Assembly (NCBI GenBank): GCA_963529135.1
Contig: CAURYQ010000003.1
Coordinates: 19,827 to 83,826, forward strand
Length of the DNA: 64,000 nucleotides
Source of the DNA: an uncultured Pseudomonas sp.
GTDB lineage: Bacteria > Pseudomonadota > Gammaproteobacteria > Pseudomonadales > Pseudomonadaceae
Direction: 5' to 3'
Shown here: positions 1 through 64,000 of the stretch, piece by piece
Position numbering within the stretch: position 1 is the first letter of the stretch
How the letters are laid out: each line of letters opens with the position of its first letter
Made by a program: the position numbers and the translations under genes
Notes under the pieces: model-generated
What the model was told of the DNA's origin: nothing
Seen by the model: the letters and a program-made list of their open reading frames with translations, nothing else
Databases searched by the model: none

Positions 1-1
1 T

Positions 2-1738
2 GCTGCCATCGACCCGGCGCCCAAGGGCTCGCGCAAGATCGTGCTGGCCACCAATATCGCCGAGACCAGCTTGACCATCGAAGGTGTCAGGGTGATGGTG
101 GACAGTGGGCTGGAGCGAGTACCGAGGTTCGATCCTCGCAGTGGCATGACCCGACTCGATACCCAGCGTATCTCGAAGGCCAGCGCTACCCAGCGTGCAG
201 GGCGTGCAGGGCGATTGGAACCTGGCGTCTGCTACCGGCTCTGGTCGCAGTCCCAGCATGAGCAAATGGCCGGCTACAGCACACCCGAGATGCTTCAGGC
301 CGACCTTGCCACCTTGGCACTCCAGCTGGCCCGGTGGGGAATGAAGCCGCACGAGATGACCTGGCTCGATCAACCACCTGCAGCGCCTTTTGGCCAGGCC
401 AGAGACCTGCTGACGCGGCTGGGCGCACTCGACGATGCTGGACAGCTCACGCCACACGGTGCAGCCATGAGTGAGCTTCCGGCACATCCACGGATCGCTC
501 ACATGCTTATCAACGGCAACGCGATGGGCCTGGATGACCTGGCGTGCAATATCGCGGCGCTGCTGGGTGAAAAGGACATTCTGCGTGGCGGCGGTGCCGA
601 CCTTCACACCCGGCTGAGTGCCTTGTCGGGCGAGCAGCATTCACGGCGCAGCGGCGGCGCGCTCCAGCGGGTGAGGCAGTCTGCTCGGCAGTACCGGTCG
701 TCGCTGCGTGGCAAGGCTCCCCGCCCTGTCGCCGAGCCCGACCACCCACGATGGGTAGGGTGCCTGCTGGCGTTTGCCTACCCTGACCGCATCGGCTTGC
801 AGAGGCGTGCAGGTGCCTCTGAGTACCGGCTCTCCAACGGTCGGGCCGCGGTGTTCCCGGAGCCCGATGCGCTTACCAAGCACGCGTGGCTGGTGGTGGC
901 CGACCTAGGTAGCCGGCAAGGACAGCGTGAGGAGCGGATCTACCTGGCCAGTGACCTCGATCCAGCCCTGTTCGATGACGCGTTGGCAGACCTGGTGAGG
1001 TCGGTCGATGAGGTCGATTGGGATGAAAGGGAAGGGGTGTTGAAGGCTGAGCGGCAGTTGAAGGTGGGTCAACTCATCTTGTCGACGAAGGCCCTGCCGA
1101 GTCTCGACGAGCAAGCCCGTTCGCTGGCCTTGGTCAACCTGGTCAGGCGCAAGGGCATCGAGCTACTGCCCTGGAACCCAGAGCTGCGACAGTGGCAGGC
1201 GCGGGTCGATCTGCTGCGTCAGCTGGATATCCAGCAGGGTCAGGCAGAGAGCAAATGGCCCGATCTCAGCGATGCCAATCTTCTCGACACACTCGAAGCC
1301 TGGCTCGCGCCGTATCTGGGCAAAGTCACCAGGCTCAGTCATTTCAGCCAGCTGGATCTGTCGTCGATAGTCAGAAATCTTTTGCCGTGGCCGCTTCCAC
1401 AGGAGCTGGAAGTCCAGGCGCCTCAGGCGACTCAGGTGCCGTCTGGTTCGAACATCCGCATCGATTACTCGCAGCATCCGCCCATCCTCGCAGTGCGGCT
1501 GCAGGAGTTGTTTGGCCTGGCAGAAACCCCGCGCATCGCCCAAGGCCGGCAGCCGCTGGTGCTGCATCTGCTGTCGCCGGCCCGCAGACCTGTGCAAGTC
1601 ACCCAGGACCTTGCGAATTTCTGGCGCAGTACGTACGTGGAGGTGAAGAAGGATCTGAAGGGTCGCTACCCAAAACACTACTGGCCTGAAGACCCGCTGA
1701 TAGCCGAGGCGACTGCCAGGGCGAAGCCGAGGAAATAG
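2..1738 (+). CDS. hrpB: ATP-dependent helicase HrpB, C-terminal part (5' end lies outside the window)
   Basis: Frame is open from the window edge. DEAH-helicase motifs V/VI (VLATNIAETSLTIEGV, QRAGRAGR) are followed by a long HrpB-type C-terminal domain. Stop at 1736-1738. Confidence 0.9.
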   Translation, partial: AAIDPAPKGSRKIVLATNIAETSLTIEGVRVMVDSGLERVPRFDPRSGMTRLDTQRISKASATQRAGRAGRLEPGVCYRLWSQSQHEQMAGYSTPEMLQADLATLALQLARWGMKPHEMTWLDQPPAAPFGQARDLLTRLGALDDAGQLTPHGAAMSELPAHPRIAHMLINGNAMGLDDLACNIAALLGEKDILRGGGADLHTRLSALSGEQHSRRSGGALQRVRQSARQYRSSLRGKAPRPVAEPDHPRWVGCLLAFAYPDRIGLQRRAGASEYRLSNGRAAVFPEPDALTKHAWLVVADLGSRQGQREERIYLASDLDPALFDDALADLVRSVDEVDWDEREGVLKAERQLKVGQLILSTKALPSLDEQARSLALVNLVRRKGIELLPWNPELRQWQARVDLLRQLDIQQGQAESKWPDLSDANLLDTLEAWLAPYLGKVTRLSHFSQLDLSSIVRNLLPWPLPQELEVQAPQATQVPSGSNIRIDYSQHPPILAVRLQELFGLAETPRIAQGRQPLVLHLLSPARRPVQVTQDLANFWRSTYVEVKKDLKGRYPKHYWPEDPLIAEATARAKPRK

Positions 1739-2016
1739 CTATCTGGGACAACCCAGCTCCGGCTGAAAAGTCCAGATACTCGTCCATGCTGCGTTTAAAA
1801 GCGGCTCGCAGTGCTCATTTAATCCAGGACACTCTGCGTGCTTGCCGGTTTTCGCCTTGCCTGACCTTGGTCTCAGAGCATTTCAGGCAGAGCCTGGCGC
1901 CGACGCCCATAGCGCTGCCTGAGCGCCGACACCAGAGCGTGATCCAATCCGCGGGCGCGTGGCTGTAACTGCTACAGAAACGCGTCCCGCATTGAATTGC
2001 GCGCTCGGACGACGAC

Positions 2017-2505
2017 TCAGCGTTGCTTGAGCAAGAAGTTGTACACCGTGCCTTCATCCACGTTCAGCAGGGCTATCACATCACGACTTAAATGCGGCGT
2101 GTCCTTCACAGCCCCCACTCGATGACCACGGTGGTCGCGCAGGTAGCACACGAGCCCCTCTTCAGTCTGGCGCAAGGGTTCTATTTTCCACGGGTCGGTG
2201 ACTTCGGCATTCCAGTAGAAGCCAAGGTAGCCGTTGCGGCTGACCCCGAGTCGCTTGACGTGTGGCCCTCCTGGAAGGGTGATGTCGTAATGCAAGCGGT
2301 CGTGGGTGCTCGACAGGAAATGGAAGTTCATCAATGGCGAGTCCACGCGTCCGCCGGCTTGCAGCCAGTCATCTTCAGGGGTAATGCCCCAACTGAACTT
2401 GTCTGAGCTGCGGCTAAGACGCAGTGGGATGTTGCCGGCTGTTGAACGCATGTAAAGCTTGGCGCTGAACGAGCGGGAGAACTGCGCTTGGATGGCGTCG
2501 TCCAT
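2017..2505 (-). CDS. hypothetical protein, 162 aa, no motif recognised
   Basis: Clean ORF convergent with hrpB. GAGGA Shine-Dalgarno about 8 nt upstream of the ATG at 2505. Protein-like composition. Confidence 0.55.
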   Translation of the reverse strand: MDDAIQAQFSRSFSAKLYMRSTAGNIPLRLSRSSDKFSWGITPEDDWLQAGGRVDSPLMNFHFLSSTHDRLHYDITLPGGPHVKRLGVSRNGYLGFYWNAEVTDPWKIEPLRQTEEGLVCYLRDHRGHRVGAVKDTPHLSRDVIALLNVDEGTVYNFLLKQR

Positions 2506-2594
2506 TGGGGGTTCCTCGTAAGTCTGTTGGGCCCACGCACCCTAATGCAGCGCAGGTGGCCTCAACAGCGAGAAGGCTTACCCCCAAGGTGGGC

Positions 2595-3251
2595 TCAAGC
2601 GGCCTGTTCAGTCTCCAGCAGCATGAACAGCCGATACAGCACCACCGTGCTGAACAATTGCAGGAAGCCGCTCAGGCTGTCCATGATCAGTTGCATGCCA
2701 GGGGAGGGCTCGGCAATGGCCATCAGCATCAGCCCGTCGATGAGCCAGATCGGTGCCAGCACCGCTAGCATGCAAATCAGGATGCGCATGAAATGGCCGG
2801 TGGTCATGCGGGCGCTTTCGCGCATTGCCTGCACCACGGGCAAGCCGCGCAGCACCAGCAAGTATTCGGCGAACACCAGGTTGATCATGATCCATACGCC
2901 CGGGAATACGAACAAGGCCAGGCCCGCCATGATCAGCAGCGAGCTGATCAGCACCAGCAGAGCCAGCGGCGGCCAGAGCTGCACGGCTCGGGCGAAGAGG
3001 TCGCGCTTGGCGATGGCCTGGCCATTGCTGCGGGTATCGAGGTAAAGGATCAGTGCTGCGCTGTACAACGGGTAGCACAGCAGGCTGATCAGCATGCCGT
3101 AGGCTGGGGAGGCCTGGTCACCCAGCTGGCGATACAGCATCTGGGTGAGGATGGCTTCGATCACCACCAGCGGCAGGCACAACTGCGCAATGGCCCCTAG
3201 GTGGCGGCTGAAAAAGTGGAGGGAGTCGCGCAGGACGCTCAGCGGATTCAT
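2595..3251 (-). CDS. YciC/UPF0259-like polytopic inner-membrane protein
   Basis: 218 aa with 5-6 hydrophobic helices. The N-terminus MNPLSVLRDSLHFFSRHLG resembles the YciC family as I remember it. Confidence 0.65.
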   Translation of the reverse strand: MNPLSVLRDSLHFFSRHLGAIAQLCLPLVVIEAILTQMLYRQLGDQASPAYGMLISLLCYPLYSAALILYLDTRSNGQAIAKRDLFARAVQLWPPLALLVLISSLLIMAGLALFVFPGVWIMINLVFAEYLLVLRGLPVVQAMRESARMTTGHFMRILICMLAVLAPIWLIDGLMLMAIAEPSPGMQLIMDSLSGFLQLFSTVVLYRLFMLLETEQAA

Positions 3252-3416
3252 GGGTCAACATCGCATGGCAATTGGAACAGGGGGCTCACTTTAGCCCAAA
3301 GGGGCGCCTGATCTGTCACTTGCTGAAAAAAGTTTCACGCCATCGGTGATTGAATCAGTCGTGTTCTCGCCCCATCTTGAGCCTGTCCGTTGTCCCGCTA
3401 CCCACGAGGTCGCCCC

Positions 3417-4181
3417 ATGAATACCGAAGAACAATCCCTGATCGATGGCCTGTTCAGCCGCATCAAGCAGGCCGAAGACCCAAGCCAGCCACGGGATGCG
3501 CAGGCCCAGGCCTGCATCGAAGCGCACGTGCGCCAGCAGCCGGCTGCCCCTTACTACATGGCCCAGGCGATTCTGGTGCAGGAAGCTGCCATCAAGCGTC
3601 TGGACGAGCAGAACAAACAGCTTGAAGCCGAACTCAAGCAAGCGCGTGCCCAAGCCGAAGCTGCACAGGCCAGCGCCTCCTCGCAGAACTCAGGTGGCGG
3701 CGGTTTTCTGTCCAGCATCTTCGGGTCTGGCGGGCGCAGTTCGGCGCCAGCGCCTGCCCCTCAGCCCCAGCGCTCGGTAGCACCGTCGGCGCCGTCCGGT
3801 GGCGGCTGGCGCGAACCTGCAGCCCCCGGTTTTTCGCAGTCGCCCGGCCAGCAGCCAGGCTTTGGCGCAGCGCCGGCGCGCGGCGGTGCCAGCAGCTTTC
3901 TGGGCGGCGCCATGCAGACGGCTGCCGGCGTGGCGGGCGGTGTCTTGCTGGCGCAGGGCATCAGCAGTCTGTTCAATCACAACGCCCAGCCCGAGGAAGT
4001 GGTCGAGGTGATCAAGGAAGAGCCCGCCCAGGCCAGTGACAGTGGCGGCTGGAGCGACCAGAACGAGCAGCAGCACGTGGCCGACAACAGCGGCTGGGGC
4101 AGCGACCAGGGCGGTTACAGCGACGCTGACTACGGCGGCGATGACGGTGGATTATTCTCCGACGACGATTCCTACATCTGA
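3417..4181 (+). CDS. DUF2076-family protein (coiled-coil N-domain, Gly/Ser/Ala-rich linker, acidic tail)
   Basis: Starts at ATG 3417 (MNTEEQSLIDGLFSRIKQAE). Conserved N-terminal module, then a low-complexity region and the acidic C-terminus typical of DUF2076. Confidence 0.7.
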   Translation: MNTEEQSLIDGLFSRIKQAEDPSQPRDAQAQACIEAHVRQQPAAPYYMAQAILVQEAAIKRLDEQNKQLEAELKQARAQAEAAQASASSQNSGGGGFLSSIFGSGGRSSAPAPAPQPQRSVAPSAPSGGGWREPAAPGFSQSPGQQPGFGAAPARGGASSFLGGAMQTAAGVAGGVLLAQGISSLFNHNAQPEEVVEVIKEEPAQASDSGGWSDQNEQQHVADNSGWGSDQGGYSDADYGGDDGGLFSDDDSYI

Positions 4182-4251
4182 CGGCTCTGGCATACTGCTG
4201 GCCTTCGCGGGGCGCTGAGCGCGTCCCGCTTCGGCCAGACGAGGTGCCAAG

Positions 4252-4731
4252 GTGAAAAAGATCGCGTTGTTCGCCGATGTGCAGAACCTCTATTACACCG
4301 TGCGCCAGGCGCACGGTTGCCATTTCAACTACACCACGTTGTGGAACCAGGTCAGCCGCGAAGGCCAGATCGTCGAAGCGGTGGCCTATGCCATCGATCG
4401 GGGCGACAGCAAGCAGCAGCAGTTTCAGCGGATACTGCGCAACCTCGGTTTCGACGTGCGTCTCAAACCGTTCATCCAACGTAGCGATGGCTCGGCCAAG
4501 GGTGACTGGGATGTCGGCATTACCTTGGATGTGATCGATGCGGCCAGCCGCGTGGACCAGGTGGTACTGGCGTCTGGGGACGGGGATTTCGACCTGCTGC
4601 TCGACCGCGTCATCCAGCGTCATGGGGCCGAAGCGGTGGTCTATGGGGTGCCTGGGCTTACAGCGATGTCCCTGATCCGTGCCGCCACCCGCTATGTGCC
4701 CATCGAGGGCCCGTTGTTGCTCAAACACTAA
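4252..4731 (+). CDS. NYN-domain (LabA-like) protein
   Basis: GTG start. KIALFADVQNLYY and the ASGDGDF motif are typical of the NYN/LabA PIN-like fold. Confidence 0.8.
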   Translation: MKKIALFADVQNLYYTVRQAHGCHFNYTTLWNQVSREGQIVEAVAYAIDRGDSKQQQFQRILRNLGFDVRLKPFIQRSDGSAKGDWDVGITLDVIDAASRVDQVVLASGDGDFDLLLDRVIQRHGAEAVVYGVPGLTAMSLIRAATRYVPIEGPLLLKH

Positions 4732-4738
4732 GGTTTTT

Positions 4739-5344
4739 ATGGAACGTATCGCTGTCATCGACTTTGAAACCACCGGTATTTCCCCCGGTACCGGTTGCCG
4801 TGCCACCGAGGTGGCCGTGGTGATGCTGGAACGCGGGCGAATCGTGGAGCGCTATCAGAGTCTGATGAACGCCGGTGTGTCGGTGCCCGCTTTCGTGTCG
4901 GGGTTGACCGGCATCACCACCGCCATGGTGCGCAAGGCGCCGCCGGTGGAGCAGGTGATGAACGAGGTGGCCGAGTTCGTGGGCGCCACCCCGCTGTTGG
5001 CGCACAACGCTGCCTTCGACCAGAAGTTCTGGGACTTCGAGCTGGGCCGTATCGGCCGCAACCGCAGCCAGCCCTTCGCCTGCTCTCTGCTGCTGTCCCG
5101 ACGCTTGCTGCCGGCAGCCCCCAACCACAAGCTGGGCACCTTGACTCACTGGGCTGGGCTGCCGAACACCGGCACGGCCCACCGGGCCATGGCCGATGCG
5201 GAAATGGCCGCCAACTTGGTCCAGCACCTGGCCGGCGTGCTGCGTCAGGACCATGGTGTGCAGCAGCCTTCCCACGACCTGTTCTGCCGTTTGCAGAAAA
5301 CCCCCGCCGCCAAGGTGCGCGACGCGCTGGCGCTGTACCGCTGA
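4739..5344 (+). CDS. DEDDh 3'-5' exonuclease (DnaQ/epsilon-like domain protein)
   Basis: ExoI motif VIDFETTG, ExoII LLAHNAAFDQKF, ExoIII HRAMADAE. ATG at 4739 lies immediately after the NYN gene. Confidence 0.85.
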   Translation: MERIAVIDFETTGISPGTGCRATEVAVVMLERGRIVERYQSLMNAGVSVPAFVSGLTGITTAMVRKAPPVEQVMNEVAEFVGATPLLAHNAAFDQKFWDFELGRIGRNRSQPFACSLLLSRRLLPAAPNHKLGTLTHWAGLPNTGTAHRAMADAEMAANLVQHLAGVLRQDHGVQQPSHDLFCRLQKTPAAKVRDALALYR

Positions 5345-5475
5345 AGCGGGTAACGCCTGCTGCCAGAGGTCCACAGCCGCAAGTGTGCTGCCCATGCAGG
5401 CCCTTACTGTAACGTTGCCGCTGCGCTTTACGCCGTTAGACTGCCTCACCCGTAAAAAGGATTTTCGAGTTGACC

Positions 5476-6369
5476 ATGTCGAGTACCCACCGCTTCCCGC
5501 TGTTGCTCATCGGGGCCTTCGTGGCCCTGTATTTCGTATGGGGTTCAACCTATCTGTTCATCCGCATCGGTGTGCAGAGCTGGCCGCCCATGCTGATGGC
5601 CGGGGTGCGGTTTCTGATCGCCGGGGCGCTGTTGTATGGCTTCATGCGCTGGCGAGGGGCGCCAGCGCCGTCCTGGTCACAGTGGCGGGCGGCGGGCATC
5701 GTGGGGTTTCTGCTGCTCAGCTGTGGCAACGGCGGCGTGACCATTGCCGAGCATGCTGGCGTGGCGTCCGGCGTGGCTGCACTGGCGGTGGCGACGGTGC
5801 CTTTGTTCACCCTGGTGTTTGGCTTGATGTTTGGTTACCGCAACTCGGGGCTTGAATGGGCCGGGATCGCCCTTGGCCTGGCCGGCATCGCCTTGCTCAA
5901 CCTGGGCTCCAACCTGCAGTCGAGCCCGCTCGGTGCGGCGCTGCTGATATTCGCCGCTGCCTCGTGGGCGTTCGGATCGGTCTGGAGCAAGCGTCTGCCC
6001 ATGCCAGCCGGCCCGATGGCCAGCGCCGCGCAGATGCTGGTCGGTGGCACGGCGTTGCTGTTGGGCAGCCTGCTTTCGGGGGAGCGCATGACGCAGCTGC
6101 CCACCGCTGCCGGCTGGGGCGCGCTGGCTTACCTGGTGTTCTTCGGCTCGATCCTGGCGTTCAGCGCCTACATGTACCTGCTTAAAAACGTTCGCCCGGC
6201 GGCCGCCACCAGCTACGCCTACGTCAACCCCGCCGTGGCGGTGTTGCTGGGTATCGTGTTTGCGGGGGAGCAGATTGGTGCCGAGGAGTGCATCGCCATG
6301 GCAGTGATCATCGGCGCGGTGGTTTTGATCGGTCTGCCGCAGTGGCGTAAGGCTCGACCCATCGCGTAG
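5476..6369 (+). CDS. EamA/DMT-family transporter (YedA-like)
   Basis: About 10 TM helices and duplicated EamA halves (FVWGSTYLFIRIG ... ASWAFGSVWSKRL). Confidence 0.85.
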   Translation: MSSTHRFPLLLIGAFVALYFVWGSTYLFIRIGVQSWPPMLMAGVRFLIAGALLYGFMRWRGAPAPSWSQWRAAGIVGFLLLSCGNGGVTIAEHAGVASGVAALAVATVPLFTLVFGLMFGYRNSGLEWAGIALGLAGIALLNLGSNLQSSPLGAALLIFAAASWAFGSVWSKRLPMPAGPMASAAQMLVGGTALLLGSLLSGERMTQLPTAAGWGALAYLVFFGSILAFSAYMYLLKNVRPAAATSYAYVNPAVAVLLGIVFAGEQIGAEECIAMAVIIGAVVLIGLPQWRKARPIA

Positions 6370-6450
6370 CCGCTCAACGGGGAAACCTGCAAGTTGACAG
6401 GGGTGATGCGGTAGACTTGCCGGCTTCGCTGAACCCCTGATGGTATTGCC

Positions 6451-7782
6451 ATGAATTTCGCCAAACTCGGCCTGATCGAACCCTTGCTGCGCACCCTCCA
6501 GCTACGGGACTACACCACCCCCACCCCGGTACAGGCCCAGGCCATCCCCGCCGTGCTGGCCGGTCGCGACCTGATGGCCGCTGCCCAGACCGGCACCGGC
6601 AAGACCGCAGGCTTTGCCCTGCCCGTGTTGCAGCGCCTGGCACTGGAGGGCGAGAAGGTTGCCGCCAACTCGATTCGAGCGCTGGTGCTGGTGCCCACCC
6701 GTGAGCTGGCAGAACAGGTGCACACCAACGTTCGCGAGTACGCCGAGCACCTGCCGCTGAGCACCTACGCGGTGTATGGCGGGGTCAGCATCAACCCGCA
6801 GATGATGCGTCTGCGCCGCGGCGTGGACGTGCTGGTGGCGACACCGGGCCGGCTGCTGGACCTGTATCGCCAGAACGCGATCAAGTTTAACCAGGTGCAG
6901 ATTCTGGTACTCGATGAAGCCGACCGCATGCTCGACCTGGGCTTTGCCGAGGAGCTGCAGTCGGTGTATGCCGCATTGCCGCGCAAGCGCCAGACGCTGT
7001 TGTTCTCGGCGACGTTCTCGGATCAGATCCGCATGCTGGCAGGTCTGGCGCTCAACGACCCGCTCAGCATCGAAGTCAGCCCCCGCAACGCTGCAGCGGC
7101 GAGCGTCAAGCAATGGCTGGTGCCGGTGGACAAGAAGCGCAAGGTCGACCTGTTCTGTCACCTGTTGCGCAAGCAACGCTGGAAGCAGGTGCTGGTCTTC
7201 GCCAAGACCCGTAACGGTGTTGATCAGTTGGTCGAGCGCCTGCTGGCCGAAGGCGTGAACGCCGACGGCATCCATGGCGACCGGCCGCAGGCGACGCGGC
7301 AACGCGCGCTGGACAGCTTCAAGGCCCGCGAGGTGCAGGTGCTGGTGGCTACGGATGTGGCGGCTCGCGGGCTGGACATTGATGACCTGCCGCTGGTGGT
7401 CAACCTGGACTTGCCGATCGTGGCCGAAGACTACGTGCACCGTATTGGTCGCACCGGCCGCGCCGGCAACAAGGGCGAGGCGATTTCGCTGGTCTGTGCC
7501 GATGAAGTGCAGTTGCTGGCGGCCATCGAAGTGCTGACTCGCCAGACCTTGGCGCGTCATGATGAGCCTGACTTCATTCCTGATCACCGCGTGCCCTTGA
7601 CCGATGCCAGCGGTCAGGTGATGAAGAAGCCCAAGAAACCGAAGAAGCCCAAGGAAAACAGCGCCAAGCGTGGGCTTGGTCGCTGGATGGACAGTGACGA
7701 GGCAGGCACGGCGCAACCGGCGGTGAAGGCGGTGCGCAAGGTACCCAGTTTCAATGGTGGGCCGCGTAAACGTAAGCCTTGA
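6451..7782 (+). CDS. rhlE: DEAD-box ATP-dependent RNA helicase RhlE
   Basis: Q motif, Walker A AQTGTGKT, DEAD (VLDEADRM), SAT, HRIGRTGRAG and a basic Lys-rich C-terminal tail. Confidence 0.92.
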   Translation: MNFAKLGLIEPLLRTLQLRDYTTPTPVQAQAIPAVLAGRDLMAAAQTGTGKTAGFALPVLQRLALEGEKVAANSIRALVLVPTRELAEQVHTNVREYAEHLPLSTYAVYGGVSINPQMMRLRRGVDVLVATPGRLLDLYRQNAIKFNQVQILVLDEADRMLDLGFAEELQSVYAALPRKRQTLLFSATFSDQIRMLAGLALNDPLSIEVSPRNAAAASVKQWLVPVDKKRKVDLFCHLLRKQRWKQVLVFAKTRNGVDQLVERLLAEGVNADGIHGDRPQATRQRALDSFKAREVQVLVATDVAARGLDIDDLPLVVNLDLPIVAEDYVHRIGRTGRAGNKGEAISLVCADEVQLLAAIEVLTRQTLARHDEPDFIPDHRVPLTDASGQVMKKPKKPKKPKENSAKRGLGRWMDSDEAGTAQPAVKAVRKVPSFNGGPRKRKP

Positions 7783-7799
7783 GGTGATTGGGAGGGTCC

Positions 7800-8052
7800 C
7801 GGCGGTGCCCGCCTGGGCCTTAGTGCTTGCCTCCATCGCGCTGGTGAACGCCCTCAACGTGGTCGGCATCAACTCGGTGGCCCATACCAGCAACCTGATC
7901 GTCGGCGCGCAGATGTGGCCGGCAGCCTGGGTTCGGCGCTGGCCATGGTGATTGGTCTGTGCTGATTTGCGCTGGGGCTGGCGTATCTGGCCGTACTGAC
8001 TGCAGGTTTCCGCCGTCCTGTGCTACTGACGGACTTCTCCGAAGCGGGCTGA
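7800..8052 (+). pseudogene. Remnant of an APC-family amino-acid/polyamine permease (internal deletion, frame change and in-frame stop)
   Basis: Frame 2 reads a TM fragment, WALVLASIALVNALNVVGINSVAHTSNLIV. Frame 1 reads a permease C-terminus, GSLGSALAMVIGLC-stop(7963)-FALGLAYLAVLTAGFRRPVLLTDFSEAG-stop(8050). There is no start codon and no full-length ORF. Confidence 0.45.
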
Positions 8053-8092
8053 ATCCTGCCGCAAGTACTGACATTTCTGTTAGTTGCGCGTG

Positions 8093-8136
8093 ATCTCGCA
8101 AAGGCAAAAACTGACGTAAAACCGTTTTTGCGAGAT
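8093..8136. repeat. Perfect 10-bp inverted repeat (ATCTCGCAAA ... TTTGCGAGAT) with a 24-nt loop
   Basis: Read directly: arms at 8093-8102 and 8127-8136, ending 8 nt before the first Rhs-CT ORF. Confidence 0.7.
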
Positions 8137-8144
8137 TTCAGACA

Positions 8145-8804
8145 TTGAAAACCGCCGCCTTGGCTTACACCCCATACGGATACATCGACAGGCAAGCTCG
8201 TCTGGTCACGATGCTTGGCTTCAATGGGGATCGGTACGATCCGCTCACTGGCATTTATCCATTAGGGCAAGGTTACCGTAGCTACGGTCCAACCTTGATG
8301 CGCTTCCATAAGCCCGATGATCTCAGCCCCTTTGGGCAGGGCGGCTTTAACGCATATGCATACTGCAACTGTGATCCGCTCAATTACCGGGATGATACAG
8401 GCCATGTGCCAACATTTGCTCAGCTACGAAAATTTTGGGCTGCAAAAAGCCAGTCAGCCCAACCCTCAGTTGCTCTATTGAAACCAGTGCCGAAAAAGAA
8501 AGTGACATTTAACAAAAAAATAACTGGCACTATTTATACGAATGAGCATGATATACGAACACGCTGGCTTATCAAAGAAAAACAGTCATTACAAGCTTAC
8601 ATTGAGAAATTCACTAAGCGCGTTGAGCGAAAAACAGAAGACTTCAATCTTCTGATAGAACCGTCGACGTCTACCTTTGCGAAAGAGTGGGGCATCAGTG
8701 AACAAAGGTATCAGACTAAACTGGAAGCGCTCGCCACGTGGATTGACGATGCGCAAGATCGACTGAGAAATCTCAATGCCACCCTCAGGAGCTTTCGTGT
8801 TTAA
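8145..8804 (+). CDS. Orphan Rhs repeat-associated core fragment fused to a variable C-terminal domain (219 aa); only a TTG start is available
   Basis: N-terminus AYTPYGY...GFNGDRYDPLTGIYPLGQGYRSYGPTLMRFHKPDDLSPFGQGGFNAYAYCNCDPLNYRDDTGH matches the Rhs core end (YxxGxRxYxPxxxRFxxxD ... N.Y.Y ... DP.G). The C-terminal 130 aa is AT-rich and Lys-rich. No ATG and only a weak RBS. Confidence 0.65.
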   Translation: MKTAALAYTPYGYIDRQARLVTMLGFNGDRYDPLTGIYPLGQGYRSYGPTLMRFHKPDDLSPFGQGGFNAYAYCNCDPLNYRDDTGHVPTFAQLRKFWAAKSQSAQPSVALLKPVPKKKVTFNKKITGTIYTNEHDIRTRWLIKEKQSLQAYIEKFTKRVERKTEDFNLLIEPSTSTFAKEWGISEQRYQTKLEALATWIDDAQDRLRNLNATLRSFRV

Positions 8805-8824
8805 TAGATAAATTCGAGGTATGC

Positions 8825-9601
8825 ATGATGAAAGCCATTTTTTTTCGAGCTTATACGCCTTATGGATTTCTTTACGATAGCCTCTCTCATCAGCAACTGA
8901 TCGGTTTCAATGGTGAACTTCTGGAAAAGCATTCGGGAGCCTATCTACTTGGCAATGGCTATCGTCCGTACAGCCCGGCAGTTATGAGATTCCTTGCACC
9001 TGATAGCTGGAGCCCATTTGGTAGGGGTGGCCGAAATGCCTATGCCTATTGCACAGGCGACTCGATCAACCGTGTTGATCCCAGCGGACATGTCGATTTC
9101 AGCGGCATGCGTAGGGTCGCCAATTCAATGCGCGACCGGGCAAGAACAATCGAGACAAGGCGGATTCAACAACAACCCGCACACCAGCGGGTCGCGGAAC
9201 TGAGACAGCGGCTAGCACAACGGCAACAAGCTCAAGTACCTCAACCGCGGAACAGAAACCCTCTAGCACAAGGTGGCGGAGATCAGCACTTCGCAGCACG
9301 TGGTTTGGCCACAGATATCTTAGCCACGAACCAACGCGGTCCTCAGGGTAACGGCCCCCTGGCTACCAGACAGCCATCTGTCTCTACGGAAAACCAGATG
9401 ACTGTCCCTGAAGTAGTCAATCTGTATGACCGCTTGACGACCGCATTAAGGCATGAACAGACCTATATCAATAACCTCAATCATGTAGCGCCGGGTACCG
9501 AGATACGTCGTCAATATGACGCAGATATTGCCCGGATACGCACAGACATAGCAGACATACGGGACCGACTCGGCGTTCATCTCAGAGGTGGGCAATTTTA
9601 A
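8825..9601 (+). CDS. Rhs repeat-associated core fragment fused to a different variable C-terminal domain (258 aa)
   Basis: Paralogous N-terminus (AYTPYGF...GFNGELLEKHSGAYLLGNGYRPYSPAVMRFLAPDSWSPFGRGGRNAYAYCTGDSINRVDPSGH). GAGG RBS before the ATG. The C-terminus is unrelated, Gln/Arg-rich and coiled-coil-like. Confidence 0.72.
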   Translation: MMKAIFFRAYTPYGFLYDSLSHQQLIGFNGELLEKHSGAYLLGNGYRPYSPAVMRFLAPDSWSPFGRGGRNAYAYCTGDSINRVDPSGHVDFSGMRRVANSMRDRARTIETRRIQQQPAHQRVAELRQRLAQRQQAQVPQPRNRNPLAQGGGDQHFAARGLATDILATNQRGPQGNGPLATRQPSVSTENQMTVPEVVNLYDRLTTALRHEQTYINNLNHVAPGTEIRRQYDADIARIRTDIADIRDRLGVHLRGGQF

Positions 9602-9654
9602 CTAACTGTAGTGGTCAAGTTTTTCCGGACACCTCAATGTGTGATGTCAGGCCA

Positions 9655-10920
9655 TCAGCCCCTCGTCTTCCCCTGGCACTCGGCCCAGGCCGCCGCGGCT
9701 CGCCCGGCTCGTAGTCCGCTGGCGAAGCAGGCGGTTAGCAGGTATCCGCCCGTGGGCGCTTCCCAGTCCAGCATCTCGCCCGCACAGAACACCCCGGGCA
9801 GATGCTTTATCATCAGCCCCTCATCGAGGCCTTCGAAACGAACCCCGCCTGCGCTACTGATCGCTTCGTCCAGGGGGCGAGTGCGCACCAGCGTGATCGG
9901 CAGCGCCTTGATCGCCTTGGCAAGGGCCTGGGTGTCGGCGAAGGTCGCCGGGTCGGTCAGCTCGCGCAGCAGCGCCGCCTTGACCCCGTCCAGGCCCAGT
10001 TGCCCTTGCAGGTGCTTGGCCATGGAACGCGAACCCCTTGGCCGGGCCAGGGCCTGCGCGATTCTGTCCACAGGCTTGTCTGGTAGCAGGTCAAGTATCA
10101 ACACCCCGCTGCCAGACTGCTCGATGGCCGACCGCACCTGCGCGGACCAGGCGTACACCAGGCTACCCTCCACCCCTTGCGCAGTCAGAATGAATTCACC
10201 TTTGCGCGGCGCACTGCCTGGCACGCTAAGCGCAATATTCTTGACCGGAGCACCTGCAAACTTGTCCTTGAGCAACGCGCTCCAGGCATGCACCTCGAAC
10301 CCACAATTGCTCGGGCGCAGGGACGAGATATCCACAGCGCGGTCCGCAAGCACAGCCTGCCAGCTTCCATCGGACCCCAAGCGTGCCCAGCTGCCGCCAC
10401 CTAGCGCCAGCACCACGACTTCAGGGTAAATCGACCGCTCGCCCTGTGGATAAGCGATGCGCAGCGCGCCTTCTTCATTCCAGCCCAGCCAGCGGTGGCG
10501 GTTGTGGATAACCACGCCGGCTTCACGCAGGCGCTTGAGCCACGCCCTAAGCAACGGGGCGGCTTTCATGTCGGTCGGGAAGACCCGGCCCGAAGTGCCC
10601 ACGAACGTGGCGATGCCCAGGTCATGAATCCACTGGCGCAAGGCGTCCGCATCGAAGTCGCGCAGCAGCCCGTCAACCTCGGCTTGGCGCTCGGCGTAGC
10701 GCGCCGCAAACGCAGGGTAGGGCTCGGAATGAGTGATGTTCATGCCCCCCACGCCCGCCAGCAGGAACTTGCGGCCTACCGATGGCATGGCGTCGAAAAC
10801 CTCGACCGACAGCCCGGCTTGAGCCAGAGCTTCGGCCGCCATCAGGCCGGCCGGGCCGCCACCGATGACAGCGGCGCGGGGAAGGGCAGGGTGGTTCGAT
10901 TCGGTCATGGTGGGCTGCAA
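9655..10920 (-). CDS. BaiN/HI0933-like NAD(P)/FAD-dependent oxidoreductase
   Basis: Dinucleotide-binding AVIGGGPAGLMAAE near the N-terminus, with HI0933-family length and C-terminal CAGEMLDWEAPTGGY motif. Alternative start at 10908. Confidence 0.85.
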   Translation of the reverse strand: MQPTMTESNHPALPRAAVIGGGPAGLMAAEALAQAGLSVEVFDAMPSVGRKFLLAGVGGMNITHSEPYPAFAARYAERQAEVDGLLRDFDADALRQWIHDLGIATFVGTSGRVFPTDMKAAPLLRAWLKRLREAGVVIHNRHRWLGWNEEGALRIAYPQGERSIYPEVVVLALGGGSWARLGSDGSWQAVLADRAVDISSLRPSNCGFEVHAWSALLKDKFAGAPVKNIALSVPGSAPRKGEFILTAQGVEGSLVYAWSAQVRSAIEQSGSGVLILDLLPDKPVDRIAQALARPRGSRSMAKHLQGQLGLDGVKAALLRELTDPATFADTQALAKAIKALPITLVRTRPLDEAISSAGGVRFEGLDEGLMIKHLPGVFCAGEMLDWEAPTGGYLLTACFASGLRAGRAAAAWAECQGKTRG

Positions 10921-11056
10921 GCTGTGGAAAAGACGCGCATTCTAGCGCAGCGCAGCCGGTGGAAGCACTGTTCAAAAAACGATCAATAGCCTGTAGGCCC
11001 CGCCATCAAAGGGCTGCAGCTCGTTTCGCTCAGGTTATCCACAAGCGGTTCCACAG

Positions 11057-11971
11057 TCATTGTGCACAACCCAGGACCTTGGCTGCACTGTGGTGAAGAA
11101 TGCCGTGGCGTTTGGCCAGCGCGACCCGATCCTTGCTGTAGCCGCCACCGATCACGCCCATAACCGGAATGTCTCGCCCCAGGCAATGGCCGATCACGCG
11201 CTCGTCACGTGCTGCCAGCCCCGCGTCGGTGATCTGCAGGTAACCCAGGGCATCATCTTCATGTACGTCGACACCGGCGTCGTACAGCACCAGGTCGGGC
11301 TGATACAGCGGCAGCAGGTAGTTGAGCGCCTCGTCCACCACTTGCAGGTAAGCGCTGTCTCCCATCCCTCGGGGCAGGGGGATGTCCCAGTCGCTCTGGG
11401 CCTTGCGTGCTGGGAAGTTCTGTTCACAGTGCAGCGATACGGTGATCGCGTCCGGCGTGTCCTGGAGAATGCGCGCGGTGCCGTCCCCTTGATGAACGTC
11501 GCAATCGAAGATGAGCACCCGGTGCACGCGCCCGGCTTCGAGCAGATAGCGGCTGATCACCGCCAGGTCGTTGAAGATGCAGAAGCCCGCCGGGTGGTCG
11601 TAGTGCGCATGATGGGTACCGCCTGCCAAATGGCAGGCCACCCCGTTTCGCAGGGCCATCTCGGCCGTCAACAACGAGCCGCCGACTGCGCGCACGGTGC
11701 GCCGGGCCAGCGCCTCGCTCCACGGAAGGCCTAGTCGCCTCTGGTCCTCGTGCGACAGGGCGCCGTCCATGTAGCGCTCGATATAACTGCGGTCGTGGGC
11801 CAGTGCGAGGACATCGTTGGGGCAGATGTCGGGCCGTAGCAGCGCCTGGTCAGTCGTCAGCCCACTGGCGATCAGGTGATCGTGCAGCAGGCGAAACTTG
11901 TCCATCGGAAAGCGATGGTCGGCCGGGAACAGCGGACTGTAGTCTTCGTGGTAGATCAGCGGCAACGACAT
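11057..11971 (-). CDS. Histone deacetylase-family amidohydrolase
   Basis: GGTHHAHYDHPAGFCIFND and DCDVHQGDGT zinc/active-site motifs. Confidence 0.9.
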   Translation of the reverse strand: MSLPLIYHEDYSPLFPADHRFPMDKFRLLHDHLIASGLTTDQALLRPDICPNDVLALAHDRSYIERYMDGALSHEDQRRLGLPWSEALARRTVRAVGGSLLTAEMALRNGVACHLAGGTHHAHYDHPAGFCIFNDLAVISRYLLEAGRVHRVLIFDCDVHQGDGTARILQDTPDAITVSLHCEQNFPARKAQSDWDIPLPRGMGDSAYLQVVDEALNYLLPLYQPDLVLYDAGVDVHEDDALGYLQITDAGLAARDERVIGHCLGRDIPVMGVIGGGYSKDRVALAKRHGILHHSAAKVLGCAQ

Positions 11972-12073
11972 GGGGGACTCACGCCAGAGAGCAACCCCGA
12001 TCTTGCCATGGCCGATGAGGGCTGTGGAAAACTTCGCTGGCCGCGGTGCCAGGGGCGGGTATCCGGGCAGTAC

Positions 12074-12772
12074 TCAGCGTGCGGCACTGGCGAGCACACG
12101 TTGCCACTCAGGTTCGTTGAGGCGCCCAAGAATGCGAGCCTTGCCGCTGTCGTCCACCGAAACGAACAGGGCACTGGCATAGCCGCTGTCGCGTTCGCCA
12201 CCGGCAACGTGCTGTTGACGCGCGAACTGATCGACGCAGCCATTGTGGGTCACCAGCACCAGATTATGGTCGGGGCGCTTGGCTGCCAGTGCCTGGGCCG
12301 CAAAGCCATCGTCGCAGCGACCCAGCCATTCGCGCGTGGCTACTGGTTGGCCCAGGATGAAATGCGCCGTTTGCTGGGTGCGCAGCTTGGGGCTGCTCAA
12401 CAGGTCGGCGTCGACCAGCCCAAGGTGCCGCAGACCATCACCGACGCGGCCCGCCGCTTGGCTGCCTGCCACCGTGATGCCAGCAGGGTCGTCCAGGCAG
12501 GGCCCCGGGGCGCTGTCGCAGCGCTCCGCGTGGCGGATCATGACGATGACTGCACCGTTGGCCCAGGCTTGCAGCAGGCCGCTCTTGTTCAGTTGTTGCT
12601 CGCTACCAAGGTCCACGATAGAGGTTCTCGTCATAAACCAGGAGGTCGATACCGCCACAGCCACGCACAGGCCAAGGGCGACGGTAACGGCTTTGCGCGG
12701 TAGCCATCGCTTGCGGGCTGCGTGTAGCGCATAAGGCTCCAGGGTGTTGCTCGACAGCATGGGTAGCTCCAT
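12074..12772 (-). CDS. Histidine phosphatase (SixA/PGAM-like) family protein with N-terminal membrane anchor or signal
   Basis: RHAER catalytic motif (VIVMIRHAERC) and a later VTHNG motif. Hydrophobic N-terminal segment. Start chosen at Met 85 of the long ORF because the region further upstream would overlap the divergent GNAT promoter region. Confidence 0.65.
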   Translation of the reverse strand: MELPMLSSNTLEPYALHAARKRWLPRKAVTVALGLCVAVAVSTSWFMTRTSIVDLGSEQQLNKSGLLQAWANGAVIVMIRHAERCDSAPGPCLDDPAGITVAGSQAAGRVGDGLRHLGLVDADLLSSPKLRTQQTAHFILGQPVATREWLGRCDDGFAAQALAAKRPDHNLVLVTHNGCVDQFARQQHVAGGERDSGYASALFVSVDDSGKARILGRLNEPEWQRVLASAAR

Positions 12773-12941
12773 TGAAGAAACCGCGCGCTCGGCGCTGCGG
12801 GGATGGCGGCATTTTGCTAACCCGCATGTTGGCGACCGGTGAAGCGCATGTGAAAAATGCATTCGCCGATCGGTTGCCCGGTGCACCGCCGTGCCTGCGC
12901 CTACGCTGTACACTGCAACACGCCAAAACGGAGCGAGCTCG

Positions 12942-13514
12942 ATGACCCCCATTCTGGAACTGGAAAGCGCGCGGCTGATCCTGCGCCAATGGCAGGACGA
13001 CGATCTGCGCGAGTTCGCTGCCATGTGCGCCGACCCCCAGGTGATGCGCTACTTTCCGGCGCCGCTCACACGCCTGGAAGCCGCTGCATTGATCGGCCGC
13101 ATACGCGGGCATTTCCATGAATACGGGTTTGGCCTGTGGGCACTGGAGCGCAAGGACAGTGGCGCGTTCATCGGTATGACGGGCCTGCTCAACGTCAACT
13201 TCGACGCGCCATTCGCCCCGGCGGTCGAGATCGGCTGGCGCCTGGCGCGGCGGCACTGGGGCCTGGGTTTTGCCAGTGAGGCGGCGTGGACGTGCCTGCG
13301 CTGCGCGTTCGCCCAGCTGCAGGTGGGGCAGGTGGTGTCCTTCACCAGCGCGCTCAACCTGCCCTCGCAGAAGGTGATGCAGGCCATCGGCATGGAGCAG
13401 GACATGGCGGGCAGTTTCGACCACCCGCGTGTCGCCATCGGCCATCCGTTGCGGCCGCATGTGCTCTACCGTATCGATCGCCCGCGTTGGGAGCAGACCT
13501 TGCGGGCCGAGTGA
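12942..13514 (+). CDS. GNAT-family N-acetyltransferase (RimJ/RimL-like)
   Basis: LESARLILRQW...EIGWRLARRHWGLGFASEAA acetyl-CoA binding motif. ATG at 12942. Confidence 0.85.
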   Translation: MTPILELESARLILRQWQDDDLREFAAMCADPQVMRYFPAPLTRLEAAALIGRIRGHFHEYGFGLWALERKDSGAFIGMTGLLNVNFDAPFAPAVEIGWRLARRHWGLGFASEAAWTCLRCAFAQLQVGQVVSFTSALNLPSQKVMQAIGMEQDMAGSFDHPRVAIGHPLRPHVLYRIDRPRWEQTLRAE

Positions 13515-13656
13515 ACCGCCAGGGGGGCCGGCGGTGTCAAACCCTGTATCATTTGCACCATTGAAAGGGGCTGCACTCAGCGGGTGCAGCGCCGGTTGAA
13601 GCGAGCGCCGCCCGACGGCGCATTGTGAGCACGTCTTGCGTCTACGGAGAACCCCG

Positions 13657-14526
13657 ATGAGTCATGTGTTGGACGACCTGGTCGACCTGTTGAGCCTCGA
13701 AGCCATTGAAGAAAACTTGTTCCGCGGCCGCAGCCAGGACCTTGGTTTTCGCCAGCTGTATGGCGGTCAGGTGCTGGGCCAGTCCTTGTCGGCCGCCAGC
13801 CAGACCGTAGAAGATGCCCGCCACGTGCATTCGCTGCATGGCTACTTCCTACGCCCAGGCGATGCCAGCCTGCCGGTGGTGTATTCGGTGGACCGCGTAC
13901 GTGATGGCGGCAGTTTCAGCACCCGGCGCGTCACGGCCATCCAGAAGGGCAAGACGATCTTCACCTGCAGTGCGTCGTTCCAGTACGACGAAGAAGGGTT
14001 CACCCACCAGGCGCAGATGCCCGATGTGGTCGGCCCTGAAAACCTGCCCACCGAAGTGGAACTGGCCAGCGCCATGGCCGATCAGCTGCCCGAGCGCATC
14101 CGCGACAAGGTGCTGTGCGCCAAGCCTATCGAGATTCGCCCGGTGACCGAACGTGACCCGTTCAACCCCAAGCCTGGCGACCCGGTGAAATACGCCTGGT
14201 TTCGCGCCGATGGCAACCTGCCGGCCATCCCGGCGCTGCACAAGTACATCCTGGCCTACGCTTCCGACTTCGGGCTGTTGACCACCTCGATGCTGCCCCA
14301 TGGCAAGTCGGTCTGGCAGCGCGACATGCAGATCGCCAGTCTGGACCACTCCTTGTGGTTCCACGGCAACCTGCGTGCCGACCAGTGGCTGCTCTACGCC
14401 ACCGACAGCCCATGGGCGGGCAACGCCCGTGGCTTCTGCCGGGGCAGCATCTTCAACCAGGCCGGCCAGCTGGTTGCGTCGTCCAGCCAGGAAGGCCTGA
14501 TTCGCCATCGCAAGGACTGGGCATGA
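13657..14526 (+). CDS. tesB: Acyl-CoA thioesterase II
   Basis: N-terminus MSHVLDDLVDLLSLEAIEENLFRGRSQDLG, double hot-dog length (289 aa) and C-terminal QEGLIR. Confidence 0.9.
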   Translation: MSHVLDDLVDLLSLEAIEENLFRGRSQDLGFRQLYGGQVLGQSLSAASQTVEDARHVHSLHGYFLRPGDASLPVVYSVDRVRDGGSFSTRRVTAIQKGKTIFTCSASFQYDEEGFTHQAQMPDVVGPENLPTEVELASAMADQLPERIRDKVLCAKPIEIRPVTERDPFNPKPGDPVKYAWFRADGNLPAIPALHKYILAYASDFGLLTTSMLPHGKSVWQRDMQIASLDHSLWFHGNLRADQWLLYATDSPWAGNARGFCRGSIFNQAGQLVASSSQEGLIRHRKDWA

Positions 14527-15113
14527 ACCTGGGCCAGGTGCGCCATTGGGTGTTCGACATGGACGGCACCCTGACCGTGGCTGCGCATGATTTCGCGGCT
14601 ATCCGCGTGAAACTGGGCATCCCGCCCAAGGATGACATTCTCGCGCACCTGGCCGCGTTGCCTGCAGATGAAGCGGCCGCCAAGCATGCCTGGCTGCTGG
14701 AGCATGAGCGCCACCTGGCGCTGGCCTCCAGGGCAGCGCACGGGGCGGTGGAGCTGGTGCGTGAGTTGGCCGCGCGCGGTTGCCAACTGGGCATCCTGAC
14801 CCGTAATGCCCGTGAGCTGGCACACATTACGCTTGAGGCCATTGGCCTGGCCGACTACTTTCCAGTGGCGCACATTCTTGGGCGTGACGAAGCGCAGCCC
14901 AAGCCCAGCCCCGATGGCCTGCTGAAAATAGCCCAGGCCTGGCGTGTTGCGCCGCATGCGATGGTGATGGTGGGCGACCACCGGTTCGACCTCGATTGCG
15001 GGCGAGCGGCCGGCACGGGCACCGTGCTGGTGAACCAGCCCCACGACGCCTGGCCAGGCCTGGCCGACCGGCATGCGCCCGATTGTCATGCCCTAAAACG
15101 TATGCTGGGTTGA
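14523..15113 (+). CDS. HAD-superfamily hydrolase (phosphatase-like)
   Basis: Motif I FDMDGTL, motif III/IV region VGDHRFDLDCG. ATG overlaps the tesB stop (ATGA). Confidence 0.85.
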   Translation: MNLGQVRHWVFDMDGTLTVAAHDFAAIRVKLGIPPKDDILAHLAALPADEAAAKHAWLLEHERHLALASRAAHGAVELVRELAARGCQLGILTRNARELAHITLEAIGLADYFPVAHILGRDEAQPKPSPDGLLKIAQAWRVAPHAMVMVGDHRFDLDCGRAAGTGTVLVNQPHDAWPGLADRHAPDCHALKRMLG

Positions 15114-15159
15114 ACCCACGCACGGCGGCCATTCCCCTTCACAGATGGAGCACTCACCC

Positions 15160-16170
15160 ATGAGCAGCAAGGCTATCTATGTTCAACCCGGCGGCGGCTA
15201 TGACAAGGTCGAAGTCGGCACCTGCGAGGCAGCAGCGCCCAATGCCGGTGAGATTACCGTGCGCTTGCATGCCAGCTCCCTGAATTATCATGATTTTGCC
15301 GTGGTCAGCGGCATGTGGGGCCCCGCCGAACGGCGCATTCCGATGGCCGATGGTGCGGGCGAGGTGGTAGCGGTGGGTAGCGGCGTCACCGACTTTCAGG
15401 TCGGCGACAGTGTGGTCAGCACCTTCTTCCCCGACTGGCTGGATGGGCAGGCCAATGTCGAAGGTTTCGCCCGTGTGCCCGGCGATGGCCTGGACGGCTA
15501 TGCCCGCGGCCAGGTGACAGCCCTTGCAACGGCGTTTACCCGCGCGCCCAAGGGTTTCAGCCATGCCGAGGCGGCAACCTTGACAACCGCCGGCCTGACG
15601 GCGTGGCGGGCGCTGATGAGCGACGACCACCTCAAGCCCGGCGACACGGTGCTGGTGCAAGGCACGGGCGGGGTATCGATCTTCGCCCTGCAATTCGCCA
15701 AGCTGGCCGGCGCATCGGTGATCGCCACCTCATCCAGCGACGCCAAGCTCGAGCGCCTCAAGGCCTTGGGCGCAGACCATGTCATCAACTACACGCGCAC
15801 GGCGGCCTGGGGCGAAAAGGTACGGGAGCTGACCGACAACCGTGGTGTGGACCACGTGATCGAAGTCGGCGGACCTGCCACTTTGGAGCAGTCGATGATC
15901 GCCGCGCGCATCGGTGGCCATGTTTCGCTGATCGGCATCCTGACCGGGGTGGCGGGCCAGCTGCCGCTGGTGCAGGCGCTGGTACGGCAGATTCGCCTGC
16001 AAGGCGTGCTGGTGGGTAGCCGTGCCCAGCAGCAGGCCATGGTCCGTGCCATCGACGCCAATGGCCTGCGCCCGGTGGTGGACAAGCATTTCGAACTCGA
16101 GCAGATCGTCGAGGCGTTCCGCTATCAGGAAAGCAACCGGCATTTCGGCAAGATCTGCCTGACCTGGTAA
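15160..16170 (+). CDS. Zinc-type alcohol dehydrogenase / NADPH:quinone oxidoreductase family protein
   Basis: MDR fold with Rossmann segment VLVQGTGGVSIFALQFAK. GGAG lies 9 nt before the ATG at 15160. Confidence 0.85.
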   Translation: MSSKAIYVQPGGGYDKVEVGTCEAAAPNAGEITVRLHASSLNYHDFAVVSGMWGPAERRIPMADGAGEVVAVGSGVTDFQVGDSVVSTFFPDWLDGQANVEGFARVPGDGLDGYARGQVTALATAFTRAPKGFSHAEAATLTTAGLTAWRALMSDDHLKPGDTVLVQGTGGVSIFALQFAKLAGASVIATSSSDAKLERLKALGADHVINYTRTAAWGEKVRELTDNRGVDHVIEVGGPATLEQSMIAARIGGHVSLIGILTGVAGQLPLVQALVRQIRLQGVLVGSRAQQQAMVRAIDANGLRPVVDKHFELEQIVEAFRYQESNRHFGKICLTW

Positions 16171-16297
16171 TGCCCTTGGGGTAACGGGATGTAATGGCTT
16201 GCGGCCAAGCCAATACATTCGCGCACATCGGCAGCACAGGCGGCTGGCTAGAATGCCCCGCTCCGTTGCGATTGATTCTCTCTAAGAGGACGCCCCG

Positions 16298-17413
16298 ATG
16301 TGCCTGTTCCCCCGTTTGCGGCAGCGCCTGCTGCCGAGCTTGTTGCTGTTGGCGTCCTGCCTCGGCTTCACCCATGTCGCCCACGCCATGCAAGTCACTG
16401 ACGTGCTGGGGCGTACCGTCGAGCTTGATCATGCCCCTCAGCGGATCGTGCTGGGCGAGGGGCGGTTGTTCTTCGCGCTGGCCCTGCTTGACCGTGACAA
16501 CCCGTTCCAGCGGGTGGTGGGCTGGCAGAACGACATGCGCTTGCTGGACCCGCATACCTACCAAGTGTACGCACAGCAGTACCCGCAGATCGCCAAGCTG
16601 CCCTTGATCGGGCAGGCCTCCGAGCAGAGCGTGAGCGCCGAGCAGATCCTGTCGCTCAAGCCGGACCTTGCCATTTTCAGCATTGCCGGCGAAGGCCCTA
16701 CCCAGCACAGCCCGGTGGCCGACCTGCTGGCCAAAGCCGGCGTGCCGGTGTTGTTCATCGATTTTCGCGTGCACCCCATGCGCAATACGCGCGTCAGCAT
16801 GCAAGCGCTGGGTACGTTGCTGGGCCGTGAAGAGCAGGCACACCAGTACCTCGACCTGTACGACCGTCACCTGGAGCGGGTGAAAGCGGGCGTGGCCGGG
16901 ATCAAGGACAGTGAGCGGCCCAAGGTGTTTCTGGAACTGCTGGCAGGAGTGTGGCAAGCGCCTGGGCATACCACTGGCAAAAGCGGCCTGGGGAGCGTGG
17001 TCCAGGCCGTCGGCGGCCATAACATCGGCGCCGACGTGGTGCCCGGTGCGCTGGGCGATGTCAGCGTGGAGTACGTGCTGCAAGCCGACCCCGACGTCTA
17101 CATCGCCACCGGCAACCGTGCCCCCGGCGTGCTGCTGGGTGCCGGGGTCTCCGAAAAAACCGCCCGAGACAGCCTGGCCAAGATCACCGCCCGCCCGGAA
17201 TTCGCTCCCCTGCGCCCCATTCAGGCCGGGCAGGCCCATGGCCTGTGGCATGACTTCTACAATTCGCCGTTCAACATCCTCGCCATTGAAGCGATGGCGC
17301 GCTGGGTGCACCCGGAGCGGTTCAAGGACATCGACCCGCAGGCGACCATGGCCCAGATCAACCGCATGCTCAAGGTCGGGCTCGAGGGTCGATACTGGAT
17401 CGACGCCAAGTGA
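16298..17413 (+). CDS. ABC transporter periplasmic substrate-binding protein (iron-siderophore/cobalamin class)
   Basis: Signal peptide ending AHA. Class III SBP features. First gene of an SBP-permease-ATPase operon with overlapping stops and starts. Confidence 0.85.
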   Translation: MCLFPRLRQRLLPSLLLLASCLGFTHVAHAMQVTDVLGRTVELDHAPQRIVLGEGRLFFALALLDRDNPFQRVVGWQNDMRLLDPHTYQVYAQQYPQIAKLPLIGQASEQSVSAEQILSLKPDLAIFSIAGEGPTQHSPVADLLAKAGVPVLFIDFRVHPMRNTRVSMQALGTLLGREEQAHQYLDLYDRHLERVKAGVAGIKDSERPKVFLELLAGVWQAPGHTTGKSGLGSVVQAVGGHNIGADVVPGALGDVSVEYVLQADPDVYIATGNRAPGVLLGAGVSEKTARDSLAKITARPEFAPLRPIQAGQAHGLWHDFYNSPFNILAIEAMARWVHPERFKDIDPQATMAQINRMLKVGLEGRYWIDAK

Positions 17414-18471
17414 CCGCACAGGCGTTGCCGGGCGTGCAGCAGGCCGCCTGGCATTACCGCAGGTTGCTGTGGCGGCGTACCTGGCTGGTTGCCGCGCTTG
17501 CCGTGCTGTTGCTGGTATCGGTGTTGAGCGACCTGGCCAGCGGCGCCTCGGGCATGAGCCTGGGGCGGCTGGTGCAGGGCCTGTTCGACCCAGCCACGCT
17601 CAGCGCCACGGAGCGGGTGATCATCTGGAATGTTCGCCTGCCCTATGCGCTGATGGCGGTGCTGGTGGGTACGGCGCTGTCGCTGGCCGGGGCCGAGATG
17701 CAGGCGATCCTCGACAACCCCTTGGCCAGCCCCTTCACCCTTGGGGTGTCGTCGTCGGCCGCACTGGGTGCCTCGCTCGCCATCGCTTACCCCTTGAGCA
17801 TTGCCTGGATGACGGCGGGGGTGCAGGTTACGGTCATGGCCTTCGTCTTTGCCTGCCTGTCCGTGGTGCTGTTGCAGGCCATGTCGCGGCTTCGCGGGGC
17901 GGGGGTGGAGAGCCTGGTGCTGTTCGGTATTGCCCTGGTGTTCAGCTGCAATGCCCTGGTGTCGCTGCTGCAACTGCTGGCCACCGAGGACGTGCTGCAG
18001 CAGCTGGTGTTCTGGACCATGGGCAGCCTGGCCCGGGCCGATTGGAACAAGCTCGGTATTTTGGCGCTTGTGGTGGCGCTGGTGCTGCCGTTTTCGCTGC
18101 GGGCAGCCCCTGCGATGACGCTGCTGCGCATGGGTGAGGACCGGGCACGCAGCTTCGGTGTGGACACCCGGCGCCTGCGCTTTGCCTCGCTGCTGCGCAT
18201 CAGCCTGCTGTCGGCAACCGCCGTGGCGTTCGTCGGTACCATCGGTTTCGTCGGCCTGGTCGGGCCGCACATCGCCCGGCTGCTGGTGGGCGAGGACCAG
18301 CGCTTTCTGCTTCCGGCCAGCGCGCTGGTGGGGGCCTTGATGCTGTCGCTGTCCTCCATTGCCAGCAAGCTGATCATGCCTGGGGTGATCGTGCCGGTCG
18401 GCATCGTCACCGCCCTGGTGGGGGTGCCGATTTTCGTGACGCTGGTGTTCCGGCGGGGGAGAAAGCTGTGA
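17410..18471 (+). CDS. FecCD-family ABC transporter permease
   Basis: About 9-10 TM helices and a conserved FecCD C-terminal region (GTIGFVGLVGPHIARLL). Start overlaps the upstream stop. Confidence 0.9.
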   Translation: MTAQALPGVQQAAWHYRRLLWRRTWLVAALAVLLLVSVLSDLASGASGMSLGRLVQGLFDPATLSATERVIIWNVRLPYALMAVLVGTALSLAGAEMQAILDNPLASPFTLGVSSSAALGASLAIAYPLSIAWMTAGVQVTVMAFVFACLSVVLLQAMSRLRGAGVESLVLFGIALVFSCNALVSLLQLLATEDVLQQLVFWTMGSLARADWNKLGILALVVALVLPFSLRAAPAMTLLRMGEDRARSFGVDTRRLRFASLLRISLLSATAVAFVGTIGFVGLVGPHIARLLVGEDQRFLLPASALVGALMLSLSSIASKLIMPGVIVPVGIVTALVGVPIFVTLVFRRGRKL

Positions 18472-19229
18472 GCCTGACCATCGATAGGGTCTCGGTAGCC
18501 TACGGCACTCGGCAGATACTGCACGACGTGAGCCTGCCCCCATTGCCTGCTGGCAGCCTTGTAGCGCTGGTGGGGCCCAATGGTGCAGGCAAGTCCACCC
18601 TGCTCAGGGCGCTGGCGGGCCTTGAACGCATGCGTGGCGGCTTGAGCCTGGATGGCCAGGACGTCACCCGCCTGGCTTTTGCCGAACGTTCGCGGCGGCT
18701 GGCCTACATGCCCCAGCAGCTACCCCCCGGCATAGCCCTGGGCGTGCTGGAAAGCATCATGGCCGCCTTGCGCGTCGGCAACGCGCACGACCTGCTCGGC
18801 CAGGCCTTCGAGGCCCTGCGTCAGCTCGGTATCGAGCACCTCGCCCAGCGCTCGCTGGACAGCTTGTCCGGTGGGCAGCGCCAATTGGTGGCATTGGCCC
18901 AGTTGCTGGCGCGCAACCCACAGGTGCTGCTGCTCGACGAGCCCACCAGCGCCCTTGATCTGCACTATCAGCTGCGGGTCATGGACGCCGTTCGTGAACG
19001 CGTGCACATGCATCGCCTGCTGGCAGTCGCGGTGCTGCACGACATCAACCTGGCCGCCAGCCATGCCGATTGGCTGGTGGTGCTGCGCGAGGGCAGGGTG
19101 GTCGCCAGTGGGGCGCCGCAGGAGGTGTTGATGCCTGACTTGCTGGCTGATGTGTATGGCGTGCAGGCCCGGGTGGAGCGCTGTTCCGAAGGGCGCCTGC
19201 AGGTTCTGGTCGACCGCGCTCTGGCCTGA
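18468..19229 (+). CDS. ABC transporter ATP-binding protein (FecE/FepC-like)
   Basis: Walker A GPNGAGKST, signature LSGGQRQ, Walker B LLLDEPTS. Confidence 0.9.
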   Translation: MSLTIDRVSVAYGTRQILHDVSLPPLPAGSLVALVGPNGAGKSTLLRALAGLERMRGGLSLDGQDVTRLAFAERSRRLAYMPQQLPPGIALGVLESIMAALRVGNAHDLLGQAFEALRQLGIEHLAQRSLDSLSGGQRQLVALAQLLARNPQVLLLDEPTSALDLHYQLRVMDAVRERVHMHRLLAVAVLHDINLAASHADWLVVLREGRVVASGAPQEVLMPDLLADVYGVQARVERCSEGRLQVLVDRALA

Positions 19230-19240
19230 CGCCACTGTTG

Positions 19241-19267
19241 CCTGCCGCCTTCCGAGGAGGCGGCAGG
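19241..19267 (+). terminator. GC-rich hairpin after the ABC operon (no clear U-tract)
   Basis: CCTGCCGCCT (19241-19250) pairs with AGGCGGCAGG (19258-19267) across a 7-nt loop. Confidence 0.35.
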
Positions 19268-19578
19268 CGCAGCACACTCGTATGAAAAACAGAAGCGCCA
19301 TTCGAAGCCATGGCGCGTTTGGACACGCCAATCGCGACATTTGTCGCTTGCGCAAAAGCGCTGTCGTGATCGAACAGTTCCAAGGCGTTCTCGTGTAATT
19401 TCCCTCATCCCTGCGGGGCTTAAATGAAGCCCGACCCCCACCGGCATGTTGCCTTGTGATGCGCTGCAAAGATCAACAACAGAGCGCAAGCAACCTGTCG
19501 ACCTGAACTCTATCAAGGAGCTATTTTCGCCTACGCCTGCCCGTCCATCCTTGTGTCAGCAAAAAGAGAACAACATCA

Positions 19579-20970
19579 ATGAACACCGTGGGATCTGATG
19601 GCAACCTTGCACAAGGTTTCAAGCCACGTCATGTAACGATGCTGTCCATCGCCGGCATCATCGGCGCCGGACTTTTCGTCGGTTCGGGCCACGCCATTGC
19701 GGCAGCCGGCCCGGCTACCATAATTTCCTATTTCGTGGCCGGGACCTTGGTCGTCCTGGTCATGCGCATGCTCGGCGAAATGGCCGTTGCGCACCCTGAT
19801 ACCGGCTCGTTCTCCACCTACGCCGACCAGGCCATCGGCCGCTGGGCCGGCTACACCATCGGCTGGTTGTACTGGTGGTTCTGGGTGCTGGTCATCCCCA
19901 TCGAAGCCCTGGCGGCCGGGCATGTGCTCAACGCCTGGTTCCCGCAGATAGACAGCTGGATATTCGCCCTGGCCTCGGTGCTGCTCTTGGCAGGTACCAA
20001 CCTGTTCAGCGTGGCCAAGTACGGTGAGTTCGAGTTCTGGTTCGCCATCCTGAAGGTGACGGCGATCCTTGCCTTCATCAGCTTGGGCTTCGCGGCGCTG
20101 ATGGGGTGGTTGCCCAACCGCGAGGTCAGCGGCCTCAGCGGGCTGATTGCCGACCATGGCGGCTTCGCGCCCAAGGGCTGGGCTGCGGTGGTGGGCGCCT
20201 TCATCACCGTGATGTTCAGTTTCATCGGCACCGAAGCGGTGACCATTGCTGCCTCGGAGTCCAGCGACCCTTCGCGCAACATTGCCAAAGCTACCCGTTC
20301 GGTGATCTGGCGCATCAGTACCTTCTACATCCTCTCCATCTTCGTGATCATTTCCGTGGTGCCGTGGAACGACCCGCAGTTGGCCGTGGTGGGTTCGTAT
20401 CAGCGTGCGCTGGAAATCATGAACATCCCCAACGCGGCCTTGCTGGTCGACCTGGTGGTGCTGGTGGCGGTCACCAGTTGCATGAACTCCTCGATCTACA
20501 TTGCCTCGCGCATGATGTATTCGCTGGCCAAGCGCGGCGATGCACCGGCAATGCTGAAACACACATCCAAGGTAGGCGTGCCACGCGCGGCGGTCTTCGG
20601 CAGCACGCTGATCGGTGCGTCCATCGCCGTACTCAACTACTTCGCACCCAAGGGCGTGTTCGAGTTCCTGCTGGCAAGCTCCGGTGCCATCGCGCTGCTG
20701 GTGTACATGGTCATCGCCATCTCCCAGCTGCGCATGCGCCGCCGTCTTGAGCGGGAGAATACCGAGCTCAAGTTCCGCATGTGGCTGTTCCCCTGGTTGA
20801 CCTGGGCGGTGATCATCTTCATTGCCCTGGCCTTGGCGGTGATGATGTACACGCCCGAGCACCGGGCGGAGGTGAGCGCCACGCTGGGGCTTGCGATCAT
20901 GATTTCCTTCCTGGGGATCGTGACGACACGCGGTCATGCGCAGCCGGTGGGGGCGCGGTCGTTGGGTTGA
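19579..20970 (+). CDS. APC-family amino acid permease, GabP-like
   Basis: 12-TM APC architecture. N-terminal KPRHVTMLSIAGIIGAGLFVGSG and FSFIGTE motifs. Confidence 0.88.
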   Translation: MNTVGSDGNLAQGFKPRHVTMLSIAGIIGAGLFVGSGHAIAAAGPATIISYFVAGTLVVLVMRMLGEMAVAHPDTGSFSTYADQAIGRWAGYTIGWLYWWFWVLVIPIEALAAGHVLNAWFPQIDSWIFALASVLLLAGTNLFSVAKYGEFEFWFAILKVTAILAFISLGFAALMGWLPNREVSGLSGLIADHGGFAPKGWAAVVGAFITVMFSFIGTEAVTIAASESSDPSRNIAKATRSVIWRISTFYILSIFVIISVVPWNDPQLAVVGSYQRALEIMNIPNAALLVDLVVLVAVTSCMNSSIYIASRMMYSLAKRGDAPAMLKHTSKVGVPRAAVFGSTLIGASIAVLNYFAPKGVFEFLLASSGAIALLVYMVIAISQLRMRRRLERENTELKFRMWLFPWLTWAVIIFIALALAVMMYTPEHRAEVSATLGLAIMISFLGIVTTRGHAQPVGARSLG

Positions 20971-21004
20971 GGCGGGCCATCGTAAGACGCCCTGCTGAGG
21001 AAAG

Positions 21005-21035
21005 TGCCAGTCAGTAAAAGCTGACTGGCATTTTT
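21005..21035 (+). terminator. Rho-independent terminator of the permease gene
   Basis: TGCCAGTCAG (21005-21014) pairs with CTGACTGGCA (21021-21030) across a 6-nt loop and is followed by TTTTT. Confidence 0.8.
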
Positions 21036-21244
21036 CATTTTTCGAGTCGGCTGTTTTGCTAGCCCCAGCTTTATCCCCCTCCTTAACCCGCGATCAAACC
21101 GCCGACGGCTAGGACGACAGGACCTGTCACTGGCACTGCTCTCTCCGCGATTACCAGTGATACATCATGTTCAGCGAATGGAAACTACTCAGGTTCACCA
21201 GGGGCTATTGAACCTTGGCCGCATGAATCGATAGAGCTTTTTTA

Positions 21245-21267
21245 GTTAGAAAAAATTTTTTTATGAT
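21245..21267 (+). promoter_or_regulatory. Copy 1 of a shared AT-rich motif, GTTAGAAAAAATTTTTTTATGAT
   Basis: 20/23 identical to 53115-53137. Related TGTTAG(A) cores occur at 39545, 45495 and (reverse strand) 33925. Confidence 0.3.
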
Positions 21268-21860
21268 CCCTCACAGCCGTTGAGCTGCGCGGACTGGAAC
21301 GATTGTTCAGCAAATGATGTCACATTGCTGGTATCGCATACCCGTAGCCGTTTGAGAGAAAATCGCGCCCCCTTTGGCCTGTCGGTTTCGAATTCTACGA
21401 CGTTCTCAGTAGTGTCAAGCCGCGAGAAACCGGGCGTTTTGCGGTAACGAACGTATACACAACGGCGGCATCCAGAGATGCTGCATCACGCTGAGGCGTC
21501 GACTCGGCGAATGTCATGGAGGGCATACAGAGCGTGTAAGGGGGTCCAGCCCTAAGGTTCCTCAAATTACGCCATATCTAGATGAGCTGCAGCTGACGAA
21601 GCTTTGGCGTGAAAAATCGCCTGAAGATTGATGGTGCTGAACCATCAAAAAAATACTCAGAAATTCATTTTTTGAATGATGCGGTTCAGAACTGTGTTGA
21701 TCGTAGCTTGCGCTTTTAAAACGGGTGAGGCCTCGTGGCTGGGGCCGATGGCGGCTTTTTGACTATCGAAGGTTGCTTTGAGCTATCCATTTAAATGCGC
21801 TTACGAAAGGCATGAACTTCCGGCTCGAAAGCCGCGCGCTAGAAAATCTGTCGCTCTAGC

Positions 21861-21889
21861 TTGATATTTTTTGTTTCTGTCAAAATAAC
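21861..21889 (+). promoter_or_regulatory. Candidate sigma70 promoter for the icmM/L/K... operon
   Basis: TTGATA, a 17-nt spacer, then AATAAC, about 55 nt upstream of the ATG at 21943. Pattern match only. Confidence 0.25.
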
Positions 21890-21942
21890 GCTGTTGCGTA
21901 TTTCTAAGTTTTGAATGAAAATGCCGCCTCATGGAGTGAGAT

Positions 21943-22209
21943 ATGGATCAGCTCGAATCAACCTCGACGGCATGGGGCGCTGGTGCCGGCGATGATGTGG
22001 ATGTGCGTGCGCTGCGACGCTACAACCGAATGCTTGCCATTTTGCTGGATGTTGGAGAGTGGGCCTGCCTAGCCCTCCTGCCTTGCGTGGCGGTCGCAGC
22101 GGTCTGGCTGGTAACGCAGACCAACTTTGAAAATGTCGTGTTCTATGACGGAACAGACTCGATTTGCATTTATGACGGAACGACAGGGGAAATCCGTAAT
22201 GTCGAGTAA
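21943..22209 (+). CDS. Small membrane protein in the position of IcmM/DotJ
   Basis: 88 aa with one TM (LALLPCVAVAAVWLV). GGAGTGAG RBS. Lies directly upstream of, and overlaps, the IcmL gene, as icmM does in Legionella. The assignment rests on position and size only. Confidence 0.45.
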   Translation: MDQLESTSTAWGAGAGDDVDVRALRRYNRMLAILLDVGEWACLALLPCVAVAAVWLVTQTNFENVVFYDGTDSICIYDGTTGEIRNVE

Positions 22210-22963
22210 GGAAACCCAGAACGGAGCCCCAGATGGAGAGCGTTCTGACGGCCAACGGGGCTCGGATGAGCAGAAGCTTCTCGAGTTGGCGCTTGACGAA
22301 ACACCAGGTGAAGCCGCTGCGACTGTTCGGGAAGTCAAACGGCTGCAACTGGAGTGCCTTGACCTCAAGCGCCGTAACAAGCGTGTATGGGGTCAGCTAC
22401 TGGCGCTCACATGCGTGTTCGGAATCACCCTTGCGGCTGTGGTTTTCCTTTATCCGAAATACCGTTGGATCCCTACCACCGACAACCACGCTATCTGTGA
22501 GGTTTCGACCGAGGCCAACCCGCGGGTAACGCCGGCTACATTGGCTGAGTTCGCCAAGGATGCCGTGGTCAATTCCTATTCGTACGATTACGTCAACTAC
22601 CGCTCTAACCTCAACGCTGCTGGCGCTCGTTGGTATACGGATGACGGACGCAAGGCCTTCCTCAAGACATTGGACGATTCAGGCAACCTGGAGCGAGTGC
22701 TCAAAGGCCGGATGATTTTGCGCGCCATGTCGACTCAGGTAGCACAGGTTGAGGAAAGCGGAGTGCTGGCCACCGGCCAGAACTATTGGCTGGTGCAAGT
22801 ACCGATCGCCATTGAGTTTTATGTCGGCGGGGACCAACAGCCGCGCTCACGTCAAGACTTCCTGGCTGCGGTAACCATTGTCCAGATACCAGCCTCGGCT
22901 ACCAATACCAAGGGCATCGCCGTCGATTCTGTTCAGCTGTCGCCGTACATTCCAAGGAAGTGA
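22199..22963 (+). CDS. icmL: IcmL/DotI (IncI TraM) family T4BSS inner-membrane protein
   Basis: One TM, then a periplasmic domain with the family pattern ...AVVNSYSYDYVNYRSNLNAAGARWYTDDGRKAFLKTLDDSGNLERV...NYWLVQVPIAIEFY. Confidence 0.8.
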   Translation: MSSKETQNGAPDGERSDGQRGSDEQKLLELALDETPGEAAATVREVKRLQLECLDLKRRNKRVWGQLLALTCVFGITLAAVVFLYPKYRWIPTTDNHAICEVSTEANPRVTPATLAEFAKDAVVNSYSYDYVNYRSNLNAAGARWYTDDGRKAFLKTLDDSGNLERVLKGRMILRAMSTQVAQVEESGVLATGQNYWLVQVPIAIEFYVGGDQQPRSRQDFLAAVTIVQIPASATNTKGIAVDSVQLSPYIPRK

Positions 22964-22965
22964 CC

Positions 22966-23979
22966 ATGAAGAAGCATCTGATCGCATCGTTGCTTGCGAG
23001 CGCTATCGCCGTCCCAGCGTTCGCTGACGAGCCGCAAACTGCAGCGCCTGCTGGCGATCCAGCCCGGCAGGCACAGGCGATGCAGGACAGCGACGCGCCG
23101 CCGCAACCGCCCGCCAATGGTCTGGGCCGGCAGGTGTCGGGAGTAGCTCAAGTGGTCTACCCACGTCCGGAGGACGTAATCAGCGAAACCGTGCAGGATG
23201 TGCGCGACTCTCAGTTGACTCCGGCGCAGCTGGAGTTGATCAAGACATTGTGGCTTGAGCGGGAAAAGCAGAAAGCCAATGCCTACGTCAGCCCCGCCAA
23301 ACCGGTGACGCGAACCTTGGCTTTGAACCTGGATCCAGGTGTTTCACCGCCCATCGTGCGCCTGAGCAAGGGTCAGCAATCTTCGATCGTCTTTTCGGAC
23401 TACGCCGGTCAGCCCTGGATGATCCAGAACGTCTCGATCAATCGCGAGCTGTTCAGGGACGGGCGTGAGCGCGGTAGCCAGAATGGTCAGGACGGCACCG
23501 CAGTACCGACCAATATATTGACACTCGACCCCGCCACTGCAGCGGCCTATGGCAACGTAACCGTGACGTTGAGAGGGCTGGCTACGCCGATCATCTTGAT
23601 TCTGGCGGCCGGTCAGGATGAAGTGGACATGCGTGTAGATGCCAAGGTACCTGGCCGCAATCCCGATGCGGTCGCCAGGATCTCGCTCTTGCAGATGCCG
23701 AGCATTGACGACTCGCTTGCCTACTTCCTCGACGGTGTTCCACCGAAGGAGGCGCAGCGCCTGAAAGTGACTGGGTTGGACGGCGTGGAGGCCTGGCGTT
23801 ACGGCCCGAACATGTATGTGAAAGCCAAGGCTGACGCTCAGTACCCTGCCTACACCAATGCTGCGCGTAGCACCACAGGGGTCGCTGTATACCGCTACGC
23901 CGGTCTGCAGAACAGCGTCACGTTCACCACCGGCGGGCAAGCCGTGACTGTCTTCATCGAGCAAGGGAATGTGCAATGA
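22966..23979 (+). CDS. icmK: IcmK/DotH (IncI TraN) outer-membrane core-complex protein
   Basis: Signal peptide MKKHLIASLLASAIAVPAFA. Conserved block PPIVRLSKGQQSSIVFSDYAGQPWMIQNVS. Position between icmL and icmE. Confidence 0.85.
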   Translation: MKKHLIASLLASAIAVPAFADEPQTAAPAGDPARQAQAMQDSDAPPQPPANGLGRQVSGVAQVVYPRPEDVISETVQDVRDSQLTPAQLELIKTLWLEREKQKANAYVSPAKPVTRTLALNLDPGVSPPIVRLSKGQQSSIVFSDYAGQPWMIQNVSINRELFRDGRERGSQNGQDGTAVPTNILTLDPATAAAYGNVTVTLRGLATPIILILAAGQDEVDMRVDAKVPGRNPDAVARISLLQMPSIDDSLAYFLDGVPPKEAQRLKVTGLDGVEAWRYGPNMYVKAKADAQYPAYTNAARSTTGVAVYRYAGLQNSVTFTTGGQAVTVFIEQGNVQ

Positions 23980-25406
23980 GCGATAACAGAACACCGCCAA
24001 GTGACGCTGGCTTCGATGAAGAGCATGAGCCGCTGGTGGCCGACCGTGATGGTGCCCCAGGTGGAGGCGCCAAGGCGCGCAGATCCGATGAGATGCAACG
24101 CAACCTTCGAGCTGTTTTCGGCTCTGGAGTAGGCAAGGTCTCGTTGATCGCCGCCGCTCTGGTCATCGTGGCCCTCGCTGCCATGGCCTACAACGGCATG
24201 ACCTCCAAAGACACGCCGACTGGCAAGGCATCTACCGTGGATGTGCCTCGAGCGCCGCAGCCTGAGGTATCGGTCGAGCCCATCTCAGCGGCCGAAGCGG
24301 AGCGTCGCGCCCAACGTAGTTCGCTGGAAGCCGAGCAGGCAGCCGAGCGAGGAGCCTCTTATCAGCCAGGTTTCGATCCGAACATCGTGGTCAACGACAG
24401 CCCACGCAGCCGTGGCCAGAACGCGCAGTTCAATGTACCTGGGCAGCCCTACGAGCAAGGCTCGGCGGAATTGCCGAATACGAACTTCGGCGGACAGGCC
24501 AACAACCAGTTCTACCCAGGCAACACCCCGAACGCGAGTGCCGCAGCTGTCAGTGCCCAGAATGATGAGCAGGAGCGTCGTCGGATAGAGCAAGAATTGA
24601 AGAAGGCAGAGCAGGAGCGCGATGCCTACGTGAACGAGCTGCGTGCAGAAACTCTCAAGTCGATCAAACAGATGATGGGCGAGTCGGAGAAGGCCAAGGG
24701 CTTTGCTGACAGAACGAGCTTCAGCACGGTCAGCTACTACCCCGTGCCGCGTAACGGCGGGGAGCAAGCAGGCGCTGCGCAGCGTGCCGTCAAGGAAGAA
24801 AAAGACCCTAACAGCATCGAAGCTGTGGGTGACACCGATCGTGAGCTACTGATCAAGACCGGTACCATCATGTACGCAACGCTGGATGCGGAGGTCAACA
24901 CCGACGATGGTGGCGATGTGTTGGCCACTGTACGTGGTGGCAAGTGGAACGGGTCCAAGCTCATCGGCAAGATCGAGCAAGCACCGGACAACATTCGCGT
25001 CAAGTTCACCATTCTCGCTCCGCCTGCGAACGATACACGTCCTACCATGCGCATCAGCGCAGTGGCATTGCGTGAGGACGACGCCAAGCAGGGCATCGCC
25101 GAAACCAAGGACCATCACACCATGGAGCGTTATTTCGCCCTTGGCGCCGCTTCGCTTCTCTCCGGTTACGGGCGTGCCTATCAGCAAACGGCAGGGACAA
25201 CCATCATCAGCCCAAGCGGTGTGGTGGCTCAGACCACTACCGAGCCGTCGACCAAGCAAGTGATCGGTACATCCGTAGGCGAGCTGGGTTCCTCGATCGC
25301 CTCGGAAGTGCGTCGCGGCTTCAACCGTCCGGCCACCTATGCCACCCCGGCGAACAAGGGCTTTGGCCTGTTCTTCCTGCAAGACGTTCACGATCAATCT
25401 CGATAA
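23976..25406 (+). CDS. icmE: IcmE/DotG (IncI TraO), VirB10-like core-complex protein
   Basis: N-terminal TM, Gln/Asn/Pro-rich linker and a C-terminal TrbI/VirB10 domain (KTGTIMYATLDAEVNTDDGG...KFTILAP...GFGLFFLQDV). ATGA overlap with icmK. Confidence 0.85.
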   Translation: MSDNRTPPSDAGFDEEHEPLVADRDGAPGGGAKARRSDEMQRNLRAVFGSGVGKVSLIAAALVIVALAAMAYNGMTSKDTPTGKASTVDVPRAPQPEVSVEPISAAEAERRAQRSSLEAEQAAERGASYQPGFDPNIVVNDSPRSRGQNAQFNVPGQPYEQGSAELPNTNFGGQANNQFYPGNTPNASAAAVSAQNDEQERRRIEQELKKAEQERDAYVNELRAETLKSIKQMMGESEKAKGFADRTSFSTVSYYPVPRNGGEQAGAAQRAVKEEKDPNSIEAVGDTDRELLIKTGTIMYATLDAEVNTDDGGDVLATVRGGKWNGSKLIGKIEQAPDNIRVKFTILAPPANDTRPTMRISAVALREDDAKQGIAETKDHHTMERYFALGAASLLSGYGRAYQQTAGTTIISPSGVVAQTTTEPSTKQVIGTSVGELGSSIASEVRRGFNRPATYATPANKGFGLFFLQDVHDQSR

Positions 25407-25416
25407 GGAGTTCGAC

Positions 25417-26052
25417 ATGAAGAACTGGTCGTTCGGAAAACTCATCGGCGTGTTCGCCGGCAGCTTCGTGGCGCTCATCGTGATTGCCGTGGTTGTGCTC
25501 AAGGCGACCTCATCGCCAACCGCCAAGACCAAACGTGTGGCTCAGGTGCAGGCGCAGCAGGCACAACCGGCTCGCATGGACGTGTTGAGCATCGAGCTGG
25601 CCAAGTCCAAAGAGCAGGCACAGGCGGCACTGCAGGCCCAGCAGAACAGTGAGAAACAGCTGGCAATCATCCGCCAAGAGTCACAGCGTAATACACAACT
25701 GCTACTTGAGCGCATCCAGCAGATGGACACGAAGTTTGCGCAACTGGACCTGCGCATGGATCACTTCGAGCAGAGCCGTCAGCGCGTGGAGATCATCAAG
25801 CCACCGCGCAAGCCTGTGACCCCTGCCGTACAACCTGTGCGTACGCAAGCCCATGTCAGCAGAGCCAATGCTATGCCGTCCTCTAGCGGTTACAAGGTGC
25901 AGGCAGTGGTTGGGCATCGCGCCTGGGTGCAGAACGGTGACGGTGAAGACAGTGTGAAGGCTGGCGACAAGCTTCCACCTGCTCAGCGGGAACTGAAGGT
26001 GCTGAAGATCGATAGCAACAGCGGCATCGTGGTCACGTCACCCGCTCTATAA
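25417..26052 (+). CDS. icmG: IcmG/DotF (IncI TraP)-like core-complex protein
   Basis: One TM, a Gln-rich coiled coil and a C-terminal YKVQAVVGHRAWVQNGDG...VLKIDSNSGIVVTS block like the IcmG C-terminus. AAGGAG RBS. Confidence 0.72.
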   Translation: MKNWSFGKLIGVFAGSFVALIVIAVVVLKATSSPTAKTKRVAQVQAQQAQPARMDVLSIELAKSKEQAQAALQAQQNSEKQLAIIRQESQRNTQLLLERIQQMDTKFAQLDLRMDHFEQSRQRVEIIKPPRKPVTPAVQPVRTQAHVSRANAMPSSSGYKVQAVVGHRAWVQNGDGEDSVKAGDKLPPAQRELKVLKIDSNSGIVVTSPAL

Positions 26053-26066
26053 CCAGGGAAGTTCTC

Positions 26067-26651
26067 ATGGCAGCCGGATATGCCGACCTCGTAGAGGTCA
26101 TGGTCAACATCGGGAAAGTAGTCCCGACGGCCATCATGATGTGCCAGGGTATTGCCGCATTGATCGGCCTTTACCTCACGTCCGCCGCATTGGTGGAGAT
26201 ATGGGGCGTCACCCATGACAACGCGCTGAAATACGTCGCCGGGCGACAGCGTTTCTCGGTCGGCTCAGCCTGCGTGCAGTTGCTCATAGGTTCGATACTG
26301 CTGGCCATCGGTACCCTGGAATGGATGGGAATCATGTCGCGCACGCTGACCGGCGACTATGCCAATTCGCGCATGTTGTCCTATTCCGCGTCAGGGACCA
26401 CGTTGCAGGAACAGGCGCAGCTGGCAACGTTGGCATTGCTGGGCATCATGCAAATCGTGGGCTTCATCGCCATGGTCAAGGGCTGGCTGACTGTAAACGG
26501 TTACTTCAACAATCAGACCCAAGCCGGTTTGGGGACCGCTTTCGGATGGATCATCGGCGGCATCCTGGCATGGAACTTCAAATGGTTCAGCGACGTACTC
26601 AACAACACAATCGGATTCAATCTGGTTGGACTTTTCACGCCGTGGTCGTAA
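26067..26651 (+). CDS. icmC: IcmC/DotE (IncI TraQ)-like polytopic membrane protein
   Basis: 194 aa with 4 TM helices. Conserved position after icmG. Confidence 0.55.
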   Translation: MAAGYADLVEVMVNIGKVVPTAIMMCQGIAALIGLYLTSAALVEIWGVTHDNALKYVAGRQRFSVGSACVQLLIGSILLAIGTLEWMGIMSRTLTGDYANSRMLSYSASGTTLQEQAQLATLALLGIMQIVGFIAMVKGWLTVNGYFNNQTQAGLGTAFGWIIGGILAWNFKWFSDVLNNTIGFNLVGLFTPWS

Positions 26652-26686
26652 CGGCTTCTCAAAATGAAACTCAAGGAGCGTCACTC

Positions 26687-27067
26687 ATGAAAGCACTCGG
26701 AACCCTGAAAGCTGCTTACGATTCGGTCAAGGTCCGCGCAACTACCGCTGTTATCGGTGCCTTGGCGGCACCTTCGGCCTTTGCCATCACTAAGACTGAC
26801 TTGACCCAGGATACTTCGGGTGGCAAGACCGCCAGCGACGTGATGTCCAACATCGATGACACGGCCCAAGGTGGTGCCACGCTCCTGATTTCCCTGGTCT
26901 CCATTGGGGGCTTCGTGGTGGTGGCCATGTCGCTGTATACCCTGTGGAAAGCTTCCAAGGATGAGCGTGAGAAGCCGCTGTCGGCAATCGTCGGCCTATT
27001 TATCGGCGGTTTGATGGCTGGCGTGGGTACCGTCATGTGGATCATGCGCAATACCACCGTCGGCTAA
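26687..27067 (+). CDS. icmD: IcmD/DotP (IncI TraR)-like small membrane protein
   Basis: 126 aa with a signal-like N-terminus and 2 C-terminal TM helices. AAGGAG RBS. Conserved position after icmC. Confidence 0.55.
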   Translation: MKALGTLKAAYDSVKVRATTAVIGALAAPSAFAITKTDLTQDTSGGKTASDVMSNIDDTAQGGATLLISLVSIGGFVVVAMSLYTLWKASKDEREKPLSAIVGLFIGGLMAGVGTVMWIMRNTTVG

Positions 27068-27101
27068 ACCTTTGCATCAAAGGCTACAAAAGCGGGGCGC
27101 A

Positions 27102-27887
27102 ATGCCCCGCGTTCTAAGGACAACCCCGGGGCAACCAGGCGTGAGTGCAAAACCCTCTTCCGAACACAGGGCAGTCGATGTCCCGACCCAGGCGGCTGGC
27201 TACGTCAGCCGCAGTGCCAATCAGCCAGTGTTCGGCGTGCGTCGTCCGCTGTGGCGTTCCGATGACGACCAGCGCACATTGATGAGCCCGGTACACGACA
27301 AGCTGCGCACCAGTGTGCTGCAGCGAGACAACTACACCTGTCGGTTTTGCGCCTTCAAGTCTGCCAAGTTTCAGGAAATTCACGCGCTGGACGGGAATCC
27401 GGAGAACTGTACTAAGGAGAACCTGATCACAGCCTGCAATCTGTGCCGACAGGTTCATCACCTGGGTGCCTGCGCCATGAATGGCACAGGCTTCTTTGTC
27501 GCCGTGCAGGAATTGACGCAGACGGAAATCAACAACATTGCCCGTGCCATCTATGTAGCTGAGTTGCTGGGCGATGACGAGACCAACGCGAAGCTGACCA
27601 GCCTGCTGGCTGCGTTCAGGTTTCGCGGCAGCGATACGCTCAAGCAAGTATTCGAAGGCGAGGTGATAACCGTCCTGGCGGTAGCAGAAACCTTGGCCAG
27701 CAAGACCTTGGTAAGCGACGAAGAATACACCAGGCGTGCCCAATGGCTGGCCCCACTGCGGCTCTTCCCCACGAAGCAGGCATTCAAACAGGGCCAGCTC
27801 GACTATTACGCGGCCAACAATCGCACCCTGTTTTCACCGGACAACTGGGCGGCTCAGGCCGACCTGCTCATGAAGAATTTCGTTTGA
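27102..27887 (+). CDS. icmJ: IcmJ/DotN (IncI TraT)-like zinc-binding coupling-complex subunit
   Basis: QRDNYTCRFCAF ... ENLITACNLCRQVHHLG Cys4-type motif as in DotN. Position before icmB. Start uncertain (27072 TTG, 27102 ATG or 27141 GTG). Confidence 0.65.
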   Translation: MPRVLRTTPGQPGVSAKPSSEHRAVDVPTQAAGYVSRSANQPVFGVRRPLWRSDDDQRTLMSPVHDKLRTSVLQRDNYTCRFCAFKSAKFQEIHALDGNPENCTKENLITACNLCRQVHHLGACAMNGTGFFVAVQELTQTEINNIARAIYVAELLGDDETNAKLTSLLAAFRFRGSDTLKQVFEGEVITVLAVAETLASKTLVSDEEYTRRAQWLAPLRLFPTKQAFKQGQLDYYAANNRTLFSPDNWAAQADLLMKNFV

Positions 27888-27950
27888 TGCACCATTTCGC
27901 AGTACTGACCAGCTTCGCCGTTGAGACAGTCATCCAGGGAGAACAAGGAC

Positions 27951-30900
27951 ATGTTTAACAAACTCGAGGCGGTGATCCTGACGGTTCTGAGCCAGCTGAA
28001 GGCCGACGTGCAGGACTACTGCGACCTTGAAACCGTCGACGGCGGGCAAGCCATTGTCGCCAATGACGGGTCTCTAGCCTCGATCGTGCGCTTCAATGGA
28101 ACCAAGAGCGTGCTTGGACGTGAGCAGTTCGAGCGCCTTGTTGGTTTGCTTGAGGCGTCCTTGGCTGTCTATTTCAAGGTGCGCGGTCATCATCTGCAGA
28201 TTGTCTTCAGCCGTGACTTGGATGCGACTGCACCCTTGGAGCAGAACGCCCAGCAGCAGGCCGCGACGGCTGAACGACTCAGCTTGAATGTGCGGCACCT
28301 GATCAACGAAGGTGTGCGCAAGTACGCTCAGTATGTGTACGACGAAGAGTGCTACCTGGTGTTCTGGTCACGTCCTGCGCTGTTGGACCAGACCGAGCGA
28401 GTCATGGCGCGTGAAGCACTGAACGAATTCCGTGCTCAATCACAATGGCCTGCCACGGCGGACGCGCAGAACCTGCTACGGCCCATTTCGTATTTAAAGG
28501 ATAGGCACCTGTCTTTCGTGACCAAGATCACGGAGGACCTGACCTCGCCTGAATTCGGCTGCTCCGCAGACGTGCTCGACGTCAGTGAGGCGATACGCGC
28601 CATCCGCGCCAAGGTCAATCCAGACATCACGCCTAGGACCTGGAAGCCTTATATTCCCGGCAATGGTATCCCGATGCGTTGGAAGACCAGCGGCCGGGCA
28701 GACGACATGTCGGAGTTCATGTACCCATCGCTGCCAAGCCAGATCATGGTCACCTCGGCCGAGATCGGCAATGGACAGCGCACAGGATTGTTACCCGACC
28801 CGACAAGCGTGCGCGTGGGGTCGCGGGTCTATGCACCGTTGATCATGTCGATCCCGCCGGCCGAACCGCAATATTTCAACACGTTGTTCAATAGCCTCAA
28901 CCGTGCGGAAACGCAAGAGAACGGCGTCTCGCGAGCCCTGCCGTATTCGGTCTCGGTGATGTTGTCTTCAGATGGCATGAGCGTGCTGGCGTGGAAAAGC
29001 CTGTTCGCCCAGTTGCTTTCGATCACCTCCGAGCAAAATCGCAACATCAACCTGGCGACCAAAGAGTTGCGCGAGCGGGTGCGGGACGGCGAGTGCATGG
29101 TCAAGCTGCAGGTGGCGGCCATGACTTGGTCCAGTCCTGATGAACGAGGTATCAAGGAACTCGCTTTGCGCAAGTCCAAGCTGTGGCGCACGTTGGAGGC
29201 TTGGGGGCAGCCGGTGTTCATAGAACGCACTGGCAACCCGATGCAGGCTTTTCAATCGAACTGCCTGGGGCTTACCACCAAGCATCTGGGTACGCCCGCG
29301 GCAGCACCGCTTGGTGATGCCGTAGCCATGCTGCCGCTGACCCGCCCGGCTTCACCGTTCCAGGAAGGCTCGACCATCTATCGAAGCCTTGACGGCAAAA
29401 TCCTCAAGTACCAGCGCTTTTCTTCCCAGCAGACCACATGGATCACACTGATTGCAGGCAAGCCGGGTTCCGGTAAGTCGGTGTTGATGAACAACAACCA
29501 TTTCGAGTCGTGCTTGATGCCGGGCCTGACTGGCCTACCCTACATTGGCATCACTGATATCGGGATTTCGTCCTCTGGGTTCTGCGATCTGGTGCGTGAC
29601 AACTTGCCACCGAGGCTGCATCACCTAGTGGTTTACAAGCGCTTGCAGAACGCCCGTAAGGATTGCATCAATCCGCTGGACACGCCGCTTGGCCAACGCT
29701 ACCCGCTACCCAAGGACCGTGAGTTCAACAAGAACTTTCTTACCATTCTGGTTACCCCACCAGAACGAGAAAAACCCTATGAGGGGATGAGCAACTTCGT
29801 CGGCCGTATGGTTGATTTGGCGTACCGTCGCAAGGACGACAAGATTGAGCGAGCCAGCCCCGAAACTTACAAGCCCGGCCACAACGATGTTGTGGACGCA
29901 GCGGTTGCCCAGTTGGGGTACCGTATTTTGCCTGCCACTACGTATTGGGAACTGGTCGATGCCATGTTCGACGCAGGCATGGTGTATGAAGCCGAGGTGA
30001 CGCAACGCTACGCCGTACCGACCTTGAACGACTTGGTAGCAGTGGCTTCGACGGAAGAGGTACGCGCTGAGTACGAGGGGTCTGGCGAAGTCGGGCGGAG
30101 TTTGGTGGATGCGTTCATTCTGGGCATTCGAGAGGCGGTGGGGGATTTCCCTGTATTTGCCGACCACACGCGCTTCGACGTCGGCAGCGCGCGGGTCGTT
30201 GCTCTCGACTTGCAGGACGTCGCTTTGCAGGGTTCGGCTTCGGCGAAGAAGCAGACGGCCCTGATGTACATGATCGCGCGTCAATGCTTCATGAAGAAAG
30301 TCGCGTTTTCCAAGGAAGATTTCCCGTTCTTCACTGAAAAATACTTGCCGTACTACGAGCGATTGGTCGCTGACCTGGTCGATGAATACAAAGTCATGTG
30401 CATGGACGAATTCCACAAGACCGGTGGTCATGTAGGTCTGCAGGAACAGATGCAGACCGATGGTCGTGAAGCCCGTAAGTGGAACATGGAGATCATCCTG
30501 GCTTCTCAGCTGATGGAGGATTTCGGCCCGCTCACCAAGATCGCCACGGCGACGTTCATCCTCGACTCAGGCACCAAAGAGACCCGCGATTGGCTGCGCA
30601 AGAACATCGGACTATCCGATACAGAGGAACATGCCTTGGTCAACTTCGTGCACGGCGCAAACAAGCATGGCTGTACGTTCCTGGCTCGCTTCGAAACCAA
30701 GAATGCCACGTATAGCCAGCTGTTCACCATGTCGGCAGGGCCCATGCGCCTTTGGGCACTGACCACCACGGCCGAAGACCGCAAGCTACGTACGATGCTG
30801 TATGAACACATGCCGCGCCCTGACGCGTTGGCCTTACTCGCACGACGTTTCCCGTCAGGGGGTTGCAAAGATATGGTCGAGCGGCTCAAACGTGAAACGT

Positions 30901-31013
30901 TCAAGGACGTCGAGTTTGTCGATGACGATATGGAGCAGTCCGTGATTGCGCGTATCGCCAAGGATCTGGTTGCCGACTACATCGGCGCCAGTGCATTCGA
31001 AGACGTCGTCTGA
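27951..31013 (+). CDS. icmB: IcmB/DotO (IncI TraU) VirB4-like T4BSS ATPase
   Basis: 1020 aa. Walker A LIAGKPGSGKSV, Walker B-like VMCMDEFHK and a typical IcmB N-terminus, DLETVDGGQAIVANDGSLASIVRFNGT. Confidence 0.9.
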   Translation: MFNKLEAVILTVLSQLKADVQDYCDLETVDGGQAIVANDGSLASIVRFNGTKSVLGREQFERLVGLLEASLAVYFKVRGHHLQIVFSRDLDATAPLEQNAQQQAATAERLSLNVRHLINEGVRKYAQYVYDEECYLVFWSRPALLDQTERVMAREALNEFRAQSQWPATADAQNLLRPISYLKDRHLSFVTKITEDLTSPEFGCSADVLDVSEAIRAIRAKVNPDITPRTWKPYIPGNGIPMRWKTSGRADDMSEFMYPSLPSQIMVTSAEIGNGQRTGLLPDPTSVRVGSRVYAPLIMSIPPAEPQYFNTLFNSLNRAETQENGVSRALPYSVSVMLSSDGMSVLAWKSLFAQLLSITSEQNRNINLATKELRERVRDGECMVKLQVAAMTWSSPDERGIKELALRKSKLWRTLEAWGQPVFIERTGNPMQAFQSNCLGLTTKHLGTPAAAPLGDAVAMLPLTRPASPFQEGSTIYRSLDGKILKYQRFSSQQTTWITLIAGKPGSGKSVLMNNNHFESCLMPGLTGLPYIGITDIGISSSGFCDLVRDNLPPRLHHLVVYKRLQNARKDCINPLDTPLGQRYPLPKDREFNKNFLTILVTPPEREKPYEGMSNFVGRMVDLAYRRKDDKIERASPETYKPGHNDVVDAAVAQLGYRILPATTYWELVDAMFDAGMVYEAEVTQRYAVPTLNDLVAVASTEEVRAEYEGSGEVGRSLVDAFILGIREAVGDFPVFADHTRFDVGSARVVALDLQDVALQGSASAKKQTALMYMIARQCFMKKVAFSKEDFPFFTEKYLPYYERLVADLVDEYKVMCMDEFHKTGGHVGLQEQMQTDGREARKWNMEIILASQLMEDFGPLTKIATATFILDSGTKETRDWLRKNIGLSDTEEHALVNFVHGANKHGCTFLARFETKNATYSQLFTMSAGPMRLWALTTTAEDRKLRTMLYEHMPRPDALALLARRFPSGGCKDMVERLKRETFKDVEFVDDDMEQSVIARIAKDLVADYIGASAFEDVV

Positions 31014-31024
31014 GGGGGTGACCG

Positions 31025-33895
31025 ATGGCTCAGTACAAAGGCGCCTCCCGTCAGCATGAGGTCAGTAACAATCGCCGGCGCAAAGACACTCGTCTGGCAG
31101 GGCAGCGTTTTGCCGACTTCTTCCAATCTGCCGAAGGCGCAGTGTTCGGCACCTTCGCATTGCCTGTGCTGGCATTGATCCTGATCAAGGTGCCCTTCTC
31201 CGGAGAATTGCTGCTGCTTGTGCTTTGGGCCTTCAAGCGTAAGTTCGTGGACACAAAAAACCGAGTCTTCGACTTCCCTTATCGTGTACCCAAGCTGGCT
31301 GAGGTCAACGACGGCTCGTACAAAGGGAAGAAGAAGGGTGAAGGTGTCACCCTGTTCGGTAACGACCTTGAGACTAAGGAGCAGATATACGCCGCTGACA
31401 GTGACCTGCGTACTCATCAACTGGTGCTGGGGACTACGGGCTCTGGTAAGCCGCAGCCCGAGCACGCCAAGGTACTGACGCCTGGTGGATGGGTCCGCAT
31501 GGGGCAGCTCAAGGTGGGAGACCTGGTCAGCACGCCTGATGGCCAGCAGGCGGCGGTCTTGCGCGTGATAGAGCAAGGGGTGCAACCGATATGGACCATT
31601 GCCACGCGAGATGGGCGTAAGGCGCAGGCGACCGGTGATCACCTCTGGCGAGTGCTCAGCCGTGAGCCTGATGGGACCGAGCAGGCCCATACCGTCACTA
31701 CCGATGTCATTCGTACGCTGCTCGATCGCGGTGTTTCAGTGATGTTGCCCAAGGTTCGCAAGAAGCGCGGCAGTGCTCGCTTCGACGGTTGGGCGCCGGT
31801 CTGGAGGGTTAACGCAGCCGGCCAGGCGCCGTGTCGGTGCATCGAAATTGACCACCCTCACCACCTGTACGTTACCGATGACAACTTGGTGACTCACAAC
31901 ACTGAGTTGCTCTTGGGCATCGTCTTCAACGCGTTGGTGCAAAACACCGGTTTCATTTATGTAGACGGCAAAGGTGACCCCAAGCTGCAGAAAGAAATCT
32001 TCCGGCTTTCCCGTTACCTGGGGCGTGAAGACGATCTGTTGATCATCAATTTCATCACCTCCGGGCGTGACTTTGTCGAGAAGCAGGTCGATAAGGTCAC
32101 CAATAACATGAACATGATGGGCAATACCTCATCGGGCATGTTAATCGAGCTGATCGTCTCGCTGATGGATGATTCCGGCGGTGGCGGCGACATGTGGAAA
32201 GGCCGAGCGATCATGTTCGTTGCCGCGCTTACCCGGCCGCTGACCTACCTGCGGGATAAGGGACACATCAACCTGTCGCCTGAGAAGTACCTGGAATACT
32301 TCGAGCTCAATGTCATCGAAGAGCTGGTATGGGAGCACGGGGGCAAGTATGGCGACATGTTCGATGTCATCGTCGCGCCTTTGCGTTCGTACCTGCTGAC
32401 ACTGCCTGGTTACCAAAAAGCCAAGTTCAAGAATCAGGAAACCAAGACCCTTGAGCAGCATGGCTACATCGTCATGCAGCTGGGACGGATCTTCAATGAC
32501 CTGACATTCAACTATGGCCACATCTTCAAAACTCGGGTGGGCGATGTGGATTTCTACGACGTCGTCATCAATCGGCGCCTGCTCGTTGTGCTCCTTCCGG
32601 CTCTGGAGCGTGCGCCGGATAGTATGCGCATGCTTGGGAAGATGATAGTTGGCAGTATCAAGCAGATGATGGCAGGTTGCCTTGGCAACCGCGTTGAAGG
32701 GGTGGTTCGCGAAATCATCGACAGTCGACCCACCGGGTCGCAATTTCCGTTCTACACCATTCTGGACGAGTACGGCTATTACGCGGTCGTCGGCTTCGCG
32801 GTAGCACCGGCGCAGGCGCGCAGCCTAGGGTTCAGTGTGACGTTCGCGGCTCAGGATTTTTCGTCATTGAAAAAGTCCAGTGCCGAAGAAGCTGACGCTA
32901 CATGGGAGAACACCAACATTCGGGCCGTCGGGCGTCTGACCTCCGGGACTGAGTCCGAAACCTGGCGGCGTGTTCAAGGCGCTGCGGCAGAATCTTCGCA
33001 GGCGATGCTGGGTAACTTCGAGCGATCATCGGGTGCTGTGAACGACAAGTTCCGCCAGTCGGACAGCATTGCCATCGAGCAGCGCAGCCGGTTGAACTAC
33101 GACGATGTGGCGATGCAGGAAAATGGCGAGTTCACGTTTCTGATCGGTAAGAAATCACAGGGCGGCAAGACCGGAGGCGTGGCACTGATTCGGGGGCTGG
33201 GCTTCTACACGGCAGGCCCTGCTCCGAAAGAAATGCGCATCAATGATTTCATCCCGGTCGAGCCGCCAGAGCCGGCCGATCTGCCGCAGAATCGCCAGTC
33301 ACGGCAAGCGTTGGTCGACAGCTTGAAAGACGGTTCCTTTGCCAAACGGGTCAACGATGTCGTCAAAGGTGACCCTGTGTTGGCGCGGATGCACAGCGCG
33401 TTCGAACACAACTACGTCAACCCTGACAGGCCCATACTGGGCCGCCTCGATACCTCTCTGGCTGTTACCGGTGCTTATCTGGCAGGCGCGTTGCGCAAGC
33501 GGCCACCGGCCACGGCTGCTCCGAGCGCACCGCCGTTGCCGTCCATCGAGGCCAGCATCATGGCTGTTGCAGATCGGTATGTCAGCGTTGAGAAAACCCC
33601 GGCGTTGAGTTCCTCAACCCCGGTTGCTGAACCAGCGCCAGCAGCGCTTACAGGCATCGAGCCGCAGCGTCTTATGGACATGCAAGTATTTGCTACAGGT
33701 AAGGCATTCCCATCGCTAGCCGAAAAGTGGGCTGCACAGGAGCGGGCCGAGCAAACCTGCGAAGCTGTACTGCAAGAGACGACCTATGCCGTGGCGTATC
33801 CTCCTGCTAAGCAGGATGTCGAAAACATCCGAAAGCGCATTAGCCAAATCAAAGTTGGATGCCGCCAGATGGATGGTGATCAGAAGCAAGAATGA
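31025..33895 (+). CDS. dotL: DotL/IcmO (IncI TrbC) type IV coupling ATPase, interrupted in-frame by a mini-intein
   Basis: N-terminal TM helices. Walker A split as GTTGSGK / T by a 150-aa insert. Downstream come IYVDGKGD, the TraD/TraG-type NTPase domain and a long C-terminal tail. Confidence 0.9.
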   Translation: MAQYKGASRQHEVSNNRRRKDTRLAGQRFADFFQSAEGAVFGTFALPVLALILIKVPFSGELLLLVLWAFKRKFVDTKNRVFDFPYRVPKLAEVNDGSYKGKKKGEGVTLFGNDLETKEQIYAADSDLRTHQLVLGTTGSGKPQPEHAKVLTPGGWVRMGQLKVGDLVSTPDGQQAAVLRVIEQGVQPIWTIATRDGRKAQATGDHLWRVLSREPDGTEQAHTVTTDVIRTLLDRGVSVMLPKVRKKRGSARFDGWAPVWRVNAAGQAPCRCIEIDHPHHLYVTDDNLVTHNTELLLGIVFNALVQNTGFIYVDGKGDPKLQKEIFRLSRYLGREDDLLIINFITSGRDFVEKQVDKVTNNMNMMGNTSSGMLIELIVSLMDDSGGGGDMWKGRAIMFVAALTRPLTYLRDKGHINLSPEKYLEYFELNVIEELVWEHGGKYGDMFDVIVAPLRSYLLTLPGYQKAKFKNQETKTLEQHGYIVMQLGRIFNDLTFNYGHIFKTRVGDVDFYDVVINRRLLVVLLPALERAPDSMRMLGKMIVGSIKQMMAGCLGNRVEGVVREIIDSRPTGSQFPFYTILDEYGYYAVVGFAVAPAQARSLGFSVTFAAQDFSSLKKSSAEEADATWENTNIRAVGRLTSGTESETWRRVQGAAAESSQAMLGNFERSSGAVNDKFRQSDSIAIEQRSRLNYDDVAMQENGEFTFLIGKKSQGGKTGGVALIRGLGFYTAGPAPKEMRINDFIPVEPPEPADLPQNRQSRQALVDSLKDGSFAKRVNDVVKGDPVLARMHSAFEHNYVNPDRPILGRLDTSLAVTGAYLAGALRKRPPATAAPSAPPLPSIEASIMAVADRYVSVEKTPALSSSTPVAEPAPAALTGIEPQRLMDMQVFATGKAFPSLAEKWAAQERAEQTCEAVLQETTYAVAYPPAKQDVENIRKRISQIKVGCRQMDGDQKQE
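31451..31900 (+). other. Mini-intein (150 aa, Hint domain, class 3 signature) inside the DotL P-loop
   Basis: The insert runs from PQPEHAKVLTPGGWVRMGQLKVGDLV to ATGDHLW, APCRCIEIDHPHHLYVTDDNLVTHN, then +1 Thr. Block B is TxxH with Trp two residues later, block F has Cys, and block G reads T-H-N. Excision restores GTTGSGKT. Confidence 0.8.
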
Positions 33896-33921
33896 CTTGT
33901 GTTATAAATTGACGACGATAT

Positions 33922-33936
33922 TTATCTAACAGATAA
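33922..33936. promoter_or_regulatory. Palindrome TTATCTAACAGATAA in the AT-rich gap after dotL
   Basis: Perfect 6-bp arms with a 3-nt spacer, about 30 nt upstream of the next ORF. Contains the TGTTAGA core on the reverse strand. Confidence 0.3.
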
Positions 33937-33963
33937 TCATAAAACAGAATTCAAGCATCTACG

Positions 33964-34590
33964 GTGAAACGCATGGGGTTGTTCAGCTCAGGGAAGAAAG
34001 CAGCAAAGTTCGCGTTTGTGACCATGCCAATGGCGGCATTGGGCGTGAATCAGCTGCGCATGGGCAACCAGCACATCAAAGCGCTTTGGCGCTCGAATTT
34101 CAGCCCGGCCTGCCCCGAATGCGAACGCGGCGTATTGCTCAAGGCAGACGATGATCAGCAGGACTTGGATCAGCAGCGCGACGGCGGTATTCGGGTGCTG
34201 CACACCTGGACCTGCAATAGTTGCCAATTCGTTCTGCTCGAAGAAGACGACATGCGTAAAGTGCGTGAACACGCAGCGCATTATCGCAACGAGCGGGTCA
34301 GGGAACGACTCACCACCACCGAACGCCATGAAATCGACCGTATTGCCCGCAGTCATCGCCTGCATTCACGGGCATTCTTCGTAGCTAGCCTATTTGCCAT
34401 TCTCGGCTTCATTTACATGTTGGCCACCGGCGCAGGTGTGCTGATAGCCCTCAACTGGCTTTCCATCGGTTTCGCCCTGTGGGTGTTCGGCATGAAGAAG
34501 TCTTACCGCAGTTGGCAGGTCGCGACAGGCCAGTTGTTCGTCGAAGGTGCGTTCTGGTTCTGGTTCCAGCATCAGCGATGGATCATCTGA
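33964..34590 (+). CDS. Membrane protein with an N-terminal CxxC...CxxC zinc ribbon and two C-terminal TM helices; possibly IcmV/TraX-like
   Basis: CPECERG ... CNSCQF, then AFFVASLFAILGFIYML and IALNWLSIGFALWVFG. The topology and C-terminal half resemble IcmV as I remember it. Start at GTG 33964 or ATG 33973. Confidence 0.5.
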   Translation: MKRMGLFSSGKKAAKFAFVTMPMAALGVNQLRMGNQHIKALWRSNFSPACPECERGVLLKADDDQQDLDQQRDGGIRVLHTWTCNSCQFVLLEEDDMRKVREHAAHYRNERVRERLTTTERHEIDRIARSHRLHSRAFFVASLFAILGFIYMLATGAGVLIALNWLSIGFALWVFGMKKSYRSWQVATGQLFVEGAFWFWFQHQRWII

Positions 34591-34591
34591 C

Positions 34592-35116
34592 ATGAAAAAA
34601 TGCTGGTTTTGCCTTATTGGGGCTCTTGCCTCGCCATGGCCTGTCGTGACCATGGCGCAAGACTTCTACGCTGTGCGCCCGGCCGACATCGACTGCGTGG
34701 TGCAAGCGGCGCAGCGTCAGGGGGTGCCGGCCAACGTGTTGCTGGCCATATCCAGCAAGGAAAGTGGCAAAAACGGTCAAAGCGTAGCCAACCACAATGG
34801 CACTTTCGATCTAGGTCATTTCCAGATCAATACTACCCACTGGGGGCCAAAAGGCGTGTTCGCAGCCTATCCGACCATTACCAAATCCGATGTTGCCTGG
34901 CGGGGATGTTACAACGCCGAGTTGGCCGCCTGGTTGCTGCGCCAGAAACTGGAAGAAAACAATGGCCAGGATTTCTGGACACGAGTTGCCAATTACCACT
35001 CCAGAACGCGCAAATTTAACGACATCTACAAGAAAGACCTGATCCCACTCGCGATCAAGTGGGGCAAATACCTTGAACGAAAGCAGCAGCACCAATACGT
35101 GGTGAGCTACCAGTAA
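34592..35116 (+). CDS. Lytic transglycosylase (SLT/VirB1-like)
   Basis: Signal peptide. Catalytic ISSKESG, plus DLGHFQIN and the AYN motifs of the SLT domain. Confidence 0.8.
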   Translation: MKKCWFCLIGALASPWPVVTMAQDFYAVRPADIDCVVQAAQRQGVPANVLLAISSKESGKNGQSVANHNGTFDLGHFQINTTHWGPKGVFAAYPTITKSDVAWRGCYNAELAAWLLRQKLEENNGQDFWTRVANYHSRTRKFNDIYKKDLIPLAIKWGKYLERKQQHQYVVSYQ

Positions 35117-35195
35117 GGCCTGTTGCAGCGAGCGCCTGTCCCTTGGACGGTAGCTCCGCCAAGTCGGCCAGAATGACAACTTCAGGAGTTTTTAC

Positions 35196-35696
35196 ATGAA
35201 AGGAATGCTCATGGGCGCCCGTCGCTACAAAGCGGGTGGTCTGCTGCTAGCACTGGCGGCGTTAGGTGGGTGTGCCAGTTCGGCAAAGCCTACCACTGAG
35301 GACACCGAGGCATTTGCCAGTCGGATCATCGCGGACAAAGTGGCGGTCGCGGTCAACTCCCAGCATGATTACGTTTCCCGGCTCAAGGCCGATCGTGTAC
35401 AGGCTGCATCCCGGCAGGCCGCCGTGGATACCGATCAGGTGGATATCGACTTCATTGGCCAACCTCAGGAGTTGTTGCAGACCTTTGCTCGTCGTTATGG
35501 GTATGCCTACGTGGAAAGTGGCAAGCGCGTGGACCTCAAGCCCATCAATGTATGGGTGCGCAAAGCCACGCCAATCAACGTACTACGCGATGTCGGAAAG
35601 CAGATAGACACCGGCGCCGATGTGGTGCTCGACAAGGGCACCAACACCTTGCGCCTGATCTACAGGCCTGTGCCATTGGCGATGGGAAGGAGCTGA
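35196..35696 (+). CDS. dotD: DotD (IncI TraH) outer-membrane lipoprotein
   Basis: Lipobox LAALGGC. The C-terminal domain VDIDFIGQPQELLQTFARRYGYAY...INVLRDVG resembles the DotD secretin-N0-like fold. The dotD-dotC-dotB order matches Legionella. Confidence 0.8.
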   Translation: MKGMLMGARRYKAGGLLLALAALGGCASSAKPTTEDTEAFASRIIADKVAVAVNSQHDYVSRLKADRVQAASRQAAVDTDQVDIDFIGQPQELLQTFARRYGYAYVESGKRVDLKPINVWVRKATPINVLRDVGKQIDTGADVVLDKGTNTLRLIYRPVPLAMGRS

Positions 35697-35698
35697 TC

Positions 35699-36610
35699 AT
35701 GGCCATGGACATGCCCCCCATGACGCTCCAAGACGCCGAGCGTCTTTACGAAAAGCCTGCCTATGTGCAGCAGCAAAGTGAGAGCGATGATGCGCGTTCG
35801 GCTGTAGAGGCCCTGCGCGACCAGAAAAACCAGGCATCCGCAGCACGGGGCGAAGCCATTCTCGATGCGGCCCTGCAGGTGGGCGTCAAAGCCGGCCTGG
35901 CCTGGCAACTGACCAATATCAACAACGCCTTGAAGCTGCGCGAACGTGAGTTCGATACGGTCTATGATTTCAGCACTTTGATGATCCAGGATCGCGTGGT
36001 GCCACCGGTGATCACCGAGGCGCGCCACCTTTACAACCAAGATGGCGATTACACTTTGCGCCTGTCGGGTGCTGCTTACAAGATCGAATCCCAAGCGCGT
36101 TTCTCATCCGTGCCTCCCAGCTGGCGCGAGTACCTTAGCTTCCCGCTGCCCAGTTTCGACCGTACCGCGTTGGTATCGGCCCTTGTGCCGCGTAATGATG
36201 AAGAAGAGCGCGTGTGGAAGCTGGCGGTACGTGATGGTTGGAAGCAGGGCGTGGAGCAGGCCAATCTGATGTTGACCTACGGTTTTGATCGAATGAACCG
36301 TGATATCGAAGGTATGCGCCGTTTCAGTGAGTTTGCCCGGCATGGCCAAGTGACCCTTCCGATCATCTCCGGTGCGGCCATTCCAGTGACCAAGGATGGA
36401 CGGAGTATGGCCGTTGACGAGACGCTGCTGCGCATCACAGCTCTGCCAGAGTTCAACGACAACATGAACGTCTGGCGCAGTTCGATTTCTTCTTCCACCA
36501 CTGCTGATCCGGTGCGCCGTAGCGCGATACCGCCAGCATCGGCGACCCAGGCACCGGTCAAAACATTCGCCGTGCCCAGCAATGCTGCCGCACAGGCGCC
36601 GTCCCCATGA
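35699..36610 (+). CDS. dotC: DotC (IncI TraI) core-complex protein; no signal peptide or lipobox visible
   Basis: GLAWQLTNINNALKLREREFDTVYDFSTLMIQDRVVPPVITEA ... PPSWREYL ... LRITALPEFN follow the DotC pattern. GGGAAGGAG RBS. The N-terminus MAMDMPPMTLQD is hydrophilic. Confidence 0.85.
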   Translation: MAMDMPPMTLQDAERLYEKPAYVQQQSESDDARSAVEALRDQKNQASAARGEAILDAALQVGVKAGLAWQLTNINNALKLREREFDTVYDFSTLMIQDRVVPPVITEARHLYNQDGDYTLRLSGAAYKIESQARFSSVPPSWREYLSFPLPSFDRTALVSALVPRNDEEERVWKLAVRDGWKQGVEQANLMLTYGFDRMNRDIEGMRRFSEFARHGQVTLPIISGAAIPVTKDGRSMAVDETLLRITALPEFNDNMNVWRSSISSSTTADPVRRSAIPPASATQAPVKTFAVPSNAAAQAPSP

Positions 36611-37806
36611 AGCAATACTTCCATGAAGATGTGACCACTCTGGAGCCAGGCGCCTTGATCGAGCGTCTGGAGCGGCGCACTACTTACGAAGATCCCTTTC
36701 GATTCGATCGCGCTGACCAGTTCAAAGCCATGATGCTGGAAACCCTGAGCCACGGCGTGAGCGATGTGTTCATCCAGCCAGCACTACCCGTAGTCGTGAA
36801 GAAGTACGGACGGCTGTACTCGGTGACTCGACGAGCGCTGGACATCGGGGAAGTCAACGAGCTGCTGAAAATGGCTGCCAACCGGGACACAGCCACCACC
36901 GATATCGTCTCCGGAACTGCGGTCAATGAACGCTACGAGCTATTCGATCCTGAGCGCAAGGATGCCCGTGGCGCGCGTTTGCGCTATGCCTATCGGGTAA
37001 ATGCCTCGCCCATCGCTTGTCACGGTGACACTTCATGTCAGATCGTCATCCGGGCCATCCCTGACGACCCTCCGCGCATCGAGGACGTAGGTTTGAGCGA
37101 AGACATCGTGCACATGGCCACACCGCGCGACGGCATTGTGTACGTGGCGGGTGCCACTGGGCACGGCAAGACTACTACTTTCGCTGCCATTAACCGCTTC
37201 ATTCTGGAAAACGACACCCCGATCAAAGGCAACTTGATCAGCCACGAAGAGCCGATCGAGTTCACCTACGACAAGATCCAGAGCAAGCACTCCATTTTTG
37301 TGCAGTCTCAGATTCCTACACATTTCAAGGATTTCTACCGGGCCAACCGTGAAGCCATGCGTCGAGCACCCGGATTGTGTGTGATCGGCGAACTGCGTGA
37401 CCAAGAAACCATTCGCGCGGCAGTGGAGTTATCCCTGACCGGTCACCCAGTGTTTGGCACGGTCCATGCCAAGGATGTAGCGGCTATCATGCGTCGGATG
37501 ATTTCACGGTTTCCCGAGCAGGAGCGGGCAACTGCGATCTATGACCTGGTGGACACCAGTCGTTTCATGATGGCGCAGAAACTTGTGCCCACCGTTGATG
37601 GCAAGCGTACCGCCGCTCGGTCATGGCTCAAGTTTACCGAACAAGTGCGCGACACGTTGATGGACTTGACGGACATGGGGCGAGTTACCCAGCGCGTGGC
37701 GGAATTTGTGCGTGAGCAAGGGCATACCTTTGCGGCTGAAGCCGACCGGCTCTTGGCAGCGGGACTGATTAACGAGCACACCGCGCGTGACCTGCGCCAC
37801 GGATGA
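36607..37806 (+). CDS. dotB: DotB (IncI TraJ) PilT-like hexameric ATPase
   Basis: Walker A GATGHGKTT, Asp box and Walker B (VIGELRD), His box (TGHPVFGTVHA). ATGA overlap with dotC. Confidence 0.9.
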   Translation: MKQYFHEDVTTLEPGALIERLERRTTYEDPFRFDRADQFKAMMLETLSHGVSDVFIQPALPVVVKKYGRLYSVTRRALDIGEVNELLKMAANRDTATTDIVSGTAVNERYELFDPERKDARGARLRYAYRVNASPIACHGDTSCQIVIRAIPDDPPRIEDVGLSEDIVHMATPRDGIVYVAGATGHGKTTTFAAINRFILENDTPIKGNLISHEEPIEFTYDKIQSKHSIFVQSQIPTHFKDFYRANREAMRRAPGLCVIGELRDQETIRAAVELSLTGHPVFGTVHAKDVAAIMRRMISRFPEQERATAIYDLVDTSRFMMAQKLVPTVDGKRTAARSWLKFTEQVRDTLMDLTDMGRVTQRVAEFVREQGHTFAAEADRLLAAGLINEHTARDLRHG

Positions 37807-37837
37807 GTGACTTGGGCAACTGAATCTTGGAGTCGTT

Positions 37838-38110
37838 ATGGCTAAAGGCCGCTATCACTGGAGCAGAAGCGCTCCGCCCGCTCGTTTTTTTGTCATCAAT
37901 GCCAGCGCCGCGCTGCCTTGGTTGCTGCTGTTGCTGGTGCCAGCCTTCTGGAAATTCCTGCTGCCGCTGGCACTGTTGAAGACCTTCTCGCTTGTGTATA
38001 TCGAGGTCGTCAAGAAAATGACCGTTGGTGCGGTATGTCGCCAGCTTGGCGTGTTCATGGTGGGGCGCGTGCGAACTACCCACAGCCTGCTCAGAGAGCT
38101 GATCAGGTAA
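37838..38110 (+). CDS. icmT: IcmT (IncI TraK) small membrane protein
   Basis: 90 aa. HWSRSAPPARFFVINASAALPW matches the IcmT HWRDSAR..RFF motif. Two TM helices. Confidence 0.72.
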   Translation: MAKGRYHWSRSAPPARFFVINASAALPWLLLLLVPAFWKFLLPLALLKTFSLVYIEVVKKMTVGAVCRQLGVFMVGRVRTTHSLLRELIR

Positions 38111-38160
38111 CAAGCCGATAGGATCCTCGGATTGATCGACCCTAGCCACAGGAGGCTTGG

Positions 38161-39465
38161 ATGAAACAGCAAGGAGGTGGGCAGCGTAGCTTCACCTGGG
38201 ATGATCCGGCCATTCTTTTGGGCGTCATGGTGGTCCTTTATGGGGGCGGCTGGGGTGCTTGGTATTTTGCCCACGACAAGATATCCAGCGCCTACGCCTA
38301 TATCCGTTATGTAGAGCTTTGGATCCCAAGTGTCCTGGGTGAATTGACGTCGGTGCCTGGGTTTTCATCGATCGCCCAATGGGTTGCACACCTCTGTGCG
38401 CCCAGTGGCTTGATCGGCACCTGCCAGCGCAATTTCGCTACCGTGGCCTGGAGCGAGATCACATCTTCATCGCTCTACATCAACGGATTTTGGTTATTGG
38501 TGATCAGCGTGCTGTCGGTGCGGATGTTCTTGCGGGTCAACAAGTCGCACCCGAAGCTCAAGTTCAGCCGTACCCACAACATCAAAAGTTTTGTGCAAGA
38601 GAACAAGGCGCAGTATCCGCATCTGCGAATGTTTGCCGAACTCGACCTTATCTCGCAACCGCTTGATCATCCCGTATTCGGCATGTCGCAAACCTCACGG
38701 CAGTTTGCCTATAAGCACCTACTGATCAGCGGGTGGAAGCACCAGGCTGATCGTAGTTGGGTACCGACCCTGGACCGCGATAAAGCCTACGAGGTTATGC
38801 GCCGTCAACTGGGACAGCATTGGACGCGTGTGGCGAATCTAAGCCCTGCCGAGACGCTGCTGATCGCGATTGCCCTACCAAGGGTGGTTGCTACGGACAC
38901 TTCGCTCGACGACAACGCCTACAGAGCTGCTATGGCTGACAGCGAACGCATGATTGCCTGGTGCTGGGCTCAATTCTCGCCGCCACCGGGGCCATCTGGC
39001 AAAACGAAGTCGACTAGCGAACCCTATGCCTGGCTGAAGCCGGATCTGTTGCTTGATGAACCACGTGCAGTGATCCAGAAGTACATCAAGCACCCTAACG
39101 CCCGTGCGATTCTGCACGCGCATGCGTTTGTCAGGACCATCCTGTTTGCCATGTTCTTCCAGGCGCGTCGCCTGGGTGTATTGCCACCTGCCGAAATGCG
39201 TTGGCTACGCTTCTTCGACAGGGATATGTGGTACGCCCTTCAAACTATTGGGCGTCAGGCCAGCTTCCCAGAAGCGCCTGGTATCCTGTCGCATTTCCTT
39301 TATGAGTGCAAAGCGGGGGTATCCCTGGCAGAGCCTCAGCTGGATAAGGCAGTCAATGGGCTTGAGCAGGCAATGGATGCGTACCGATATACCGAGGCCG
39401 ACAAAAAACGCTATGAGGCGCTCGCATCGCATGCACCTACCGCGGATCAAAACGTGAACGTTTAA
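38161..39465 (+). CDS. dotM: IcmP/DotM (IncI TrbA) coupling-complex membrane protein
   Basis: N-terminal TM pair. The C-terminal block AHAFVRTILFAMFFQARRLGVLPPAEMRWLRFFDRDMWYALQTIGRQASFPE follows the DotM pattern. Confidence 0.78.
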   Translation: MKQQGGGQRSFTWDDPAILLGVMVVLYGGGWGAWYFAHDKISSAYAYIRYVELWIPSVLGELTSVPGFSSIAQWVAHLCAPSGLIGTCQRNFATVAWSEITSSSLYINGFWLLVISVLSVRMFLRVNKSHPKLKFSRTHNIKSFVQENKAQYPHLRMFAELDLISQPLDHPVFGMSQTSRQFAYKHLLISGWKHQADRSWVPTLDRDKAYEVMRRQLGQHWTRVANLSPAETLLIAIALPRVVATDTSLDDNAYRAAMADSERMIAWCWAQFSPPPGPSGKTKSTSEPYAWLKPDLLLDEPRAVIQKYIKHPNARAILHAHAFVRTILFAMFFQARRLGVLPPAEMRWLRFFDRDMWYALQTIGRQASFPEAPGILSHFLYECKAGVSLAEPQLDKAVNGLEQAMDAYRYTEADKKRYEALASHAPTADQNVNV

Positions 39466-39488
39466 TAAACACCATAGCCAAGATTGCT

Positions 39489-39525
39489 AAAGGCCATCAC
39501 TCAGGATGGCCTTTATTTATTTTTT
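39489..39525 (+). terminator. Rho-independent terminator after dotM
   Basis: AAAGGCCATC (39489-39498) pairs with GATGGCCTTT (39505-39514) and is followed by ATTTATTTTTT. Confidence 0.75.
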
Positions 39526-39590
39526 AGTGTGTTTTTATAGTTTTTTGTTAGAATACGGTCGTATTGGATTATTAATAAGGACATTGAAAG

Positions 39591-40580
39591 ATGATCGGTA
39601 TGACTGTCAGGGCCACGATGGCAATGCTCATGTTTGCGAGCGTGGGTGACGCCGCCGGCGCTGCGCCGCAGCAATCGGAGGATCTGTCTGCTTTCATCAC
39701 CGGTCAGATCAATGCGCCGGTCGCGCAGCAGGAGCTCAGCGACCTAACTGCGCAGAGGGTATCTCGCTACGGGCGCATAGTGAGTGCCCGCCCAGTTGGG
39801 CTAGGTGGGTTGACGGCATGGACCGTCGAAAAAAACGGCCACCAGGTCGTGTTGTTCAGTACGCCGGACTCGGCAGTATTGTTCACCGGCGTGGCTTGGA
39901 ATGCTGAGACAGGTGCGAACATTTCCGATGCCTTCCTGCCTGGGGCGATTGCTGCCAAAACAACCCAGCCTGCGCAAGCAGTGTCACCGCCGCCGCCGGT
40001 TGCAGGCGCCGCTCCAGAAAGCCCCACCCAGCCTTTGATGTCACCCGTTGACGAGTCAATAGTGCGCGAAGCTGCAGCTATGGATGGTACTTACAAGGGC
40101 GAGATTCCCGTGTCCATGAAGACAGTGGACTCGCTTGCGGGTGTGAAGGAGGGTAAAGGCGGCATTGGCGACACGGTCTATATCATCATCGACCCCCGTT
40201 GCCCCTATTGCCGTGAAACGTACAACCTGACGCGGGCCTATACCGCAAAAGGACATACCATCAAGTGGATTCCCTCTGCAGCATTGGGTAACCCCAGCGA
40301 TGGCGTCCCTTTGGCCGCTACAATCCTGCAGTCGAAGGATCAGCAGACGCTTGCGCGAGTATTAGGCAAGCACGAGCCCATTCGCACCAAGCCCTCACAA
40401 GAAACCGTCGAACAATTGAGCACAAATCTTGCCTTTCTGTTCGCCGCCTTTGAAAACAACGGCAAAGACCAAGCAGGCGTGCCAGCCGCCTTCTTCATCG
40501 ATCACCGTACCGGCCAGCCAAGGATGATGACAGGGCTTTCCCAGGCCGTCGTACTTGAAGACATCTTCGGGAAACTTTAA
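39591..40580 (+). CDS. Periplasmic thiol:disulfide oxidoreductase, DsbC/DsbG-like (IncI TrbB analogue)
   Basis: Signal peptide. Thioredoxin-fold active site CPYC (IIIDPRCPYCRE) in the C-terminal half and a DsbC-like N-terminal domain. Confidence 0.75.
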   Translation: MIGMTVRATMAMLMFASVGDAAGAAPQQSEDLSAFITGQINAPVAQQELSDLTAQRVSRYGRIVSARPVGLGGLTAWTVEKNGHQVVLFSTPDSAVLFTGVAWNAETGANISDAFLPGAIAAKTTQPAQAVSPPPPVAGAAPESPTQPLMSPVDESIVREAAAMDGTYKGEIPVSMKTVDSLAGVKEGKGGIGDTVYIIIDPRCPYCRETYNLTRAYTAKGHTIKWIPSAALGNPSDGVPLAATILQSKDQQTLARVLGKHEPIRTKPSQETVEQLSTNLAFLFAAFENNGKDQAGVPAAFFIDHRTGQPRMMTGLSQAVVLEDIFGKL

Positions 40581-40592
40581 GGAGCAAAGCGG

Positions 40593-41387
40593 ATGACAAC
40601 CAAGGCCCCCCACTTCGAATTCGATCCGAGCTTGCGTATCTTCGGCGCTGCCGATGATCTTTGGGTGGTTTTCGACAGCCAGAGCCCCAATGATGCACTG
40701 CGTGCAACTCGCTCGGTACGGCTGCCACGTGTATTCGAGCAACTGTCGCTTTTGGTCGAAGGCTTTGACACCGTTGATGACGACGGTCATCGTCGCATTG
40801 TACCGGGTACGACAAGCCTTGAAATACGCTTCGTTGACGGCAGTGTGCAGGTTCATGAGCTGGCCCAGTTGCAGCTTGTGTTCCACGCTGAGGCAGACCG
40901 TAAAGGGGCGTTGAATCACATTGACCCCGCCTTGGTCGGCTATAACGTTCGACAGGCATTGTCCGAGCGCCTGAATGAAGCGCTGATCGACCATTTTCAG
41001 CAGGGGGCTGTGCCAGTCCTGCCAGCGGATGTGTCTGCAATGGCCGCCTTGCCGGTCGGTGCTGCGCATTATCCTACGGCTGCGCCTTTACCTTCACGTC
41101 AAGCGCTGCGCGAACAAGCTTCCAGCGAGGCGCGCAGGCAGGAGCGCTCCCGTCGCCGTAAAACGATTTTGGCCTGGGTTGTTCCCCCGATATTGGTGAT
41201 CGGTGTTTTAGCAACACTTTCGCATCTTGCTTCCACCCAGTCACCGATTGAAAATGCAGTGGCGCAACACATGGCGAATGACCCTGAGTCGATCAAGGCG
41301 CAAGTGGAGCTGACCAAGCAGACACTTCAGTCGATGGGCCTGGACCCAGGGCAGGGTGGTGATCTTGGCTGCCTGGCGCCGCAATGA
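40593..41387 (+). CDS. hypothetical protein with one TM helix near the C-terminus
   Basis: 264-aa ORF 12 nt after the previous stop. Arg-rich stop-transfer segment, then ILAWVVPPILVIGVLATL. Confidence 0.55.
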   Translation: MTTKAPHFEFDPSLRIFGAADDLWVVFDSQSPNDALRATRSVRLPRVFEQLSLLVEGFDTVDDDGHRRIVPGTTSLEIRFVDGSVQVHELAQLQLVFHAEADRKGALNHIDPALVGYNVRQALSERLNEALIDHFQQGAVPVLPADVSAMAALPVGAAHYPTAAPLPSRQALREQASSEARRQERSRRRKTILAWVVPPILVIGVLATLSHLASTQSPIENAVAQHMANDPESIKAQVELTKQTLQSMGLDPGQGGDLGCLAPQ

Positions 41388-41636
41388 CACCAGGGTGCGA
41401 TAGATGCTCGCGAAGGTCGGCGTATTCCGCTGCACTGCGGTTGGTGAGTTTGACCGCTGCCTGATTTTGCCGGGTCACATTCGTCCGGCGGTTGCCGCAG
41501 GAGGTTCTTTTCCAGGGTTGGATACAACAGGCAAGCCAAACCTGCCTGGGCGGACGCCGTTACTCTGGCCGAGTTGTGGGAGGCCGCCAACCAACACCTG
41601 TTGATTATTTTGGATTGAAAAACCTTAGGTACGTAT

Positions 41637-42479
41637 ATGCGACCAGCGAATGAAATCAAAGATGGGGCAAAATTGCTGTCCCTCGCCCAAGGCCTGAGGT
41701 CGCTGCTGGTCCCGTCGCCAGATGTTCTAGCAGACACGGTCAAAGAGTTGTACCCGCTGGTCAACCTCTCAGACAAGGTCTTGCCATTGAAGTCGTACTT
41801 CAACATGGTTCAGGACATCCAGAGGACCAAGCATACCCATGCTGCCATGCGCGCCGATGGCGAAGCATTCAGCCGCGATGCCGTACAGCAGGCGGTGCTG
41901 CGCAAGTTGTGTACCGAAGATATTTTTATGGTGGCGTGTTCTTTTCTCGAGGTCGAAATTGCCAAGCAAGGCTCTGTTTACTACCTGAGTGGTGAATCCC
42001 CCGATTTCAAGGAAACCAAGAAAAATCGCAACCCGCTCGACCTCGCAGACGAGGTGGTTCTAAAGAACCTGTCCAGTGGCCTGGCGCGTCCTGATACAGA
42101 TCGTGGGGCAGTCGAGCGAGGGCAGATTGACAGCGGTTTCAACCACTTGGTCAGGCTGAATCAGTTGCACAATCTGATGCTTGAGTCAGTTCGCCTCATG
42201 AAGGCTGACGAACGACTGACAAAAGTGGATATTCGAAAGAAGTTCCACATTTCACATACCGACTACGAGCGCATGATGTCGATGGCGCGGCGCTCTGGGT
42301 TGATTTCGTTCCGCAATCGCAAGAAAGATCCGTCCAATGCCTATACCTTGCGTAACGACAACCATGAGCGGGTGTCTGAGCATGCGAAGCACTTTGGCCA
42401 TACGCCACAGAAAATGCTCAACAAGATTCTCGATGATTTCTTCGGGATGCTTGAAAAACGCAAGAAACACGAGGGATGA
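41637..42479 (+). CDS. hypothetical protein, possible winged-helix/RHH DNA-binding protein
   Basis: 280-aa ORF with lower GC than its neighbours. The segment KVDIRKKFHISHTDYERMMSMARRSGLISF looks HTH-like, and the basic C-terminus TPQKMLNKILDDFF looks RHH-like. Confidence 0.5.
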   Translation: MRPANEIKDGAKLLSLAQGLRSLLVPSPDVLADTVKELYPLVNLSDKVLPLKSYFNMVQDIQRTKHTHAAMRADGEAFSRDAVQQAVLRKLCTEDIFMVACSFLEVEIAKQGSVYYLSGESPDFKETKKNRNPLDLADEVVLKNLSSGLARPDTDRGAVERGQIDSGFNHLVRLNQLHNLMLESVRLMKADERLTKVDIRKKFHISHTDYERMMSMARRSGLISFRNRKKDPSNAYTLRNDNHERVSEHAKHFGHTPQKMLNKILDDFFGMLEKRKKHEG

Positions 42480-43057
42480 TGCCAATGGCAAATGAAGGCC
42501 ATCAGGACAGAAGAGGCGGCGTTGCACCGAGCGATCACGCGCGCGTGGCTCGGGCTGCCAGGCAGTTGGTTGGCTACGCCAACCTGTTGCGATGGGCTGC
42601 CAACTTTCAGCGCGAAGAACTACAGCGCCATCCCGAGCATGCGCAGGTCATGCTCCTCTCACCCATGCAAAGTGGGCGTTTTAGCTTTGCCGTAGAAAGC
42701 GAAACGCTCTATGTAGGTGTACAGCCCTTCGAGGCTGCGTGGGCTGCACTCATACCTTTCAGTGGGGCCACTGTGTCTGACCGCCTCTACTTGATGGCTG
42801 ATGGGGTGAGCTTCATGGATTCCCACATGCCGCCTCTGTCTCTTGGGCTGTTCGTAGACGAGGTTAGCAAGCGCACGTCCATGGCTGAAGCGAAATTCGT
42901 ACAGTTCATACAGGTCACGGTGACTGAGGGTTACGTGGCCACTGTAGGTGATGCTTGCGGCGACCCGATTCCCATGCGGCAGGGAGAGGTCATAACCCAA
43001 TTGCATGAAACCCGCCAGGCAAAAGCCAAGCAGCAGGACATGGGGCGCTTTTTCTAA
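42476..43057 (+). CDS. hypothetical protein (193 aa)
   Basis: ORF overlapping the previous stop (ATGATG). No motif recognised. Confidence 0.5.
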   Translation: MMPMANEGHQDRRGGVAPSDHARVARAARQLVGYANLLRWAANFQREELQRHPEHAQVMLLSPMQSGRFSFAVESETLYVGVQPFEAAWAALIPFSGATVSDRLYLMADGVSFMDSHMPPLSLGLFVDEVSKRTSMAEAKFVQFIQVTVTEGYVATVGDACGDPIPMRQGEVITQLHETRQAKAKQQDMGRFF

Positions 43058-43094
43058 GTTTGCCCAATCCGACTTCCAACGTAAGGATGCGCGC

Positions 43095-43943
43095 ATGATC
43101 AAATGCAAGCTCATTCTGCCAGTGCTGGCCGCGGTGGCCATGGCAGGTTGTGTAACCACGGAGCAAATGCCTGACGGCACTACCAAAATTCGCTTCTCAG
43201 ACGAAGCGGTCAGCTCGCTGACCTCAATGATGCCGACAGGCGTCGTCAATGGGATGGCGGGTGGTGCCGGAACTGGAGGGCTGGATCTCATCCCCACCAT
43301 GAATCATGACACAGGTGAGTTTCTGTATCTTGGCGGCAGGTTCGATTACGAATGCACAGCCGCGTTACTCTACAGCGCCAAATCAGGTGCGCCGCTCAAT
43401 GCAACCATCAATAACACATGCAGGCAGCAGTATCTGATCAGGCAACAAGAAAACAAACTGGCCGGTAAGCCCTACGACCATGCGGCGCCGGCCTTTAGCG
43501 GCGGCAGTGCTGATCAGGCTTACTGGGCTTCGCTGTCGGGTCGGCTAATCAGCCAGCTAGCGGCGCAAGATCAATTCAAAACGCGGTTCGCCAGCATTCC
43601 CCGTTATGACAACACCGGCAAACTATTCATTACCGTAGGGTTCTTGGGCAGAGGCAAAGGTGACGGTTATTCGCTGGTGACCAACCCTCAACGTACACCC
43701 GTTGCCTTCAGTGACCCGGCAGCCGAAGCACAAGTACGTTCCAGGGCATCCAGGCTAAAAACGGATCTTGGTGAATCGACTCGATGCGACGTAGTACTGG
43801 CTACCAAACGAGCTATAGACAAGGGGCCCAAGCCGGCAGGGATCAACGCATCAGATTACGCACGGTATGAAGTGCAATTCACAGTTGCTTCGATGCGTTG
43901 CAAGAACAAGCTCTATGAGCTCAAAGGCTCATCCACTCAATAA
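43095..43943 (+). CDS. hypothetical lipoprotein (282 aa)
   Basis: AAGGA RBS. Lipobox VAMAGC after MIKCKLILPVLAA. Confidence 0.62.
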   Translation: MIKCKLILPVLAAVAMAGCVTTEQMPDGTTKIRFSDEAVSSLTSMMPTGVVNGMAGGAGTGGLDLIPTMNHDTGEFLYLGGRFDYECTAALLYSAKSGAPLNATINNTCRQQYLIRQQENKLAGKPYDHAAPAFSGGSADQAYWASLSGRLISQLAAQDQFKTRFASIPRYDNTGKLFITVGFLGRGKGDGYSLVTNPQRTPVAFSDPAAEAQVRSRASRLKTDLGESTRCDVVLATKRAIDKGPKPAGINASDYARYEVQFTVASMRCKNKLYELKGSSTQ

Positions 43944-44011
43944 GGCACTGAAGCCGCTACAGACTCATGACTATGACACCAGTCGGCAAGGCGGCTCCCT
44001 GGCGGGGTAGG

Positions 44012-44362
44012 TCAGGGTGCTGCGTTCCACGTATCGTCTGCGGCGACCGTCGCTTCGTCGATCCCAGAGCGGTGTGCCTCTGCAGTGTTGAGCCACTCCT
44101 GGCTAGGGCTGGCTTGTTGAGCCATTTCGGATGCGAACTCCCTCCGCAGGATAGCTTCCTTGACGACATTCACCAGCTCTGGGCCTGCGGCACCGTACTC
44201 CCCCAGCAGCGTGCGCGAAGCCTCTGGCGGTAGCTGGTTGATGGCTTGGCGCAGGTCCTGGCCGTAAGCGGCGAGCACAGGTTGTTTGTCAAGTACGACC
44301 TCGGCTGACTGGGAAGGGAATACGGCGGCAGTGAAGCTATGGAAGTCTTGTGCGGTCGGCAT
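44012..44362 (-). CDS. hypothetical small acidic protein (116 aa)
   Basis: Second gene of a two-gene minus-strand cassette, 11 nt after the upstream stop. AAGGG RBS. Confidence 0.5.
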   Translation of the reverse strand: MPTAQDFHSFTAAVFPSQSAEVVLDKQPVLAAYGQDLRQAINQLPPEASRTLLGEYGAAGPELVNVVKEAILRREFASEMAQQASPSQEWLNTAEAHRSGIDEATVAADDTWNAAP

Positions 44363-44373
44363 GATGTTGGCCC

Positions 44374-44997
44374 TTACATGCTGTAGTCGTCGAGCCCCTC
44401 GCTGCGCGGCAGGGCTCGGTGGTTGTAGCGTGCAAATGTTTTGTCCAGATCGGCAGCCAGATAAGCCTGCTCGCTGTCGTGCAACGCCCGATGCATGAAA
44501 TCGGCGTCCGAGGTCACTGCAATAACCTGTTCGCGCAGGATTTCGAGCAGCCCTTGACGATCTGCCCTCGAGCCAGGGACATGGTCAATAGCTTCCATCA
44601 CGTTAAGCAGCGAACGACGCAGCGCGCCCTCGGCAGCACTTTTTTCAGCCGGAGCGGCCATGTCGTAATGCATGACGCCAATGACAGCGCGGTGGATAGC
44701 GGTAAAGGATTTGACCTCGGCTGTACGGCTCTGCATTACCTTGTCAGTGTGAAGGGTGTGTGGGGGCGTATTGCGAAGCCAGGCAGCTTCCTGCTCACCC
44801 AGCGTGTCGATGGTGTGCCGTACTTTCTGACCGTCGGGCCCATCGGCCAGCGCCGCTAGTGCCACATGCTCAAACGTTATGGCTGAATTGCCTGAAGCCT
44901 TGATGGCTTGCTGCTGCATTAGCCTGGCGCCAATCACAAATCGGCTCGCATCGCGTATTGATAGCTGCATCTGTGTCCGTCGTTTCTCACAGGGCAT
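44374..44997 (-). CDS. hypothetical protein (207 aa)
   Basis: First gene of the minus-strand cassette, read out of the AT-rich 45.0-45.6 kb region. Alternative ATG at 44970. Confidence 0.52.
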   Translation of the reverse strand: MPCEKRRTQMQLSIRDASRFVIGARLMQQQAIKASGNSAITFEHVALAALADGPDGQKVRHTIDTLGEQEAAWLRNTPPHTLHTDKVMQSRTAEVKSFTAIHRAVIGVMHYDMAAPAEKSAAEGALRRSLLNVMEAIDHVPGSRADRQGLLEILREQVIAVTSDADFMHRALHDSEQAYLAADLDKTFARYNHRALPRSEGLDDYSM

Positions 44998-45494
44998 GAA
45001 ATGCCTAGGTAGGTGCTTGTGTAAAGCTGGTGGGGTGATGGGTTACCCGACACGCCTGACCATAGCATTTCTACTCTTTTATTTCTTCTGATCTAAGCAT
45101 GCTAAACGCGATTTTTTTGTAATTTTTGATATCCCTATTCAGCTAGGAAAATTAACCAGATTCGCTAGGGTTGAGTATGCTTTAAATTCTAGGGTAGCCC
45201 CGGTTTCAAAGGGTAGTAAGACGATTCTCGACAGCGGTTAGCTGTACGCCCAGGAAGGGGTGTTGAAGAAAAAAACAGCCGCCGATTCTGAAAAAATACC
45301 GTGAACTCCTGAGATCTTCGGTTCGGCTGATAATGGAGGATGTTGCTTATTTTTATGATTATGCGAAACAAAGAGATCAATTAAAGATTTTTTTTGGCAA
45401 TTTAATGCAGCATTTGAGATTTTTCTGAGTTATTCAGTTTCCATTAGCAATGTCCGCAGATCTCGAGATTTGTGAGGTTCATCACACTTTTGGT

Positions 45495-45517
45495 TTGTTA
45501 GTTTTCTCTGATAACAA
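45495..45517. promoter_or_regulatory. Inverted repeat TTGTTA-N11-TAACAA in the dotA leader
   Basis: Arms at 45495-45500 and 45512-45517. Contains the TGTTAG core shared with other island leaders. Confidence 0.3.
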
Positions 45518-45731
45518 AATTTTGATCATTAGCTGATTTCTGGTTTAACATGAGCACATCTTAGCTATCTGCTGGACATGGCTCGTATATGGCGCCATGG
45601 CTTCAACCACCCCTGCCCACGCACCTGCGTAGGCGGCGGTGGTCGCTCAGGGACGACGGAGCATCCAAAGGAAATTCGTCGCGAACGTTCTCGATCAATC
45701 GTGCGCACTTCGATTCAGGTAGGTATTCACC

Positions 45732-48700
45732 ATGGCCCAGATGCCGTTTTCTCCATGCAGCGATGCAAGCAATTGCACCGACCAATCGGTCCACATGCTT
45801 GGAAGGATTTTCGGGCCTGTCATCGACTCGCTGGTCAAAGGGATTGACCCCAACACCGTCGATGCAGGGAATAACATCCTTGCGACCATGTTCAGTTTCT
45901 TCAATAGCGGCATCCTTATCATCGGTTCGCTGATCGTCTCCTACGTGGCGGTCATGGGCGTGACCAATACGGCGAACGATGGTGAGGCCATGGGCAGGAG
46001 CTGGTCGTCCCTGTGGACCCCTGTTCGGATCGTCGTGGGTGGGGCCGTGTTGTTGCCAACCACGAGCGGCTTTTCCTTCATTCAGCTGATTGTGCTGATG
46101 TTTTCGCTGTGGGGCGTCGGGTTTGCCAATGGCACCTACAAGGCTGGGATGGCCATGGGCATATTGTCTCCTGACGGTTTGGTCGCAGGCGTTAATGCAC
46201 CCGGTAATTTCTACGGGCTGAGGGATTTCGCCCGGCAGTACGCGAGCGCAGCGTACTGCGCAAGAGCCGCCACGTACGTATACAGCGGGGCTAATGTAAC
46301 GCCCGTGTCTACCGGTGGTGCCCCCGTGCCTGACAAGACGATGGTGGTCGACGGCCGAAGGGAGCAGACGTTTTTCCTGAAAGATCGGAATGAAGCGAGC
46401 AACCTGGCCGGCGGCTCTGCTATCTGTGGCACCGTCAAACTCTCATCCTACTCGCCGCAACCAGCCGAAGAAGCGATACCGCAGGCGCTTGAGCAGCTGC
46501 GCGCTACTGTGCAAGGCAAAAAGGTGGAGATGGCGCTTCTACTCATGGCGGACATCAGAACCTGGGTTGGGAGCTGGCCATTCACGGTGAATGATCCCGG
46601 TTGGGAAAATGTTGACTCCAATCGCCTCAACGAGATCGTCAAGGCGCGGGAAGCTCAGTTGGCTTCGCAGCTGGCCGCCGAGGTCACCAACCAGCAGGGT
46701 GGAGTCGAAAATGGCCTTGAGGCCTTCATAAAGACACTGACCGACGACGGCTGGGCTGCCGCAGGGGGCTGGTTCCAGCGAGTAGGGATGGTTCGCAGTC
46801 AAATCGCGGGTGTGCTAGCCGATCCTGTAGGCTCGGTCGGCGCTCCCTCGTTAGGGGGGCTGCCCGCTGACGCGCGCGCCTCACTGTTGACCAACAGTGT
46901 CACTACTGTTGCTGAAGCGATCAATGCCAAGGCTGAGGAACGTACAAGCAGTACGCAATCGAGAGCCACCAAGGCCGAGGACATTGCCAGCCTGATTCCC
47001 AAGGACCCAAAGAGCGATATCAACCTCAGCTCGTTGCGTACGGACATGGACGCCAAGATGTCCTCATTCGTCAACGGGGTGATGCTAAACGTGGTGGAAA
47101 TCGCTACTGGAGCGGGCAGTAACGGCCAGACCCCGCTTTGCGGGACGGCGGGGCAGATGGGGGGATCGCTTAACCGCATGAAATGCGTGGGCGACTACCT
47201 GACCGTGGCCCGGGCAGGCATTCTAGTAGCGGATGTGGCCATCAAGACCGCAGGTACTGCAATACGAGTAATTGCCGGTACGCTGTCGTCGGTCAAAGGT
47301 TTGGGTAATGGGCTTGATCTGGACAAGATCGTCACACCCTTGTGGGACTGGGTACTGGAGGTGCCGGTCAAACAGTTGGCGCTCATGGCGACCTACATGG
47401 AGCCGTTGGCTTTCTATTTCGGGGTCTTCCTGCCGAGCCTGCCTTATACCCTGTTCATGATCGTATTCGTCGGCTGGGTACTTGCCGTGTTGCAGTCGAT
47501 CATCGCTGCCCCGTTATGGGCAGTAATGCACATGACGCCTGACCGTACCTTCGTAGGCTCGCAGACTCAGGGCTACTTGCTACTGCTGTCTCTGTTCGCA
47601 CGGCCGGCCCTTGCCATCCTTGGCCTATTCGCTGCTGTTCTGGTATCCGACCCGGTGATCGACTACATCGCCAAAGGGTTCTTCGCAATGCGTGGGGCTG
47701 TTGTCACGTCGTCCGGCAACGTAGGAGCTATCTCGGATTTCCTGACGTTTGCCTGGTGGTTCATGGTCTTCGGCTTGACGCTGCTACCGGTGCTTTACAT
47801 GACCTTCGGCTTGCCGCAGACGCTACCCGATACAGTGCTTACCTGGATAGGTGGTGGCCTGCAGAGCATGGGTGAAACCAGTGCCGTAGGTGACATGCGC
47901 GGTGGCATGGCCCGCGTTGGCTCAAGCGTGCAGGGCTCCAGCACCGGTATGCGCTTGGGAGGTGGTAATGCACAAGGCAAGCTCAGTGGGCCCAATGGCG
48001 GGCCGCCAGATGGTCCACAGGGCGGTGGCCCGGGTGGCGGCGGCGGAGGTATCGGCGGTGCTGGGTCCAGTGGTGGCGGACGTCCAGCGCTTCTCAATGC
48101 CAACAACCAGGGCGTGGGTGGAGATGGTCAGGATTCGGGCAGTGGCGGCGGTGGGGCCGCCGGACAGGATGCGGCACAGGCCAACCGTACCTTTGGTGAG
48201 AAGGTGTCAGATGCTGCCGGCGTTGGGCTGGGACGAGCCATTACCGGCACTGCCGGTGCTACGGGCCGGGCCATGCGTGGCGCCGGCGGTGCTGCCTTGT
48301 CAGCCGGTCGCGCGGGAATCGAGTCATTCCGCAGTCCAGATGGTGGCTCCTCCGCAGCCCGTGTTCGCAGCGGACTCAAGGCAGGGGCATTGGCTGCGGG
48401 TGCTGGATTGGCTGGAGCAGCGAGCCGGGCCGGCGCCGATTACAAACAAGCCTTCTCAACCGCAGGTGCAGAAGGAAAGGCCGCGTTCAACGAAGGCAGC
48501 GACGCACGGATCAAGGCTTATAAAGAGTCGCTTGCAGGCGGTTCGGCACCTGCCGGTAGCGAAGCGGGTGGTGAACCCGTTGGAGGTGATACCGGGCGGT
48601 CAGGCACGGACGTGGCGGGCCAGGGCTTCGAGCAATCAGCCAGCCCAGCCGGTTCGGCACCTGCCGGTAGCGAAATGGATGGTGAGCCCGCTGGGATTGA

Positions 48701-49010
48701 TGCCGGGCGTTCAGGCATGGGCGGGGCGGGTCAGGGCTTCGAGCAATCAGCCAGCCCAGTCGGCTCGGCGCAGGCAGGCAGTGGATCTTCCGTGCCGGGC
48801 AGCACCACCTCGGGCGTTGGGGGCGCAGGCCAAGCGTTCAGCGAGGCGTCAAGCCCTGCGGGTGCCGCGCCCGGCAGCAGTGCTGATACATCTACGGGTA
48901 GTGATGAACGTGCTGGCGGTGGTCAAAACAGCGCGAGTCGCCCAGCGGCACGCACAGGTGATCCCTATGCAACCGACCGTTCGACGGTAGGTAATCAGGA
49001 CGATAAATGA
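45732..49010 (+). CDS. dotA: DotA/TraY-family polytopic membrane protein with a long Gly/Ser/Ala-rich repetitive C-terminal extension
   Basis: The N-terminal block LGRIFGPVIDSL...NILATMFSFFNSGILIIGSLIVSYVAVMGVTNTANDGEAMGRSWSSLWTPVRIVVGGAVLLPT matches the DotA signature region. Multiple TM helices occur around residues 560-700. The tail from about residue 740 is low complexity. Confidence 0.85.
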   Translation: MAQMPFSPCSDASNCTDQSVHMLGRIFGPVIDSLVKGIDPNTVDAGNNILATMFSFFNSGILIIGSLIVSYVAVMGVTNTANDGEAMGRSWSSLWTPVRIVVGGAVLLPTTSGFSFIQLIVLMFSLWGVGFANGTYKAGMAMGILSPDGLVAGVNAPGNFYGLRDFARQYASAAYCARAATYVYSGANVTPVSTGGAPVPDKTMVVDGRREQTFFLKDRNEASNLAGGSAICGTVKLSSYSPQPAEEAIPQALEQLRATVQGKKVEMALLLMADIRTWVGSWPFTVNDPGWENVDSNRLNEIVKAREAQLASQLAAEVTNQQGGVENGLEAFIKTLTDDGWAAAGGWFQRVGMVRSQIAGVLADPVGSVGAPSLGGLPADARASLLTNSVTTVAEAINAKAEERTSSTQSRATKAEDIASLIPKDPKSDINLSSLRTDMDAKMSSFVNGVMLNVVEIATGAGSNGQTPLCGTAGQMGGSLNRMKCVGDYLTVARAGILVADVAIKTAGTAIRVIAGTLSSVKGLGNGLDLDKIVTPLWDWVLEVPVKQLALMATYMEPLAFYFGVFLPSLPYTLFMIVFVGWVLAVLQSIIAAPLWAVMHMTPDRTFVGSQTQGYLLLLSLFARPALAILGLFAAVLVSDPVIDYIAKGFFAMRGAVVTSSGNVGAISDFLTFAWWFMVFGLTLLPVLYMTFGLPQTLPDTVLTWIGGGLQSMGETSAVGDMRGGMARVGSSVQGSSTGMRLGGGNAQGKLSGPNGGPPDGPQGGGPGGGGGGIGGAGSSGGGRPALLNANNQGVGGDGQDSGSGGGGAAGQDAAQANRTFGEKVSDAAGVGLGRAITGTAGATGRAMRGAGGAALSAGRAGIESFRSPDGGSSAARVRSGLKAGALAAGAGLAGAASRAGADYKQAFSTAGAEGKAAFNEGSDARIKAYKESLAGGSAPAGSEAGGEPVGGDTGRSGTDVAGQGFEQSASPAGSAPAGSEMDGEPAGIDAGRSGMGGAGQGFEQSASPVGSAQAGSGSSVPGSTTSGVGGAGQAFSEASSPAGAAPGSSADTSTGSDERAGGGQNSASRPAARTGDPYATDRSTVGNQDDK
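48540..48785 (+). repeat. 111-bp (37-aa) in-frame tandem repeat, 2 full copies plus a partial third, in the dotA tail
   Basis: Copies start at 48540, 48651 and 48762. Peptide unit: GSAPAGSE(A/M)(G/D)GEP(V/A)G(G/I)D(T/A)GRSG(T/M)(D/G)(V/G)AGQGFEQSASP(A/V). Confidence 0.85.
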
Positions 49011-49136
49011 GGCTCGCCAGCTTACGCCGTCTCGGGCTGTCGGAATTTTCCCAACACCTAACGGTCTTGGACGATGGCATACAGAGGTTTATGCCATATG
49101 TCATTCGGCTCCTTTCGCTTTCAGCGGAGATTACCC

Positions 49137-49523
49137 ATGGTTGACGACCCACTTGAAGACCAGCTAAGGCGATTGCTGACTGGCCTGGCTGACCAGGCTA
49201 TCGTCCGTGGCGAGCCCTTCATCTACGATGGTGGCGAGCTGTATGCCGATGATGTCGCAGACATAACGCTAACCTCCGTGCTATGCCTGGCGCAGGCACT
49301 TTCGCGACGGACCGGTTTGGGTGGTTTTGGCTACCGGTTCCACGTGGCGGCGCCGGCCAATCCGATCTTCCCCATTCATATGAGCGCCCCGCAAGAGCCG
49401 CCTGACTTTTTCCAAATCGCACCGTTCGTAGCTGCGGTTTTCCATGCAGACGTGCTTGATGCCCGGCACGACCTAACCGTGCTCTACCGTGCGGCCGAGC
49501 TGGCGATACACCAGCAGGCCTGA
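49137..49523 (+). CDS. hypothetical small protein (128 aa)
   Basis: GGAGA RBS 7 nt before the ATG at 49137. No motif recognised. Confidence 0.5.
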   Translation: MVDDPLEDQLRRLLTGLADQAIVRGEPFIYDGGELYADDVADITLTSVLCLAQALSRRTGLGGFGYRFHVAAPANPIFPIHMSAPQEPPDFFQIAPFVAAVFHADVLDARHDLTVLYRAAELAIHQQA

Positions 49524-49614
49524 GCCGGGTAAGTGCCATGGCTCAAAGTGGGTGAAGCGGACAAGGTTCACATCCAGTGCCGCGACACCCTTGATGTCCG
49601 ACCAGGAGTTGCCC

Positions 49615-50064
49615 ATGCAAGACGACTACTACACAGACGAACAGCCCGCCGGTGCCGAAGACCTGCCGCCAGGAGTGCTGCCGCCCATGCCGGGATACAC
49701 CCACGCTGATCTACTGGCAATTGCCGAGGAACGGGTGCTTGCGTTGCTCGAAGCACAGTCTATTGATCCCGGTTTGATTCGTGAGACCTTGATCGCGCTG
49801 GCCACCCAGCTGTACGCGGCGCTTGAAAGTGAGGCCTTGGAGTACAAGATATCCACATGCCATCAACAGCCCTGCAATGAGGCGCTCCATGCCAGCAACA
49901 TCACCAATCTGGCTGAGAAGGCAGGCGCCCTAGCGGTCAACGCCGCTGCAGACTCACTGGATGGATCACCGATCCTGCGCCTAGGCAAACCTTTCTACGT
50001 GAGTTTCATAGATCAGGCCGGTAATGCGCTGCTTGAGCACGTTCTCAAACTGCGCAAAATTTGA
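49615..50064 (+). CDS. hypothetical small acidic protein (149 aa)
   Basis: AGGAG RBS 6 nt before the ATG at 49615. Highly acidic N-terminus. Directly precedes the lipase-like gene. Confidence 0.55.
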   Translation: MQDDYYTDEQPAGAEDLPPGVLPPMPGYTHADLLAIAEERVLALLEAQSIDPGLIRETLIALATQLYAALESEALEYKISTCHQQPCNEALHASNITNLAEKAGALAVNAAADSLDGSPILRLGKPFYVSFIDQAGNALLEHVLKLRKI

Positions 50065-50090
50065 TCGCAAGCGGATCATAGGGACATGAC

Positions 50091-51869
50091 ATGAGCGGTT
50101 CATTGCACATCACCATCTATCTCGACGGCACGCGAAACAACAAGGACAATGACGGGCCGCAGGGTACCCACACCAACGTAGCGCGGCTCTACGATATTGA
50201 CGCCGCCAGGGGCACGAATCTCGCCCGCAATTCCAGCCATGCACCCGTGCAATACGATTGGCAGGCGTGCGACGGCTTGGCCGAGAAAGTTTATCTGGAC
50301 GGTGTCGGTAGCCAGCGTCGTAACAAGCCCGCCAGTGCATTCGAGTGCGCAACAGGGGCAGGTGGCCGAAGTCGTATAGAGCAGGCCTATGCAGTGCTTG
50401 TAGCGTTTCACAACAAATACCCGGACCGCACGGTAGATGTGAACTTGGTAGGGTTCAGTCGCGGCGCCGCCCAGGCGCGCGCGCTGTCCAACGTGTTCAT
50501 CGAACGGGGCGTGCCCAAGCTCGATAGCCAGCGTCGACCCACCGGTGATTATCTGGTGCAACCCGGTCAAGCGACGGTAAACAAGCTGGCCATCTTCGAT
50601 ACGGTGGCGTCATACGGTAACCCGCTTACCGATTTTCATCTGAACAAAAACCTTGAAATCCACCGAAACGTCGCTTCTACCACGCACTTGATTGCGATGA
50701 ATGAATACCGTGCGACTTTTCCGTTGACCAGTGCGCTGCGCAGTGATGACAACACGCGAATCGAGGAAATCAAGTTTGCCGGAGCACATTCGCAGGTAGG
50801 CGGCGGTTATAGAAACGATGTACTGGCTGCAGGCCCGCTTGCGCTCATGCATCAACGCCTCCAGGCGGCCAGCGTAGCGCTGGGACCTTTGTTACCTGCG
50901 GATGCATTGCGCGTAGAACAATACAATGCGCTGATCAGTGACCCGGTGCGGTTGCAGCAGGCGTTGATCGACTCTCGATTATCCGAGGGGAACGAGGCGT
51001 TCGAACTTGATGATGAAGGTGTCTACAAGGCTGTCGACAATAGCCCGTTCGCGCTCGAGCGCGGCACGTTCAGGCGCTGGGACAAACAAAAGCATCCTTT
51101 TGATCATGTCGTATCTGGACGCAAGGTGATTTATGAGAATGATCAATCGCTGTCCAAACCGCTGACACACATACGCAACGAAGCGCTGGCGCGATGGGCC
51201 AGGTCAGGCCAGGATGGACCTCTGGTTGAGCCCGTGGGTGTGGCGAAGTCCGAAGAAACACTCAAGCGGGGTGCCGATTTCGAAAGCAAGCTGGCAGCGC
51301 TAGATGCCAGCTGTCAGGCCCAGGTCGAGCAGCTCTCGGAACTGCTGACGCGCTCCCGGCCAGACGTCCCTTATCTACAGCAACTGGGACTGGCAGCTGT
51401 GCCAGTGTCATGCGCTGCACGCTACGCCGTAGTGAGGATCAACCCTGAAGGCTCCGCCGCATTCACTGACTTGGGCTTTGAGTACGAACTGGGCCGTATT
51501 CTCGAAGATGCCGCAGACGGTGCCAGAGCTACCGCGCCTCTCAAGATGGACCAGGCATTGCCATTGCACGACACCAATGGGAATGTTGTAGGCAGCCTGC
51601 AGGCCATGCATGAAGTCCCGCCGCGTGAGGATCAAGGGGTAATGATAGCGCTGGACATGCAAGGGGTTTCGATAGGGGCTCAGGCAGATTTTCTGCACGA
51701 TGGGTTTCAGCAGGCAGCCGCTTGGGTTGCGCATCAGGAGCCGGGCCTGCATAGCAATGCATGGATAATACCGGGGAGGGACGGTCAGCCTGTTGGGCAG
51801 GCGTACATCGAAAAAGCTCCAGAGCATGACGTGCAACCCATTGTCGCTTGGGACGGCCCACAACCGTAA
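50091..51869 (+). CDS. DUF2235 / Tle1-like alpha/beta-hydrolase (putative phospholipase effector) with an unknown 350-aa C-terminal region
   Basis: ITIYLDGTRNN (FDGT.N motif), nucleophile elbow GFSRGA (GxSxG) and FAGAHSQVGGGY (HSDVGGGY motif), all in the N-terminal 240 aa. Confidence 0.8.
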   Translation: MSGSLHITIYLDGTRNNKDNDGPQGTHTNVARLYDIDAARGTNLARNSSHAPVQYDWQACDGLAEKVYLDGVGSQRRNKPASAFECATGAGGRSRIEQAYAVLVAFHNKYPDRTVDVNLVGFSRGAAQARALSNVFIERGVPKLDSQRRPTGDYLVQPGQATVNKLAIFDTVASYGNPLTDFHLNKNLEIHRNVASTTHLIAMNEYRATFPLTSALRSDDNTRIEEIKFAGAHSQVGGGYRNDVLAAGPLALMHQRLQAASVALGPLLPADALRVEQYNALISDPVRLQQALIDSRLSEGNEAFELDDEGVYKAVDNSPFALERGTFRRWDKQKHPFDHVVSGRKVIYENDQSLSKPLTHIRNEALARWARSGQDGPLVEPVGVAKSEETLKRGADFESKLAALDASCQAQVEQLSELLTRSRPDVPYLQQLGLAAVPVSCAARYAVVRINPEGSAAFTDLGFEYELGRILEDAADGARATAPLKMDQALPLHDTNGNVVGSLQAMHEVPPREDQGVMIALDMQGVSIGAQADFLHDGFQQAAAWVAHQEPGLHSNAWIIPGRDGQPVGQAYIEKAPEHDVQPIVAWDGPQP

Positions 51870-51989
51870 AGGTCCTGACCAAGCCGGTATAGCCTTTGAA
51901 GCCAGTTGGCTAGATAGGATTCGAAGCATCACAGGCTTACAATACGAGCACGACGATCACTGGATCGGGCAATTTGTCAGGGTTACGAC

Positions 51990-52424
51990 ATGAAAATCGA
52001 AAAGTATCAGCCAGGTACCTTTATCGAACTGGACGATATGGCGGGCGGCCGACGTGTGGCGATGGTGTGCAAAGATGGCGTGACTTATTGGGACTTGCTG
52101 GATGCAACAAGCTGCACGCCGTTATCCATCCATCCTTCTCTCAACCCCGTTGCGCTCGGTACCCTGGTGGAGTTCGCCCGGCGGCACGAACAAGAGAAAG
52201 CTTTGCAAACCTTGGTCGAAGTCATGCGCATCGCTTGTGATGAGCGTCTGAACGATGACCCGCTGTTCGTCATGCGAGCGCTTTGGTTTATAGCACGCAA
52301 GGCCAATGAGGAAGGGCTTGAGTTGGATGCCGTGACCCTTGGTTGGGCCTTCGAGCAAGCCCAGATTCAGGGCCAGGCTGCCAACGGTATCCACCAGTTC
52401 GCAGAGCGATACTGTTCAATGTAG
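51990..52424 (+). CDS. hypothetical cytoplasmic protein (144 aa) downstream of the lipase-like gene
   Basis: Clean ORF with no signal peptide and no motif recognised. Confidence 0.55.
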   Translation: MKIEKYQPGTFIELDDMAGGRRVAMVCKDGVTYWDLLDATSCTPLSIHPSLNPVALGTLVEFARRHEQEKALQTLVEVMRIACDERLNDDPLFVMRALWFIARKANEEGLELDAVTLGWAFEQAQIQGQAANGIHQFAERYCSM

Positions 52425-52461
52425 CGCTTGGCTATTCGCGATTTGCTTCCTTCCACCGCGT

Positions 52462-52487
52462 TACCCCTTCCGACATGAGAAGGGGTA
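52462..52487. terminator. Hairpin between convergent genes (no clear U-tract)
   Basis: TACCCCTTC (52462-52470) pairs with GAAGGGGTA (52479-52487) across an 8-nt loop. Confidence 0.3.
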
Positions 52488-52540
52488 TGCCCCACGCATA
52501 TATGCGCATTCAAAACAAAGGCCTTGCCGCTTGTCGCGTT

Positions 52541-53074
52541 TTACTGACCCACGCGTTTGACGGCTTGCGCAGCATCCCGGGCAGTGCGTTTTATGGCCTT
52601 GACCACGGTACGTTTGTCATAGGTACAGCTGATGTATGTACTACCTGCCTCTGCCCGCAATGACAAGTCATGGTTACCGATTTCTTTTGTGTAGTGGCCC
52701 ACGTCGTCCTGAGGGATGTCAGCCAGTTTGGCAACGGTCTCGATGCTCTCGCCTGAGAAGGCGCCGGTGAACTCGTTGAAGTCACCTTCACCATCGGTAG
52801 CCGAATGCACCGAGAGTTGCGTAATAGGGCGACCAAAAACATCAATGGGATTAGGTACGGTGTACTCGGCATCCGACAGGTCCGACGCCTGAACGATAAC
52901 CTTGCCATTGGCCGCTCTGACCAGCTCGGCAAATTTCTCCGGCGTGATGGGCCGTTTGCAGGTCAGTACCTGGGCGATGCGTGCATTGGCTTCGGCAGGG
53001 TCGAGGGCAGCAGCCTGAGCGTTGATGCAGGCAAAGGCGGTAATCATAGGCAGTGCTAGACAAATAAATTTCAT
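52541..53074 (-). CDS. hypothetical secreted/periplasmic protein (177 aa)
   Basis: Signal peptide MKFICLALPMITAFACINAQA. No motif recognised. Confidence 0.62.
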   Translation of the reverse strand: MKFICLALPMITAFACINAQAAALDPAEANARIAQVLTCKRPITPEKFAELVRAANGKVIVQASDLSDAEYTVPNPIDVFGRPITQLSVHSATDGEGDFNEFTGAFSGESIETVAKLADIPQDDVGHYTKEIGNHDLSLRAEAGSTYISCTYDKRTVVKAIKRTARDAAQAVKRVGQ

Positions 53075-53114
53075 GTATCAGGTCCTTCTGGAATCAAATT
53101 CGTAAAGATGGGTT

Positions 53115-53137
53115 GTTAGAAAAATGTTTTTTCTGAT
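53115..53137 (+). promoter_or_regulatory. Copy 2 of the shared AT-rich motif, GTTAGAAAAATGTTTTTTCTGAT
   Basis: 20/23 identical to 21245-21267. Lies in a divergent intergenic region. Confidence 0.3.
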
Positions 53138-53355
53138 GTTTCTAGTGTGCTTTAAGCCCTATGAATGGTCAAGAAACGCACATGATTAACGCTTTATTCA
53201 TCTTGACGTTTGATACCCCAAAAATTCATACTCGCGCTCCTTGAAATCATTTTTCTGACAAGCCTTTTTGACATTCCAGTATCAGGATGCATCCAGTGCT
53301 TATCCTACTGCAATGGCTGGATCGGCTGACTGGCCCTGACAAGGAATGACGAGCC

Positions 53356-53841
53356 ATGTCTTATCCACTGCCCCCTTCGATCCAGCCTGACCTACCCGCG
53401 CATGAGCGCCGCGTGGCTATGTGGTTGATGTCTGTCCCACTGTTAGGCGCCTTGCTTGCCTTTGCCGTTGCGGTGGTCACAACGCTTATGGGCGAGATGG
53501 TACAGGGTTCACCTCGTTTCTACGCCGCTGCTTTGTCCTACACACTGCTGGTGTTATGCGTGATGCTTCTGCCGGCTTATCTGGCGAGCCTGGGCTGGTA
53601 TGTCTGGTGGACGCGCAAGGGTAGTGCGCGACGGCTGTACCTAGGGCTGTGGCTGGCACCGCTGATAGCACTGATGTGCGCGTGGTTTCCTGCCACATTG
53701 TTCCCGGATTTGCAGCCGCTGGGGCAAGCCCATACCAACCCTGTACGTACCTATCTACTGGCCGGTGCACTGACGCTTCTGTTGGGCTATAGCTGGTCCG
53801 CCGTCGTTTGCCTGTTATTGCGGTTTTGGAGAAATACATGA
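53356..53841 (+). CDS. hypothetical 4-TM membrane protein (161 aa)
   Basis: Four hydrophobic helices. Stop overlaps the next start (ATGA). Confidence 0.58.
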   Translation: MSYPLPPSIQPDLPAHERRVAMWLMSVPLLGALLAFAVAVVTTLMGEMVQGSPRFYAAALSYTLLVLCVMLLPAYLASLGWYVWWTRKGSARRLYLGLWLAPLIALMCAWFPATLFPDLQPLGQAHTNPVRTYLLAGALTLLLGYSWSAVVCLLLRFWRNT

Positions 53842-54467
53842 ACGCTTGTCACACCCCGAAGCGCCGCTTGTTAACCGGGTTATTCGCTGGGCTGGGCATT
53901 GCATTGGCTCCGAAGGCTTTTGGCGGCTTCGAACTGATCGAGAATGTTGCACCGCCTGCGCCACATGTCACCTCCGCAGGGTTGAGCCAGGACACGGCCC
54001 AGCTGCAGCAGACCATTGCCGCGCTGCGCCAGGAAATCCAGAGCCTGCGAGTGCGCCTTGCAGCATCCGAGGCTGACGCGCAGGGTAGTCGCCAAGAGCT
54101 GCTGGCCATTCGCGCCCAGCAGGAGCAGATTCAAACGTCGATCAACCACATGACGTTGAATTTCGCCTTTGGACATTCCAGGTTCGGGCCAAGTGCCGCC
54201 GACGGCAAGGCGTTGGTGCAGGCTGCCAATGCCGCTGATCAAGTACACATCCTGGGCTACACCGATAGCGTCGGTACGCTAGAGGGCAACCGCCGCGTGG
54301 CACAATCCAGGGCGGAGGCGGCCAGATGGTACCTCGTGCGTCATGGCGTCGCGGCGCACAAGATCAGTGCGCAAGGGCAGGTTGGACACTACGCTGCGCC
54401 CAACGATACCGAGGCAGGACGCGCTGCCAACCGTAGGGTGGAATTCGAATTTGTACACAAACCCTGA
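53838..54467 (+). CDS. OmpA-family peptidoglycan-binding protein with coiled-coil linker (functional analogue of IcmN/DotK)
   Basis: Hydrophobic N-terminus, Gln/Leu-rich coiled coil and a C-terminal OmpA-like domain (HILGYTDSVGTLEGNRRVAQSRAEAARWYL ... AANRRVEFEF). Confidence 0.75.
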   Translation: MNACHTPKRRLLTGLFAGLGIALAPKAFGGFELIENVAPPAPHVTSAGLSQDTAQLQQTIAALRQEIQSLRVRLAASEADAQGSRQELLAIRAQQEQIQTSINHMTLNFAFGHSRFGPSAADGKALVQAANAADQVHILGYTDSVGTLEGNRRVAQSRAEAARWYLVRHGVAAHKISAQGQVGHYAAPNDTEAGRAANRRVEFEFVHKP

Positions 54468-54513
54468 TGGCGAGGGGCTGTCCGACGTCTGCCCGCAGAG
54501 CAAGGAATCAAGG

Positions 54514-55158
54514 ATGCATTCGCGCAAAGAACTCGAACAATTAGTGCGACAAGCCATCGGCGGCAACGTATTTGCTCAGGAAGGGGGCGGGTTTGTCGGA
54601 GTCATGGCCAGCAGCCGCGCAGCCGTTCAGAAGGACATACCGGCAGCATTCGAGATGTACACGCTGCTAGAACATTTTCTCGAGACACTGCCCATACGCT
54701 ATGAAACGCTCGCCTACGAGGCCGGGCCGGTAGACCTCAAGCCCGGCATTGTCGTGGACCGCACAGGGAGCAAGATTCTGGCTTTGCTGCCCATCGAGGC
54801 CGGTCATTTCACCGAAGTGGCGTTTTGGTTGGCCGATGCATTGCCCAGCCGTGAGGTGAAAGCGATGGCGGGTTTGCTGGTATTGATGTTCACTGTGCAT
54901 GCTCCTGAAACCATTTGCCATCTACTGCCCGAATGGACAGCTGCGTTCTATGTCCAAGGGAGTGCCGATCATTGTGTGCCAATCCTGGCGCTCAAGTCGG
55001 TACTCGAGGACGAGCGCTTCGGTGGGGACTGGGTGTCGGTGGCCGTTCACCGCCTAAGCGAATTCTCCCTGCCCCAGGCGCAAGCCCAGCAGGCAGTCGG
55101 GGCGCAGATCAAGACGACAAGCCAGGCACACCCTGGCGACACTGGCGTGGCGACCTGA
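54514..55158 (+). CDS. hypothetical protein (214 aa)
   Basis: AAGGA RBS before the ATG at 54514. No motif recognised. Confidence 0.5.
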   Translation: MHSRKELEQLVRQAIGGNVFAQEGGGFVGVMASSRAAVQKDIPAAFEMYTLLEHFLETLPIRYETLAYEAGPVDLKPGIVVDRTGSKILALLPIEAGHFTEVAFWLADALPSREVKAMAGLLVLMFTVHAPETICHLLPEWTAAFYVQGSADHCVPILALKSVLEDERFGGDWVSVAVHRLSEFSLPQAQAQQAVGAQIKTTSQAHPGDTGVAT

Positions 55159-55186
55159 CGGCTGCCAGTGCACTGGAGGTTAGGTC

Positions 55187-55927
55187 ATGGATCACAACTG
55201 GCAGGCACCCAAAGGCAACATGAAGCTCGATGGAGGCTACAACGGCTCCATGCAGCAAGCGATCGCCAACTTGGAAATCGGCCGTGATCAAGGTCGGCGG
55301 CAGGGGCAAAGTGAAGGTTTCGAGCAAGGGCGTGAGTACGGCTATGCCGAAGGTTGGAATGCCGGCATAGCCAGCGCCAACGAAAAACTGCACCCCCTGC
55401 GCGAGAACTTTCGGCTGTATTTCGACGAGGCAATAGAGCTGCGCGCAAAGCTGGTGCATCAGCAGAAGGTCATTGATGTGATGATCGAGCAATTGGCCAA
55501 GGCCGCGCAGGTCGAGACAGCTCGAGCTGAGCAGAGCCAGCACAATACGAGCGCTGAGGAAGTGACCCGTTTGCGTAACTCTGAGAGTCTTCAGGGGCGC
55601 ATCATCGCGGCCATGGAGATGCAGTACAAAGCCACGTATGCGCAGTCATGCCAAAAGACGGAACAGTATAAACGTAGCCTTATATTCACCCATACTGCTC
55701 AAGTGCTTTTGCGAGAGCTAGTTGCCCCTGATACGCCTGAAGCCTCTCACATCAGGGCCCGGTTCGCCGAAATCTATCAGGAGCAGGTGGCCCAGAGCAT
55801 GGAGCTGGGCGACGTCCAAGCGCCGCCAGAGCAGGACGATTTGTTTCGCAAGCATCTGCCCGAAACCCTGAGTTTCATCCAGCACATGCTGTGCCCCGAT
55901 GCGCCGGTGACTAGGCCGCGTTCGTAA
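55187..55927 (+). CDS. hypothetical coiled-coil protein (246 aa)
   Basis: GGAGG RBS. Gly/Gln/Glu-rich N-terminus followed by a long heptad-like region. Confidence 0.52.
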   Translation: MDHNWQAPKGNMKLDGGYNGSMQQAIANLEIGRDQGRRQGQSEGFEQGREYGYAEGWNAGIASANEKLHPLRENFRLYFDEAIELRAKLVHQQKVIDVMIEQLAKAAQVETARAEQSQHNTSAEEVTRLRNSESLQGRIIAAMEMQYKATYAQSCQKTEQYKRSLIFTHTAQVLLRELVAPDTPEASHIRARFAEIYQEQVAQSMELGDVQAPPEQDDLFRKHLPETLSFIQHMLCPDAPVTRPRS

Positions 55928-56006
55928 CCGGCAGTTCAGGCGCTGTCCTGCTTCGCGAGCAGCGAGCAGTGCCTTAAACGCCGGTCCAGCAAAGACTGAG
56001 TTGATT

Positions 56007-56447
56007 TCAGTAGGGCGGTTGTTCCGAATGCTGCGTAGGGTAGGGTGCCTCGTGTCCAGGATTGGCGGACTGTTCGCCAGTCTCTTCAGGTTGCCCATCT
56101 ACCGGCGCGCACACCAGTCCAGTGCGGACCTGGGCCGGATATTGCTGTACTTCATAGCCGTAGGCAGGCGGCTGGCGCATTTGCGGCGCTTGGCACACGC
56201 CTTGTACCGTGCCTTGGCGCGGCGTCGAGAAATCGCAGCTTTCTCCTTCATAGCGATTGGCGCATGAGCGATAAGCGTCAACCGGTGTGACCTGTCGTGG
56301 TACGGCCATATAGATGGTGCTGCGAGGCAACTCCTGCCATTGTCCTTCGGTGCTTTCTGGAAGCGGCTCCACGGGCGGCTGCGCATGCACGACACTGGTC
56401 ATGACGATTAAGCCCGCTAACAACAGACTTGCCTTATGTGCTTTCAC
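56007..56447 (-). CDS. hypothetical secreted Pro/Gln-rich small protein (146 aa, GTG start)
   Basis: GGGAG RBS 7 nt before the GTG at 56447. Signal peptide KAHKASLLLAGLIVMTSVVHA. Four Cys residues. Confidence 0.45.
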   Translation of the reverse strand: MKAHKASLLLAGLIVMTSVVHAQPPVEPLPESTEGQWQELPRSTIYMAVPRQVTPVDAYRSCANRYEGESCDFSTPRQGTVQGVCQAPQMRQPPAYGYEVQQYPAQVRTGLVCAPVDGQPEETGEQSANPGHEAPYPTQHSEQPPY

Positions 56448-56463
56448 AGGTGGACTCCCGATT

Positions 56464-56889
56464 TCAGAGACCTGGTTCGTAATCCGAACCACTGGCACGT
56501 TCAGGCGCAGGATCGGTGTGGTCCAGGCCGGCATTCACTTCCACGCCGCGCTCCTTCATTTCCTCGATCATGTATTCGTAGCCCACCATGAAATGCGCCA
56601 GGTCGTAATTGGGATCGGCCTGCTTGATGCGCGATGTCAGTTCGACGATTTCCAGCTTTACCGGGTCTGGCGTTTCGTCAGTGTCCCAACCGCTGGAATT
56701 ACGCTCGAGATTGTTCAAATGGAAGGCCTGGCTGAACGGTTTGTCAGCTACCGTTATTTCCCGGTTGAGCTTATGGTAGAGATCCTGGCCGCTGGCGCCT
56801 GCCTGCACGCTGGCGTCGACTACGCGAAGAAAGTCCCGATGGGCTTCGGGCGTGGCGGTTATTTCGTTCCAGTCGTTGTACACGGGCAT
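56464..56889 (-). CDS. hypothetical acidic protein (141 aa)
   Basis: AAGGAG RBS before the ATG at 56889. No signal peptide. Confidence 0.55.
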   Translation of the reverse strand: MPVYNDWNEITATPEAHRDFLRVVDASVQAGASGQDLYHKLNREITVADKPFSQAFHLNNLERNSSGWDTDETPDPVKLEIVELTSRIKQADPNYDLAHFMVGYEYMIEEMKERGVEVNAGLDHTDPAPERASGSDYEPGL

Positions 56890-56935
56890 TGCGTTCTCCT
56901 TGCAGGGCAGTTGGATGGTCGGGAGCGTGTGCACC

Positions 56936-58237
56936 TCAGGGCGCGAAGTCGTTGTCACGCGATGAGCCTGGCAGGCTGTTGCGAACAAGGTCGACGATGC
57001 CCTTGACCACTTCCTTGAGGCGTTCGGCAATGCGTTCCATGACTTCCCTGAGCCGTTCGATATGCGACTGGCCCTCACCGGCAAAGGCCGGAGTGTTGCC
57101 TGCGTCCTGGTGCATCTTGGCGCTGGAGGTTTCCAGCCGATCCTTGAGCTTCTCGTAGTGAGGGTTGCCCTCGGTTTCAGGGTTCAATAGCTCTTCCTGA
57201 GCGCGGCCATACTGCTTTGCCCACCCTGTAAGCGCCTTGTCCATGACTTTCTTGTTGCCTTGCGCCTCAGGTGACTGCGCAACGGCATTGACGAACGCCT
57301 GATGCAGGTCGCTGTATTCTCCGTCCGGCTTCATCTTTTCGATCACTTGCGGGACGGTAAGGCCTGCCTCATTGGCACGGTTTTCGATTTCCCGATGTAC
57401 CTCGGGCATTTTGTCGGCCGCCCAGAATGCTTCATGGGCCTTGTGATAGTTGTTGCCCGCTTTCTCGACTTGGTCAACGCGATACTCCGAGAGCCGGGGC
57501 AGTACCGGCACCCGACCCTCCAATGCATCCGGTGTTGCCATGACAGGCGCTGTATCGCCTTTTTCGGTGCCCGAACCGCTTAGCGCGCCGGCCAGCGCGC
57601 TGGCTCCCTTGCCCAAGCCCTGCATGGCTGCGCCGGTTAGCGACGCAACACCCTCTGCCAATTGCGCAGTCCCTTTGAGCAGAGTCTCAGCACCATTCTC
57701 GGGGCGCTGAGGCAAGGCTATCGGTTTGGCTTCGTCACCCTTCAGCGAGTCGTTCATGCGTTGGATATCGCCGGGATCAAGTTTTGTTTGTTCTGGCTCT
57801 TTGGGTGACACCACGCTCATGATTGCCTGCAGTAACTCTGGGGCGAGGGAAGTGGCGGGCATGGCGGACGACTGAGCAGCTGGCAAGACTGAAGCCGATG
57901 TGGCAAACGGCAGGGTTTCAAGCGTTGCAGCGTCGATTGAGCGCGCGCGCCATGTTACCGCCGAGCCGACGCTTTCACTGGTTAGCATCATCGGCTCGCC
58001 CGCCTTGACCGCCGTTTCCTGCATCGCCTGCTCCAAACCAGGGGCCCATAGCGTCTGCTCACCCGCATCGGTCTTCAAGATGACGTAATAATTGCCCTGA
58101 TGCGTGGAGTCGTCTTCAGAAGGCGCTGCACCGTGATGGACCAAAATGCCCGCATAGCGATGGTCGGCCTGGGCTTGTACCCTTGCAGCCGAATCAGCGA
58201 TGGATGAAGCAGGCTTGGCGGTGTCTTTGGGTTCCAT
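56936..58237 (-). CDS. hypothetical protein (433 aa); the N-terminal approx. 100 aa resemble a domain seen in plasmid/ICE polyvalent proteins (KfrB/LPD7-like, tentative)
   Basis: YAGILVHHGAAPSEDDSTHQGNYYVILKTDAGEQTLWAPGLEQAM pattern. The rest is Ala-rich and helical. Confidence 0.55.
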   Translation of the reverse strand: MEPKDTAKPASSIADSAARVQAQADHRYAGILVHHGAAPSEDDSTHQGNYYVILKTDAGEQTLWAPGLEQAMQETAVKAGEPMMLTSESVGSAVTWRARSIDAATLETLPFATSASVLPAAQSSAMPATSLAPELLQAIMSVVSPKEPEQTKLDPGDIQRMNDSLKGDEAKPIALPQRPENGAETLLKGTAQLAEGVASLTGAAMQGLGKGASALAGALSGSGTEKGDTAPVMATPDALEGRVPVLPRLSEYRVDQVEKAGNNYHKAHEAFWAADKMPEVHREIENRANEAGLTVPQVIEKMKPDGEYSDLHQAFVNAVAQSPEAQGNKKVMDKALTGWAKQYGRAQEELLNPETEGNPHYEKLKDRLETSSAKMHQDAGNTPAFAGEGQSHIERLREVMERIAERLKEVVKGIVDLVRNSLPGSSRDNDFAP

Positions 58238-58264
58238 CTGTTTCTACCTTTCGTATGCGCCGCA

Positions 58265-59398
58265 TTATCTAATGGATCTGGTAACAGCTCCTTTCTGAGC
58301 GCGATCTCGTGCCCATTCGGTCTGTGCCCGTTGACCTGCCAATTTCTGCGACGCGTAAACGGCAAGCAGTGCTTCAACTTTTTCTTTCTTGCGATAAATC
58401 GCTTCCGAGAGATAGTTACTAACCCCTACCGCTCGGTTGTAGTCGACCCAGAGGGCGCGACTGGAAACGTGGGTGATACTGGTGTTCCACTCTGCATCGC
58501 TAAACCGCCTGGTGGCTTCAGTCGTCAACATTTCAGCGACCGACATCGTGTCATACCCACCTATGGGTGGAGTAGGGAGCGCACCGTAACCATCGGCATC
58601 GGACAGATACGCTGCAGGTACCTTGCCGTCAGCCTGCGCCAGCGCCGCGTCGGCGTTGGCAGCTGCCACTTGCACAGGTTCCACTGTCGAGTCCGGCTGC
58701 ACGCCACCTGATGGCACGTTGCCGAACAGGATTTCGTGCTGGGCCTTGGTGTCCTTGCCCAGGATCGGATAATGCTCTGGGTGTCCGTCTTGAATAGGGT
58801 AAGTTTGGCAGAAATAGGGGGCTGGGTCAGTTTTCCAACCAATGTCTGCCTGGCGGTTGAACACAGGCGCTAGCTGCCCGGCATTGAAGGGACCCTTGTG
58901 CGCGTTTTCAGCGAACGCCTTGGCACGGGCCGAATCCTTGGCAGCCGTTCCATAGGTGAAGTGAAGGTGCTTGACCATCGATGCGCTGGGTGTGTTGCCT
59001 GACAAGCCCAGTTGTTGCCCGGGTTTCACCGTGACCCCGCGCTTGACCCCATTGGCGAAACCGCTCAGGTGGTAATAGGCCACCACGTCGCCATTGGCGC
59101 GTTCGATCAGCACGGCGTTGCCGGCCGAGCCGCGCAGGCCGGCAAAGACGATTTTGCCTTCGGTGGTTGCGTAAACCGGCTGTGACGAGCCGCTGGTGGA
59201 AAAGTCCAGGCCATCGTGCATGTGCGCTTTCTTGTTGGCTGAGCCAAAGTTGCCTGCACCACCGCCACGGAACTTGCCGAAGCGCCCTGAGACGACTTCT
59301 TTGTCCGTAGGAGACACCATGCATGTGTCTGCAAGGGTTGCTTGGGCTATGGCAATCATCGTGATGGCAACCATGCCACGCATAACGGTTGTGTTCAT
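58265..59398 (-). CDS. Secreted M23-family metallopeptidase (peptidoglycan endopeptidase) with an extra C-terminal domain
   Basis: Signal peptide. HxxxD motif (HMHDGLDF) and HxH-type motif (VKHLHFTYG) of LytM/M23. The 170-aa C-terminal extension ends in a helical region reminiscent of the upstream paralogues. Confidence 0.8.
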   Translation of the reverse strand: MNTTVMRGMVAITMIAIAQATLADTCMVSPTDKEVVSGRFGKFRGGGAGNFGSANKKAHMHDGLDFSTSGSSQPVYATTEGKIVFAGLRGSAGNAVLIERANGDVVAYYHLSGFANGVKRGVTVKPGQQLGLSGNTPSASMVKHLHFTYGTAAKDSARAKAFAENAHKGPFNAGQLAPVFNRQADIGWKTDPAPYFCQTYPIQDGHPEHYPILGKDTKAQHEILFGNVPSGGVQPDSTVEPVQVAAANADAALAQADGKVPAAYLSDADGYGALPTPPIGGYDTMSVAEMLTTEATRRFSDAEWNTSITHVSSRALWVDYNRAVGVSNYLSEAIYRKKEKVEALLAVYASQKLAGQRAQTEWARDRAQKGAVTRSIR

Positions 59399-59411
59399 GC
59401 GGGATGCTCCG

Positions 59412-60593
59412 TCACCTGACGCTCCGTTGTACGTTCTGTTTGGCTGCATCTTCAGCCGCTTCGCTGGTGCGTGCCTGTGCCCCACTGCTGGTCACTTGCA
59501 TCGAAACCAGTGAGGCCAATTGGGCCTCCATGTTTTCGTACTGGCGGTACTGTTTTTCCAGAATCGCCAAGTCCAGAGCCTTGATTTTCAGCAGCTCGAC
59601 CAGGGCCCCGCGTTCGTTCTGGGCAGCCATTACGCGTGCCCAGTTGTTGTACTCACTCGTATTTCCCGAGTAGCGCTTGACCTCTGTGCGAAAGTGCTGG
59701 GCGAGGGGCAGGTCAATGCCCGTTTCCTTGCCCTCGACGCCTGAATAATCCAGCTGGATGGCCTTCAAAGTCGCGATGGCCGGCGATACCAGTGCATCTT
59801 TGCGGGCCTTCGACAGCGCATAGTCAGCGGTGGCTGCCGACTGCCCGGCCGCTGCAGGCACCGGGCCATCGGGCAGCCCTGCGACGTTGTTCACGAAGCT
59901 GACTTTGGCGCTGTATAAAGGCTCATCCTCCATGGCAGGTTCGAACAGCGTGGCCACGGTAAGATCGGCCCCCGGCATGGAGCCTACACCCTTGCACAGA
60001 CCAGAGTCGGCTTGGTCTTGAGTGCAGAATGACTGGCGAGCCTTGAGCAGAGCCGCTTGTGTAGCAATAGGATCGGCGTAGGTGCCGGGTGCTGCGGCCA
60101 CTTCGGAGCGAACCCGCTGGCGCACCTCGGTTGCCATGTCTGCATCCCGGTTACTGATTACCTGGCGCGCGGCATAGACCGTACAGGGCGAATAACCTTG
60201 TCCAAATTCACCGCCATAATCGAAGCGCGCCTGCTTGACCCGCTCCGTCTGAGCCAGAACGTTAAGAGCGTTCGCTGTCTGCAGGGCGGAGTTGCGACCG
60301 GCCTCTGCCATGGTATTGGCTGACAACGCCTTCTGCTTGGTCAAGACGGCTATGGCCGACGTCAGGCGTTGGCTTTCGGTCTCGAGCAGCGCCGACAACG
60401 ACGCGTCCACTGTCGACATGGCAGCATTGAGCGTCTGCGTGGCGATGGTGAAGGCGGGCGCGACTACTGTCTCTTGATACTGGGGCGGGCAGTAAGCCCA
60501 TGCCAACGTTGACGTGAGTGCCAACGAAATGCCAAATGACACCTTCCACTTGCGCGACTCGCGTGACGGGTCGAAATCCTTTTTCATGTCCAC
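59412..60593 (-). CDS. Secreted protein, paralogue 1 of a triplicated family (possibly IcmX/TraW-like, tentative)
   Basis: Shares with 60595-61731 the blocks SA(I/V)A(V/I)(L/A)TKQ(K/E)ALSAN, FCTQ..AD..LC, LFEP, K.RKDAL, the Q.ERG.LVE-like block and QY.Q...L..LASLV. Confidence 0.68.
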   Translation of the reverse strand: MDMKKDFDPSRESRKWKVSFGISLALTSTLAWAYCPPQYQETVVAPAFTIATQTLNAAMSTVDASLSALLETESQRLTSAIAVLTKQKALSANTMAEAGRNSALQTANALNVLAQTERVKQARFDYGGEFGQGYSPCTVYAARQVISNRDADMATEVRQRVRSEVAAAPGTYADPIATQAALLKARQSFCTQDQADSGLCKGVGSMPGADLTVATLFEPAMEDEPLYSAKVSFVNNVAGLPDGPVPAAAGQSAATADYALSKARKDALVSPAIATLKAIQLDYSGVEGKETGIDLPLAQHFRTEVKRYSGNTSEYNNWARVMAAQNERGALVELLKIKALDLAILEKQYRQYENMEAQLASLVSMQVTSSGAQARTSEAAEDAAKQNVQRSVR

Positions 60594-60594
60594 C

Positions 60595-61731
60595 TTACTT
60601 CACCTGCTGCTTGGCGGTTTCTGAAAGGACCTTTTGGTAGCGCATTTCCAAAGGCCCCGCCATGTTGTCCGAGGAGGCAACCACCAGGGAGGCCAGGTTA
60701 GCCAGCAGACGCTGGTTCTGCTCATACTGCTGATGGTGTATCCAGACTTCCAGTCCGCCCATCTTGGCGGCCTCTACCAGCAACCCACGTTGGGTCTGAC
60801 GAGCGAGGTTGCCCGACCACTGCTGTGATTCCTTGCCCCCGAAATACTGATTAACGCGCAGACGCAGAACTTCATTCGGAGACTTGCCACCGAACTCCTT
60901 AGTGCGAGTGTTTGCCGCGTCGATCATCGCCAAGCTGTAGGTGGGTACCGACAGCAGCGCATCCTTGCGATTCTTCTGTGCCAAATAGGCTTCGCCGGCT
61001 GGTGTGCCACCGGCATTCTTGTCCAATGCCTGGTCAGGCGGGCCGATCACGTGCTGTATGTAGGCGGTACGGGCGTCAGTGGTCAGCGAATCGGCATCTG
61101 CTGGCTCGAACAGCAGCGCGGCGTTGGTGTCGCCGCCTGGTAGCGGACTGAGCGTACACAGGTTGGCATCGGCCTCCGCCTGTGTGCAGAACTTTTCACG
61201 ATGATTATTCAACCGTTGTTGCATGGCGTCAGGCGCCGATTTGACCAGCCGCCCTGGCGAGGCGTCCAGCGTGCCGACCGCCTGTTTGGCTCTGGCGGCC
61301 ATGGTCGTGAAGGCCAGATCCATGGATTTGTTCTTGGCCACGGTGCCGCACGGATCGAAGCCTTGGCCAGTGCCTGCGTTGAAATCCAGCCACGTCTTGG
61401 CCAGTGCAGAGTTTTCCTGCTGCGCCCGAATGGCGTTGACCAGCTGTTCGGCGGTCTGCCGGTTATTGTCCGCGACCACGTTGGCAGACAGTGCTTCTTG
61501 CTTGGTGGCGATAGCCACTGCCGAGATGATCTGCTCGAACTTGTAGGTCATCTGGCCACCGAAGCTGGTGCCGAATGCCCCGATGTTGGCCGAGACCGAA
61601 GCGGTCAACATGGCCAGTTGCGCCTCTGTCCACGCCTCTGCCGGACCGAACCCGTACAACGCACCGTAGCAAACGCTGGACATCAAGGTCGACCCTGCGA
61701 CGATGCCTGCTATCTTGAGTCGAAAATTCAT
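60595..61731 (-). CDS. Secreted protein, paralogue 2 of the triplicated family
   Basis: Signal-like N-terminus. Same conserved blocks as paralogue 1. 1-nt intergenic gaps on both sides. Confidence 0.68.
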   Translation of the reverse strand: MNFRLKIAGIVAGSTLMSSVCYGALYGFGPAEAWTEAQLAMLTASVSANIGAFGTSFGGQMTYKFEQIISAVAIATKQEALSANVVADNNRQTAEQLVNAIRAQQENSALAKTWLDFNAGTGQGFDPCGTVAKNKSMDLAFTTMAARAKQAVGTLDASPGRLVKSAPDAMQQRLNNHREKFCTQAEADANLCTLSPLPGGDTNAALLFEPADADSLTTDARTAYIQHVIGPPDQALDKNAGGTPAGEAYLAQKNRKDALLSVPTYSLAMIDAANTRTKEFGGKSPNEVLRLRVNQYFGGKESQQWSGNLARQTQRGLLVEAAKMGGLEVWIHHQQYEQNQRLLANLASLVVASSDNMAGPLEMRYQKVLSETAKQQVK

Positions 61732-61732
61732 A

Positions 61733-62488
61733 TCACTGCCCTGTGAGCATGGGTACGCGACGGTCAGTCACTTGCCCAACGAGAGAGTTGGCTGCCATGG
61801 CGCTGCTGGCCGAAGCGGCCAACTGCTGCGCCTGCGCGGCGTTGCAGGCGGCCGTTTTGCAATCGATATGCGCCTCGGCTCGCTGGTCGGTGATCATGGC
61901 CGCGTAAGCCAGTGCCGCCGTTTCGCCTTCAGGTGCGAGCGTCCGCTCGCTGAAAGGACCGGCGTAGTCGGCATCCCAGCCCTGCATTCCGTTGGCGTTG
62001 AGTGCACACATGCCCTGCCTGGCCTCGGAAACCGTGCAGTAAGTTGTACGGTGCATGGACAAGGTTTGTTCGTCGGCACTGGCGCGCGAGCCTACGCGCT
62101 GAGATGCGTATGAAGCCATCAGATGCGCGGCGTCCTTGTCGCGCTGAGACTGGGCTTCGACGAACAGTTTGCCTTGTTCCTGTGCGGTGCATTTGATCGT
62201 GACAGGTTGTCCTACGGCCGGATCGAACGATGAGACTGCCTTGACGGCGCGGTTCGACATATCGATGGCACCCACCGCATTGGCCAACTGTTTCTTGGCG
62301 TCGGCATCCATCTGCGAAACCACATTGGCCGACAGCGCTGTCTGCTTGACCGAGATCGCCCACGCACTCATTTCCGTTTGCATGGTGCTGATGAATGTAA
62401 GTACCGAGGCCCAGGACAAAGCCTGTGCGGGCAATGCCACTGCGGCCGTGCTGAGTCCGATAGCCAGAGCTGCTGCAATTTTCTTCAT
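61733..62488 (-). CDS. Secreted protein, shorter paralogue 3 of the family (251 aa)
   Basis: Signal peptide MKKIAAALAIGLSTAAVALPAQA. Retains VKQTALSANVV and YCTVSEARQGMC blocks. Confidence 0.65.
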   Translation of the reverse strand: MKKIAAALAIGLSTAAVALPAQALSWASVLTFISTMQTEMSAWAISVKQTALSANVVSQMDADAKKQLANAVGAIDMSNRAVKAVSSFDPAVGQPVTIKCTAQEQGKLFVEAQSQRDKDAAHLMASYASQRVGSRASADEQTLSMHRTTYCTVSEARQGMCALNANGMQGWDADYAGPFSERTLAPEGETAALAYAAMITDQRAEAHIDCKTAACNAAQAQQLAASASSAMAANSLVGQVTDRRVPMLTGQ

Positions 62489-62498
62489 ACCATGGACC

Positions 62499-63341
62499 TT
62501 AGTTGAACAGGCCTGCGGCCGAGCTGGGCGACCCGCTGCTGCTTGATGAGGAGCTGGCACCGCCACTTGAAGATGCGCCGGACGAGGTACTAGGTGCCGG
62601 TGCTGGGGTACTGGACGCAGCTGGGCTGACTGTGGTCGGGGCGGGGGTCGTCCCAGCACCTGTGCCGCCGCCGAAGTCGGTCTGGACGTAATTGAACGGG
62701 TTTACATCCACGGTGTAAGTGGCTTCGTACCCAGCTGCAGGCTTGTGATAGCTCGCACCCAGCTCAGGATCCAGGGTACTCATGCCTTTGCTGACCATGC
62801 CGTTGGTAAGCCCGTTGAGGTCGCCGATGGAAGTACCGCTGCTGACTTTGCCAATAGCTTGGTTGATGGGCGTGGTCACCATCGAGGCGACTTGCTGCAC
62901 GGCAGTGCACACTTTCTTCTGTGCGTACTTCAATACCGCCTGCTGGGCCGACGCCAAGATCGCACCCAGGCTTGGGATGGATCCTGATAGATCGAACAGA
63001 CTGCCGAGCCCGCCGAAGCAGTCTGCCGTGGCACTGAACAGCGATTCGACGTTAGGGGTTGCCGCAGACAGCTCGGTGTGAATCAACAGCGCATCATTGA
63101 TGGCCGCGCCAATCGAACCTTCTTTTTGGCCAGTGGCGCAGTCTTCTGCGTCCGCCTTGATTGCGTCTGCGACTACTGAGTTCTGTTGGGAGATCAGCTC
63201 GCTGGATGTGGCTCCCAAGCTACTGGTTGCAGCCAAAGCGGGTGCCGCCATCAGCCACAGGCCCAGCACACTGCCTAATGCTGCGCGAGTACCCACAGAT
63301 TGACCTGCCGCTGCTCCAAGCGTGCGCTGTCCGTTATACAT
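62499..63341 (-). CDS. Secreted protein with a Ser/Thr/Pro-rich C-terminal tail (280 aa)
   Basis: Signal-like segment LGLWLMAAPALA. C-terminus TPAPTTVSPAASSTPAPAPSTSSGASSSGGASSSSSSSGSPSS. Confidence 0.62.
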   Translation of the reverse strand: MYNGQRTLGAAAGQSVGTRAALGSVLGLWLMAAPALAATSSLGATSSELISQQNSVVADAIKADAEDCATGQKEGSIGAAINDALLIHTELSAATPNVESLFSATADCFGGLGSLFDLSGSIPSLGAILASAQQAVLKYAQKKVCTAVQQVASMVTTPINQAIGKVSSGTSIGDLNGLTNGMVSKGMSTLDPELGASYHKPAAGYEATYTVDVNPFNYVQTDFGGGTGAGTTPAPTTVSPAASSTPAPAPSTSSGASSSGGASSSSSSSGSPSSAAGLFN

Positions 63342-63852
63342 CTGCGTAATTCTCCATGATCTGTGAAATCTCGCACAGGCGCTCGTTTGAGAAGATCTCG
63401 CTGAGCAATCGGGCCTTGGTGAAAACCTCCAGCCGCTGTCGGAATACGCTCAATTCAAGAGACTCAGAGGCGTTGTCCGCTAGCAAAGGGGCCAGCGCGG
63501 GCTTGAAGGCATTATTTTGTTGGATAACGTACTGCAATAGGTAGGTGCAGCGTGCGGTGGTCAGGTGGGCCAGCATTTCGGCAAATGGACGAAGCACTTG
63601 GTGTAGTGAGCTGGCACAGCCATCCACCAAGTCCTGGACCTCCTGCATCAATAGCTGAATGTCGAACTGCGGCGCCCCATCAGCATGGTCTTGATCGATC
63701 GCCCAGCGATCGAGCGTGTTCATGCTCAACAGTAAGGTCTGTAGCTGGGCACTGTGGGGTTCCCTGGCAAAGTGACCCATCACACCCTTGCCCGTTAGGT
63801 CGAGCGACTCGATGGTAGGCGTAGGTGAGCCTTTGAAGCAGTATGTGTCCAT
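63334..63852 (-). CDS. hypothetical cytoplasmic protein (172 aa), first gene of the minus-strand operon
   Basis: Stop overlaps the next start (ATGTATAA). Preceded by an AT-rich leader. Confidence 0.58.
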   Translation of the reverse strand: MDTYCFKGSPTPTIESLDLTGKGVMGHFAREPHSAQLQTLLLSMNTLDRWAIDQDHADGAPQFDIQLLMQEVQDLVDGCASSLHQVLRPFAEMLAHLTTARCTYLLQYVIQQNNAFKPALAPLLADNASESLELSVFRQRLEVFTKARLLSEIFSNERLCEISQIMENYADV

Positions 63853-63917
63853 TCCCTGTACCTGACGAAAGCATATGTAAATACGCTTAAATGCATCCTG
63901 TTTTTAATTCTGTATCA

Positions 63918-63946
63918 AAAATACTGGCGTATCAACTTTTTGACAA
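63918..63946 (-). promoter_or_regulatory. Candidate sigma70 promoter for the 63852-to-56007 minus-strand operon
   Basis: On the minus strand: TTGTCA, a 17-nt spacer, then TATTTT, about 60 nt upstream of the ATG at 63852. Pattern match only. Confidence 0.25.
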
Positions 63947-64000
63947 GAAAATTACTTAGTCGCGGTAGGGCATTTGGCCAGCACTGTACGGCATTTGTTG

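What the first reader, a model, noticed from the sequence alone, without database searches (positions are those of the whole stretch)
21040..64000. Chromosomal Dot/Icm-like type IVB secretion island with toxin-like cargo and no DNA-transfer genes in view
Seen: directly after the terminator of the GabP-like gene the GC content drops and about 45 tightly packed ORFs begin. By motif and order I recognise IcmM?-IcmL-IcmK-IcmE-IcmG-IcmC-IcmD-IcmJ-IcmB, which is the same order as the Legionella icm region. These are followed by DotL, an IcmV-like protein, a lytic transglycosylase and DotD-DotC-DotB (Legionella order again). Next come IcmT, DotM, a DsbC/TrbB-like oxidoreductase, DotA and an OmpA-like DotK analogue. 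Established: this set is the shared core of IncI (R64 Tra/Trb) conjugation and of the Legionella/Coxiella effector-translocating systems. Not seen anywhere in 43 kb: relaxase/nickase, oriT accessory protein, thin-pilus genes, integrase, IcmS/IcmW/IcmQ/IcmR or IcmF/DotU. The non-core ORFs instead include a Tle1/DUF2235-type lipase, an M23 peptidase, many secreted unknowns and small acidic ORFs. Inference: this is an effector-translocating T4BSS in a free-living pseudomonad, plausibly used for contact-dependent antagonism of other bacteria or eukaryotic grazers rather than for conjugation. From memory, T4BSS-dependent bacterial killing has been described for a Pseudomonas putida strain (IsoF, kib locus). 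I cannot test whether this is that locus.
Basis: partly seen in the sequence, partly recalled or inferred. Interest (0 to 1): 0.9.

Follow-up and report, generated by a model that had tools for sequence, protein, structure and literature searches.

The report
kib-type bacterial-killing type IVB secretion island
This 43-kb stretch is a complete copy of the already described "kib" type IVB secretion island that Pseudomonas putida IsoF uses to kill neighbouring bacteria. Here it sits in a Pseudomonas fulva-like chromosome without any DNA-transfer or integration genes, so it is a new member of a known system.

Summary
Window 20972-64049 is a 43.1-kb island of lower GC (0.57 against 0.63-0.64) with 43 tightly packed genes.

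Profile searches confirm IcmL, IcmK, IcmE, IcmG, IcmJ, IcmB, DotL, an SLT transglycosylase, DotD, DotC, DotB, IcmT, DotM, a DsbG-like protein, DotA, an OmpA-like protein, a Tle1-like lipase and an M23 peptidase.

IcmW is present, at 63334-63852 on the minus strand.

No relaxase, integrase, tRNA or att repeat was found. Identical metagenome contigs and island-free relatives place both borders exactly, and stressosome genes follow on the right.

Gene order and gene lengths match the published P. putida IsoF kib island from PisoF_02313 to 02357. The counterpart of the immunity protein 02332 is about 95% identical to kib-strain proteins and keeps the C-terminal FxxxLxxxK motif. The counterpart of the effector 02333 is about 65% identical.

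This is therefore a known kind of system: contact-dependent antibacterial killing by a T4BSS (2022).

Side findings:
- Island-free relatives keep diverged copies of two secreted island proteins at the same site.
- The 02332-like protein is as conserved as the core ATPases.
- DotL carries a class-3 intein in its Walker A loop.
- Related plasmids carry 41 of the 43 genes.

The parts
20999..21036 (+). Hairpin terminator of the gabP-like permease gene. Homology with island-free relatives ends at 20971, which marks the left border.
20972..64000 (.). Lower-GC island, 43.08 kb in all. It continues 49 bp past the window to 64049, then rsbR-like stressosome genes follow.
21943..22209 (+). No profile support. 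60% identical to the gene upstream of icmL on a P. savastanoi plasmid.
22199..25406 (+). IcmL/DotI, IcmK/DotH and IcmE/DotG, components of the inner-membrane and core complexes.
25417..27067 (+). IcmG/DotF (TraP-like, weak hit) followed by two small membrane proteins in the IcmC/DotE and IcmD/DotP positions, assigned by position only.
27102..31013 (+). IcmJ/DotN and the IcmB/DotO ATPase.
31025..33895 (+). DotL/IcmO coupling ATPase, 956 aa.
31451..31900 (+). Class-3-type mini-intein of 150 aa inside the Walker A loop of DotL (GSGK | intein | T).
33973..35116 (+). Counterpart of PisoF_02323 (membrane protein with a zinc ribbon; required for killing in IsoF as part of a three-gene deletion), and the TrbN-like SLT transglycosylase.
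35196..37806 (+). DotD lipoprotein, DotC and the DotB ATPase.
37838..40580 (+). IcmT, DotM/IcmP and a DsbG/TrbB-like periplasmic thiol-disulfide oxidoreductase.
40593..41387 (+). Counterpart of PisoF_02331, function unknown.
41637..42479 (+). Counterpart of the immunity protein PisoF_02332 (280 aa, C-terminal FxxxLxxxK). Identical to a protein named as P. fulva by NCBI (WP_280076358.1).
42485..43057 (+). Counterpart of the effector PisoF_02333 (190 aa, conserved C-terminal QQDMGRFF). Confident model with no match to any solved fold.
43095..43943 (+). Counterpart of PisoF_02334, a lipoprotein. A 57% identical copy is kept at the same site in island-free relatives.
44012..44997 (-). Two genes of unknown function, counterparts of 02335 and 02336, transcribed away from dotA.
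45732..49010 (+). DotA/TraY family protein. Contains a 111-nt tandem repeat at 48535-48769.
49074..52424 (+). Module with the Tle1/DUF2235-like hydrolase (50091-51869; GxSxG motif, no signal peptide) flanked by three small cytosolic proteins (counterparts of 02338, 02339 and 02341).
52541..53074 (-). Counterpart of PisoF_02343, a secreted protein. A 58% identical copy is kept in island-free relatives.
53356..55927 (+). A membrane protein, an OmpA-like lipoprotein (labelled 'DotU' in IsoF; DotK-like) and two unknowns, one with a FliH-like GxxxG repeat.
56007..58237 (-). Counterparts of 02349 (secreted), 02350 (acidic; a predicted effector in IsoF) and 02351 (433 aa; nearly free of transposon insertions in IsoF).
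58265..59398 (-). M23 metallopeptidase with a signal peptide. 77% identical to the copy on the plasmid.
59412..63341 (-). Three paralogous secreted proteins (counterparts of 02353, 02354 and 02355) and a secreted Ser/Thr-rich protein (02356).
63334..63852 (-). IcmW, the adaptor of the coupling complex. It is the last gene of the island.

Best explanation
The region is a chromosomal orthologue of the kib island of Pseudomonas putida IsoF. That island is a Dot/Icm-like type IVB secretion machine that injects toxic proteins into neighbouring Gram-negative bacteria on contact.

Shown here:
- The machine genes are complete and intact: the core complex DotC/D/F/G/H, the inner-membrane parts IcmL, IcmT and DotA, the ATPases DotB and DotO, the coupling proteins DotL, DotM and DotN with the IcmW adaptor, and cell-wall and disulfide helpers.
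- They lie in the same order as in IsoF and are under purifying selection.
- Counterparts of the validated effector and immunity pair lie after dotM.
- No DNA-processing or integration gene exists between two exactly mapped borders.

Inferred:
- The DotL precursor must first splice out its Walker-A intein.
- The DotL-DotM-DotN-IcmW complex then recruits cytosolic substrates: the 02333-like protein, probably the Tle1-like hydrolase, and perhaps the 02332-like protein through its FxxxLxxxK helix.
- These pass through the envelope channel into a contacted cell.
- The producer is protected by island-encoded immunity.
- The island came from a plasmid-borne T4BSS and spread between related chromosomes by recombination in the conserved flanks.
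For: - Profile hits for 18 machine or cargo genes.
- Gene-for-gene match in order, annotation and length to PisoF_02313-02357 (against 3, 12, 28, 64).
- The 02332 counterpart is 93-95% identical to proteins of P. putida-group genomes, including P. monteilii and P. juntendi. FxxxLxxxK occurs only in this protein and in a membrane segment of IcmT.
- The 02333 counterpart belongs to the same family as the IsoF-lineage protein.
- Killing, immunity and the need for dotHGF and for 02323-trbN-dotD were shown experimentally in IsoF (PMC9519443). A rhizosphere fitness effect was shown later (PMC13600407).
- No relaxase, integrase, tRNA or repeat was found, and the borders are mapped.
- dN/dS is 0.07-0.11 over 18 genes against sibling contigs from other samples.
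- Six species-representative Pseudomonas genomes carry syntenic loci, with DotB 93-95% identical.
- Ten plasmids carry a homologue of the 02332-like protein; all ten are typed non-mobilizable, and one was read in full. It carries 41 of the 43 island genes.
Against: - No experiment exists for this strain or lineage.
- The effector counterpart is only about 65% identical to the IsoF-lineage protein, and its activity is unknown. A confident model (pLDDT 85) matches no solved fold.
- IcmS and LvgA, the partners of IcmW in Legionella, were not detected.
- A related plasmid Icm/Dot system in Xanthomonas euvesicatoria showed no toxicity toward E. coli (PMC10432156).
- The IsoF sequence itself was not available, so identity to IsoF rests on proxies: lineage proteins, primers and gene lengths.
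Confidence: 0.82

Rival explanations
1. The island is a conjugation machine or its remnant. On this reading it is an IncI-like Tra/Trb system that still moves DNA, either the island itself or a plasmid in trans, using a relaxase that current models do not recognise.
For: - Several best hits are to IncI conjugation models: TrbC at 271 bits, DotA/TraY, TraP, TraO and IcmT/TraK.
- The closest plasmid relative carries ssb, a topoisomerase, an ArdC-like zincin protein, and LPD1 and strawberry-notch polyvalent proteins, all typical of conjugative elements.
- The 02351 counterpart has a faint match to the C-terminal part of a MobP1 relaxase model, E = 0.0016.
Against: - No relaxase catalytic domain, NikA-like protein, pilus gene or integrase was found in any of the 43 genes.
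- The MobP1 match lies outside the catalytic region and Pfam does not reproduce it.
- All ten related plasmids are typed non-mobilizable.
- The ssb, topoisomerase and ArdC genes are absent from the island.
- IcmW, a protein-substrate adaptor, is present.
- The IsoF orthologue kills by delivering protein.
- Preliminary data found that the Xanthomonas Icm/Dot system does not contribute to plasmid transfer.
Confidence: 0.06
2. The main targets are eukaryotic cells such as amoebae, plants or animals, as for Legionella and Coxiella. The lipase and other cargo would then act on host membranes.
For: - A Dot/Icm-type coupling complex with IcmW is present.
- Tle1-family phospholipases can act on eukaryotic membranes.
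- The 2026 paper places the IsoF system next to a Yersinia pseudotuberculosis T4BSS linked to pathogenicity.
Against: - Bacterial killing is the demonstrated phenotype of the orthologous system.
- No Legionella-type effector families were detected.
- This is not exclusive of the best explanation.
Confidence: 0.08
3. The island is an inactive, decaying remnant with no current function.
For: - It has no mobility genes.
- Relatives have reduced the same locus to two genes.
- It lacks a counterpart of PisoF_02342.
Against: - All 43 reading frames are intact.
- dN/dS is 0.07-0.11 against sibling contigs.
- Catalytic motifs are intact in Tle1, M23, the ATPases and the intein.
Confidence: 0.04

Closest known systems
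kib genomic island of Pseudomonas putida (capeferrum) IsoF (Purtschert-Montenegro et al. 2022, PMC9519443; follow-up PMC13600407)
   Same: - Same gene order and near-identical gene lengths from PisoF_02313 to icmW (02357).
- Same effector and immunity gene pair after dotM, with FxxxLxxxK in the immunity protein.
- Same Tle1-like, M23 and OmpA-like genes.
- Lower GC than the host genome.
- No relaxase.
   Different: - Different species background. The exact proteins are named P. fulva or 'uncultured Pseudomonas', and flanking GC is about 0.63-0.64.
- The effector counterpart is only about 65% identical.
- Island GC is 0.57, against 0.60 for the IsoF kib cluster.
- There is no counterpart of PisoF_02342, and DotA is about 300 bp shorter.
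- The island ends right after icmW. It lacks 02358, the nuclease and helicase, the type I restriction-modification genes and the integrases, and has no tmRNA nearby. The paper reports similar 3' deletions in other orthologues.
- Whether the chromosomal site is the same as in IsoF could not be checked.
Legionella pneumophila / Coxiella Dot/Icm T4BSS
   Same: - Core complex, ATPases, DotL-DotM-DotN coupling proteins and IcmW.
- The gene orders icmL-K-E-G-(C-D)-J-B and dotD-C-B.
   Different: - IcmS, LvgA, IcmQ/R, IcmF/DotU, IcmX and IcmV were not detectable.
- The demonstrated target of the orthologue is bacteria, not eukaryotic cells.
- DotL carries an intein.
IncI1 plasmid R64/ColIb-P9 Tra/Trb conjugation system
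   Same: Shared T4BSS core, with hits to the TraI, TraP, TraO, TraK, TraY and TrbC models, and a TrbB-like oxidoreductase.
   Different: No NikA/NikB relaxosome, oriT or thin-pilus genes. IcmW is present.
Plasmid-borne Icm/Dot clusters of plant-associated bacteria (P. savastanoi CAS03 plasmid NZ_CP032457; Xanthomonas plasmids such as NZ_CP137541 and pXCV183)
   Same: 41 of the 43 island genes have homologues on the P. savastanoi plasmid (36-83% identical over the best local match; IcmL in two pieces), including the 02332/02333 pair, the M23 operon and the DotL intein.
   Different: The plasmid also carries replication, partition, ssb, topoisomerase and polyvalent-protein genes that the island lacks, and its modules are scattered. 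The function of the plasmid systems is unknown.
Xanthomonadales X-T4SS (VirB/D4 type IVA) bacterial killing system
   Same: Works alike: contact-dependent delivery of toxic effectors into rival bacteria, with cognate immunity.
   Different: It is an unrelated machine class (type IVA). Its effectors carry XVIPCD signals and its immunity proteins are periplasmic.
Class 3 (WCT) inteins: Burkholderia vietnamiensis IcmO intein (InBase; PMC2807308) and Mycobacterium smegmatis DnaBi1 (PDB 6BS8; PMC6195587)
   Same: - Inserted after the GK of an ATPase Walker A loop.
- No N-terminal Cys or Ser.
- Trp in block B, Cys in block F and T-H-N at the end.
- Full-length sequence match to 6BS8 (E = 4e-10).
   Different: The host protein here is the kib DotL, and the +1 residue is Thr. 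Splicing and any redox control are untested.

Membership tests
kib-type antibacterial T4BSS island (P. putida IsoF) | Gene-for-gene synteny with PisoF_02313-02357 | tested here: met
   The published gene table and the lengths derived from its Tn-seq counts match the window gene calls. Only 02342, and possibly the small 02346, have no counterpart.
kib-type antibacterial T4BSS island (P. putida IsoF) | Orthologue of the immunity protein PisoF_02332 with a C-terminal FxxxLxxxK | tested here: met
   280 aa ending FFGMLEKRKKHEG. It is 93-95% identical to kib-strain proteins whose C-terminus (KKHED) equals the one encoded by the IsoF primer.
kib-type antibacterial T4BSS island (P. putida IsoF) | Orthologue of the effector PisoF_02333 immediately downstream | tested here: met
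   190 aa, overlapping the stop codon of the upstream gene. It is 65% identical to P0129 (strain NFX1, IsoF lineage), whose N-terminus MQMG equals the IsoF primer sequence. Family motifs and the C-terminal QQDMGRFF are conserved.
kib-type antibacterial T4BSS island (P. putida IsoF) | T4BSS-dependent contact killing and self-immunity | not testable with these tools
   Needs competition assays with dot and effector/immunity mutants.
Dot/Icm-type T4BSS | Core complex DotC, DotD, DotF, DotG, DotH plus IcmL, IcmT and DotA | tested here: met
   Pfam and NCBIfam hits. The DotF hit is weak (TraP, E = 5e-9).
Dot/Icm-type T4BSS | ATPases DotB, DotO/IcmB and DotL/IcmO | tested here: met
   T2SSE at 94 bits. 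DotO is 79% identical to an annotated DotO. DotL matches TrbC at 271 bits and has 10,081 homologues at E <= 0.001.
Dot/Icm-type T4BSS | Effector-adaptor module IcmS-IcmW-LvgA on DotL | tested here: inconclusive
   IcmW was found. No IcmS or LvgA was found by Pfam, NCBIfam or a PDB sequence search of all unassigned ORFs.
Dot/Icm-type T4BSS | IcmQ/IcmR and IcmF/DotU accessory proteins | tested here: not met
   No hits. The gene labelled 'DotU' in IsoF is an OmpA-domain lipoprotein.
IncI-type conjugative transfer system | MOB relaxase (NikB) with an accessory protein and oriT | tested here: not met
   No relaxase family was found in any ORF. The only trace is a faint, non-catalytic MobP1 match. 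oriT itself cannot be tested by sequence alone.
IncI-type conjugative transfer system | Thin-pilus (pil) genes | tested here: not met
   No pilin or pilus-assembly family hits in the island.
Integrative and conjugative element / integrase-borne genomic island | Integrase, flanking direct repeats and a tRNA or tmRNA target | tested here: not met
   No integrase. No tRNA or tmRNA in the island or in the 8.3 kb to its right; the only tRNA in the window lies 10 kb to the left. The longest shared border k-mer is 10 bp. The borders coincide with the ends of core-gene homology.
Class 3 intein (IcmO/DnaB P-loop type) | WCT triplet, no N-terminal nucleophile, Thr/Ser at +1, insertion in Walker A | tested here: met
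   The sequence reads GSGK|PQP...TGDHLW...CRCIEID...VTHN|T. It matches 6BS8 over its full length (E = 4e-10). The motifs are invariant in seven other loci.
Class 3 intein (IcmO/DnaB P-loop type) | Protein splicing activity | not testable with these tools
   Needs a western blot or reporter assay.

The most novel reading that the evidence does not exclude
The published one-pair picture of kib may be incomplete, in two ways.

1. The 02332-like 'immunity' protein may be a core factor of this T4BSS clade. It is as conserved as the core ATPases (94-96%), while its partner effector has drifted to 63-69%. It is present in every plasmid relative and has a short stretch resembling a winged helix. It could be a regulator or a co-translocated adaptor. 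The two secreted proteins that island-free relatives keep under purifying selection at the same locus (the 02334-like lipoprotein and the 02343-like protein) would then be stand-alone protective genes against periplasm-acting cargo such as the Tle1-like hydrolase.

2. Firing of the machine may be gated after translation by splicing of the class-3 intein in the DotL Walker A loop.
Probability: 0.15. Interest if true: 0.6.

Novelty: new member of a known kind. Interest (0 to 1): 0.35.

Why it matters
T4BSS-mediated killing of bacteria has been shown in a single strain, so every further intact locus widens the known range of the weapon. This copy places it in a P. fulva-like lineage that turns up in several unrelated sequencing samples. 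It is also a minimal 43-kb version with no integrase, restriction or helicase genes attached, which helps define which genes are sufficient.

The comparative data collected here give testable leads that the published work did not raise:
- Which genes protect against the system, given the two genes kept by island-free relatives.
- Why the 'immunity' protein is as conserved as the motor ATPases.
- Whether an intein controls the coupling ATPase.

As a discovery in its own right it is modest, because the system, its plasmid relatives and IcmO inteins are all already described.

Tried and rejected
- **Is the window IsoF itself?** Four IsoF primers around the effector and immunity genes give no match at up to 3 mismatches. 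One chance hit fell elsewhere. Rejected.
- **Exact-protein look-ups.** DotB and IcmW are found only on Logan and ENA assemblies. GabP is also found in two NCBI assemblies, both island-free. The organism is inferred from protein names only.
- **Function of unassigned ORFs.** 25 ORFs were joined and searched against PDB sequences with no result. NCBIfam and Pfam at permissive thresholds also gave nothing usable.
- **Specific guesses not supported.** These were an IcmS-like reading of the 02338 counterpart, an LPD7/relaxase-tail reading of the 02351 N-terminus, and an IcmV-like reading of 02323.
- **Structure prediction and fold search.** The 02332-like model (pLDDT 86) and the 02333-like model (pLDDT 85) have no match at E <= 0.001. 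The only signal is a stretch of about 50 residues in the 02332-like protein that resembles DeoR/Lrp winged-helix domains.
- **Rfam on the island.** No RNA family found.
- **Border repeats.** Nothing longer than 10 bp. Repeats inside the island are chance-level apart from the DotA tandem repeat.
- **Is the DotL intein new?** No. An IcmO class-3 intein is already catalogued, and at least 53 of the 150 best DotL representatives carry one at this site.

Full report
**What is there**

GC drops from 0.63-0.65 to about 0.57 directly after the gabP-like permease gene (19579-20970; AA_permease, 398 bits) and its hairpin terminator at 20999-21036. From there to the window end I genes with a coding density of 0.91.

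- IcmL/DotI, IcmK/DotH and IcmE/DotG. DotG scores 143 bits on the Dot/Icm model against 51 on IncI TraO.
- A weak TraP/IcmG match, IcmJ/DotN, and IcmB/DotO (weak P-loop hits only).
- DotL (TrbC model, 271 bits), an SLT transglycosylase, DotD, DotC, DotB, IcmT and DotM.
- A DsbG-like oxidoreductase, DotA/TraY (453 bits) and an OmpA-domain lipoprotein.
- A Tle1-like hydrolase with an intact GxSxG motif, and an M23 peptidase with intact HxxxD and HxH motifs and a signal peptide.

The 'IcmM?', 'IcmC', 'IcmD' and 'IcmV-like' labels have no profile support and rest on position only.

IcmW is encoded at 63334-63852 on the minus strand, with Pfam PF23130 at 43.6 bits against a cut-off of 27. IcmS, LvgA, IcmQ/R and IcmF/DotU were not found.

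**Borders, and what lies beyond the window**

An ENA metagenome scaffold is 100% identical to window 53334-64000 and runs 8.3 kb further. About 340 bp after icmW come rsbR/STAS stressosome genes, histidine kinases and a TonB receptor, at GC 0.64. A second scaffold of the same sample is identical to 13579-26970.

Several genomes and metagenomes encode the identical GabP protein but lack the island. Their flanks are 90-91% identical to the window in DNA. Homology stops at 20971 and resumes at 64050.

The island is therefore 20972-64049, or 43.08 kb. It contains no integrase and no relaxase. There is no tRNA or tmRNA in the island or in the 8.3 kb to its right, no border repeat above 10 bp and no Rfam family.

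**Identity**

The 2022 paper (PMC9519443) describes a 66.9-kb island of 61 genes. Its T4BSS part kills Gram-negative bacteria on contact. Mutants lacking dotHGF or 02323-trbN-dotD lose killing. PisoF_02333 is the effector and PisoF_02332 the immunity protein.

The supplementary gene table, with gene lengths derived from its Tn-seq counts, matches the window gene for gene:

| IsoF genes | Content |
|---|---|
| 02313 | hypothetical protein |
| 02314-02317 | DotI, DotH, DotG, DotF |
| 02318-02322 | 'DotIE', hypothetical protein, DotN, DotO, DotL |
| 02323-02329 | hypothetical protein, TrbN, DotD, DotC, DotB, IcmT, DotM |
| 02330-02336 | disulfide isomerase, then six hypothetical proteins (02331-02336) that include the effector and immunity pair |
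| 02337 | DotA-like |
| 02340 | 1.8-kb gene, the Tle1-like hydrolase |
| 02345 | 'DotU', which is the OmpA-like protein |
| 02352 | M23 peptidase |
| 02357 | IcmW |

The window's 280-aa protein ends in FFGMLEKRK, the FxxxLxxxK motif reported for 02332. The motif is the LvgA-recognition signal of Legionella effectors (PMC7251119). The next gene overlaps its stop codon and encodes a 190-aa protein with a Gln-rich C-terminus, as described for 02333.

The window is not IsoF, because four IsoF primers do not match. The 280-aa protein is identical to WP_280076358.1, which NCBI names as P. fulva. It is 93-95% identical to the proteins of P. putida-group genomes, whose C-terminus KKHED equals the one encoded by the IsoF primer.

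The effector counterpart is 65% identical to P0129 from strain NFX1 (named P. capeferrum in PMC12986786; IsoF is treated in a P. capeferrum study, PMC13600407). The N-terminus of P0129, MQMG, equals the IsoF primer sequence.

Six species-representative genomes carry syntenic loci at 75-82% DNA identity: P. parafulva, P. hunanensis, P. juntendi and three unnamed species.

Three Logan contigs from other samples are 98.8-99.8% identical to the window. Over 18 genes, two of them (L001, L002) give dN/dS of 0.07-0.11, so the island is maintained by selection.

**How it most likely works**

*Shown.* The machine is complete and intact, it has a protein-substrate adaptor (IcmW), it lacks DNA-processing genes, and it carries counterparts of the validated effector and immunity pair.

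*Established elsewhere.* The orthologous system kills by contact and improves rhizosphere persistence.

*Inferred.*
- DotL-DotM-DotN-IcmW recruits cytosolic substrates and passes them through the DotC/D/F/G/H channel, powered by DotB and DotO.
- Candidate substrates are the 02333-like protein, the Tle1-like hydrolase (no signal peptide; predicted as an effector for IsoF in PMC13600407) and possibly the 02332-like protein.
- The SLT, M23, DsbG-like and OmpA-like proteins serve envelope assembly. The M23 operon is 72-77% identical on the related plasmid (icmW, its first gene, only 44%), so it looks like a core component rather than variable cargo.

**Origin**

Ten plasmids of P. syringae/savastanoi, Xanthomonas, Aeromonas and Bordetella carry a homologue of the 02332-like protein. 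All ten are typed non-mobilizable.

The P. savastanoi plasmid has homologues of 41 of the 43 island genes. It also carries RepA, ParM, ssb, a topoisomerase, an ArdC-like protein and polyvalent proteins, none of which the island has. This agrees with the plasmid origin suggested in 2026. The island looks like a stripped-down chromosomal version.

**Rivals**

- *Conjugation.* IncI-flavoured model hits and the plasmid's leading-region-like genes argue for it. The lack of any relaxase, the presence of IcmW and the experimental data argue against it. A faint MobP1 match in the 02351 counterpart lies outside the catalytic region and was not reproduced.
- *Eukaryotic targets.* This is not excluded and is not exclusive of the best explanation.
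- *Decay.* Intact frames and purifying selection contradict it.

**Side findings**

1. *Genes kept by island-free relatives.* These relatives keep two genes between gabP and rsbR that are 57-58% identical in protein to two island genes. One is the lipoprotein just downstream of the effector (43095-43943). The other is a secreted protein near the Tle1 module (52541-53074). They are intact in more than 20 contigs. dN/dS is about 0.15-0.29 for the lipoprotein copy and 0.42-0.55 for the secreted-protein copy.
   - The 2026 paper mentions 'partial loci' that may encode orphan immunity proteins, without naming genes. These two are concrete candidates.
   - Against this idea: in IsoF Tn-seq, 02343 is not depleted on solid medium or in co-culture, and 02334 is lower only on solid medium alone.
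2. *Uneven conservation of the pair.* The 02332-like protein is 94-96% identical across lineages, like DotO and DotB. Its partner is only 63-69% identical. Both families occur at fixed length across Beta- and Gammaproteobacteria. This pattern is unusual for a toxin and immunity pair and hints at a core role for 02332. In IsoF, 02332 on a plasmid protected the mutant lacking 02332 and 02333, but not the mutant lacking the whole island. Fold searches gave no answer.
3. *Intein in DotL.* DotL carries a 150-aa class-3 intein in its Walker A loop. The intein is conserved in all kib-like loci examined, and intein-less alleles exist at 73% identity. IcmO inteins are already catalogued. A related DnaB intein is a redox switch.

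**Verdict**

The system is already known, and this is a new member in another Pseudomonas lineage.

Noticed in passing
window 31451-31900 (inside dotL, 31025-33895): A 150-aa class-3 (WCT) mini-intein splits the Walker A loop of the DotL coupling ATPase (GSGK|...THN|T). It matches the solved DnaB intein 6BS8 over its full length. It is conserved in all kib-like loci and in the P. savastanoi plasmid. Intein-less DotL alleles exist, and at least 53 of the 150 best DotL representatives carry an intein at this site. IcmO inteins are catalogued, but no paper in the searched library mentions both 'intein' and DotL.
   Followed up: yes
L012 7784-8608 and 8675-9154 (also L013, L014, L016, L017, L021-L028), against window 43095-43943 and 52541-53074: Relatives without the island keep, at the same gabP|rsbR site, intact diverged copies (57-58% aa) of two secreted island proteins. 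The lipoprotein copy is under purifying selection; the secreted-protein copy less clearly (dN/dS 0.42-0.55). They are candidate stand-alone protective genes or remnants of an older island.
   Followed up: yes
window 41637-42479 against 42485-43057: The counterpart of the published immunity protein is 94-96% identical across Pseudomonas lineages, like the motor ATPases. The adjacent effector counterpart is only 63-69% identical. Both families are present in every plasmid relative examined.
   Followed up: partly
window 48535-48769 (3' part of dotA): A 111-nt tandem repeat (2.1 copies, 86% match) encodes a repeated 37-aa segment in DotA. The IsoF gene is about 300 bp longer by Tn-seq arithmetic, so copy number may vary between strains.
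   Followed up: no
window 59412-62488 (-): Three consecutive genes encode paralogous secreted proteins (28-35% identical to one another) between the M23 peptidase and icmW. All three are kept on the plasmid. In IsoF this operon and 02351 have low transposon densities.
   Followed up: partly
window 56936-58237 (-): The counterpart of PisoF_02351, which is nearly free of insertions in IsoF Tn-seq (0.009), has a faint match of its N-terminus to the non-catalytic C-terminal part of a MobP1 relaxase model (E = 0.0016). Pfam does not reproduce it.
   Followed up: partly
window 55187-55927 (+): The protein has a weak FliH-like match (E = 9e-7) over a GxxxG-rich repeat (EGFEQGREYGYAEGWNAG). It may be a repeat artefact or an ATPase-regulator-like motif.
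   Followed up: no
between window 52424 and 52541: IsoF has a gene of about 1.26 kb (PisoF_02342) between the 02341 and 02343 counterparts. The window has no room for it.
   Followed up: no
L019 and L020 (P. savastanoi plasmid NZ_CP032457): The T4BSS plasmid carries ssb, a topoisomerase, an ArdC-like zincin protein, and LPD1 and strawberry-notch polyvalent proteins, which are hallmarks of conjugative elements. Yet it is typed non-mobilizable with no recognised relaxase.
   Followed up: partly
window 8145-10429, next to tRNA-Val at 10836-10915: A second small low-GC patch (0.53) holds three ORFs with no Pfam match, beside a tRNA gene. It lies well outside the T4BSS island.
   Followed up: no
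window 20972-21942: A 970-bp AT-rich non-coding stretch lies at the left end of the island, upstream of the first gene. It has no Rfam hit and no sigma-70 consensus site. It may hold regulatory sites.
   Followed up: partly

What the first reader, a model, noticed from the sequence alone, without database searches (positions are those of the whole stretch)
31451..31900. Class 3-type mini-intein inserted exactly in the Walker A P-loop of the DotL coupling ATPase
Seen: the 956-aa DotL ORF reads ...HQLVLGTTGSGK | PQPEHAKVLTPGGWVRMGQLKVGDLV...RKAQATGDHLWRVL...APCRCIEIDHPHHLYVTDDNLVTHN | TELLLGIVFNALV.... Removing residues 143-292 (150 aa, in frame) recreates a canonical GTTGSGKT P-loop. The insert has Hint-domain blocks. 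Block A is VLTPGGW..G.LKVGD.V. Block B is TxxH (T203, H206) with Trp two residues later (W208). Block F has Cys (C272) where class 1 inteins have Asp. Block G ends Thr-His-Asn (290-292) and is followed by a +1 Thr. Residue 1 is Pro, not Cys/Ser/Thr. Established: a non-nucleophilic residue 1 together with the Trp(B12)-Cys(F4)-Thr(G5) triad defines class 3 inteins, which splice through a block F cysteine branched intermediate. The absence of an endonuclease domain makes this a mini-intein. Inference: the T4BSS coupling ATPase cannot bind ATP until it is spliced, so splicing could act as a post-translational gate on secretion. I am not aware of inteins being a described feature of Dot/Icm coupling proteins.
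Basis: partly seen in the sequence, partly recalled or inferred. Interest (0 to 1): 0.85.

Follow-up and report, generated by a model that had tools for sequence, protein, structure and literature searches.

The report
Class 3 mini-intein in DotL P-loop
The coupling ATPase (DotL/IcmO) of a conjugation-type secretion system in this window is interrupted in its ATP-binding loop by a small self-splicing protein element; the reading is correct, but it is an ordinary member of a very large, already described intein family.

Summary
The 956-aa ORF at 31025..33895 (+) has a 150-aa in-frame insert (nt 31451-31900) exactly between GTTGSGK and TELLLG. Of the 120 best homologues, 79 read GTTGSGKTE without interruption. 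Forty carry an insert at the identical junction.

The insert is a HINT-fold mini-intein with the full class 3 signature: Pro1, His64, Trp66 (B12), Cys130 (F4), Thr148-His149-Asn150, and Thr+1. Its best sequence and fold matches in the PDB are the class 3 inteins Msm DnaB-1 (6BS8) and Mch DnaB-1 (6RIX/6RIY). The catalytic residues are invariant across 29 aligned alleles. The intein is under purifying selection. The in-silico spliced 806-aa product is colinear with Legionella IcmO/DotL (6SZ9).

The novelty claim is overstated:
- A class 3 mini-intein in IcmO (Bvi IcmO) is published and was shown to splice. It lies at a different site, which is empty here.
- Lys|Thr is called the "classic" P-loop intein site in the literature.
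- This intein belongs to a family with about 15,000 cluster representatives across many P-loop NTPases, including other coupling proteins.

The "splicing as a gate on secretion" idea has no support here.

Verdict: a new member of a known kind, of low to moderate interest.

The parts
31025..33895 (+). DotL/IcmO (TrbC-type) type IV coupling protein precursor. It is 956 aa and 105.8 kDa, intein included.
   Evidence: ORF. Homologues are named DotL/IcmO. The spliced product matches Legionella IcmO(DotL) 6SZ9_A at E=5e-139.
31025..31450 (+). N-extein (aa 1-142). It ends with the first part of Walker A, GTTGSGK (nt 31430-31450).
31451..31900 (+). Class 3 mini-intein: 150 aa, 16.6 kDa, HINT fold, no homing endonuclease domain.
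31451..31528 (+). Block A region (PQPEHAKVLTPGGWVRMGQLKVGDLV). Residue 1 is Pro, which is not a nucleophile.
   Evidence: Aligns with the N-terminus of Msm DnaB-1 and Mch DnaB-1. Pro1 is at least 90% conserved in the family. The class 3 prototype MP-Be DnaB also has Pro1.
31628..31654 (+). Block B (ATGDHLWRV): Thr61(B7), His64(B10), Trp66(B12) in intein numbering, which are ORF residues T203, H206 and W208.
   Evidence: H64, L65 and W66 are invariant in 29 alleles. They align with His65/Trp67 of Msm DnaB-1.
31829..31873 (+). Block F (PCRCIEIDHPHHLYV): Cys130(F4), ORF residue C272, is the predicted branch nucleophile. Cys128(F2) forms a CxC pair with it.
   Evidence: C130, D134, H138, L139 and Y140 are invariant. 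C130 aligns with catalytic Cys118 of Msm DnaB-1. A Cys at F2 occurs in 30 of 147 related inteins.
31883..31903 (+). Block G (NLVTHN|T): Thr148(G5), His149, Asn150(G7), and the +1 Thr293, which is also the Walker A Thr.
   Evidence: T148, H149 and N150 are invariant. All alleles have Thr at +1.
31901..33892 (+). C-extein (aa 293-956): the rest of the ATPase core, Walker B (FYTILDEYG, nt 32750-32776), the TraG-D_C region and a fast-evolving C-terminal tail.
32816..32836 (+). Unoccupied second intein site (ARSLGF|S). This is where the published Bvi IcmO intein sits in B. vietnamiensis G4.
27921..31013 (+). DotO/IcmB-type ATPase gene immediately upstream (context).
   Evidence: The megablast match is annotated 'type IV secretion protein DotO' in P. 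savastanoi plasmid NZ_CP032457.

Best explanation
The insert is a splicing-competent class 3 mini-intein, translated in frame inside the Walker A motif of the DotL/IcmO-type coupling ATPase of a conjugative type IVB system.

Shown here:
- The junction is exact (GTTGSGK|P...THN|T).
- The insert has a HINT fold.
- It is homologous to class 3 inteins that have been verified by experiment.
- All catalytic residues are invariant, and the insert is under purifying selection.
- Intein-less alleles exist.
- The in-silico spliced product is colinear with Legionella DotL.

Inferred from the established class 3 pathway (Tori et al. 2010; Tori & Perler 2017):
1. Cys130 (block F4, ORF C272) attacks the Lys142-Pro143 peptide bond, assisted by His64 and Trp66. 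This gives a thioester branched intermediate.
2. The N-extein is transferred to the side-chain oxygen of Thr293 (+1).
3. Asn150 (ORF N292) cyclises and releases the 16.6-kDa intein.
4. An O-to-N acyl shift makes the Lys142-Thr293 peptide bond.

The result is an 806-aa, 89.2-kDa DotL with an intact GTTGSGKT P-loop. The precursor should be unable to bind and hydrolyse ATP.

The element is most simply a selfish remnant. It is a mini derivative of the endonuclease-bearing P-loop inteins that occupy the same Lys|Thr site in many NTPases. It has been inherited largely with the dotL gene and lost precisely from time to time.
For: - Junction and alleles.
- Homology to class 3 inteins: 6BS8 at E=3.5e-10 and 6RIX/6RIY at about 1e-7 over the full length, with His/Trp/Cys/Thr-His-Asn aligned. 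His65, Trp67, Cys118 and Asn139 of Msm DnaB-1 are the residues assigned in Tori & Perler 2017; Trp(B12) and Cys(F4) were mutated there and shown to be required.
- Structure: AF2 mean pLDDT 97.6 and pTM 0.90. The seven best Foldseek hits are chains of three class 3 intein entries (6RIY, 6RIX, 6BS8), and further inteins and Hedgehog domains follow.
- Conservation: H64, L65, W66, C130, D134, H138, L139, Y140, T148, H149 and N150 are invariant over 29 alleles that are 39-84% identical to the window copy.
- Selection: dN/dS is 0.05-0.09 in the intein against 0.005-0.018 in the ATPase core, compared with six Pseudomonas alleles. GC3 of the intein (0.713) equals that of the DotL core (0.712).
- Evolution: intein and extein distances correlate (Mantel r=0.65, 0 of 2000 permutations reach it). 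Intein-less alleles are interleaved in the extein tree.
- Endonuclease-bearing relatives at the same site: P0116/P0118 in DotL homologues and pKAZ5 TraD carry LAGLIDADG domains.
- Host identity: the spliced product matches 6SZ9_A IcmO(DotL) at E=5e-139 in one stretch, residues 5-636 against 3-629. Its neighbours are DotI, DotH, DotG, DotO, DotB-like and DotM.
Against: - No splicing experiment exists for this allele or for any P-loop DotL intein.
- Curated Pfam and NCBIfam intein models stay below their thresholds, so the assignment rests on homology to individual inteins and on the predicted fold.
- dS is saturated (above 1) in all comparisons, so the dN/dS values are rough.
- Purifying selection on an intein is expected whether or not it has any host function, so it does not settle what the element does for the host.
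- The Cys48 that Msm DnaB-1 needs for activity has no counterpart here; Ile47 aligns with it.
Confidence: 0.85

Rival explanations
1. Regulatory gate. The intein splices conditionally, for example with the F2/F4 Cys128-x-Cys130 pair acting as a redox or metal toggle. DotL ATPase activity, and hence conjugative transfer, is released only under permissive conditions. This would come on top of the class 3 mechanism rather than replace it.
For: There is precedent in the closest solved relative. Splicing of Msm DnaB-1 is reversibly blocked by oxidation, through a disulfide to its catalytic Cys118, and by zinc (PMC6195587, PMC7360933). Cys128 is present in all 37 mini-intein homologues at this DotL site. 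The catalytic thiol makes every class 3 intein potentially sensitive to redox state.
Against: There are no data on kinetics or conditions. Intein-less alleles up to 95.5% identical in the extein core occur next to intein-bearing ones, so no lineage depends on such a gate. A Cys at F2 is a common variant of the wider family (30 of 147) in unrelated host proteins, and the Bvi IcmO intein has Ala there. The Cys48 partner of the Msm toggle is absent.
Confidence: 0.12
2. Dead or crippled intein. The element no longer splices, so this dotL copy is effectively a pseudogene and the island is not self-transmissible. The Arthrobacter FB24 Arth_1007 intein is a described case of this kind.
For: Non-functional inteins exist (PMC3196547, listed). 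Chromosomal islands often decay. The B. vietnamiensis IcmO gene that holds the published intein is itself split by an IS-type integrase gene.
Against: Every catalytic residue is intact and invariant. Both the intein and the exteins show strong purifying selection. The ORF is full length, and its N-terminus matches homologues. The flanking T4BSS genes are intact ORFs.
Confidence: 0.06
3. Splicing by a route other than class 3. One option is a class 2 (KlbA-like) direct attack of Thr+1 on the N-terminal junction. The other is that the insert is a permanent, non-splicing HINT-like domain.
For: Pro1 excludes class 1 but does not by itself separate class 2 from class 3.
Against: Class 2 inteins lack the Trp-Cys-Thr triplet, and here it is invariant. 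In the related Bvi IcmO, Msm DnaB-1 and MP-Be DnaB inteins the F4 Cys is absolutely required, and the +1 residue cannot substitute for it. A permanent domain between the Lys and Thr of Walker A is incompatible with the P-loop geometry seen in the 79 uninterrupted homologues and in Legionella DotL.
Confidence: 0.03

Closest known systems
Bvi IcmO intein (Burkholderia vietnamiensis G4, plasmid pBVIE03; InBase; Tori et al. 2010, Tori & Perler 2017)
   Same: It has the same host protein family (IcmO/DotL). It is also a class 3 mini-intein (142 aa against 150 aa), begins PQP.H and ends VTHN. His-x-Trp and the F4 Cys are conserved. It is 34% identical over the full length. Splicing and the requirement for the F4 Cys were shown by experiment.
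   Different: The insertion site differs. Bvi sits at ARSLGF|CITFA, downstream of Walker B, and its P-loop is intact. Here that site is empty and the intein lies in the P-loop. Bvi has Cys at +1, which is unique among class 3 inteins, whereas this one has the usual Thr. Bvi has Ala at F2, and this one has Cys.
Msm DnaB-1 (DnaBi1) and Mch DnaB-1 class 3 mini-inteins (PDB 6BS8, 6RIX/6RIY)
   Same: They give the best sequence and fold matches. They are mini-inteins at the Lys|Ser/Thr position of a P-loop. The catalytic His, Trp, Cys and Thr-His-Asn align residue for residue. An intein in this position is assumed to block ATPase function until it splices.
   Different: The host is the replicative helicase DnaB of actinobacteria. 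The Foldseek rows give 22-25% identity. Msm needs Cys48 and uses it for a redox disulfide; there is no equivalent here.
The 'classic' P-loop class 3 intein family (GK|AQPLD...C.I.DHP.HLY.TD..VTHN|T/S), e.g. MP-Be DnaB and TerL1-a
   Same: It has the same junction, the same block motifs and the same Trp-Cys-Thr triplet. A profile built from the DotL inteins finds 14,911 cluster representatives (8,544 at E<=1e-10) in ClpB-like, DnaB, SNF2, terminase-like and TraD/TraG-type proteins.
   Different: Most members start with Ala (77 of 82 parsed) and are about 350 aa long with a LAGLIDADG endonuclease. This one starts with Pro, as MP-Be DnaB does, and has lost the endonuclease.
Endonuclease-bearing inteins at the same site of other coupling proteins (DotL homologues P0052/P0116/P0118; IncC-type plasmid pKAZ5 TraD)
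   Same: They occupy the same Lys|Thr site of a type IV coupling protein and are 39-40% identical in the splicing blocks.
   Different: They are 260-368 aa long, begin with Ala1 and mostly carry LAGLIDADG domains (Pfam hit for P0116 and pKAZ5 TraD, none for P0052). They lack the F2 Cys.

Membership tests
Intein (HINT-domain protein-splicing element) | In-frame insertion in a conserved host motif, with intein-less alleles that read through the same junction | tested here: met
   79 of 120 homologues read GTTGSGKTE[FLY]LLG. 41 sequences, including the window, have the insert exactly between K and T.
Intein (HINT-domain protein-splicing element) | HINT fold | tested here: met
   AF2 pLDDT is 97.6. 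Foldseek gives 52 PDB hits at E<=1e-3, and the 50 listed are inteins, bacterial intein-like (BIL) domains or Hedgehog autoprocessing domains.
Intein (HINT-domain protein-splicing element) | Match to curated intein/Hint profiles above threshold | tested here: not met
   Hint_2 scores 17.6 against 28.4 bits, Intein_splicing 14.5 against 35.8, and intein_Cterm 12.4 against 15.6. These are weak but correctly placed partial hits. Membership is established instead through phmmer to solved inteins (E=3.5e-10) and through the fold.
Intein (HINT-domain protein-splicing element) | C-terminal His-Asn followed by a Ser/Thr/Cys +1 nucleophile | tested here: met
   H149-N150|T293, invariant.
Intein (HINT-domain protein-splicing element) | Autocatalytic excision with ligation of the exteins | not testable with these tools
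   This needs expression followed by western blot and mass spectrometry. [quoted passage not shown]
Class 3 intein | No Cys/Ser/Thr nucleophile at residue 1 | tested here: met
   Pro143 is intein residue 1. Among the alleles, 38 of 41 have Pro1 and 3 have Ala1.
Class 3 intein | Trp(B12)-Cys(F4)-Thr(G5) triplet | tested here: met
   W66, C130 and T148 are invariant in 29 alleles. W66 and C130 align with Trp67 and Cys118 of Msm DnaB-1, and T148 aligns with its block G Thr.
Class 3 intein | Ser or Thr at +1 | tested here: met
   Thr293.
Class 3 intein | Obligate block F Cys branched intermediate that forms before the block G branch | not testable with these tools
   This is a biochemical criterion. 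It requires a C272A mutant and a test of whether the trapped intermediate is thiol-labile.
Mini-intein | No homing endonuclease domain between blocks B and F | tested here: met
   The insert is 150 aa and the model is a single compact domain. Pfam finds no LAGLIDADG or HNH hit. Larger alleles at the same site do contain LAGLIDADG_3.
Type IV coupling protein, DotL/IcmO (TrbC) type | Homology over the whole ATPase region to DotL/IcmO, with Walker A and Walker B motifs | tested here: met
   The spliced product matches 6SZ9_A at E=5e-139, residues 5-636 against 3-629. TraG-D_C scores 23.3 bits against a cut-off of 22. Walker B FYTILDEYG is present. NCBIfam TrbC_conju is only a partial match (270.8 bits against a cut-off of 800), so it is not the R64 TrbC equivalog.
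Type IV coupling protein, DotL/IcmO (TrbC) type | Located in a type IVB (Dot/Icm-like) gene cluster | tested here: met
   DotI/IcmL, DotH/IcmK, a TrbI/DotG-like gene, DotO, SLT, T4SS_TraI, a T2SSE (DotB-like) gene and DotM_C are present.

The most novel reading that the evidence does not exclude
The endonuclease-free Pro1 mini-intein, with its Cys128-x-Cys130 pair at block F2/F4, may have been co-opted as a redox- or metal-sensitive switch. It would hold the coupling ATPase of this Pseudomonas conjugative island inactive under stress, so that DNA transfer is licensed after translation. It would be the conjugation counterpart of the mycobacterial DnaB-1 intein sensor. A secondary point is that related Pro1 mini-inteins occupy two different sites of the same protein family (the P-loop here, ARSLGF|C in B. 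vietnamiensis). That hints at ectopic movement within one gene.
Probability: 0.1. Interest if true: 0.65.

Novelty: new member of a known kind. Interest (0 to 1): 0.3.

Why it matters
As it stands, this matters mainly for annotation. P-loop inteins in type IV coupling proteins are common in sequence databases: in Pseudomonas, Xanthomonas, Rhodanobacter and Zoogloea DotL, and in the TraD of IncC-type plasmids from clinical Enterobacteriaceae. They fall below the curated Pfam and NCBIfam thresholds and are not flagged in RefSeq product names. I found no paper in the searchable library that describes them, apart from Bvi IcmO at another site.

Protein lengths, domain calls and MOB/MPF typing of these elements are therefore slightly off. 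The FtsK_SpoIIIE domain hit is lost when the intein is present.

If splicing proved to be conditional, it would be a post-translational control point on horizontal gene transfer and a possible anti-conjugation target. That is conjecture. For intein technology, a compact 150-aa class 3 intein with a Lys(-1)/Thr(+1) junction is one more candidate part, not a new principle.

Tried and rejected
- Curated profile scans (Pfam, NCBIfam) gave only sub-threshold hits. I did not take this as evidence against an intein, because the pairwise and fold evidence is strong.
- I looked for a compositional sign of recent acquisition. Overall GC is higher in the intein (0.627 against 0.55-0.56), but GC3 is identical to the host gene (0.713 against 0.712). 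The difference therefore comes from amino-acid composition, not from foreign origin.
- dN/dS: dS is saturated even against the closest alleles, so I claim only the qualitative result that dN is far below dS.
- I tested whether the CxC pair is special to DotL inteins. It is not: F2 is Cys in 30 of 147 related inteins.
- I considered whether the Msm DnaB-1 Cys48 redox partner is conserved. It is not.
- Supplementary tables of Novikova et al. 2016, which might list VirD4/TraG/IcmO inteins, are not held.
- Literature searches for intein with DotL, TraD, coupling protein or T4CP returned nothing relevant. Absence from this library does not prove absence from the literature or from InBase.
- Rfam found nothing in the window.
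- The 237-aa antisense ORF at 30977..31690 that overlaps the intein DNA was treated as a chance ORF in GC-rich sequence and was not pursued.
- The coordinates of the AF2 model were not available to scripts, so the Cys128-Cys130 geometry could not be measured.
Full report

Yes. It starts 12 nt after the stop of the upstream 1030-aa gene. Residue numbering was checked by script: P143, T203, H206, W208, C270, C272, T290, H291, N292, T293. The insert is aa 143-292, which is nt 31451-31900.

A search with the whole protein returned 1,488 relatives. Among the 120 best:
- 79 read ...LGTTGSGKTE[FLY]LLG... without interruption.
- 40, plus the window copy, carry an insert exactly between the Lys and the Thr.
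- 38 of those 41 inserts are 145-157 aa long, start PQP or PQG, and end VTHN followed by Thr.
- 3 inserts (P0052, P0116, P0118) are 260-264 aa long and start AQP.

**2. What is it?**

*Sequence.* phmmer of the 150-aa insert against all PDB chains gives, as the three best hits, the class 3 inteins for which structures exist. These are Mycobacterium smegmatis DnaB-1 (6BS8, E=3.5e-10) and M. chimaera DnaB-1 (6RIX/6RIY, about 1e-7). The alignments run end to end. In them:
- H64-x-W66 aligns with His65/Trp67 of Msm DnaB-1.
- C130 in ...APCRCIEIDHPHHLY... aligns with Cys118 in ...VPVRCVEVDNPEHLY....
- T148-H149-N150 aligns with the C-terminal Thr-His-Asn.

Tori & Perler (PMC5222942) assign His65, Trp67, Cys118 and Asn139 as B10, B12, F4 and G7. 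They showed that F4 Cys is absolutely required and that mutation of Trp B12 blocks splicing.

*Structure.* An AlphaFold2 model built on an alignment of 29 alleles has mean pLDDT 97.6 and pTM 0.90. It is a single all-beta domain with one short helix. Foldseek against the PDB ranks 6RIY, 6BS8 and 6RIX first. Prp8, gp41-1, DnaB, DnaE, RecA and GyrA inteins follow, then Hedgehog autoprocessing domains, all at probability 1.00.

*Conservation.* Across 29 alleles that are 39-84% identical to the window copy, the invariant positions include H64, L65, W66, C130, D134, H138, L139, Y140, T148, H149 and N150. Pro1 is at least 90% conserved. All alleles have Thr at +1.

*Size.* With 150 residues there is no room for an endonuclease and no hit to one. 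P0116, one of the larger alleles at the same site, does contain a LAGLIDADG_3 domain.

*Caveat.* The curated models stay below their thresholds: Hint_2 17.6 against 28.4 bits, Intein_splicing 14.5 against 35.8, and intein_Cterm 12.4 against 15.6. This explains why database annotations do not mention an intein.

**3. The host protein and its surroundings**

Splicing the sequence in silico gives an 806-aa, 89.2-kDa protein. It aligns in one stretch (5-636 against 3-629) with Legionella IcmO(DotL), PDB 6SZ9, at E=5e-139. The Pfam FtsK_SpoIIIE hit rises from 12.8 to 23 bits once the insert is removed. In line with this, the precomputed Pfam column shows PF01580 for most intein-less homologues and for none of the intein-bearing ones.

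Neighbouring genes encode DotI/IcmL, DotH/IcmK, a TrbI/DotG-like protein, DotO, an SLT transglycosylase, a T4SS_TraI protein, a T2SSE (DotB-like) ATPase and a DotM_C protein. The first ~21 kb of the window carry housekeeping genes (HrpB, a DEAD-box helicase, an amino-acid permease) at GC 0.63. The transfer cluster has GC 0.57.

I read this as a conjugative type IVB (MPF_I-like) system on a chromosomal island of a Pseudomonas putida-group organism. The basis for the organism is that the closest intein copies lie in P. hunanensis, P. parafulva, P. juntendi and unnamed Pseudomonas genomes, at 78-86% amino-acid identity in the intein. The identical protein is on record in one ENA metagenome assembly.

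**4. How it most likely works**

By homology with MP-Be DnaB, Msm DnaB-1 and Bvi IcmO, the inferred pathway is:
1. Cys130 (F4) attacks the Lys142-Pro143 bond and forms a thioester branch.
2. The N-extein moves to the oxygen of Thr293.
3. Asn150 cyclises and releases the intein.
4. An O-to-N shift restores Lys-Thr, and with it the Walker A motif GTTGSGKT.

A Pro at position 1 has precedent in the class 3 prototype, where the scissile bond is Gln-1/Pro1. None of these chemical steps can be shown with these tools.

What can be shown is that the element is kept intact. Against six Pseudomonas alleles, dN in the intein is 0.10-0.15 and dS is above 1, so omega is roughly 0.05-0.09. The ATPase core has dN 0.007-0.018, and the C-terminal tail has dN 0.32-0.48 (dS is saturated, so this is qualitative only). 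GC3 of the intein (0.713) equals that of the DotL core (0.712), so the element is compositionally at home.

**5. Evolutionary picture**

In a neighbour-joining tree of the exteins, intein-bearing and intein-less alleles are interleaved. For example, P0011 (with intein) is 95.5% identical in the extein core to P0053 (without). Intein and extein distances nevertheless correlate (Mantel r=0.65; 0 of 2000 permutations reach it). The pattern fits mainly vertical co-descent with the gene, plus repeated precise loss or re-acquisition by recombination.

A profile of the DotL inteins finds 14,911 representatives of 50%-identity clusters (8,544 at E<=1e-10). In species-representative genomes, the relatives sit at GK|T or GK|S of several kinds of protein (my reading of the flanking P-loop contexts printed): ClpB-like chaperones, DnaB, SNF2 helicases, terminase-like proteins and TraD/TraG-type coupling proteins. 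Among the best 150 representatives, 77 of 82 parsed P-loop inteins begin with Ala, typical lengths are about 350 aa, and +1 is Thr (73) or Ser (9). The window copy is thus a Pro1, endonuclease-free derivative within a very large and promiscuous P-loop intein family.

**6. Comparison with what is known**

- Tori et al. 2010 defined class 3 by a non-nucleophilic residue 1 together with the Trp-Cys-Thr triplet and Ser/Thr at +1. [quoted passage not shown]
- Kelley et al. 2016 call the Lys|Thr position the "classic" P-loop intein insertion.
- Novikova et al. 2016 list inteins in VirB4 and VirB11 among secretion-system proteins.
- An IcmO intein is already published. Bvi IcmO is 142 aa, class 3, and was shown to splice.

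I recovered Bvi IcmO from plasmid pBVIE03. It is 34% identical to the window intein, and it also starts PQP.H and ends VTHN. However, it is inserted at ARSLGF|CITFA, and that protein's P-loop is intact. The window protein has the corresponding site empty (ARSLGF|SVTFA, aa 598-604).

It may be right for this particular site: I found no paper in the searchable library that describes a P-loop intein in DotL, TraD or any other T4CP.

**7. The gating idea**

It is reasonable to say that the precursor cannot bind ATP. The same is assumed for Msm DnaB-1, and it was shown for RadA. Conditional splicing has precedent in the closest solved relative, where it is caused by oxidation and zinc.

Nothing here indicates regulation, however:
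- The Cys48 partner of the mycobacterial toggle is absent.
- The Cys128-x-Cys130 pair is conserved in the DotL mini-inteins but is a common variant of the wider family (30 of 147).
- Close intein-less alleles show that the element is dispensable.

I give the gate about 0.1.

**8. Verdict**

The class 3 mini-intein reading is strongly supported (0.85 for a splicing-competent class 3 intein). It is a new member of a known kind. Interest is about 0.3: it is a good catch from raw sequence and useful for annotation, and it is a reasonable candidate for a splicing or conjugation experiment. It would not surprise an intein specialist.

Noticed in passing
L042 (KR827394.1 pKAZ5, IncC/MPF_F/MOBH plasmid) 2443-5415; also NZ_AP019818, NZ_AP028316/9, NZ_AP019688, NZ_AP028311: The TraD coupling protein of pKAZ5, a conjugative IncC-type plasmid from an uncultured bacterium, is 990 aa long. 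It carries a 368-aa LAGLIDADG-containing class 3-type intein at the same Lys|Thr P-loop site (GTTGSGK|AQPLD...VVTHN|TRMFD). Related intein sequences match in plasmids from clinical Enterobacter, Citrobacter, Klebsiella and E. coli, where no gene or only a hypothetical protein is annotated under the match. I found no paper describing this.
   Followed up: partly
L041 (CP000619.1, B. vietnamiensis G4 pBVIE03) 1406-5968: The IcmO gene that hosts the experimentally studied Bvi IcmO intein is itself split. A 305-aa N-terminal fragment with an intact P-loop is followed by an oppositely oriented 'integrase, catalytic region' gene, and then by an 856-aa 'hypothetical protein' that holds the intein. 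The published intein therefore sits in a disrupted host gene.
   Followed up: partly
window 31832-31840 (Cys270-Arg-Cys272, intein C128/C130): There is a CxC pair at block F positions 2 and 4. The F2 Cys is present in all 37 mini-intein homologues at this DotL site but is absent from the larger Ala1 alleles and from Bvi IcmO. It occurs in about 20% (30 of 147) of related class 3 inteins. It is a possible redox or metal site, and it is untested.
   Followed up: partly
window 33301-33892 (DotL aa ~760-956): The C-terminal tail of DotL evolves very fast (dN 0.32-0.48 against 0.007-0.018 in the ATPase core, versus Pseudomonas alleles). Its GC3 drops to 0.48, against 0.71 in the rest of the gene. 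In Legionella this region binds adaptor proteins; here its partners are unknown.
   Followed up: no
window 10836-10915: ARAGORN calls an 80-nt tRNA-Val(GAC) here, but Rfam at gathering threshold finds no tRNA or any other RNA family in the window. The site lies inside long ORFs on both strands. It is probably a false positive.
   Followed up: partly
window ~1-21000 versus ~22000-45000: There is a compositional and functional break. Housekeeping genes (HrpB, a DEAD-box helicase, a zinc-type alcohol dehydrogenase, an amino-acid permease) at GC 0.63 are followed by the T4BSS cluster at GC 0.57. This suggests a chromosomally integrated conjugative island. Its ends, integrase and att sites were not located.
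   Followed up: no
window 50091-51869 and 58265-59485(-): A protein with a T6SS Tle1-like phospholipase domain and an M23 peptidase are encoded downstream of the transfer genes. A 1092-aa ORF (45732-49010) and DotO (27921-31013) get no Pfam hit at E<=1e-3.
   Followed up: no
L013 (MAG Burkholderia sp. JAYFRU010000019.1) 3001-3801: A more distant DotL-like protein (…YVGTTGSGK|PQPFDS…MECRCIYVDHPDHLY…VTHN|TEAIL) carries a 267-aa Pro1/CxC intein at the same site. This may be an intermediate between the full-size and mini forms of the Pro1 clade. No LAGLIDADG hit was detected.
   Followed up: partly

Follow-up and report, generated by a model that had tools for sequence, protein, structure and literature searches.

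[quoted passage not shown] The locus is part of a 64,000-nucleotide stretch of DNA that was analysed as a whole and is referred to as the window. In our view the lipase and the acidic protein encoded immediately upstream, sB, probably constitute a two-gene immunity-effector pair, carried as cargo of the dotA operon in an antibacterial T4BSS island of the kib type, in a strain of the Pseudomonas putida group. What the comparisons add is the proposed partner of the lipase, namely the upstream acidic sB rather than the downstream 144-aa ORF.

Domain organization of the lipase

The lipase gene (50091-51869, + strand) encodes a DUF2235/Tle1-like hydrolase of 592 aa. The ORFs around it were found with the positions and sizes described in an earlier note on this DNA, and all gene calls of the module were reproduced in an independent assembly that is 99% identical. 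The catalytic domain (aa 1-255; 50091..50855, + strand) has the alpha/beta hydrolase fold of the DUF2235/Tle1-like proteins with Ser123, Asp170 and His233 as putative active-site residues. The HMM search suggested in the note matched Pfam PF09994 (T6SS_Tle1-like_cat) with 95.3 bits at a cut-off of 27 (E=5.4e-27). The three DUF2235 hallmark motifs reported there were recovered, YLDGTRNN at aa 10-17, GFSRGA at aa 121-126 and AGAHSQVGGGY at aa 230-240, together with FDTVAS at aa 169-174, and the motif set stands well above chance expectation. The solved Tle1 structures 9j3f and 6sjl could be aligned to the lipase at the nucleophile, Asp and His motifs (GFS123RG, FD170TV, GAH233S). By count on the alignment these motifs map to residues 197, 245 and 310 of 6sjl, which we take to be the published catalytic triad, and S123, D170 and H233 are unchanged in 26 homologues (alignment A1). 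Judged by these alignments, the lipase contains a Ser-Asp-His hydrolase domain of the Tle1-like kind.

The 350 residues that follow had been regarded as devoid of recognizable motifs, and this description needs correction. The middle region (aa 256-440; 50856..51410, + strand) is clade-specific, conserved throughout the clade and common to kib-type and Trb-type lipases; its conserved columns include D294, S295, R296, Q333, F337, R344, S422 and P424, and it ends in an SRP...VPVP stretch. Structure prediction of the C-terminal half, also proposed in the earlier note, gave a mostly helical middle region, including a long helix at aa 386-422, and two tandem beta-alpha-beta-beta modules with pLDDT above 90. 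The middle region had no Pfam match and no fold match in the PDB. The C-terminal domain (aa 441-592; 51411..51866, + strand) consists of the two modules of ~70 aa each, with the motif ..AAF.D.G..E..RI...AA......L.DTNGN.VG.., and an acidic tail. Among kib-type lipases the tail (...IEKAPEHDVQPIVAWDGPQP) is kept as W-[DE]-x-P-[EQA]-[PL]; in the window it has Pro as the last residue (...WDGPQP) and contains no FxxxLxxxK motif.

With phmmer, 44 representative proteins with the C-terminal module were found, and the group-A HMM of the module gave E values of 1e-10 to 1e-25, also for proteins whose N-termini are unrelated. A profile search collected 1396 proteins, none of which has a Pfam domain. The wider family occurs in mobile-element contexts and includes small phage proteins. 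The module is absent from every other ORF of the window, and thus it is not a secretion tag shared by the kib island proteins. The last ~150 aa differ with the type IV secretion system (T4SS) at hand: the tandem module is found in kib lipases, KfrB (PF18790) in Trb-linked relatives and XVIPCD in an X-T4SS-type relative (P0074). Such a C-terminal exchange fits a role in machine-specific delivery or docking, as far as can be judged from domain composition, and makes aa 441-592 a candidate T4BSS-specific docking/translocation domain.

The dotA operon and the kib island

The product of dotA (45732..49010, + strand), directly upstream of the lipase block, belongs to the DotA/TraY family (NCBIfam TIGR04346, E=1.7e-135). 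Its C-terminal third is of low complexity and variable length; a 111-bp tandem repeat is present in 2.1 copies at 48535-48769, and DotA comprises 1092 aa here versus 1105 or 1195 aa in IsoF-type islands. No terminator-like site was found from dotA to the lipase, and dotA is probably the first gene of a transcription unit that includes the lipase. Upstream of dotA, DotI, DotH, DotG, DotL, DotC/TraI, DotB and DotM were recognized with Pfam and NCBIfam models; the placement of the lipase behind dotA within a T4BSS island, as given in the earlier note, holds.

Gene content and order are those of the kib island: dotI-H-G ... dotO-L, trbN, dotC-B, dotM, the PisoF_02332/33 pair, dotA, the lipase block and the M23 block. 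The counterpart of PisoF_02332 (41637-42479, + strand; 280 aa, 32.0 kDa) ends in FFGMLEKRK, which corresponds to FxxxLxxxK, and both mass and motif agree with the published protein. The counterpart of PisoF_02333 (42476-43057, + strand; 193 aa) was recognized by gene order and size. Between islands the former is 94-96% and the latter 63-69% identical. The window island is syntenic with contigs of the IsoF lineage (L081-L084), and its genes agree in order and size with those of the IsoF Tn-seq table; IsoF locus tags were assigned here from gene order, sizes and lineage clusters rather than by aligning the genes directly to IsoF. Synteny from dotA through the M23 peptidase gene is shared by six kib islands. 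The GC content of the window island is ~57% and that of the flank 63-65%, while the IsoF values are 58.8% and 62.6%. Altogether, the window carries a variant form of the kib island known from Pseudomonas putida/capeferrum IsoF, where the island is antibacterial (PMC9519443).

No vgrG, hcp, PAAR or DUF4123 gene was found when ORFs of at least 180 aa from 22 to 63 kb, together with a selection of smaller ORFs and of ORFs in the flank, were scanned with Pfam. Apart from T4BSS genes, the scan recognized just an OmpA-like protein and an M23 peptidase, with housekeeping genes in the left flank, which agrees with the earlier observation that no T6SS gene is close by. The link of this Tle1-like lipase to a type IV machine, likewise proposed from the window, extends to its relatives: all those above ~34% identity are located in T4SS clusters, either kib T4BSS or Trb-type T4ASS. 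The Trb-type relatives are placed between trbN and traX/traG. In a Paraburkholderia locus the order is TrbI, sB, lipase-KfrB and a TraG coupling protein with KfrB at its own end, and in a Hahella locus TrbL, TraX, sB and lipase. Further relatives are the DUF2235-XVIPCD protein P0074, in which PF20410 was detected, and the T6SS-type protein P0085 with PF22137.

The kib T4BSS of IsoF mediates contact-dependent killing of Gram-negative bacteria, and both known effector-immunity proteins are predicted to be cytosolic (PMC9519443). IsoF no longer killed P. aureofaciens or KT2442 once PisoF_02333 alone had been deleted. Thus, the lipase is insufficient for killing in the published IsoF assays with these prey strains and is at best an accessory or conditional toxin; most likely it is an accessory effector beside the PisoF_02333-type effector.

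The putative immunity protein and competing explanations

The gene for sB (49615..50064, + strand), the counterpart of PisoF_02339, encodes an acidic all-helical protein of 149 aa (pI 4.50). An AGGAG sequence is located 7 nt upstream of its ATG, and its stop codon lies 26 nt upstream of the lipase ATG. The structural model (pLDDT 87.8) has six helices and, like the sequence, showed no similarity to any solved structure in the PDB. Across the 19 close loci, sB adjoins the lipase in 17, with both T4SS types represented, and it is the only small ORF that accompanies the lipase in both kib and Trb-type loci; remote DUF2235 loci (25-36% identity) contained no sB. Some loci carry arrays: one (L006) has the gene order sB-sB-LIP-sB-sB-sB-sB-sB-LIP, and in another (L008) six copies of sB share the locus with lipase genes, three of them intact and two in fragments.

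In Trb-type loci, every sB copy carries an in-frame extension that combines basic residues, a ~20-residue hydrophobic segment and an A-x-A-like motif (mean 12-residue hydropathy 2.1-2.9). Signal peptides were called by hydropathy, charge and motif, and in many Trb-type copies no clear start codon directly precedes the hydrophobic stretch; textbook signal peptides starting at ATG were found in the sB of L006, L010 and L013. The sB of kib islands has no hydrophobic N-terminal segment, with stop codons 1-46 codons upstream of the start. An orphan sB (70% identical) is present in strain NBRC 111119 at the vacant chromosomal site of the kib island, where neither T4BSS nor lipase was found. It adjoins the same amino-acid permease gene as the kib island (96% identical), and the identical allele occurs in strain S60 and four other assemblies.

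Compared with other islands, sB and the lipase diverge down to about 50% identity, and over seven islands the identity of sB correlates with that of the lipase (r=0.98). Divergence by itself is not diagnostic, because the island genes at 43005-43943 and 55187-55927 diverge as much. Conserved adjacency, co-variation and duplicated as well as orphan immunity genes, all generic traits of effector-immunity pairs, are seen in sB and the lipase, and we propose from these comparisons that sB is the cognate cytoplasmic immunity protein. In the IsoF Tn-seq data the sB counterpart is mildly insertion-poor (0.023-0.039 versus 0.002-0.009 for PisoF_02332), several unrelated island genes resemble it in this respect, and it is not additionally depleted on solid medium.

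The C-terminal domain and acidic tail may steer the lipase to the T4BSS coupling complex, and the T4BSS would inject it on contact into adjacent Gram-negative cells, where it would hydrolyse membrane phospholipids as Tle1 phospholipases do. In the producer cytoplasm and in receiving sister cells, sB would bind and block the enzyme. Since kib sB has lost the signal sequence carried by its Trb-linked relatives, lipase delivered by the T4BSS probably encounters its inhibitor, and its substrate too, on the cytoplasmic face of the inner membrane.

Instead of bacteria, the lipase might attack eukaryotes such as amoebae, fungi or plant cells, as phospholipase effectors of the Legionella Dot/Icm system do, and sB would then be a secretion chaperone or cis-acting inhibitor that protects the producer only before export. 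Eukaryotes are the classical T4BSS targets, the IsoF lineage colonises roots, the lipase was dispensable for the measured bacterial killing in IsoF, and sB is small, acidic, cytoplasmic and encoded directly upstream, as is the case with many secretion chaperones. For a chaperone, however, export as indicated by the extensions on Trb-type sB, an orphan copy where lipase and T4BSS are both absent, and amplification to five lipase-less copies in tandem would all be unexpected, and the all-helical sB is unlike known chaperone/adaptor structures. Moreover, antibacterial action is the only activity demonstrated for a kib T4BSS, and we regard a eukaryotic target as unlikely.

We give somewhat less credit still to the idea that the pair is not secreted at all and acts as a toxin-antitoxin-like addiction or defence module that stabilises T4SS-bearing islands, its place beside dotA being incidental. 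The tight two-gene layout with the inhibitor first, the presence of the pair on several kinds of mobile elements and a C-terminal module from a family that is found on mobile elements and counts small phage proteins among its members would suit such a function, and orphan sB could serve as an anti-addiction gene. Against this, the pair had no PADLOC or NCBIfam match and always resides within the T4SS gene block (trbN to traX/traG, or after dotA) and nowhere else on the elements. The sB counterpart tolerates transposon insertions in IsoF, unlike a classical antitoxin, and those DUF2235 relatives that carry XVIPCD or PAAR act as secreted toxins. Because the sB copies of Trb-type loci appear periplasm-directed, the lipase is implied to act outside the producer cytoplasm there.

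The other small ORFs belong to the kib island rather than demonstrably to the lipase pair, according to their distribution. The first, sA (49137..49523, + strand; 128 aa, pI 4.67), is the acidic counterpart of PisoF_02338, is 74-82% identical between kib islands and thus better conserved than the lipase, and was not found at Trb-type lipase loci. It had no match in Pfam, NCBIfam, PADLOC, PHROG or PDB, Tn-seq showed no depletion of its IsoF counterpart (0.10-0.11), and it is possibly a T4BSS accessory protein. Downstream of the lipase, sD (51990..52424, + strand; 144 aa, pI 4.91) encodes an acidic cytoplasmic protein that corresponds to PisoF_02341; its identity among all kib islands is 61-64% whatever the lipase divergence (r=0.44 with lipase identity), neither the Trb-type loci nor the orphan islet contains it, and its IsoF counterpart tolerates insertions. 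Both are confined to kib islands and present in every one of them. Very improbable, finally, is the arrangement put forward in the earlier note, in which the 144-aa ORF gives immunity in the cytoplasm and both ORFs upstream of the lipase act as chaperones or adaptors: although each of the three small ORFs encodes an acidic cytoplasmic protein and has the orientation of the lipase gene, sA and sD never accompany it outside kib islands, are absent from the orphan islet, diverge independently of it and are freely hit by transposons in IsoF, and the comparative hallmarks of an immunity gene (arrays, orphans, signal-peptide forms in Trb loci) are all displayed by sB instead.

A convergent 177-aa ORF (52541..53074, − strand) starts with a signal peptide-like sequence, MKFICLALPMITAFACINAQA. 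It is the sole other kib gene kept beside sB in the orphan islet; in L080 a copy that is 66% identical lies tail-to-tail with the orphan sB. No family match was obtained, and the product is possibly a periplasmic protective protein.

Comparison with known effector-immunity systems

By gene order and size, the window lipase corresponds to PisoF_02340 of IsoF, which a 2026 paper lists, with its Tle1-like domain, among the T4SS effectors predicted by DeepSecE (PMC13600407); thus the effector idea as such is not new. Neither PMC9519443 nor PMC13600407 gives an immunity partner, domain architecture or activity for PisoF_02340. In both islands, which share the antibacterial T4BSS type, dotA is followed by a 128-139-aa ORF, a 149-150-aa ORF, a ~600-aa DUF2235 protein and a 144-145-aa ORF. 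However, the window lipase is only about 55-56% and sB about 54% identical to the IsoF lineage, and the 417-aa DUF6685 gene that follows in IsoF-type islands is missing from the window. The PisoF_02332/PisoF_02333 pair of the same island is similarly organized, with the immunity gene first, both proteins predicted to be cytosolic and an association with the T4BSS. The proteins are unrelated, the PisoF_02332 counterpart stays 94-96% conserved while sB and the lipase fall to about 50%, and genetic data support that pair, the pairing of sB with the lipase being proposed from sequence comparison. Legionella-type Dot/Icm substrates are recognized by a C-terminal translocation signal (E-block or FxxxLxxxK) or by dependence on IcmSW; the lipase tail is acidic and has no FxxxLxxxK, and the IsoF counterpart was scored as an effector by DeepSecE.

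With the T6SS Tle1/Tli1 pairs (P. aeruginosa PA3290/PA3291; enteroaggregative E. coli, PDB 6sjl) the module shares PF09994, the aligned Ser, Asp and His residues, a small dedicated inhibitor per toxin and immunity genes prone to duplication. Tli1 proteins are periplasmic. In contrast, sB is unrelated to Tli1, all-helical and without signal peptide, the lipase lacks the C-terminal PF22137 (only PF09994 was found at E<=0.01), and the locus contains a T4BSS instead of vgrG, hcp, PAAR or DUF4123 genes.

The X-Tfes/X-Tfi systems resemble the module proposed here: a type IV machine delivers a lipase that acts against bacteria, an N-terminal toxin is joined to a C-terminal machine-specific domain, and the immunity gene is adjacent. 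Among the X-Tfes are DUF2235-XVIPCD proteins as well as TfcA, a lipase of Stenotrophomonas maltophilia, and lipase effectors have been suggested to be countered by two immunity isoforms, one periplasmic and one cytosolic (PMC6536674; PMC8262851). They differ in using a VirB/D4-type T4ASS and XVIPCD (PF20410), which is absent from the window lipase with its Dot/Icm-like machine; TfcA, moreover, belongs to the class-3 lipases, is active in the periplasm and has a lipoprotein as its immunity protein.

For the DUF2235-KfrB lipases of Trb-type T4ASS clusters, a search of the KfrB and effector literature retrieved no published account. These clusters, found in Pseudomonas, Paraburkholderia and Hahella, differ from the kib module by the T4ASS machine, the KfrB C-terminus, the signal-peptide-like extension on sB and the multi-copy sB/lipase arrays, but their lipases are 56-59% identical to the window lipase over aa 1-440, with a member of the sB family encoded directly upstream.

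The lipase gene and its island

The lipase ORF (50091-51869, + strand, 592 aa) and the three small ORFs around it, sA (49137-49523, +, 128 aa), sB (49615-50064, +, 149 aa, acidic) and sD (51990-52424, +, 144 aa), lie where the earlier note had placed them, and the same genes were called in an independent assembly that is 99% identical to the window. The DUF2235 hallmark motifs that the note had named were located at aa 10-17, aa 121-126 and aa 230-240, and the HMM search it had proposed gave a match to PF09994 (T6SS_Tle1-like_cat; E=5.4e-27; score 95 bits, cut-off 27). The solved Tle1 proteins 9j3f and 6sjl align to the lipase over GFSRG, FDTVA and GAHS..GGGY, and S123, D170 and H233 are invariant in an alignment of 26 sequences. 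Judged by its sequence, the catalytic domain is a member of the DUF2235/Tle1 family. A literature search on the triad residue numbers of EAEC Tle1 gave nothing useful. BLASTP and three HMMs detected no lipase paralogue among all 683 ORFs of the window. The lipase, sA, sB and sD had no match in NCBIfam, PADLOC or PHROGs, except PHROG 9027 on the first C-terminal module of the lipase; ORF 52541-53074 had none in PADLOC or PHROGs, and relaxed Pfam searches (E<=10) gave none for the small ORFs. Since a plasmid database returned only remote DUF2235 proteins (26-35% identity, some PAAR-fused), this lipase clade does not appear to reside on known plasmids.

The location just downstream of dotA in a T4BSS island was likewise borne out. 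The gene upstream of the small ORFs and the lipase encodes DotA/TraY (E=1.7e-135), those for DotI, DotH, DotG, a DotL-like coupling protein, DotC/TraI, DotB and DotM are found further upstream, and GC content is ~57% in the island vs 63-65% in the flank. dotA, sA, sB, the lipase gene and sD are all co-oriented with successive gaps of 126, 91, 26 and 120 nt; good ribosome-binding sites precede sA and sB. No terminator-like sites were found in these gaps, the three + strand matches all falling within the coding sequence of the lipase or sD, and a convergent gene marks the end of the run. In a 99%-identical public assembly a putative 45-aa gene (49007-49144) was called across the junction of dotA and sA, overlapping the last part of the one and the first part of the other.

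By its homologues the window falls in the Pseudomonas putida group, and gene content, order and sizes of its island match the kib island of P. putida/capeferrum strain IsoF, the only T4BSS for which killing of bacteria has been demonstrated (PMC9519443). Window ORFs were assigned to IsoF locus tags from gene order and sizes in the IsoF Tn-seq table rather than by direct alignment to IsoF sequence. Thus assigned, dotA, sA (128 aa), sB (149 aa), the lipase gene and sD (144 aa) are the counterparts of PisoF_02337, PisoF_02338, PisoF_02339, PisoF_02340 and PisoF_02341, respectively. The published effector, PisoF_02333, corresponds to 42476-43057 and the published immunity protein, PisoF_02332, to 41637-42479, the product of which (32.0 kDa) ends in the FxxxLxxxK described in PMC9519443. 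PDB sequence searches with sA, sD, an sB profile and the PisoF_02332 and PisoF_02333 counterparts gave no match. The window is nevertheless not IsoF itself: its DotA has 1092 aa vs ~1190 aa, the 417-aa DUF6685 gene present after sD in IsoF-type islands is missing, and its lipase shares only 55-56% identity with the IsoF-lineage cluster (P. capeferrum, SWRI59, Irchel s3f19). Among reference genomes, P. parafulva NBRC 16636 comes closest (68% lipase identity).

Some further features of the island were recorded. DotA length varies between related islands (1092, 1105 and 1195 aa); its C-terminal third (47800-49010) is Gly/Ala/Ser-rich, with 2.1 copies of a 111-bp repeat at 48535-48769. The product of 41637-42479 is basic (pI 9.4), has a weak MarR-family match (E=0.03) and looks winged helix-turn-helix-like by eye at aa 195-240. 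It is 94-96% identical across islands, vs 53-77% for other genes there, which is more than immunity proteins usually show and would suit a regulator. The 433-aa ORF at 56936-58237 (- strand), counterpart of PisoF_02351, weakly matches the MobP1 relaxase (E=0.0016). In the IsoF Tn-seq table PisoF_02351 is as insertion-poor (0.008-0.010) as the published immunity gene. Few insertions were also recorded for the adjoining M23 peptidase gene and for the ORFs between 59412 and 62659. These comprise two adjacent paralogues (393 aa and 378 aa; 59412-61731, - strand; ~33% identity in tblastn cross-hits) and a third, weakly related ORF (61733-62659), and they are 79-92% conserved across islands.

sB as probable partner of the lipase

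The window genes were compared with 77 loci encoding DUF2235 relatives, 19 of them close (at least 34% identity) and the remaining 58 remote. The close relatives are those of kib islands (L001-L004, L014, L015), lipases that share aa 1-440 and end in a KfrB domain (PF18790), and outliers in Paraburkholderia, Hahella and two uncultured lineages. sB lies directly beside the lipase gene in 17 of the 19 close loci, one of the two exceptions being cut by a contig end, and in none of the 58 remote ones; within the close loci, sA and sD were confined to kib islands. Across seven kib islands sB identity tracks lipase identity (r=0.98), sD identity stays flat at 63-64% (r=0.44 with the lipase), and sA is more conserved than the lipase across kib islands. 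For sB, searches of Pfam, NCBIfam, PADLOC and PHROG gave no match. The protein is confidently modelled with six helices (pLDDT 87.8), and Foldseek returned no significant PDB match for this model (best E=0.25).

Repeated sB genes occur in locus L006, with the order sB-sB-LIP-sB-sB-sB-sB-sB-LIP (LIP, lipase), and in L008, where six sB copies accompany three intact and two fragmentary lipase genes. Both (L006 8700-16750; L008 6470-17140) are Pseudomonas Trb-type T4ASS clusters with up to seven sB copies each. Their arrays show a polymorphic toxin-immunity pattern, which suggests that these conjugation-like systems may be used antagonistically.

The predicted compartment of sB differs between the two machines. 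In all Trb-type loci the sB frame is open far upstream and codes there for basic residues, about 20 hydrophobic ones and a site resembling A-x-A, for example SRLRLSSLIPLVLGACVLLPATSSALQA followed, after the predicted cleavage site, by KEIS-MQDN; averaged over 12 residues, the hydropathy of the extension is 2.1-2.9. Signal peptides of textbook form, initiated at an ATG, are seen in three divergent copies (e.g. MLSRFKKMVFLFSMFLIGGVANA before cleavage and KE after it), and long forms are annotated in some database entries; signal peptides were called here from hydropathy, charge and motif. In at least 18 of 21 copies the Met at which the short form starts has been retained directly behind the predicted cleavage site, which recalls the dual periplasmic/cytosolic isoforms proposed for immunity proteins of Xanthomonas T4SS lipase effectors (PMC6536674). 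In kib islands, the window included, stop codons stand 1-46 codons upstream of sB and the hydrophobic segment is missing. The kib sB is therefore predicted to be cytosolic, resembling in this both proteins of the published kib pair (PMC9519443).

An orphan sB was found in Pseudomonas sp. NBRC 111119 (locus L080), whose neighbourhood equals the left flank of the window (periplasmic binding protein, FecCD, ABC ATPase and amino-acid permease, 88-96% identity). After the permease, at the empty kib site, there is no T4BSS; an islet (L080 8001-8932) holds only sB (149 aa, 70% identity, no signal sequence) and, tail-to-tail, a homologue (66% identity) of the signal-peptide protein of window 52541-53074 (177 aa), with neither lipase nor sD between the two. 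This homologue may be another protective protein. The same orphan sB allele is present in strain S60 and four other assemblies, and NBRC 111119 and S60 each hold a Trb-type lipase elsewhere in the genome.

Orphan copy, arrays and exported forms together lead us to favour sB as the immunity protein of the lipase. The earlier note had allowed for a chaperone or adaptor among the flanking small ORFs, and an anti-eukaryotic effector with sB as its chaperone would be the first alternative. It is unlikely, for a chaperone is useless without substrate and machine whereas a retained immunity gene has a use; exported forms, arrays, the orphan copy and the constant place inside T4SS gene blocks all argue against it. 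The same observations make a non-secreted addiction or defence module improbable. They also leave very little probability to sD as the cytoplasmic immunity protein, the assignment read from the earlier note, since sD was not linked to the lipase in any of the compared loci other than kib islands.

T4SS linkage and C-terminal domains

Trb-type lipases sit inside the T4ASS gene block, in the order TrbE, VirB8-like, TrbG, TrbH, TrbI, TrbL, TrbM, TrbN, sB, sB, lipase-KfrB, TraX, TraG, TraF. The order is TrbL, TraX, sB, lipase in Hahella, and TrbI, ParB, two-KfrB protein, sB, lipase-KfrB and a TraG coupling protein ending in KfrB in Paraburkholderia. In Paraburkholderia humisilvae (L018, 8163-9359 and 13179-15704) the C-terminal KfrB of TraG has E=9e-11, and a 398-aa protein with two KfrB domains adjoins the sB-lipase-KfrB pair. 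KfrB may be a docking module between substrates and coupling protein; literature searches on KfrB with effectors gave nothing useful. A more distant relative from Luteibacter (P0074) joins DUF2235 to XVIPCD (PF20410), the coupling-protein-binding domain of Xanthomonas-type T4SS effectors. A single catalytic scaffold thus appears with three C-terminal domains, each paired with a different T4SS.

The C-terminal half of the lipase, described in the earlier note as lacking any recognisable motif, does have structure: aa 256-440 are shared with Trb-type proteins and mostly helical, and aa 441-592 are modelled as two tandem beta-alpha-beta-beta modules (pLDDT >90). The modules show in the structure prediction proposed there; Foldseek with the aa 256-592 model found no significant PDB match (best E=0.067), and against BFVD this model and that of sB gave only sub-threshold matches to tiny uncharacterised phage proteins. 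Module 1 weakly matches PHROG 9027, whose function is unassigned there (E=0.003). A full-library search with aa 425-592 returned 44 representative proteins (E=1e-10 to 1e-25 with an HMM of the kib-type domain), some of which combine an unrelated N-terminus with this C-terminal domain in full and likewise close with ...EP or nearly so; many are long and belong to mobile elements, and an LPD11 'polyvalent protein' domain is present in one. A profile search with the module gave 1396 proteins, mostly of 57-70 or 130-270 aa and all unannotated, in mobile-element-like contexts (SSB, SprT-like and AbiEii genes). The modules of this large family (window 51411-51866; P0146-P0301) span ~65 aa each with the motif NAAF...E(V/I)ARIL..AA.K(V/I)....LRD.NGN.VG and occur as single small proteins, tandem pairs and ends of long mobile-element proteins. 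As no other of the 683 window ORFs carries the module (BLASTP and three HMMs), it is not a tag common to several kib proteins. Given the domain swap, aa 441-592 can reasonably be regarded as a candidate T4BSS docking domain.

Proposed mechanism and relation to known systems

We propose that sB and the lipase would be co-produced, sB keeping the lipase inactive in the cytoplasm. The T4BSS would take up the lipase via its C-terminal domain and tail and inject it into neighbouring Gram-negative cells, where the Ser-Asp-His site would cleave membrane phospholipids; sister cells and orphan-sB strains would be protected. The cytosolic location of kib sB suggests that the two proteins meet on the cytoplasmic side. 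Some data from IsoF speak against a major role of the lipase. Neither P. aureofaciens nor KT2442 was killed any longer once PisoF_02333 alone had been deleted (PMC9519443). In the IsoF Tn-seq data the sB counterpart is only mildly insertion-poor (0.023-0.039 vs 0.002-0.009 for PisoF_02332), with no extra loss of insertions on solid medium, and several unrelated island genes give similar values. Possibly the lipase serves as an accessory effector or is expressed only under some conditions; its targets may be other prey, or the prey used in those assays may have blunted it through orphan immunity. IsoF without the whole island was still killed when given PisoF_02332 alone, which the authors attribute to lack of expression (PMC9519443); a missing second immunity gene would be an alternative explanation, and a regulator role of PisoF_02332 might also account for the failure to protect.

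The lipase as T4BSS effector, as the earlier note had it, agrees with a prediction already in print and is thus not new, since a 2026 paper (PMC13600407) lists PisoF_02340 of IsoF, with its Tle1-like domain, among the T4SS effectors predicted by DeepSecE. No experiment on PisoF_02340 was found in the literature searched. The present analysis adds the proposed sB immunity family with its compartment change, the islet with orphan sB, the arrays in Trb-type clusters and the exchange of C-terminal domains, none of which was found in that literature. Tentatively, sB and the lipase could found a lipase-immunity family specific to T4SSs, which would have passed between two unrelated type IV machines, each move changing the docking domain (KfrB for Trb, tandem module for kib) and the sB compartment (exported for Trb, cytosolic for kib). 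If so, sB location would report the cargo site, prey periplasm for Trb and prey cytoplasm for the T4BSS, and many Trb 'conjugation' clusters in Pseudomonas islands would be weapons with polymorphic toxin-immunity arrays.

To our knowledge, only one effector-immunity pair of bacteria-killing T4BSSs has been described, its biochemical activity not being established. With its recognisable triad and candidate immunity partner, the lipase would be the first kib effector with a predictable mechanism and would offer an easy point mutant (S123A). Signal-peptide sB of Trb loci vs cytosolic kib sB would give a genetic handle on the compartment of antibacterial T4SS delivery. Orphan sB at empty island sites suggests an ongoing arms race among root-colonising pseudomonads, which bears on biocontrol use of kib-positive strains. 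Since XVIPCD, KfrB and the tandem module are exchanged on one scaffold, they suggest which domains may serve recognition in two T4SS types for which no signal on protein substrates is known to have been defined.

The window system is not a T6SS Tle1-Tli1 pair, since the window ORFs scanned included no T6SS gene and both PF22137 and a periplasmic Tli are missing, nor is it an X-Tfe, as the lipase has no XVIPCD. By analogy it would work like the Tle1-Tli1 and X-Tfe systems, but with a T4BSS and an unrelated cytosolic inhibitor.
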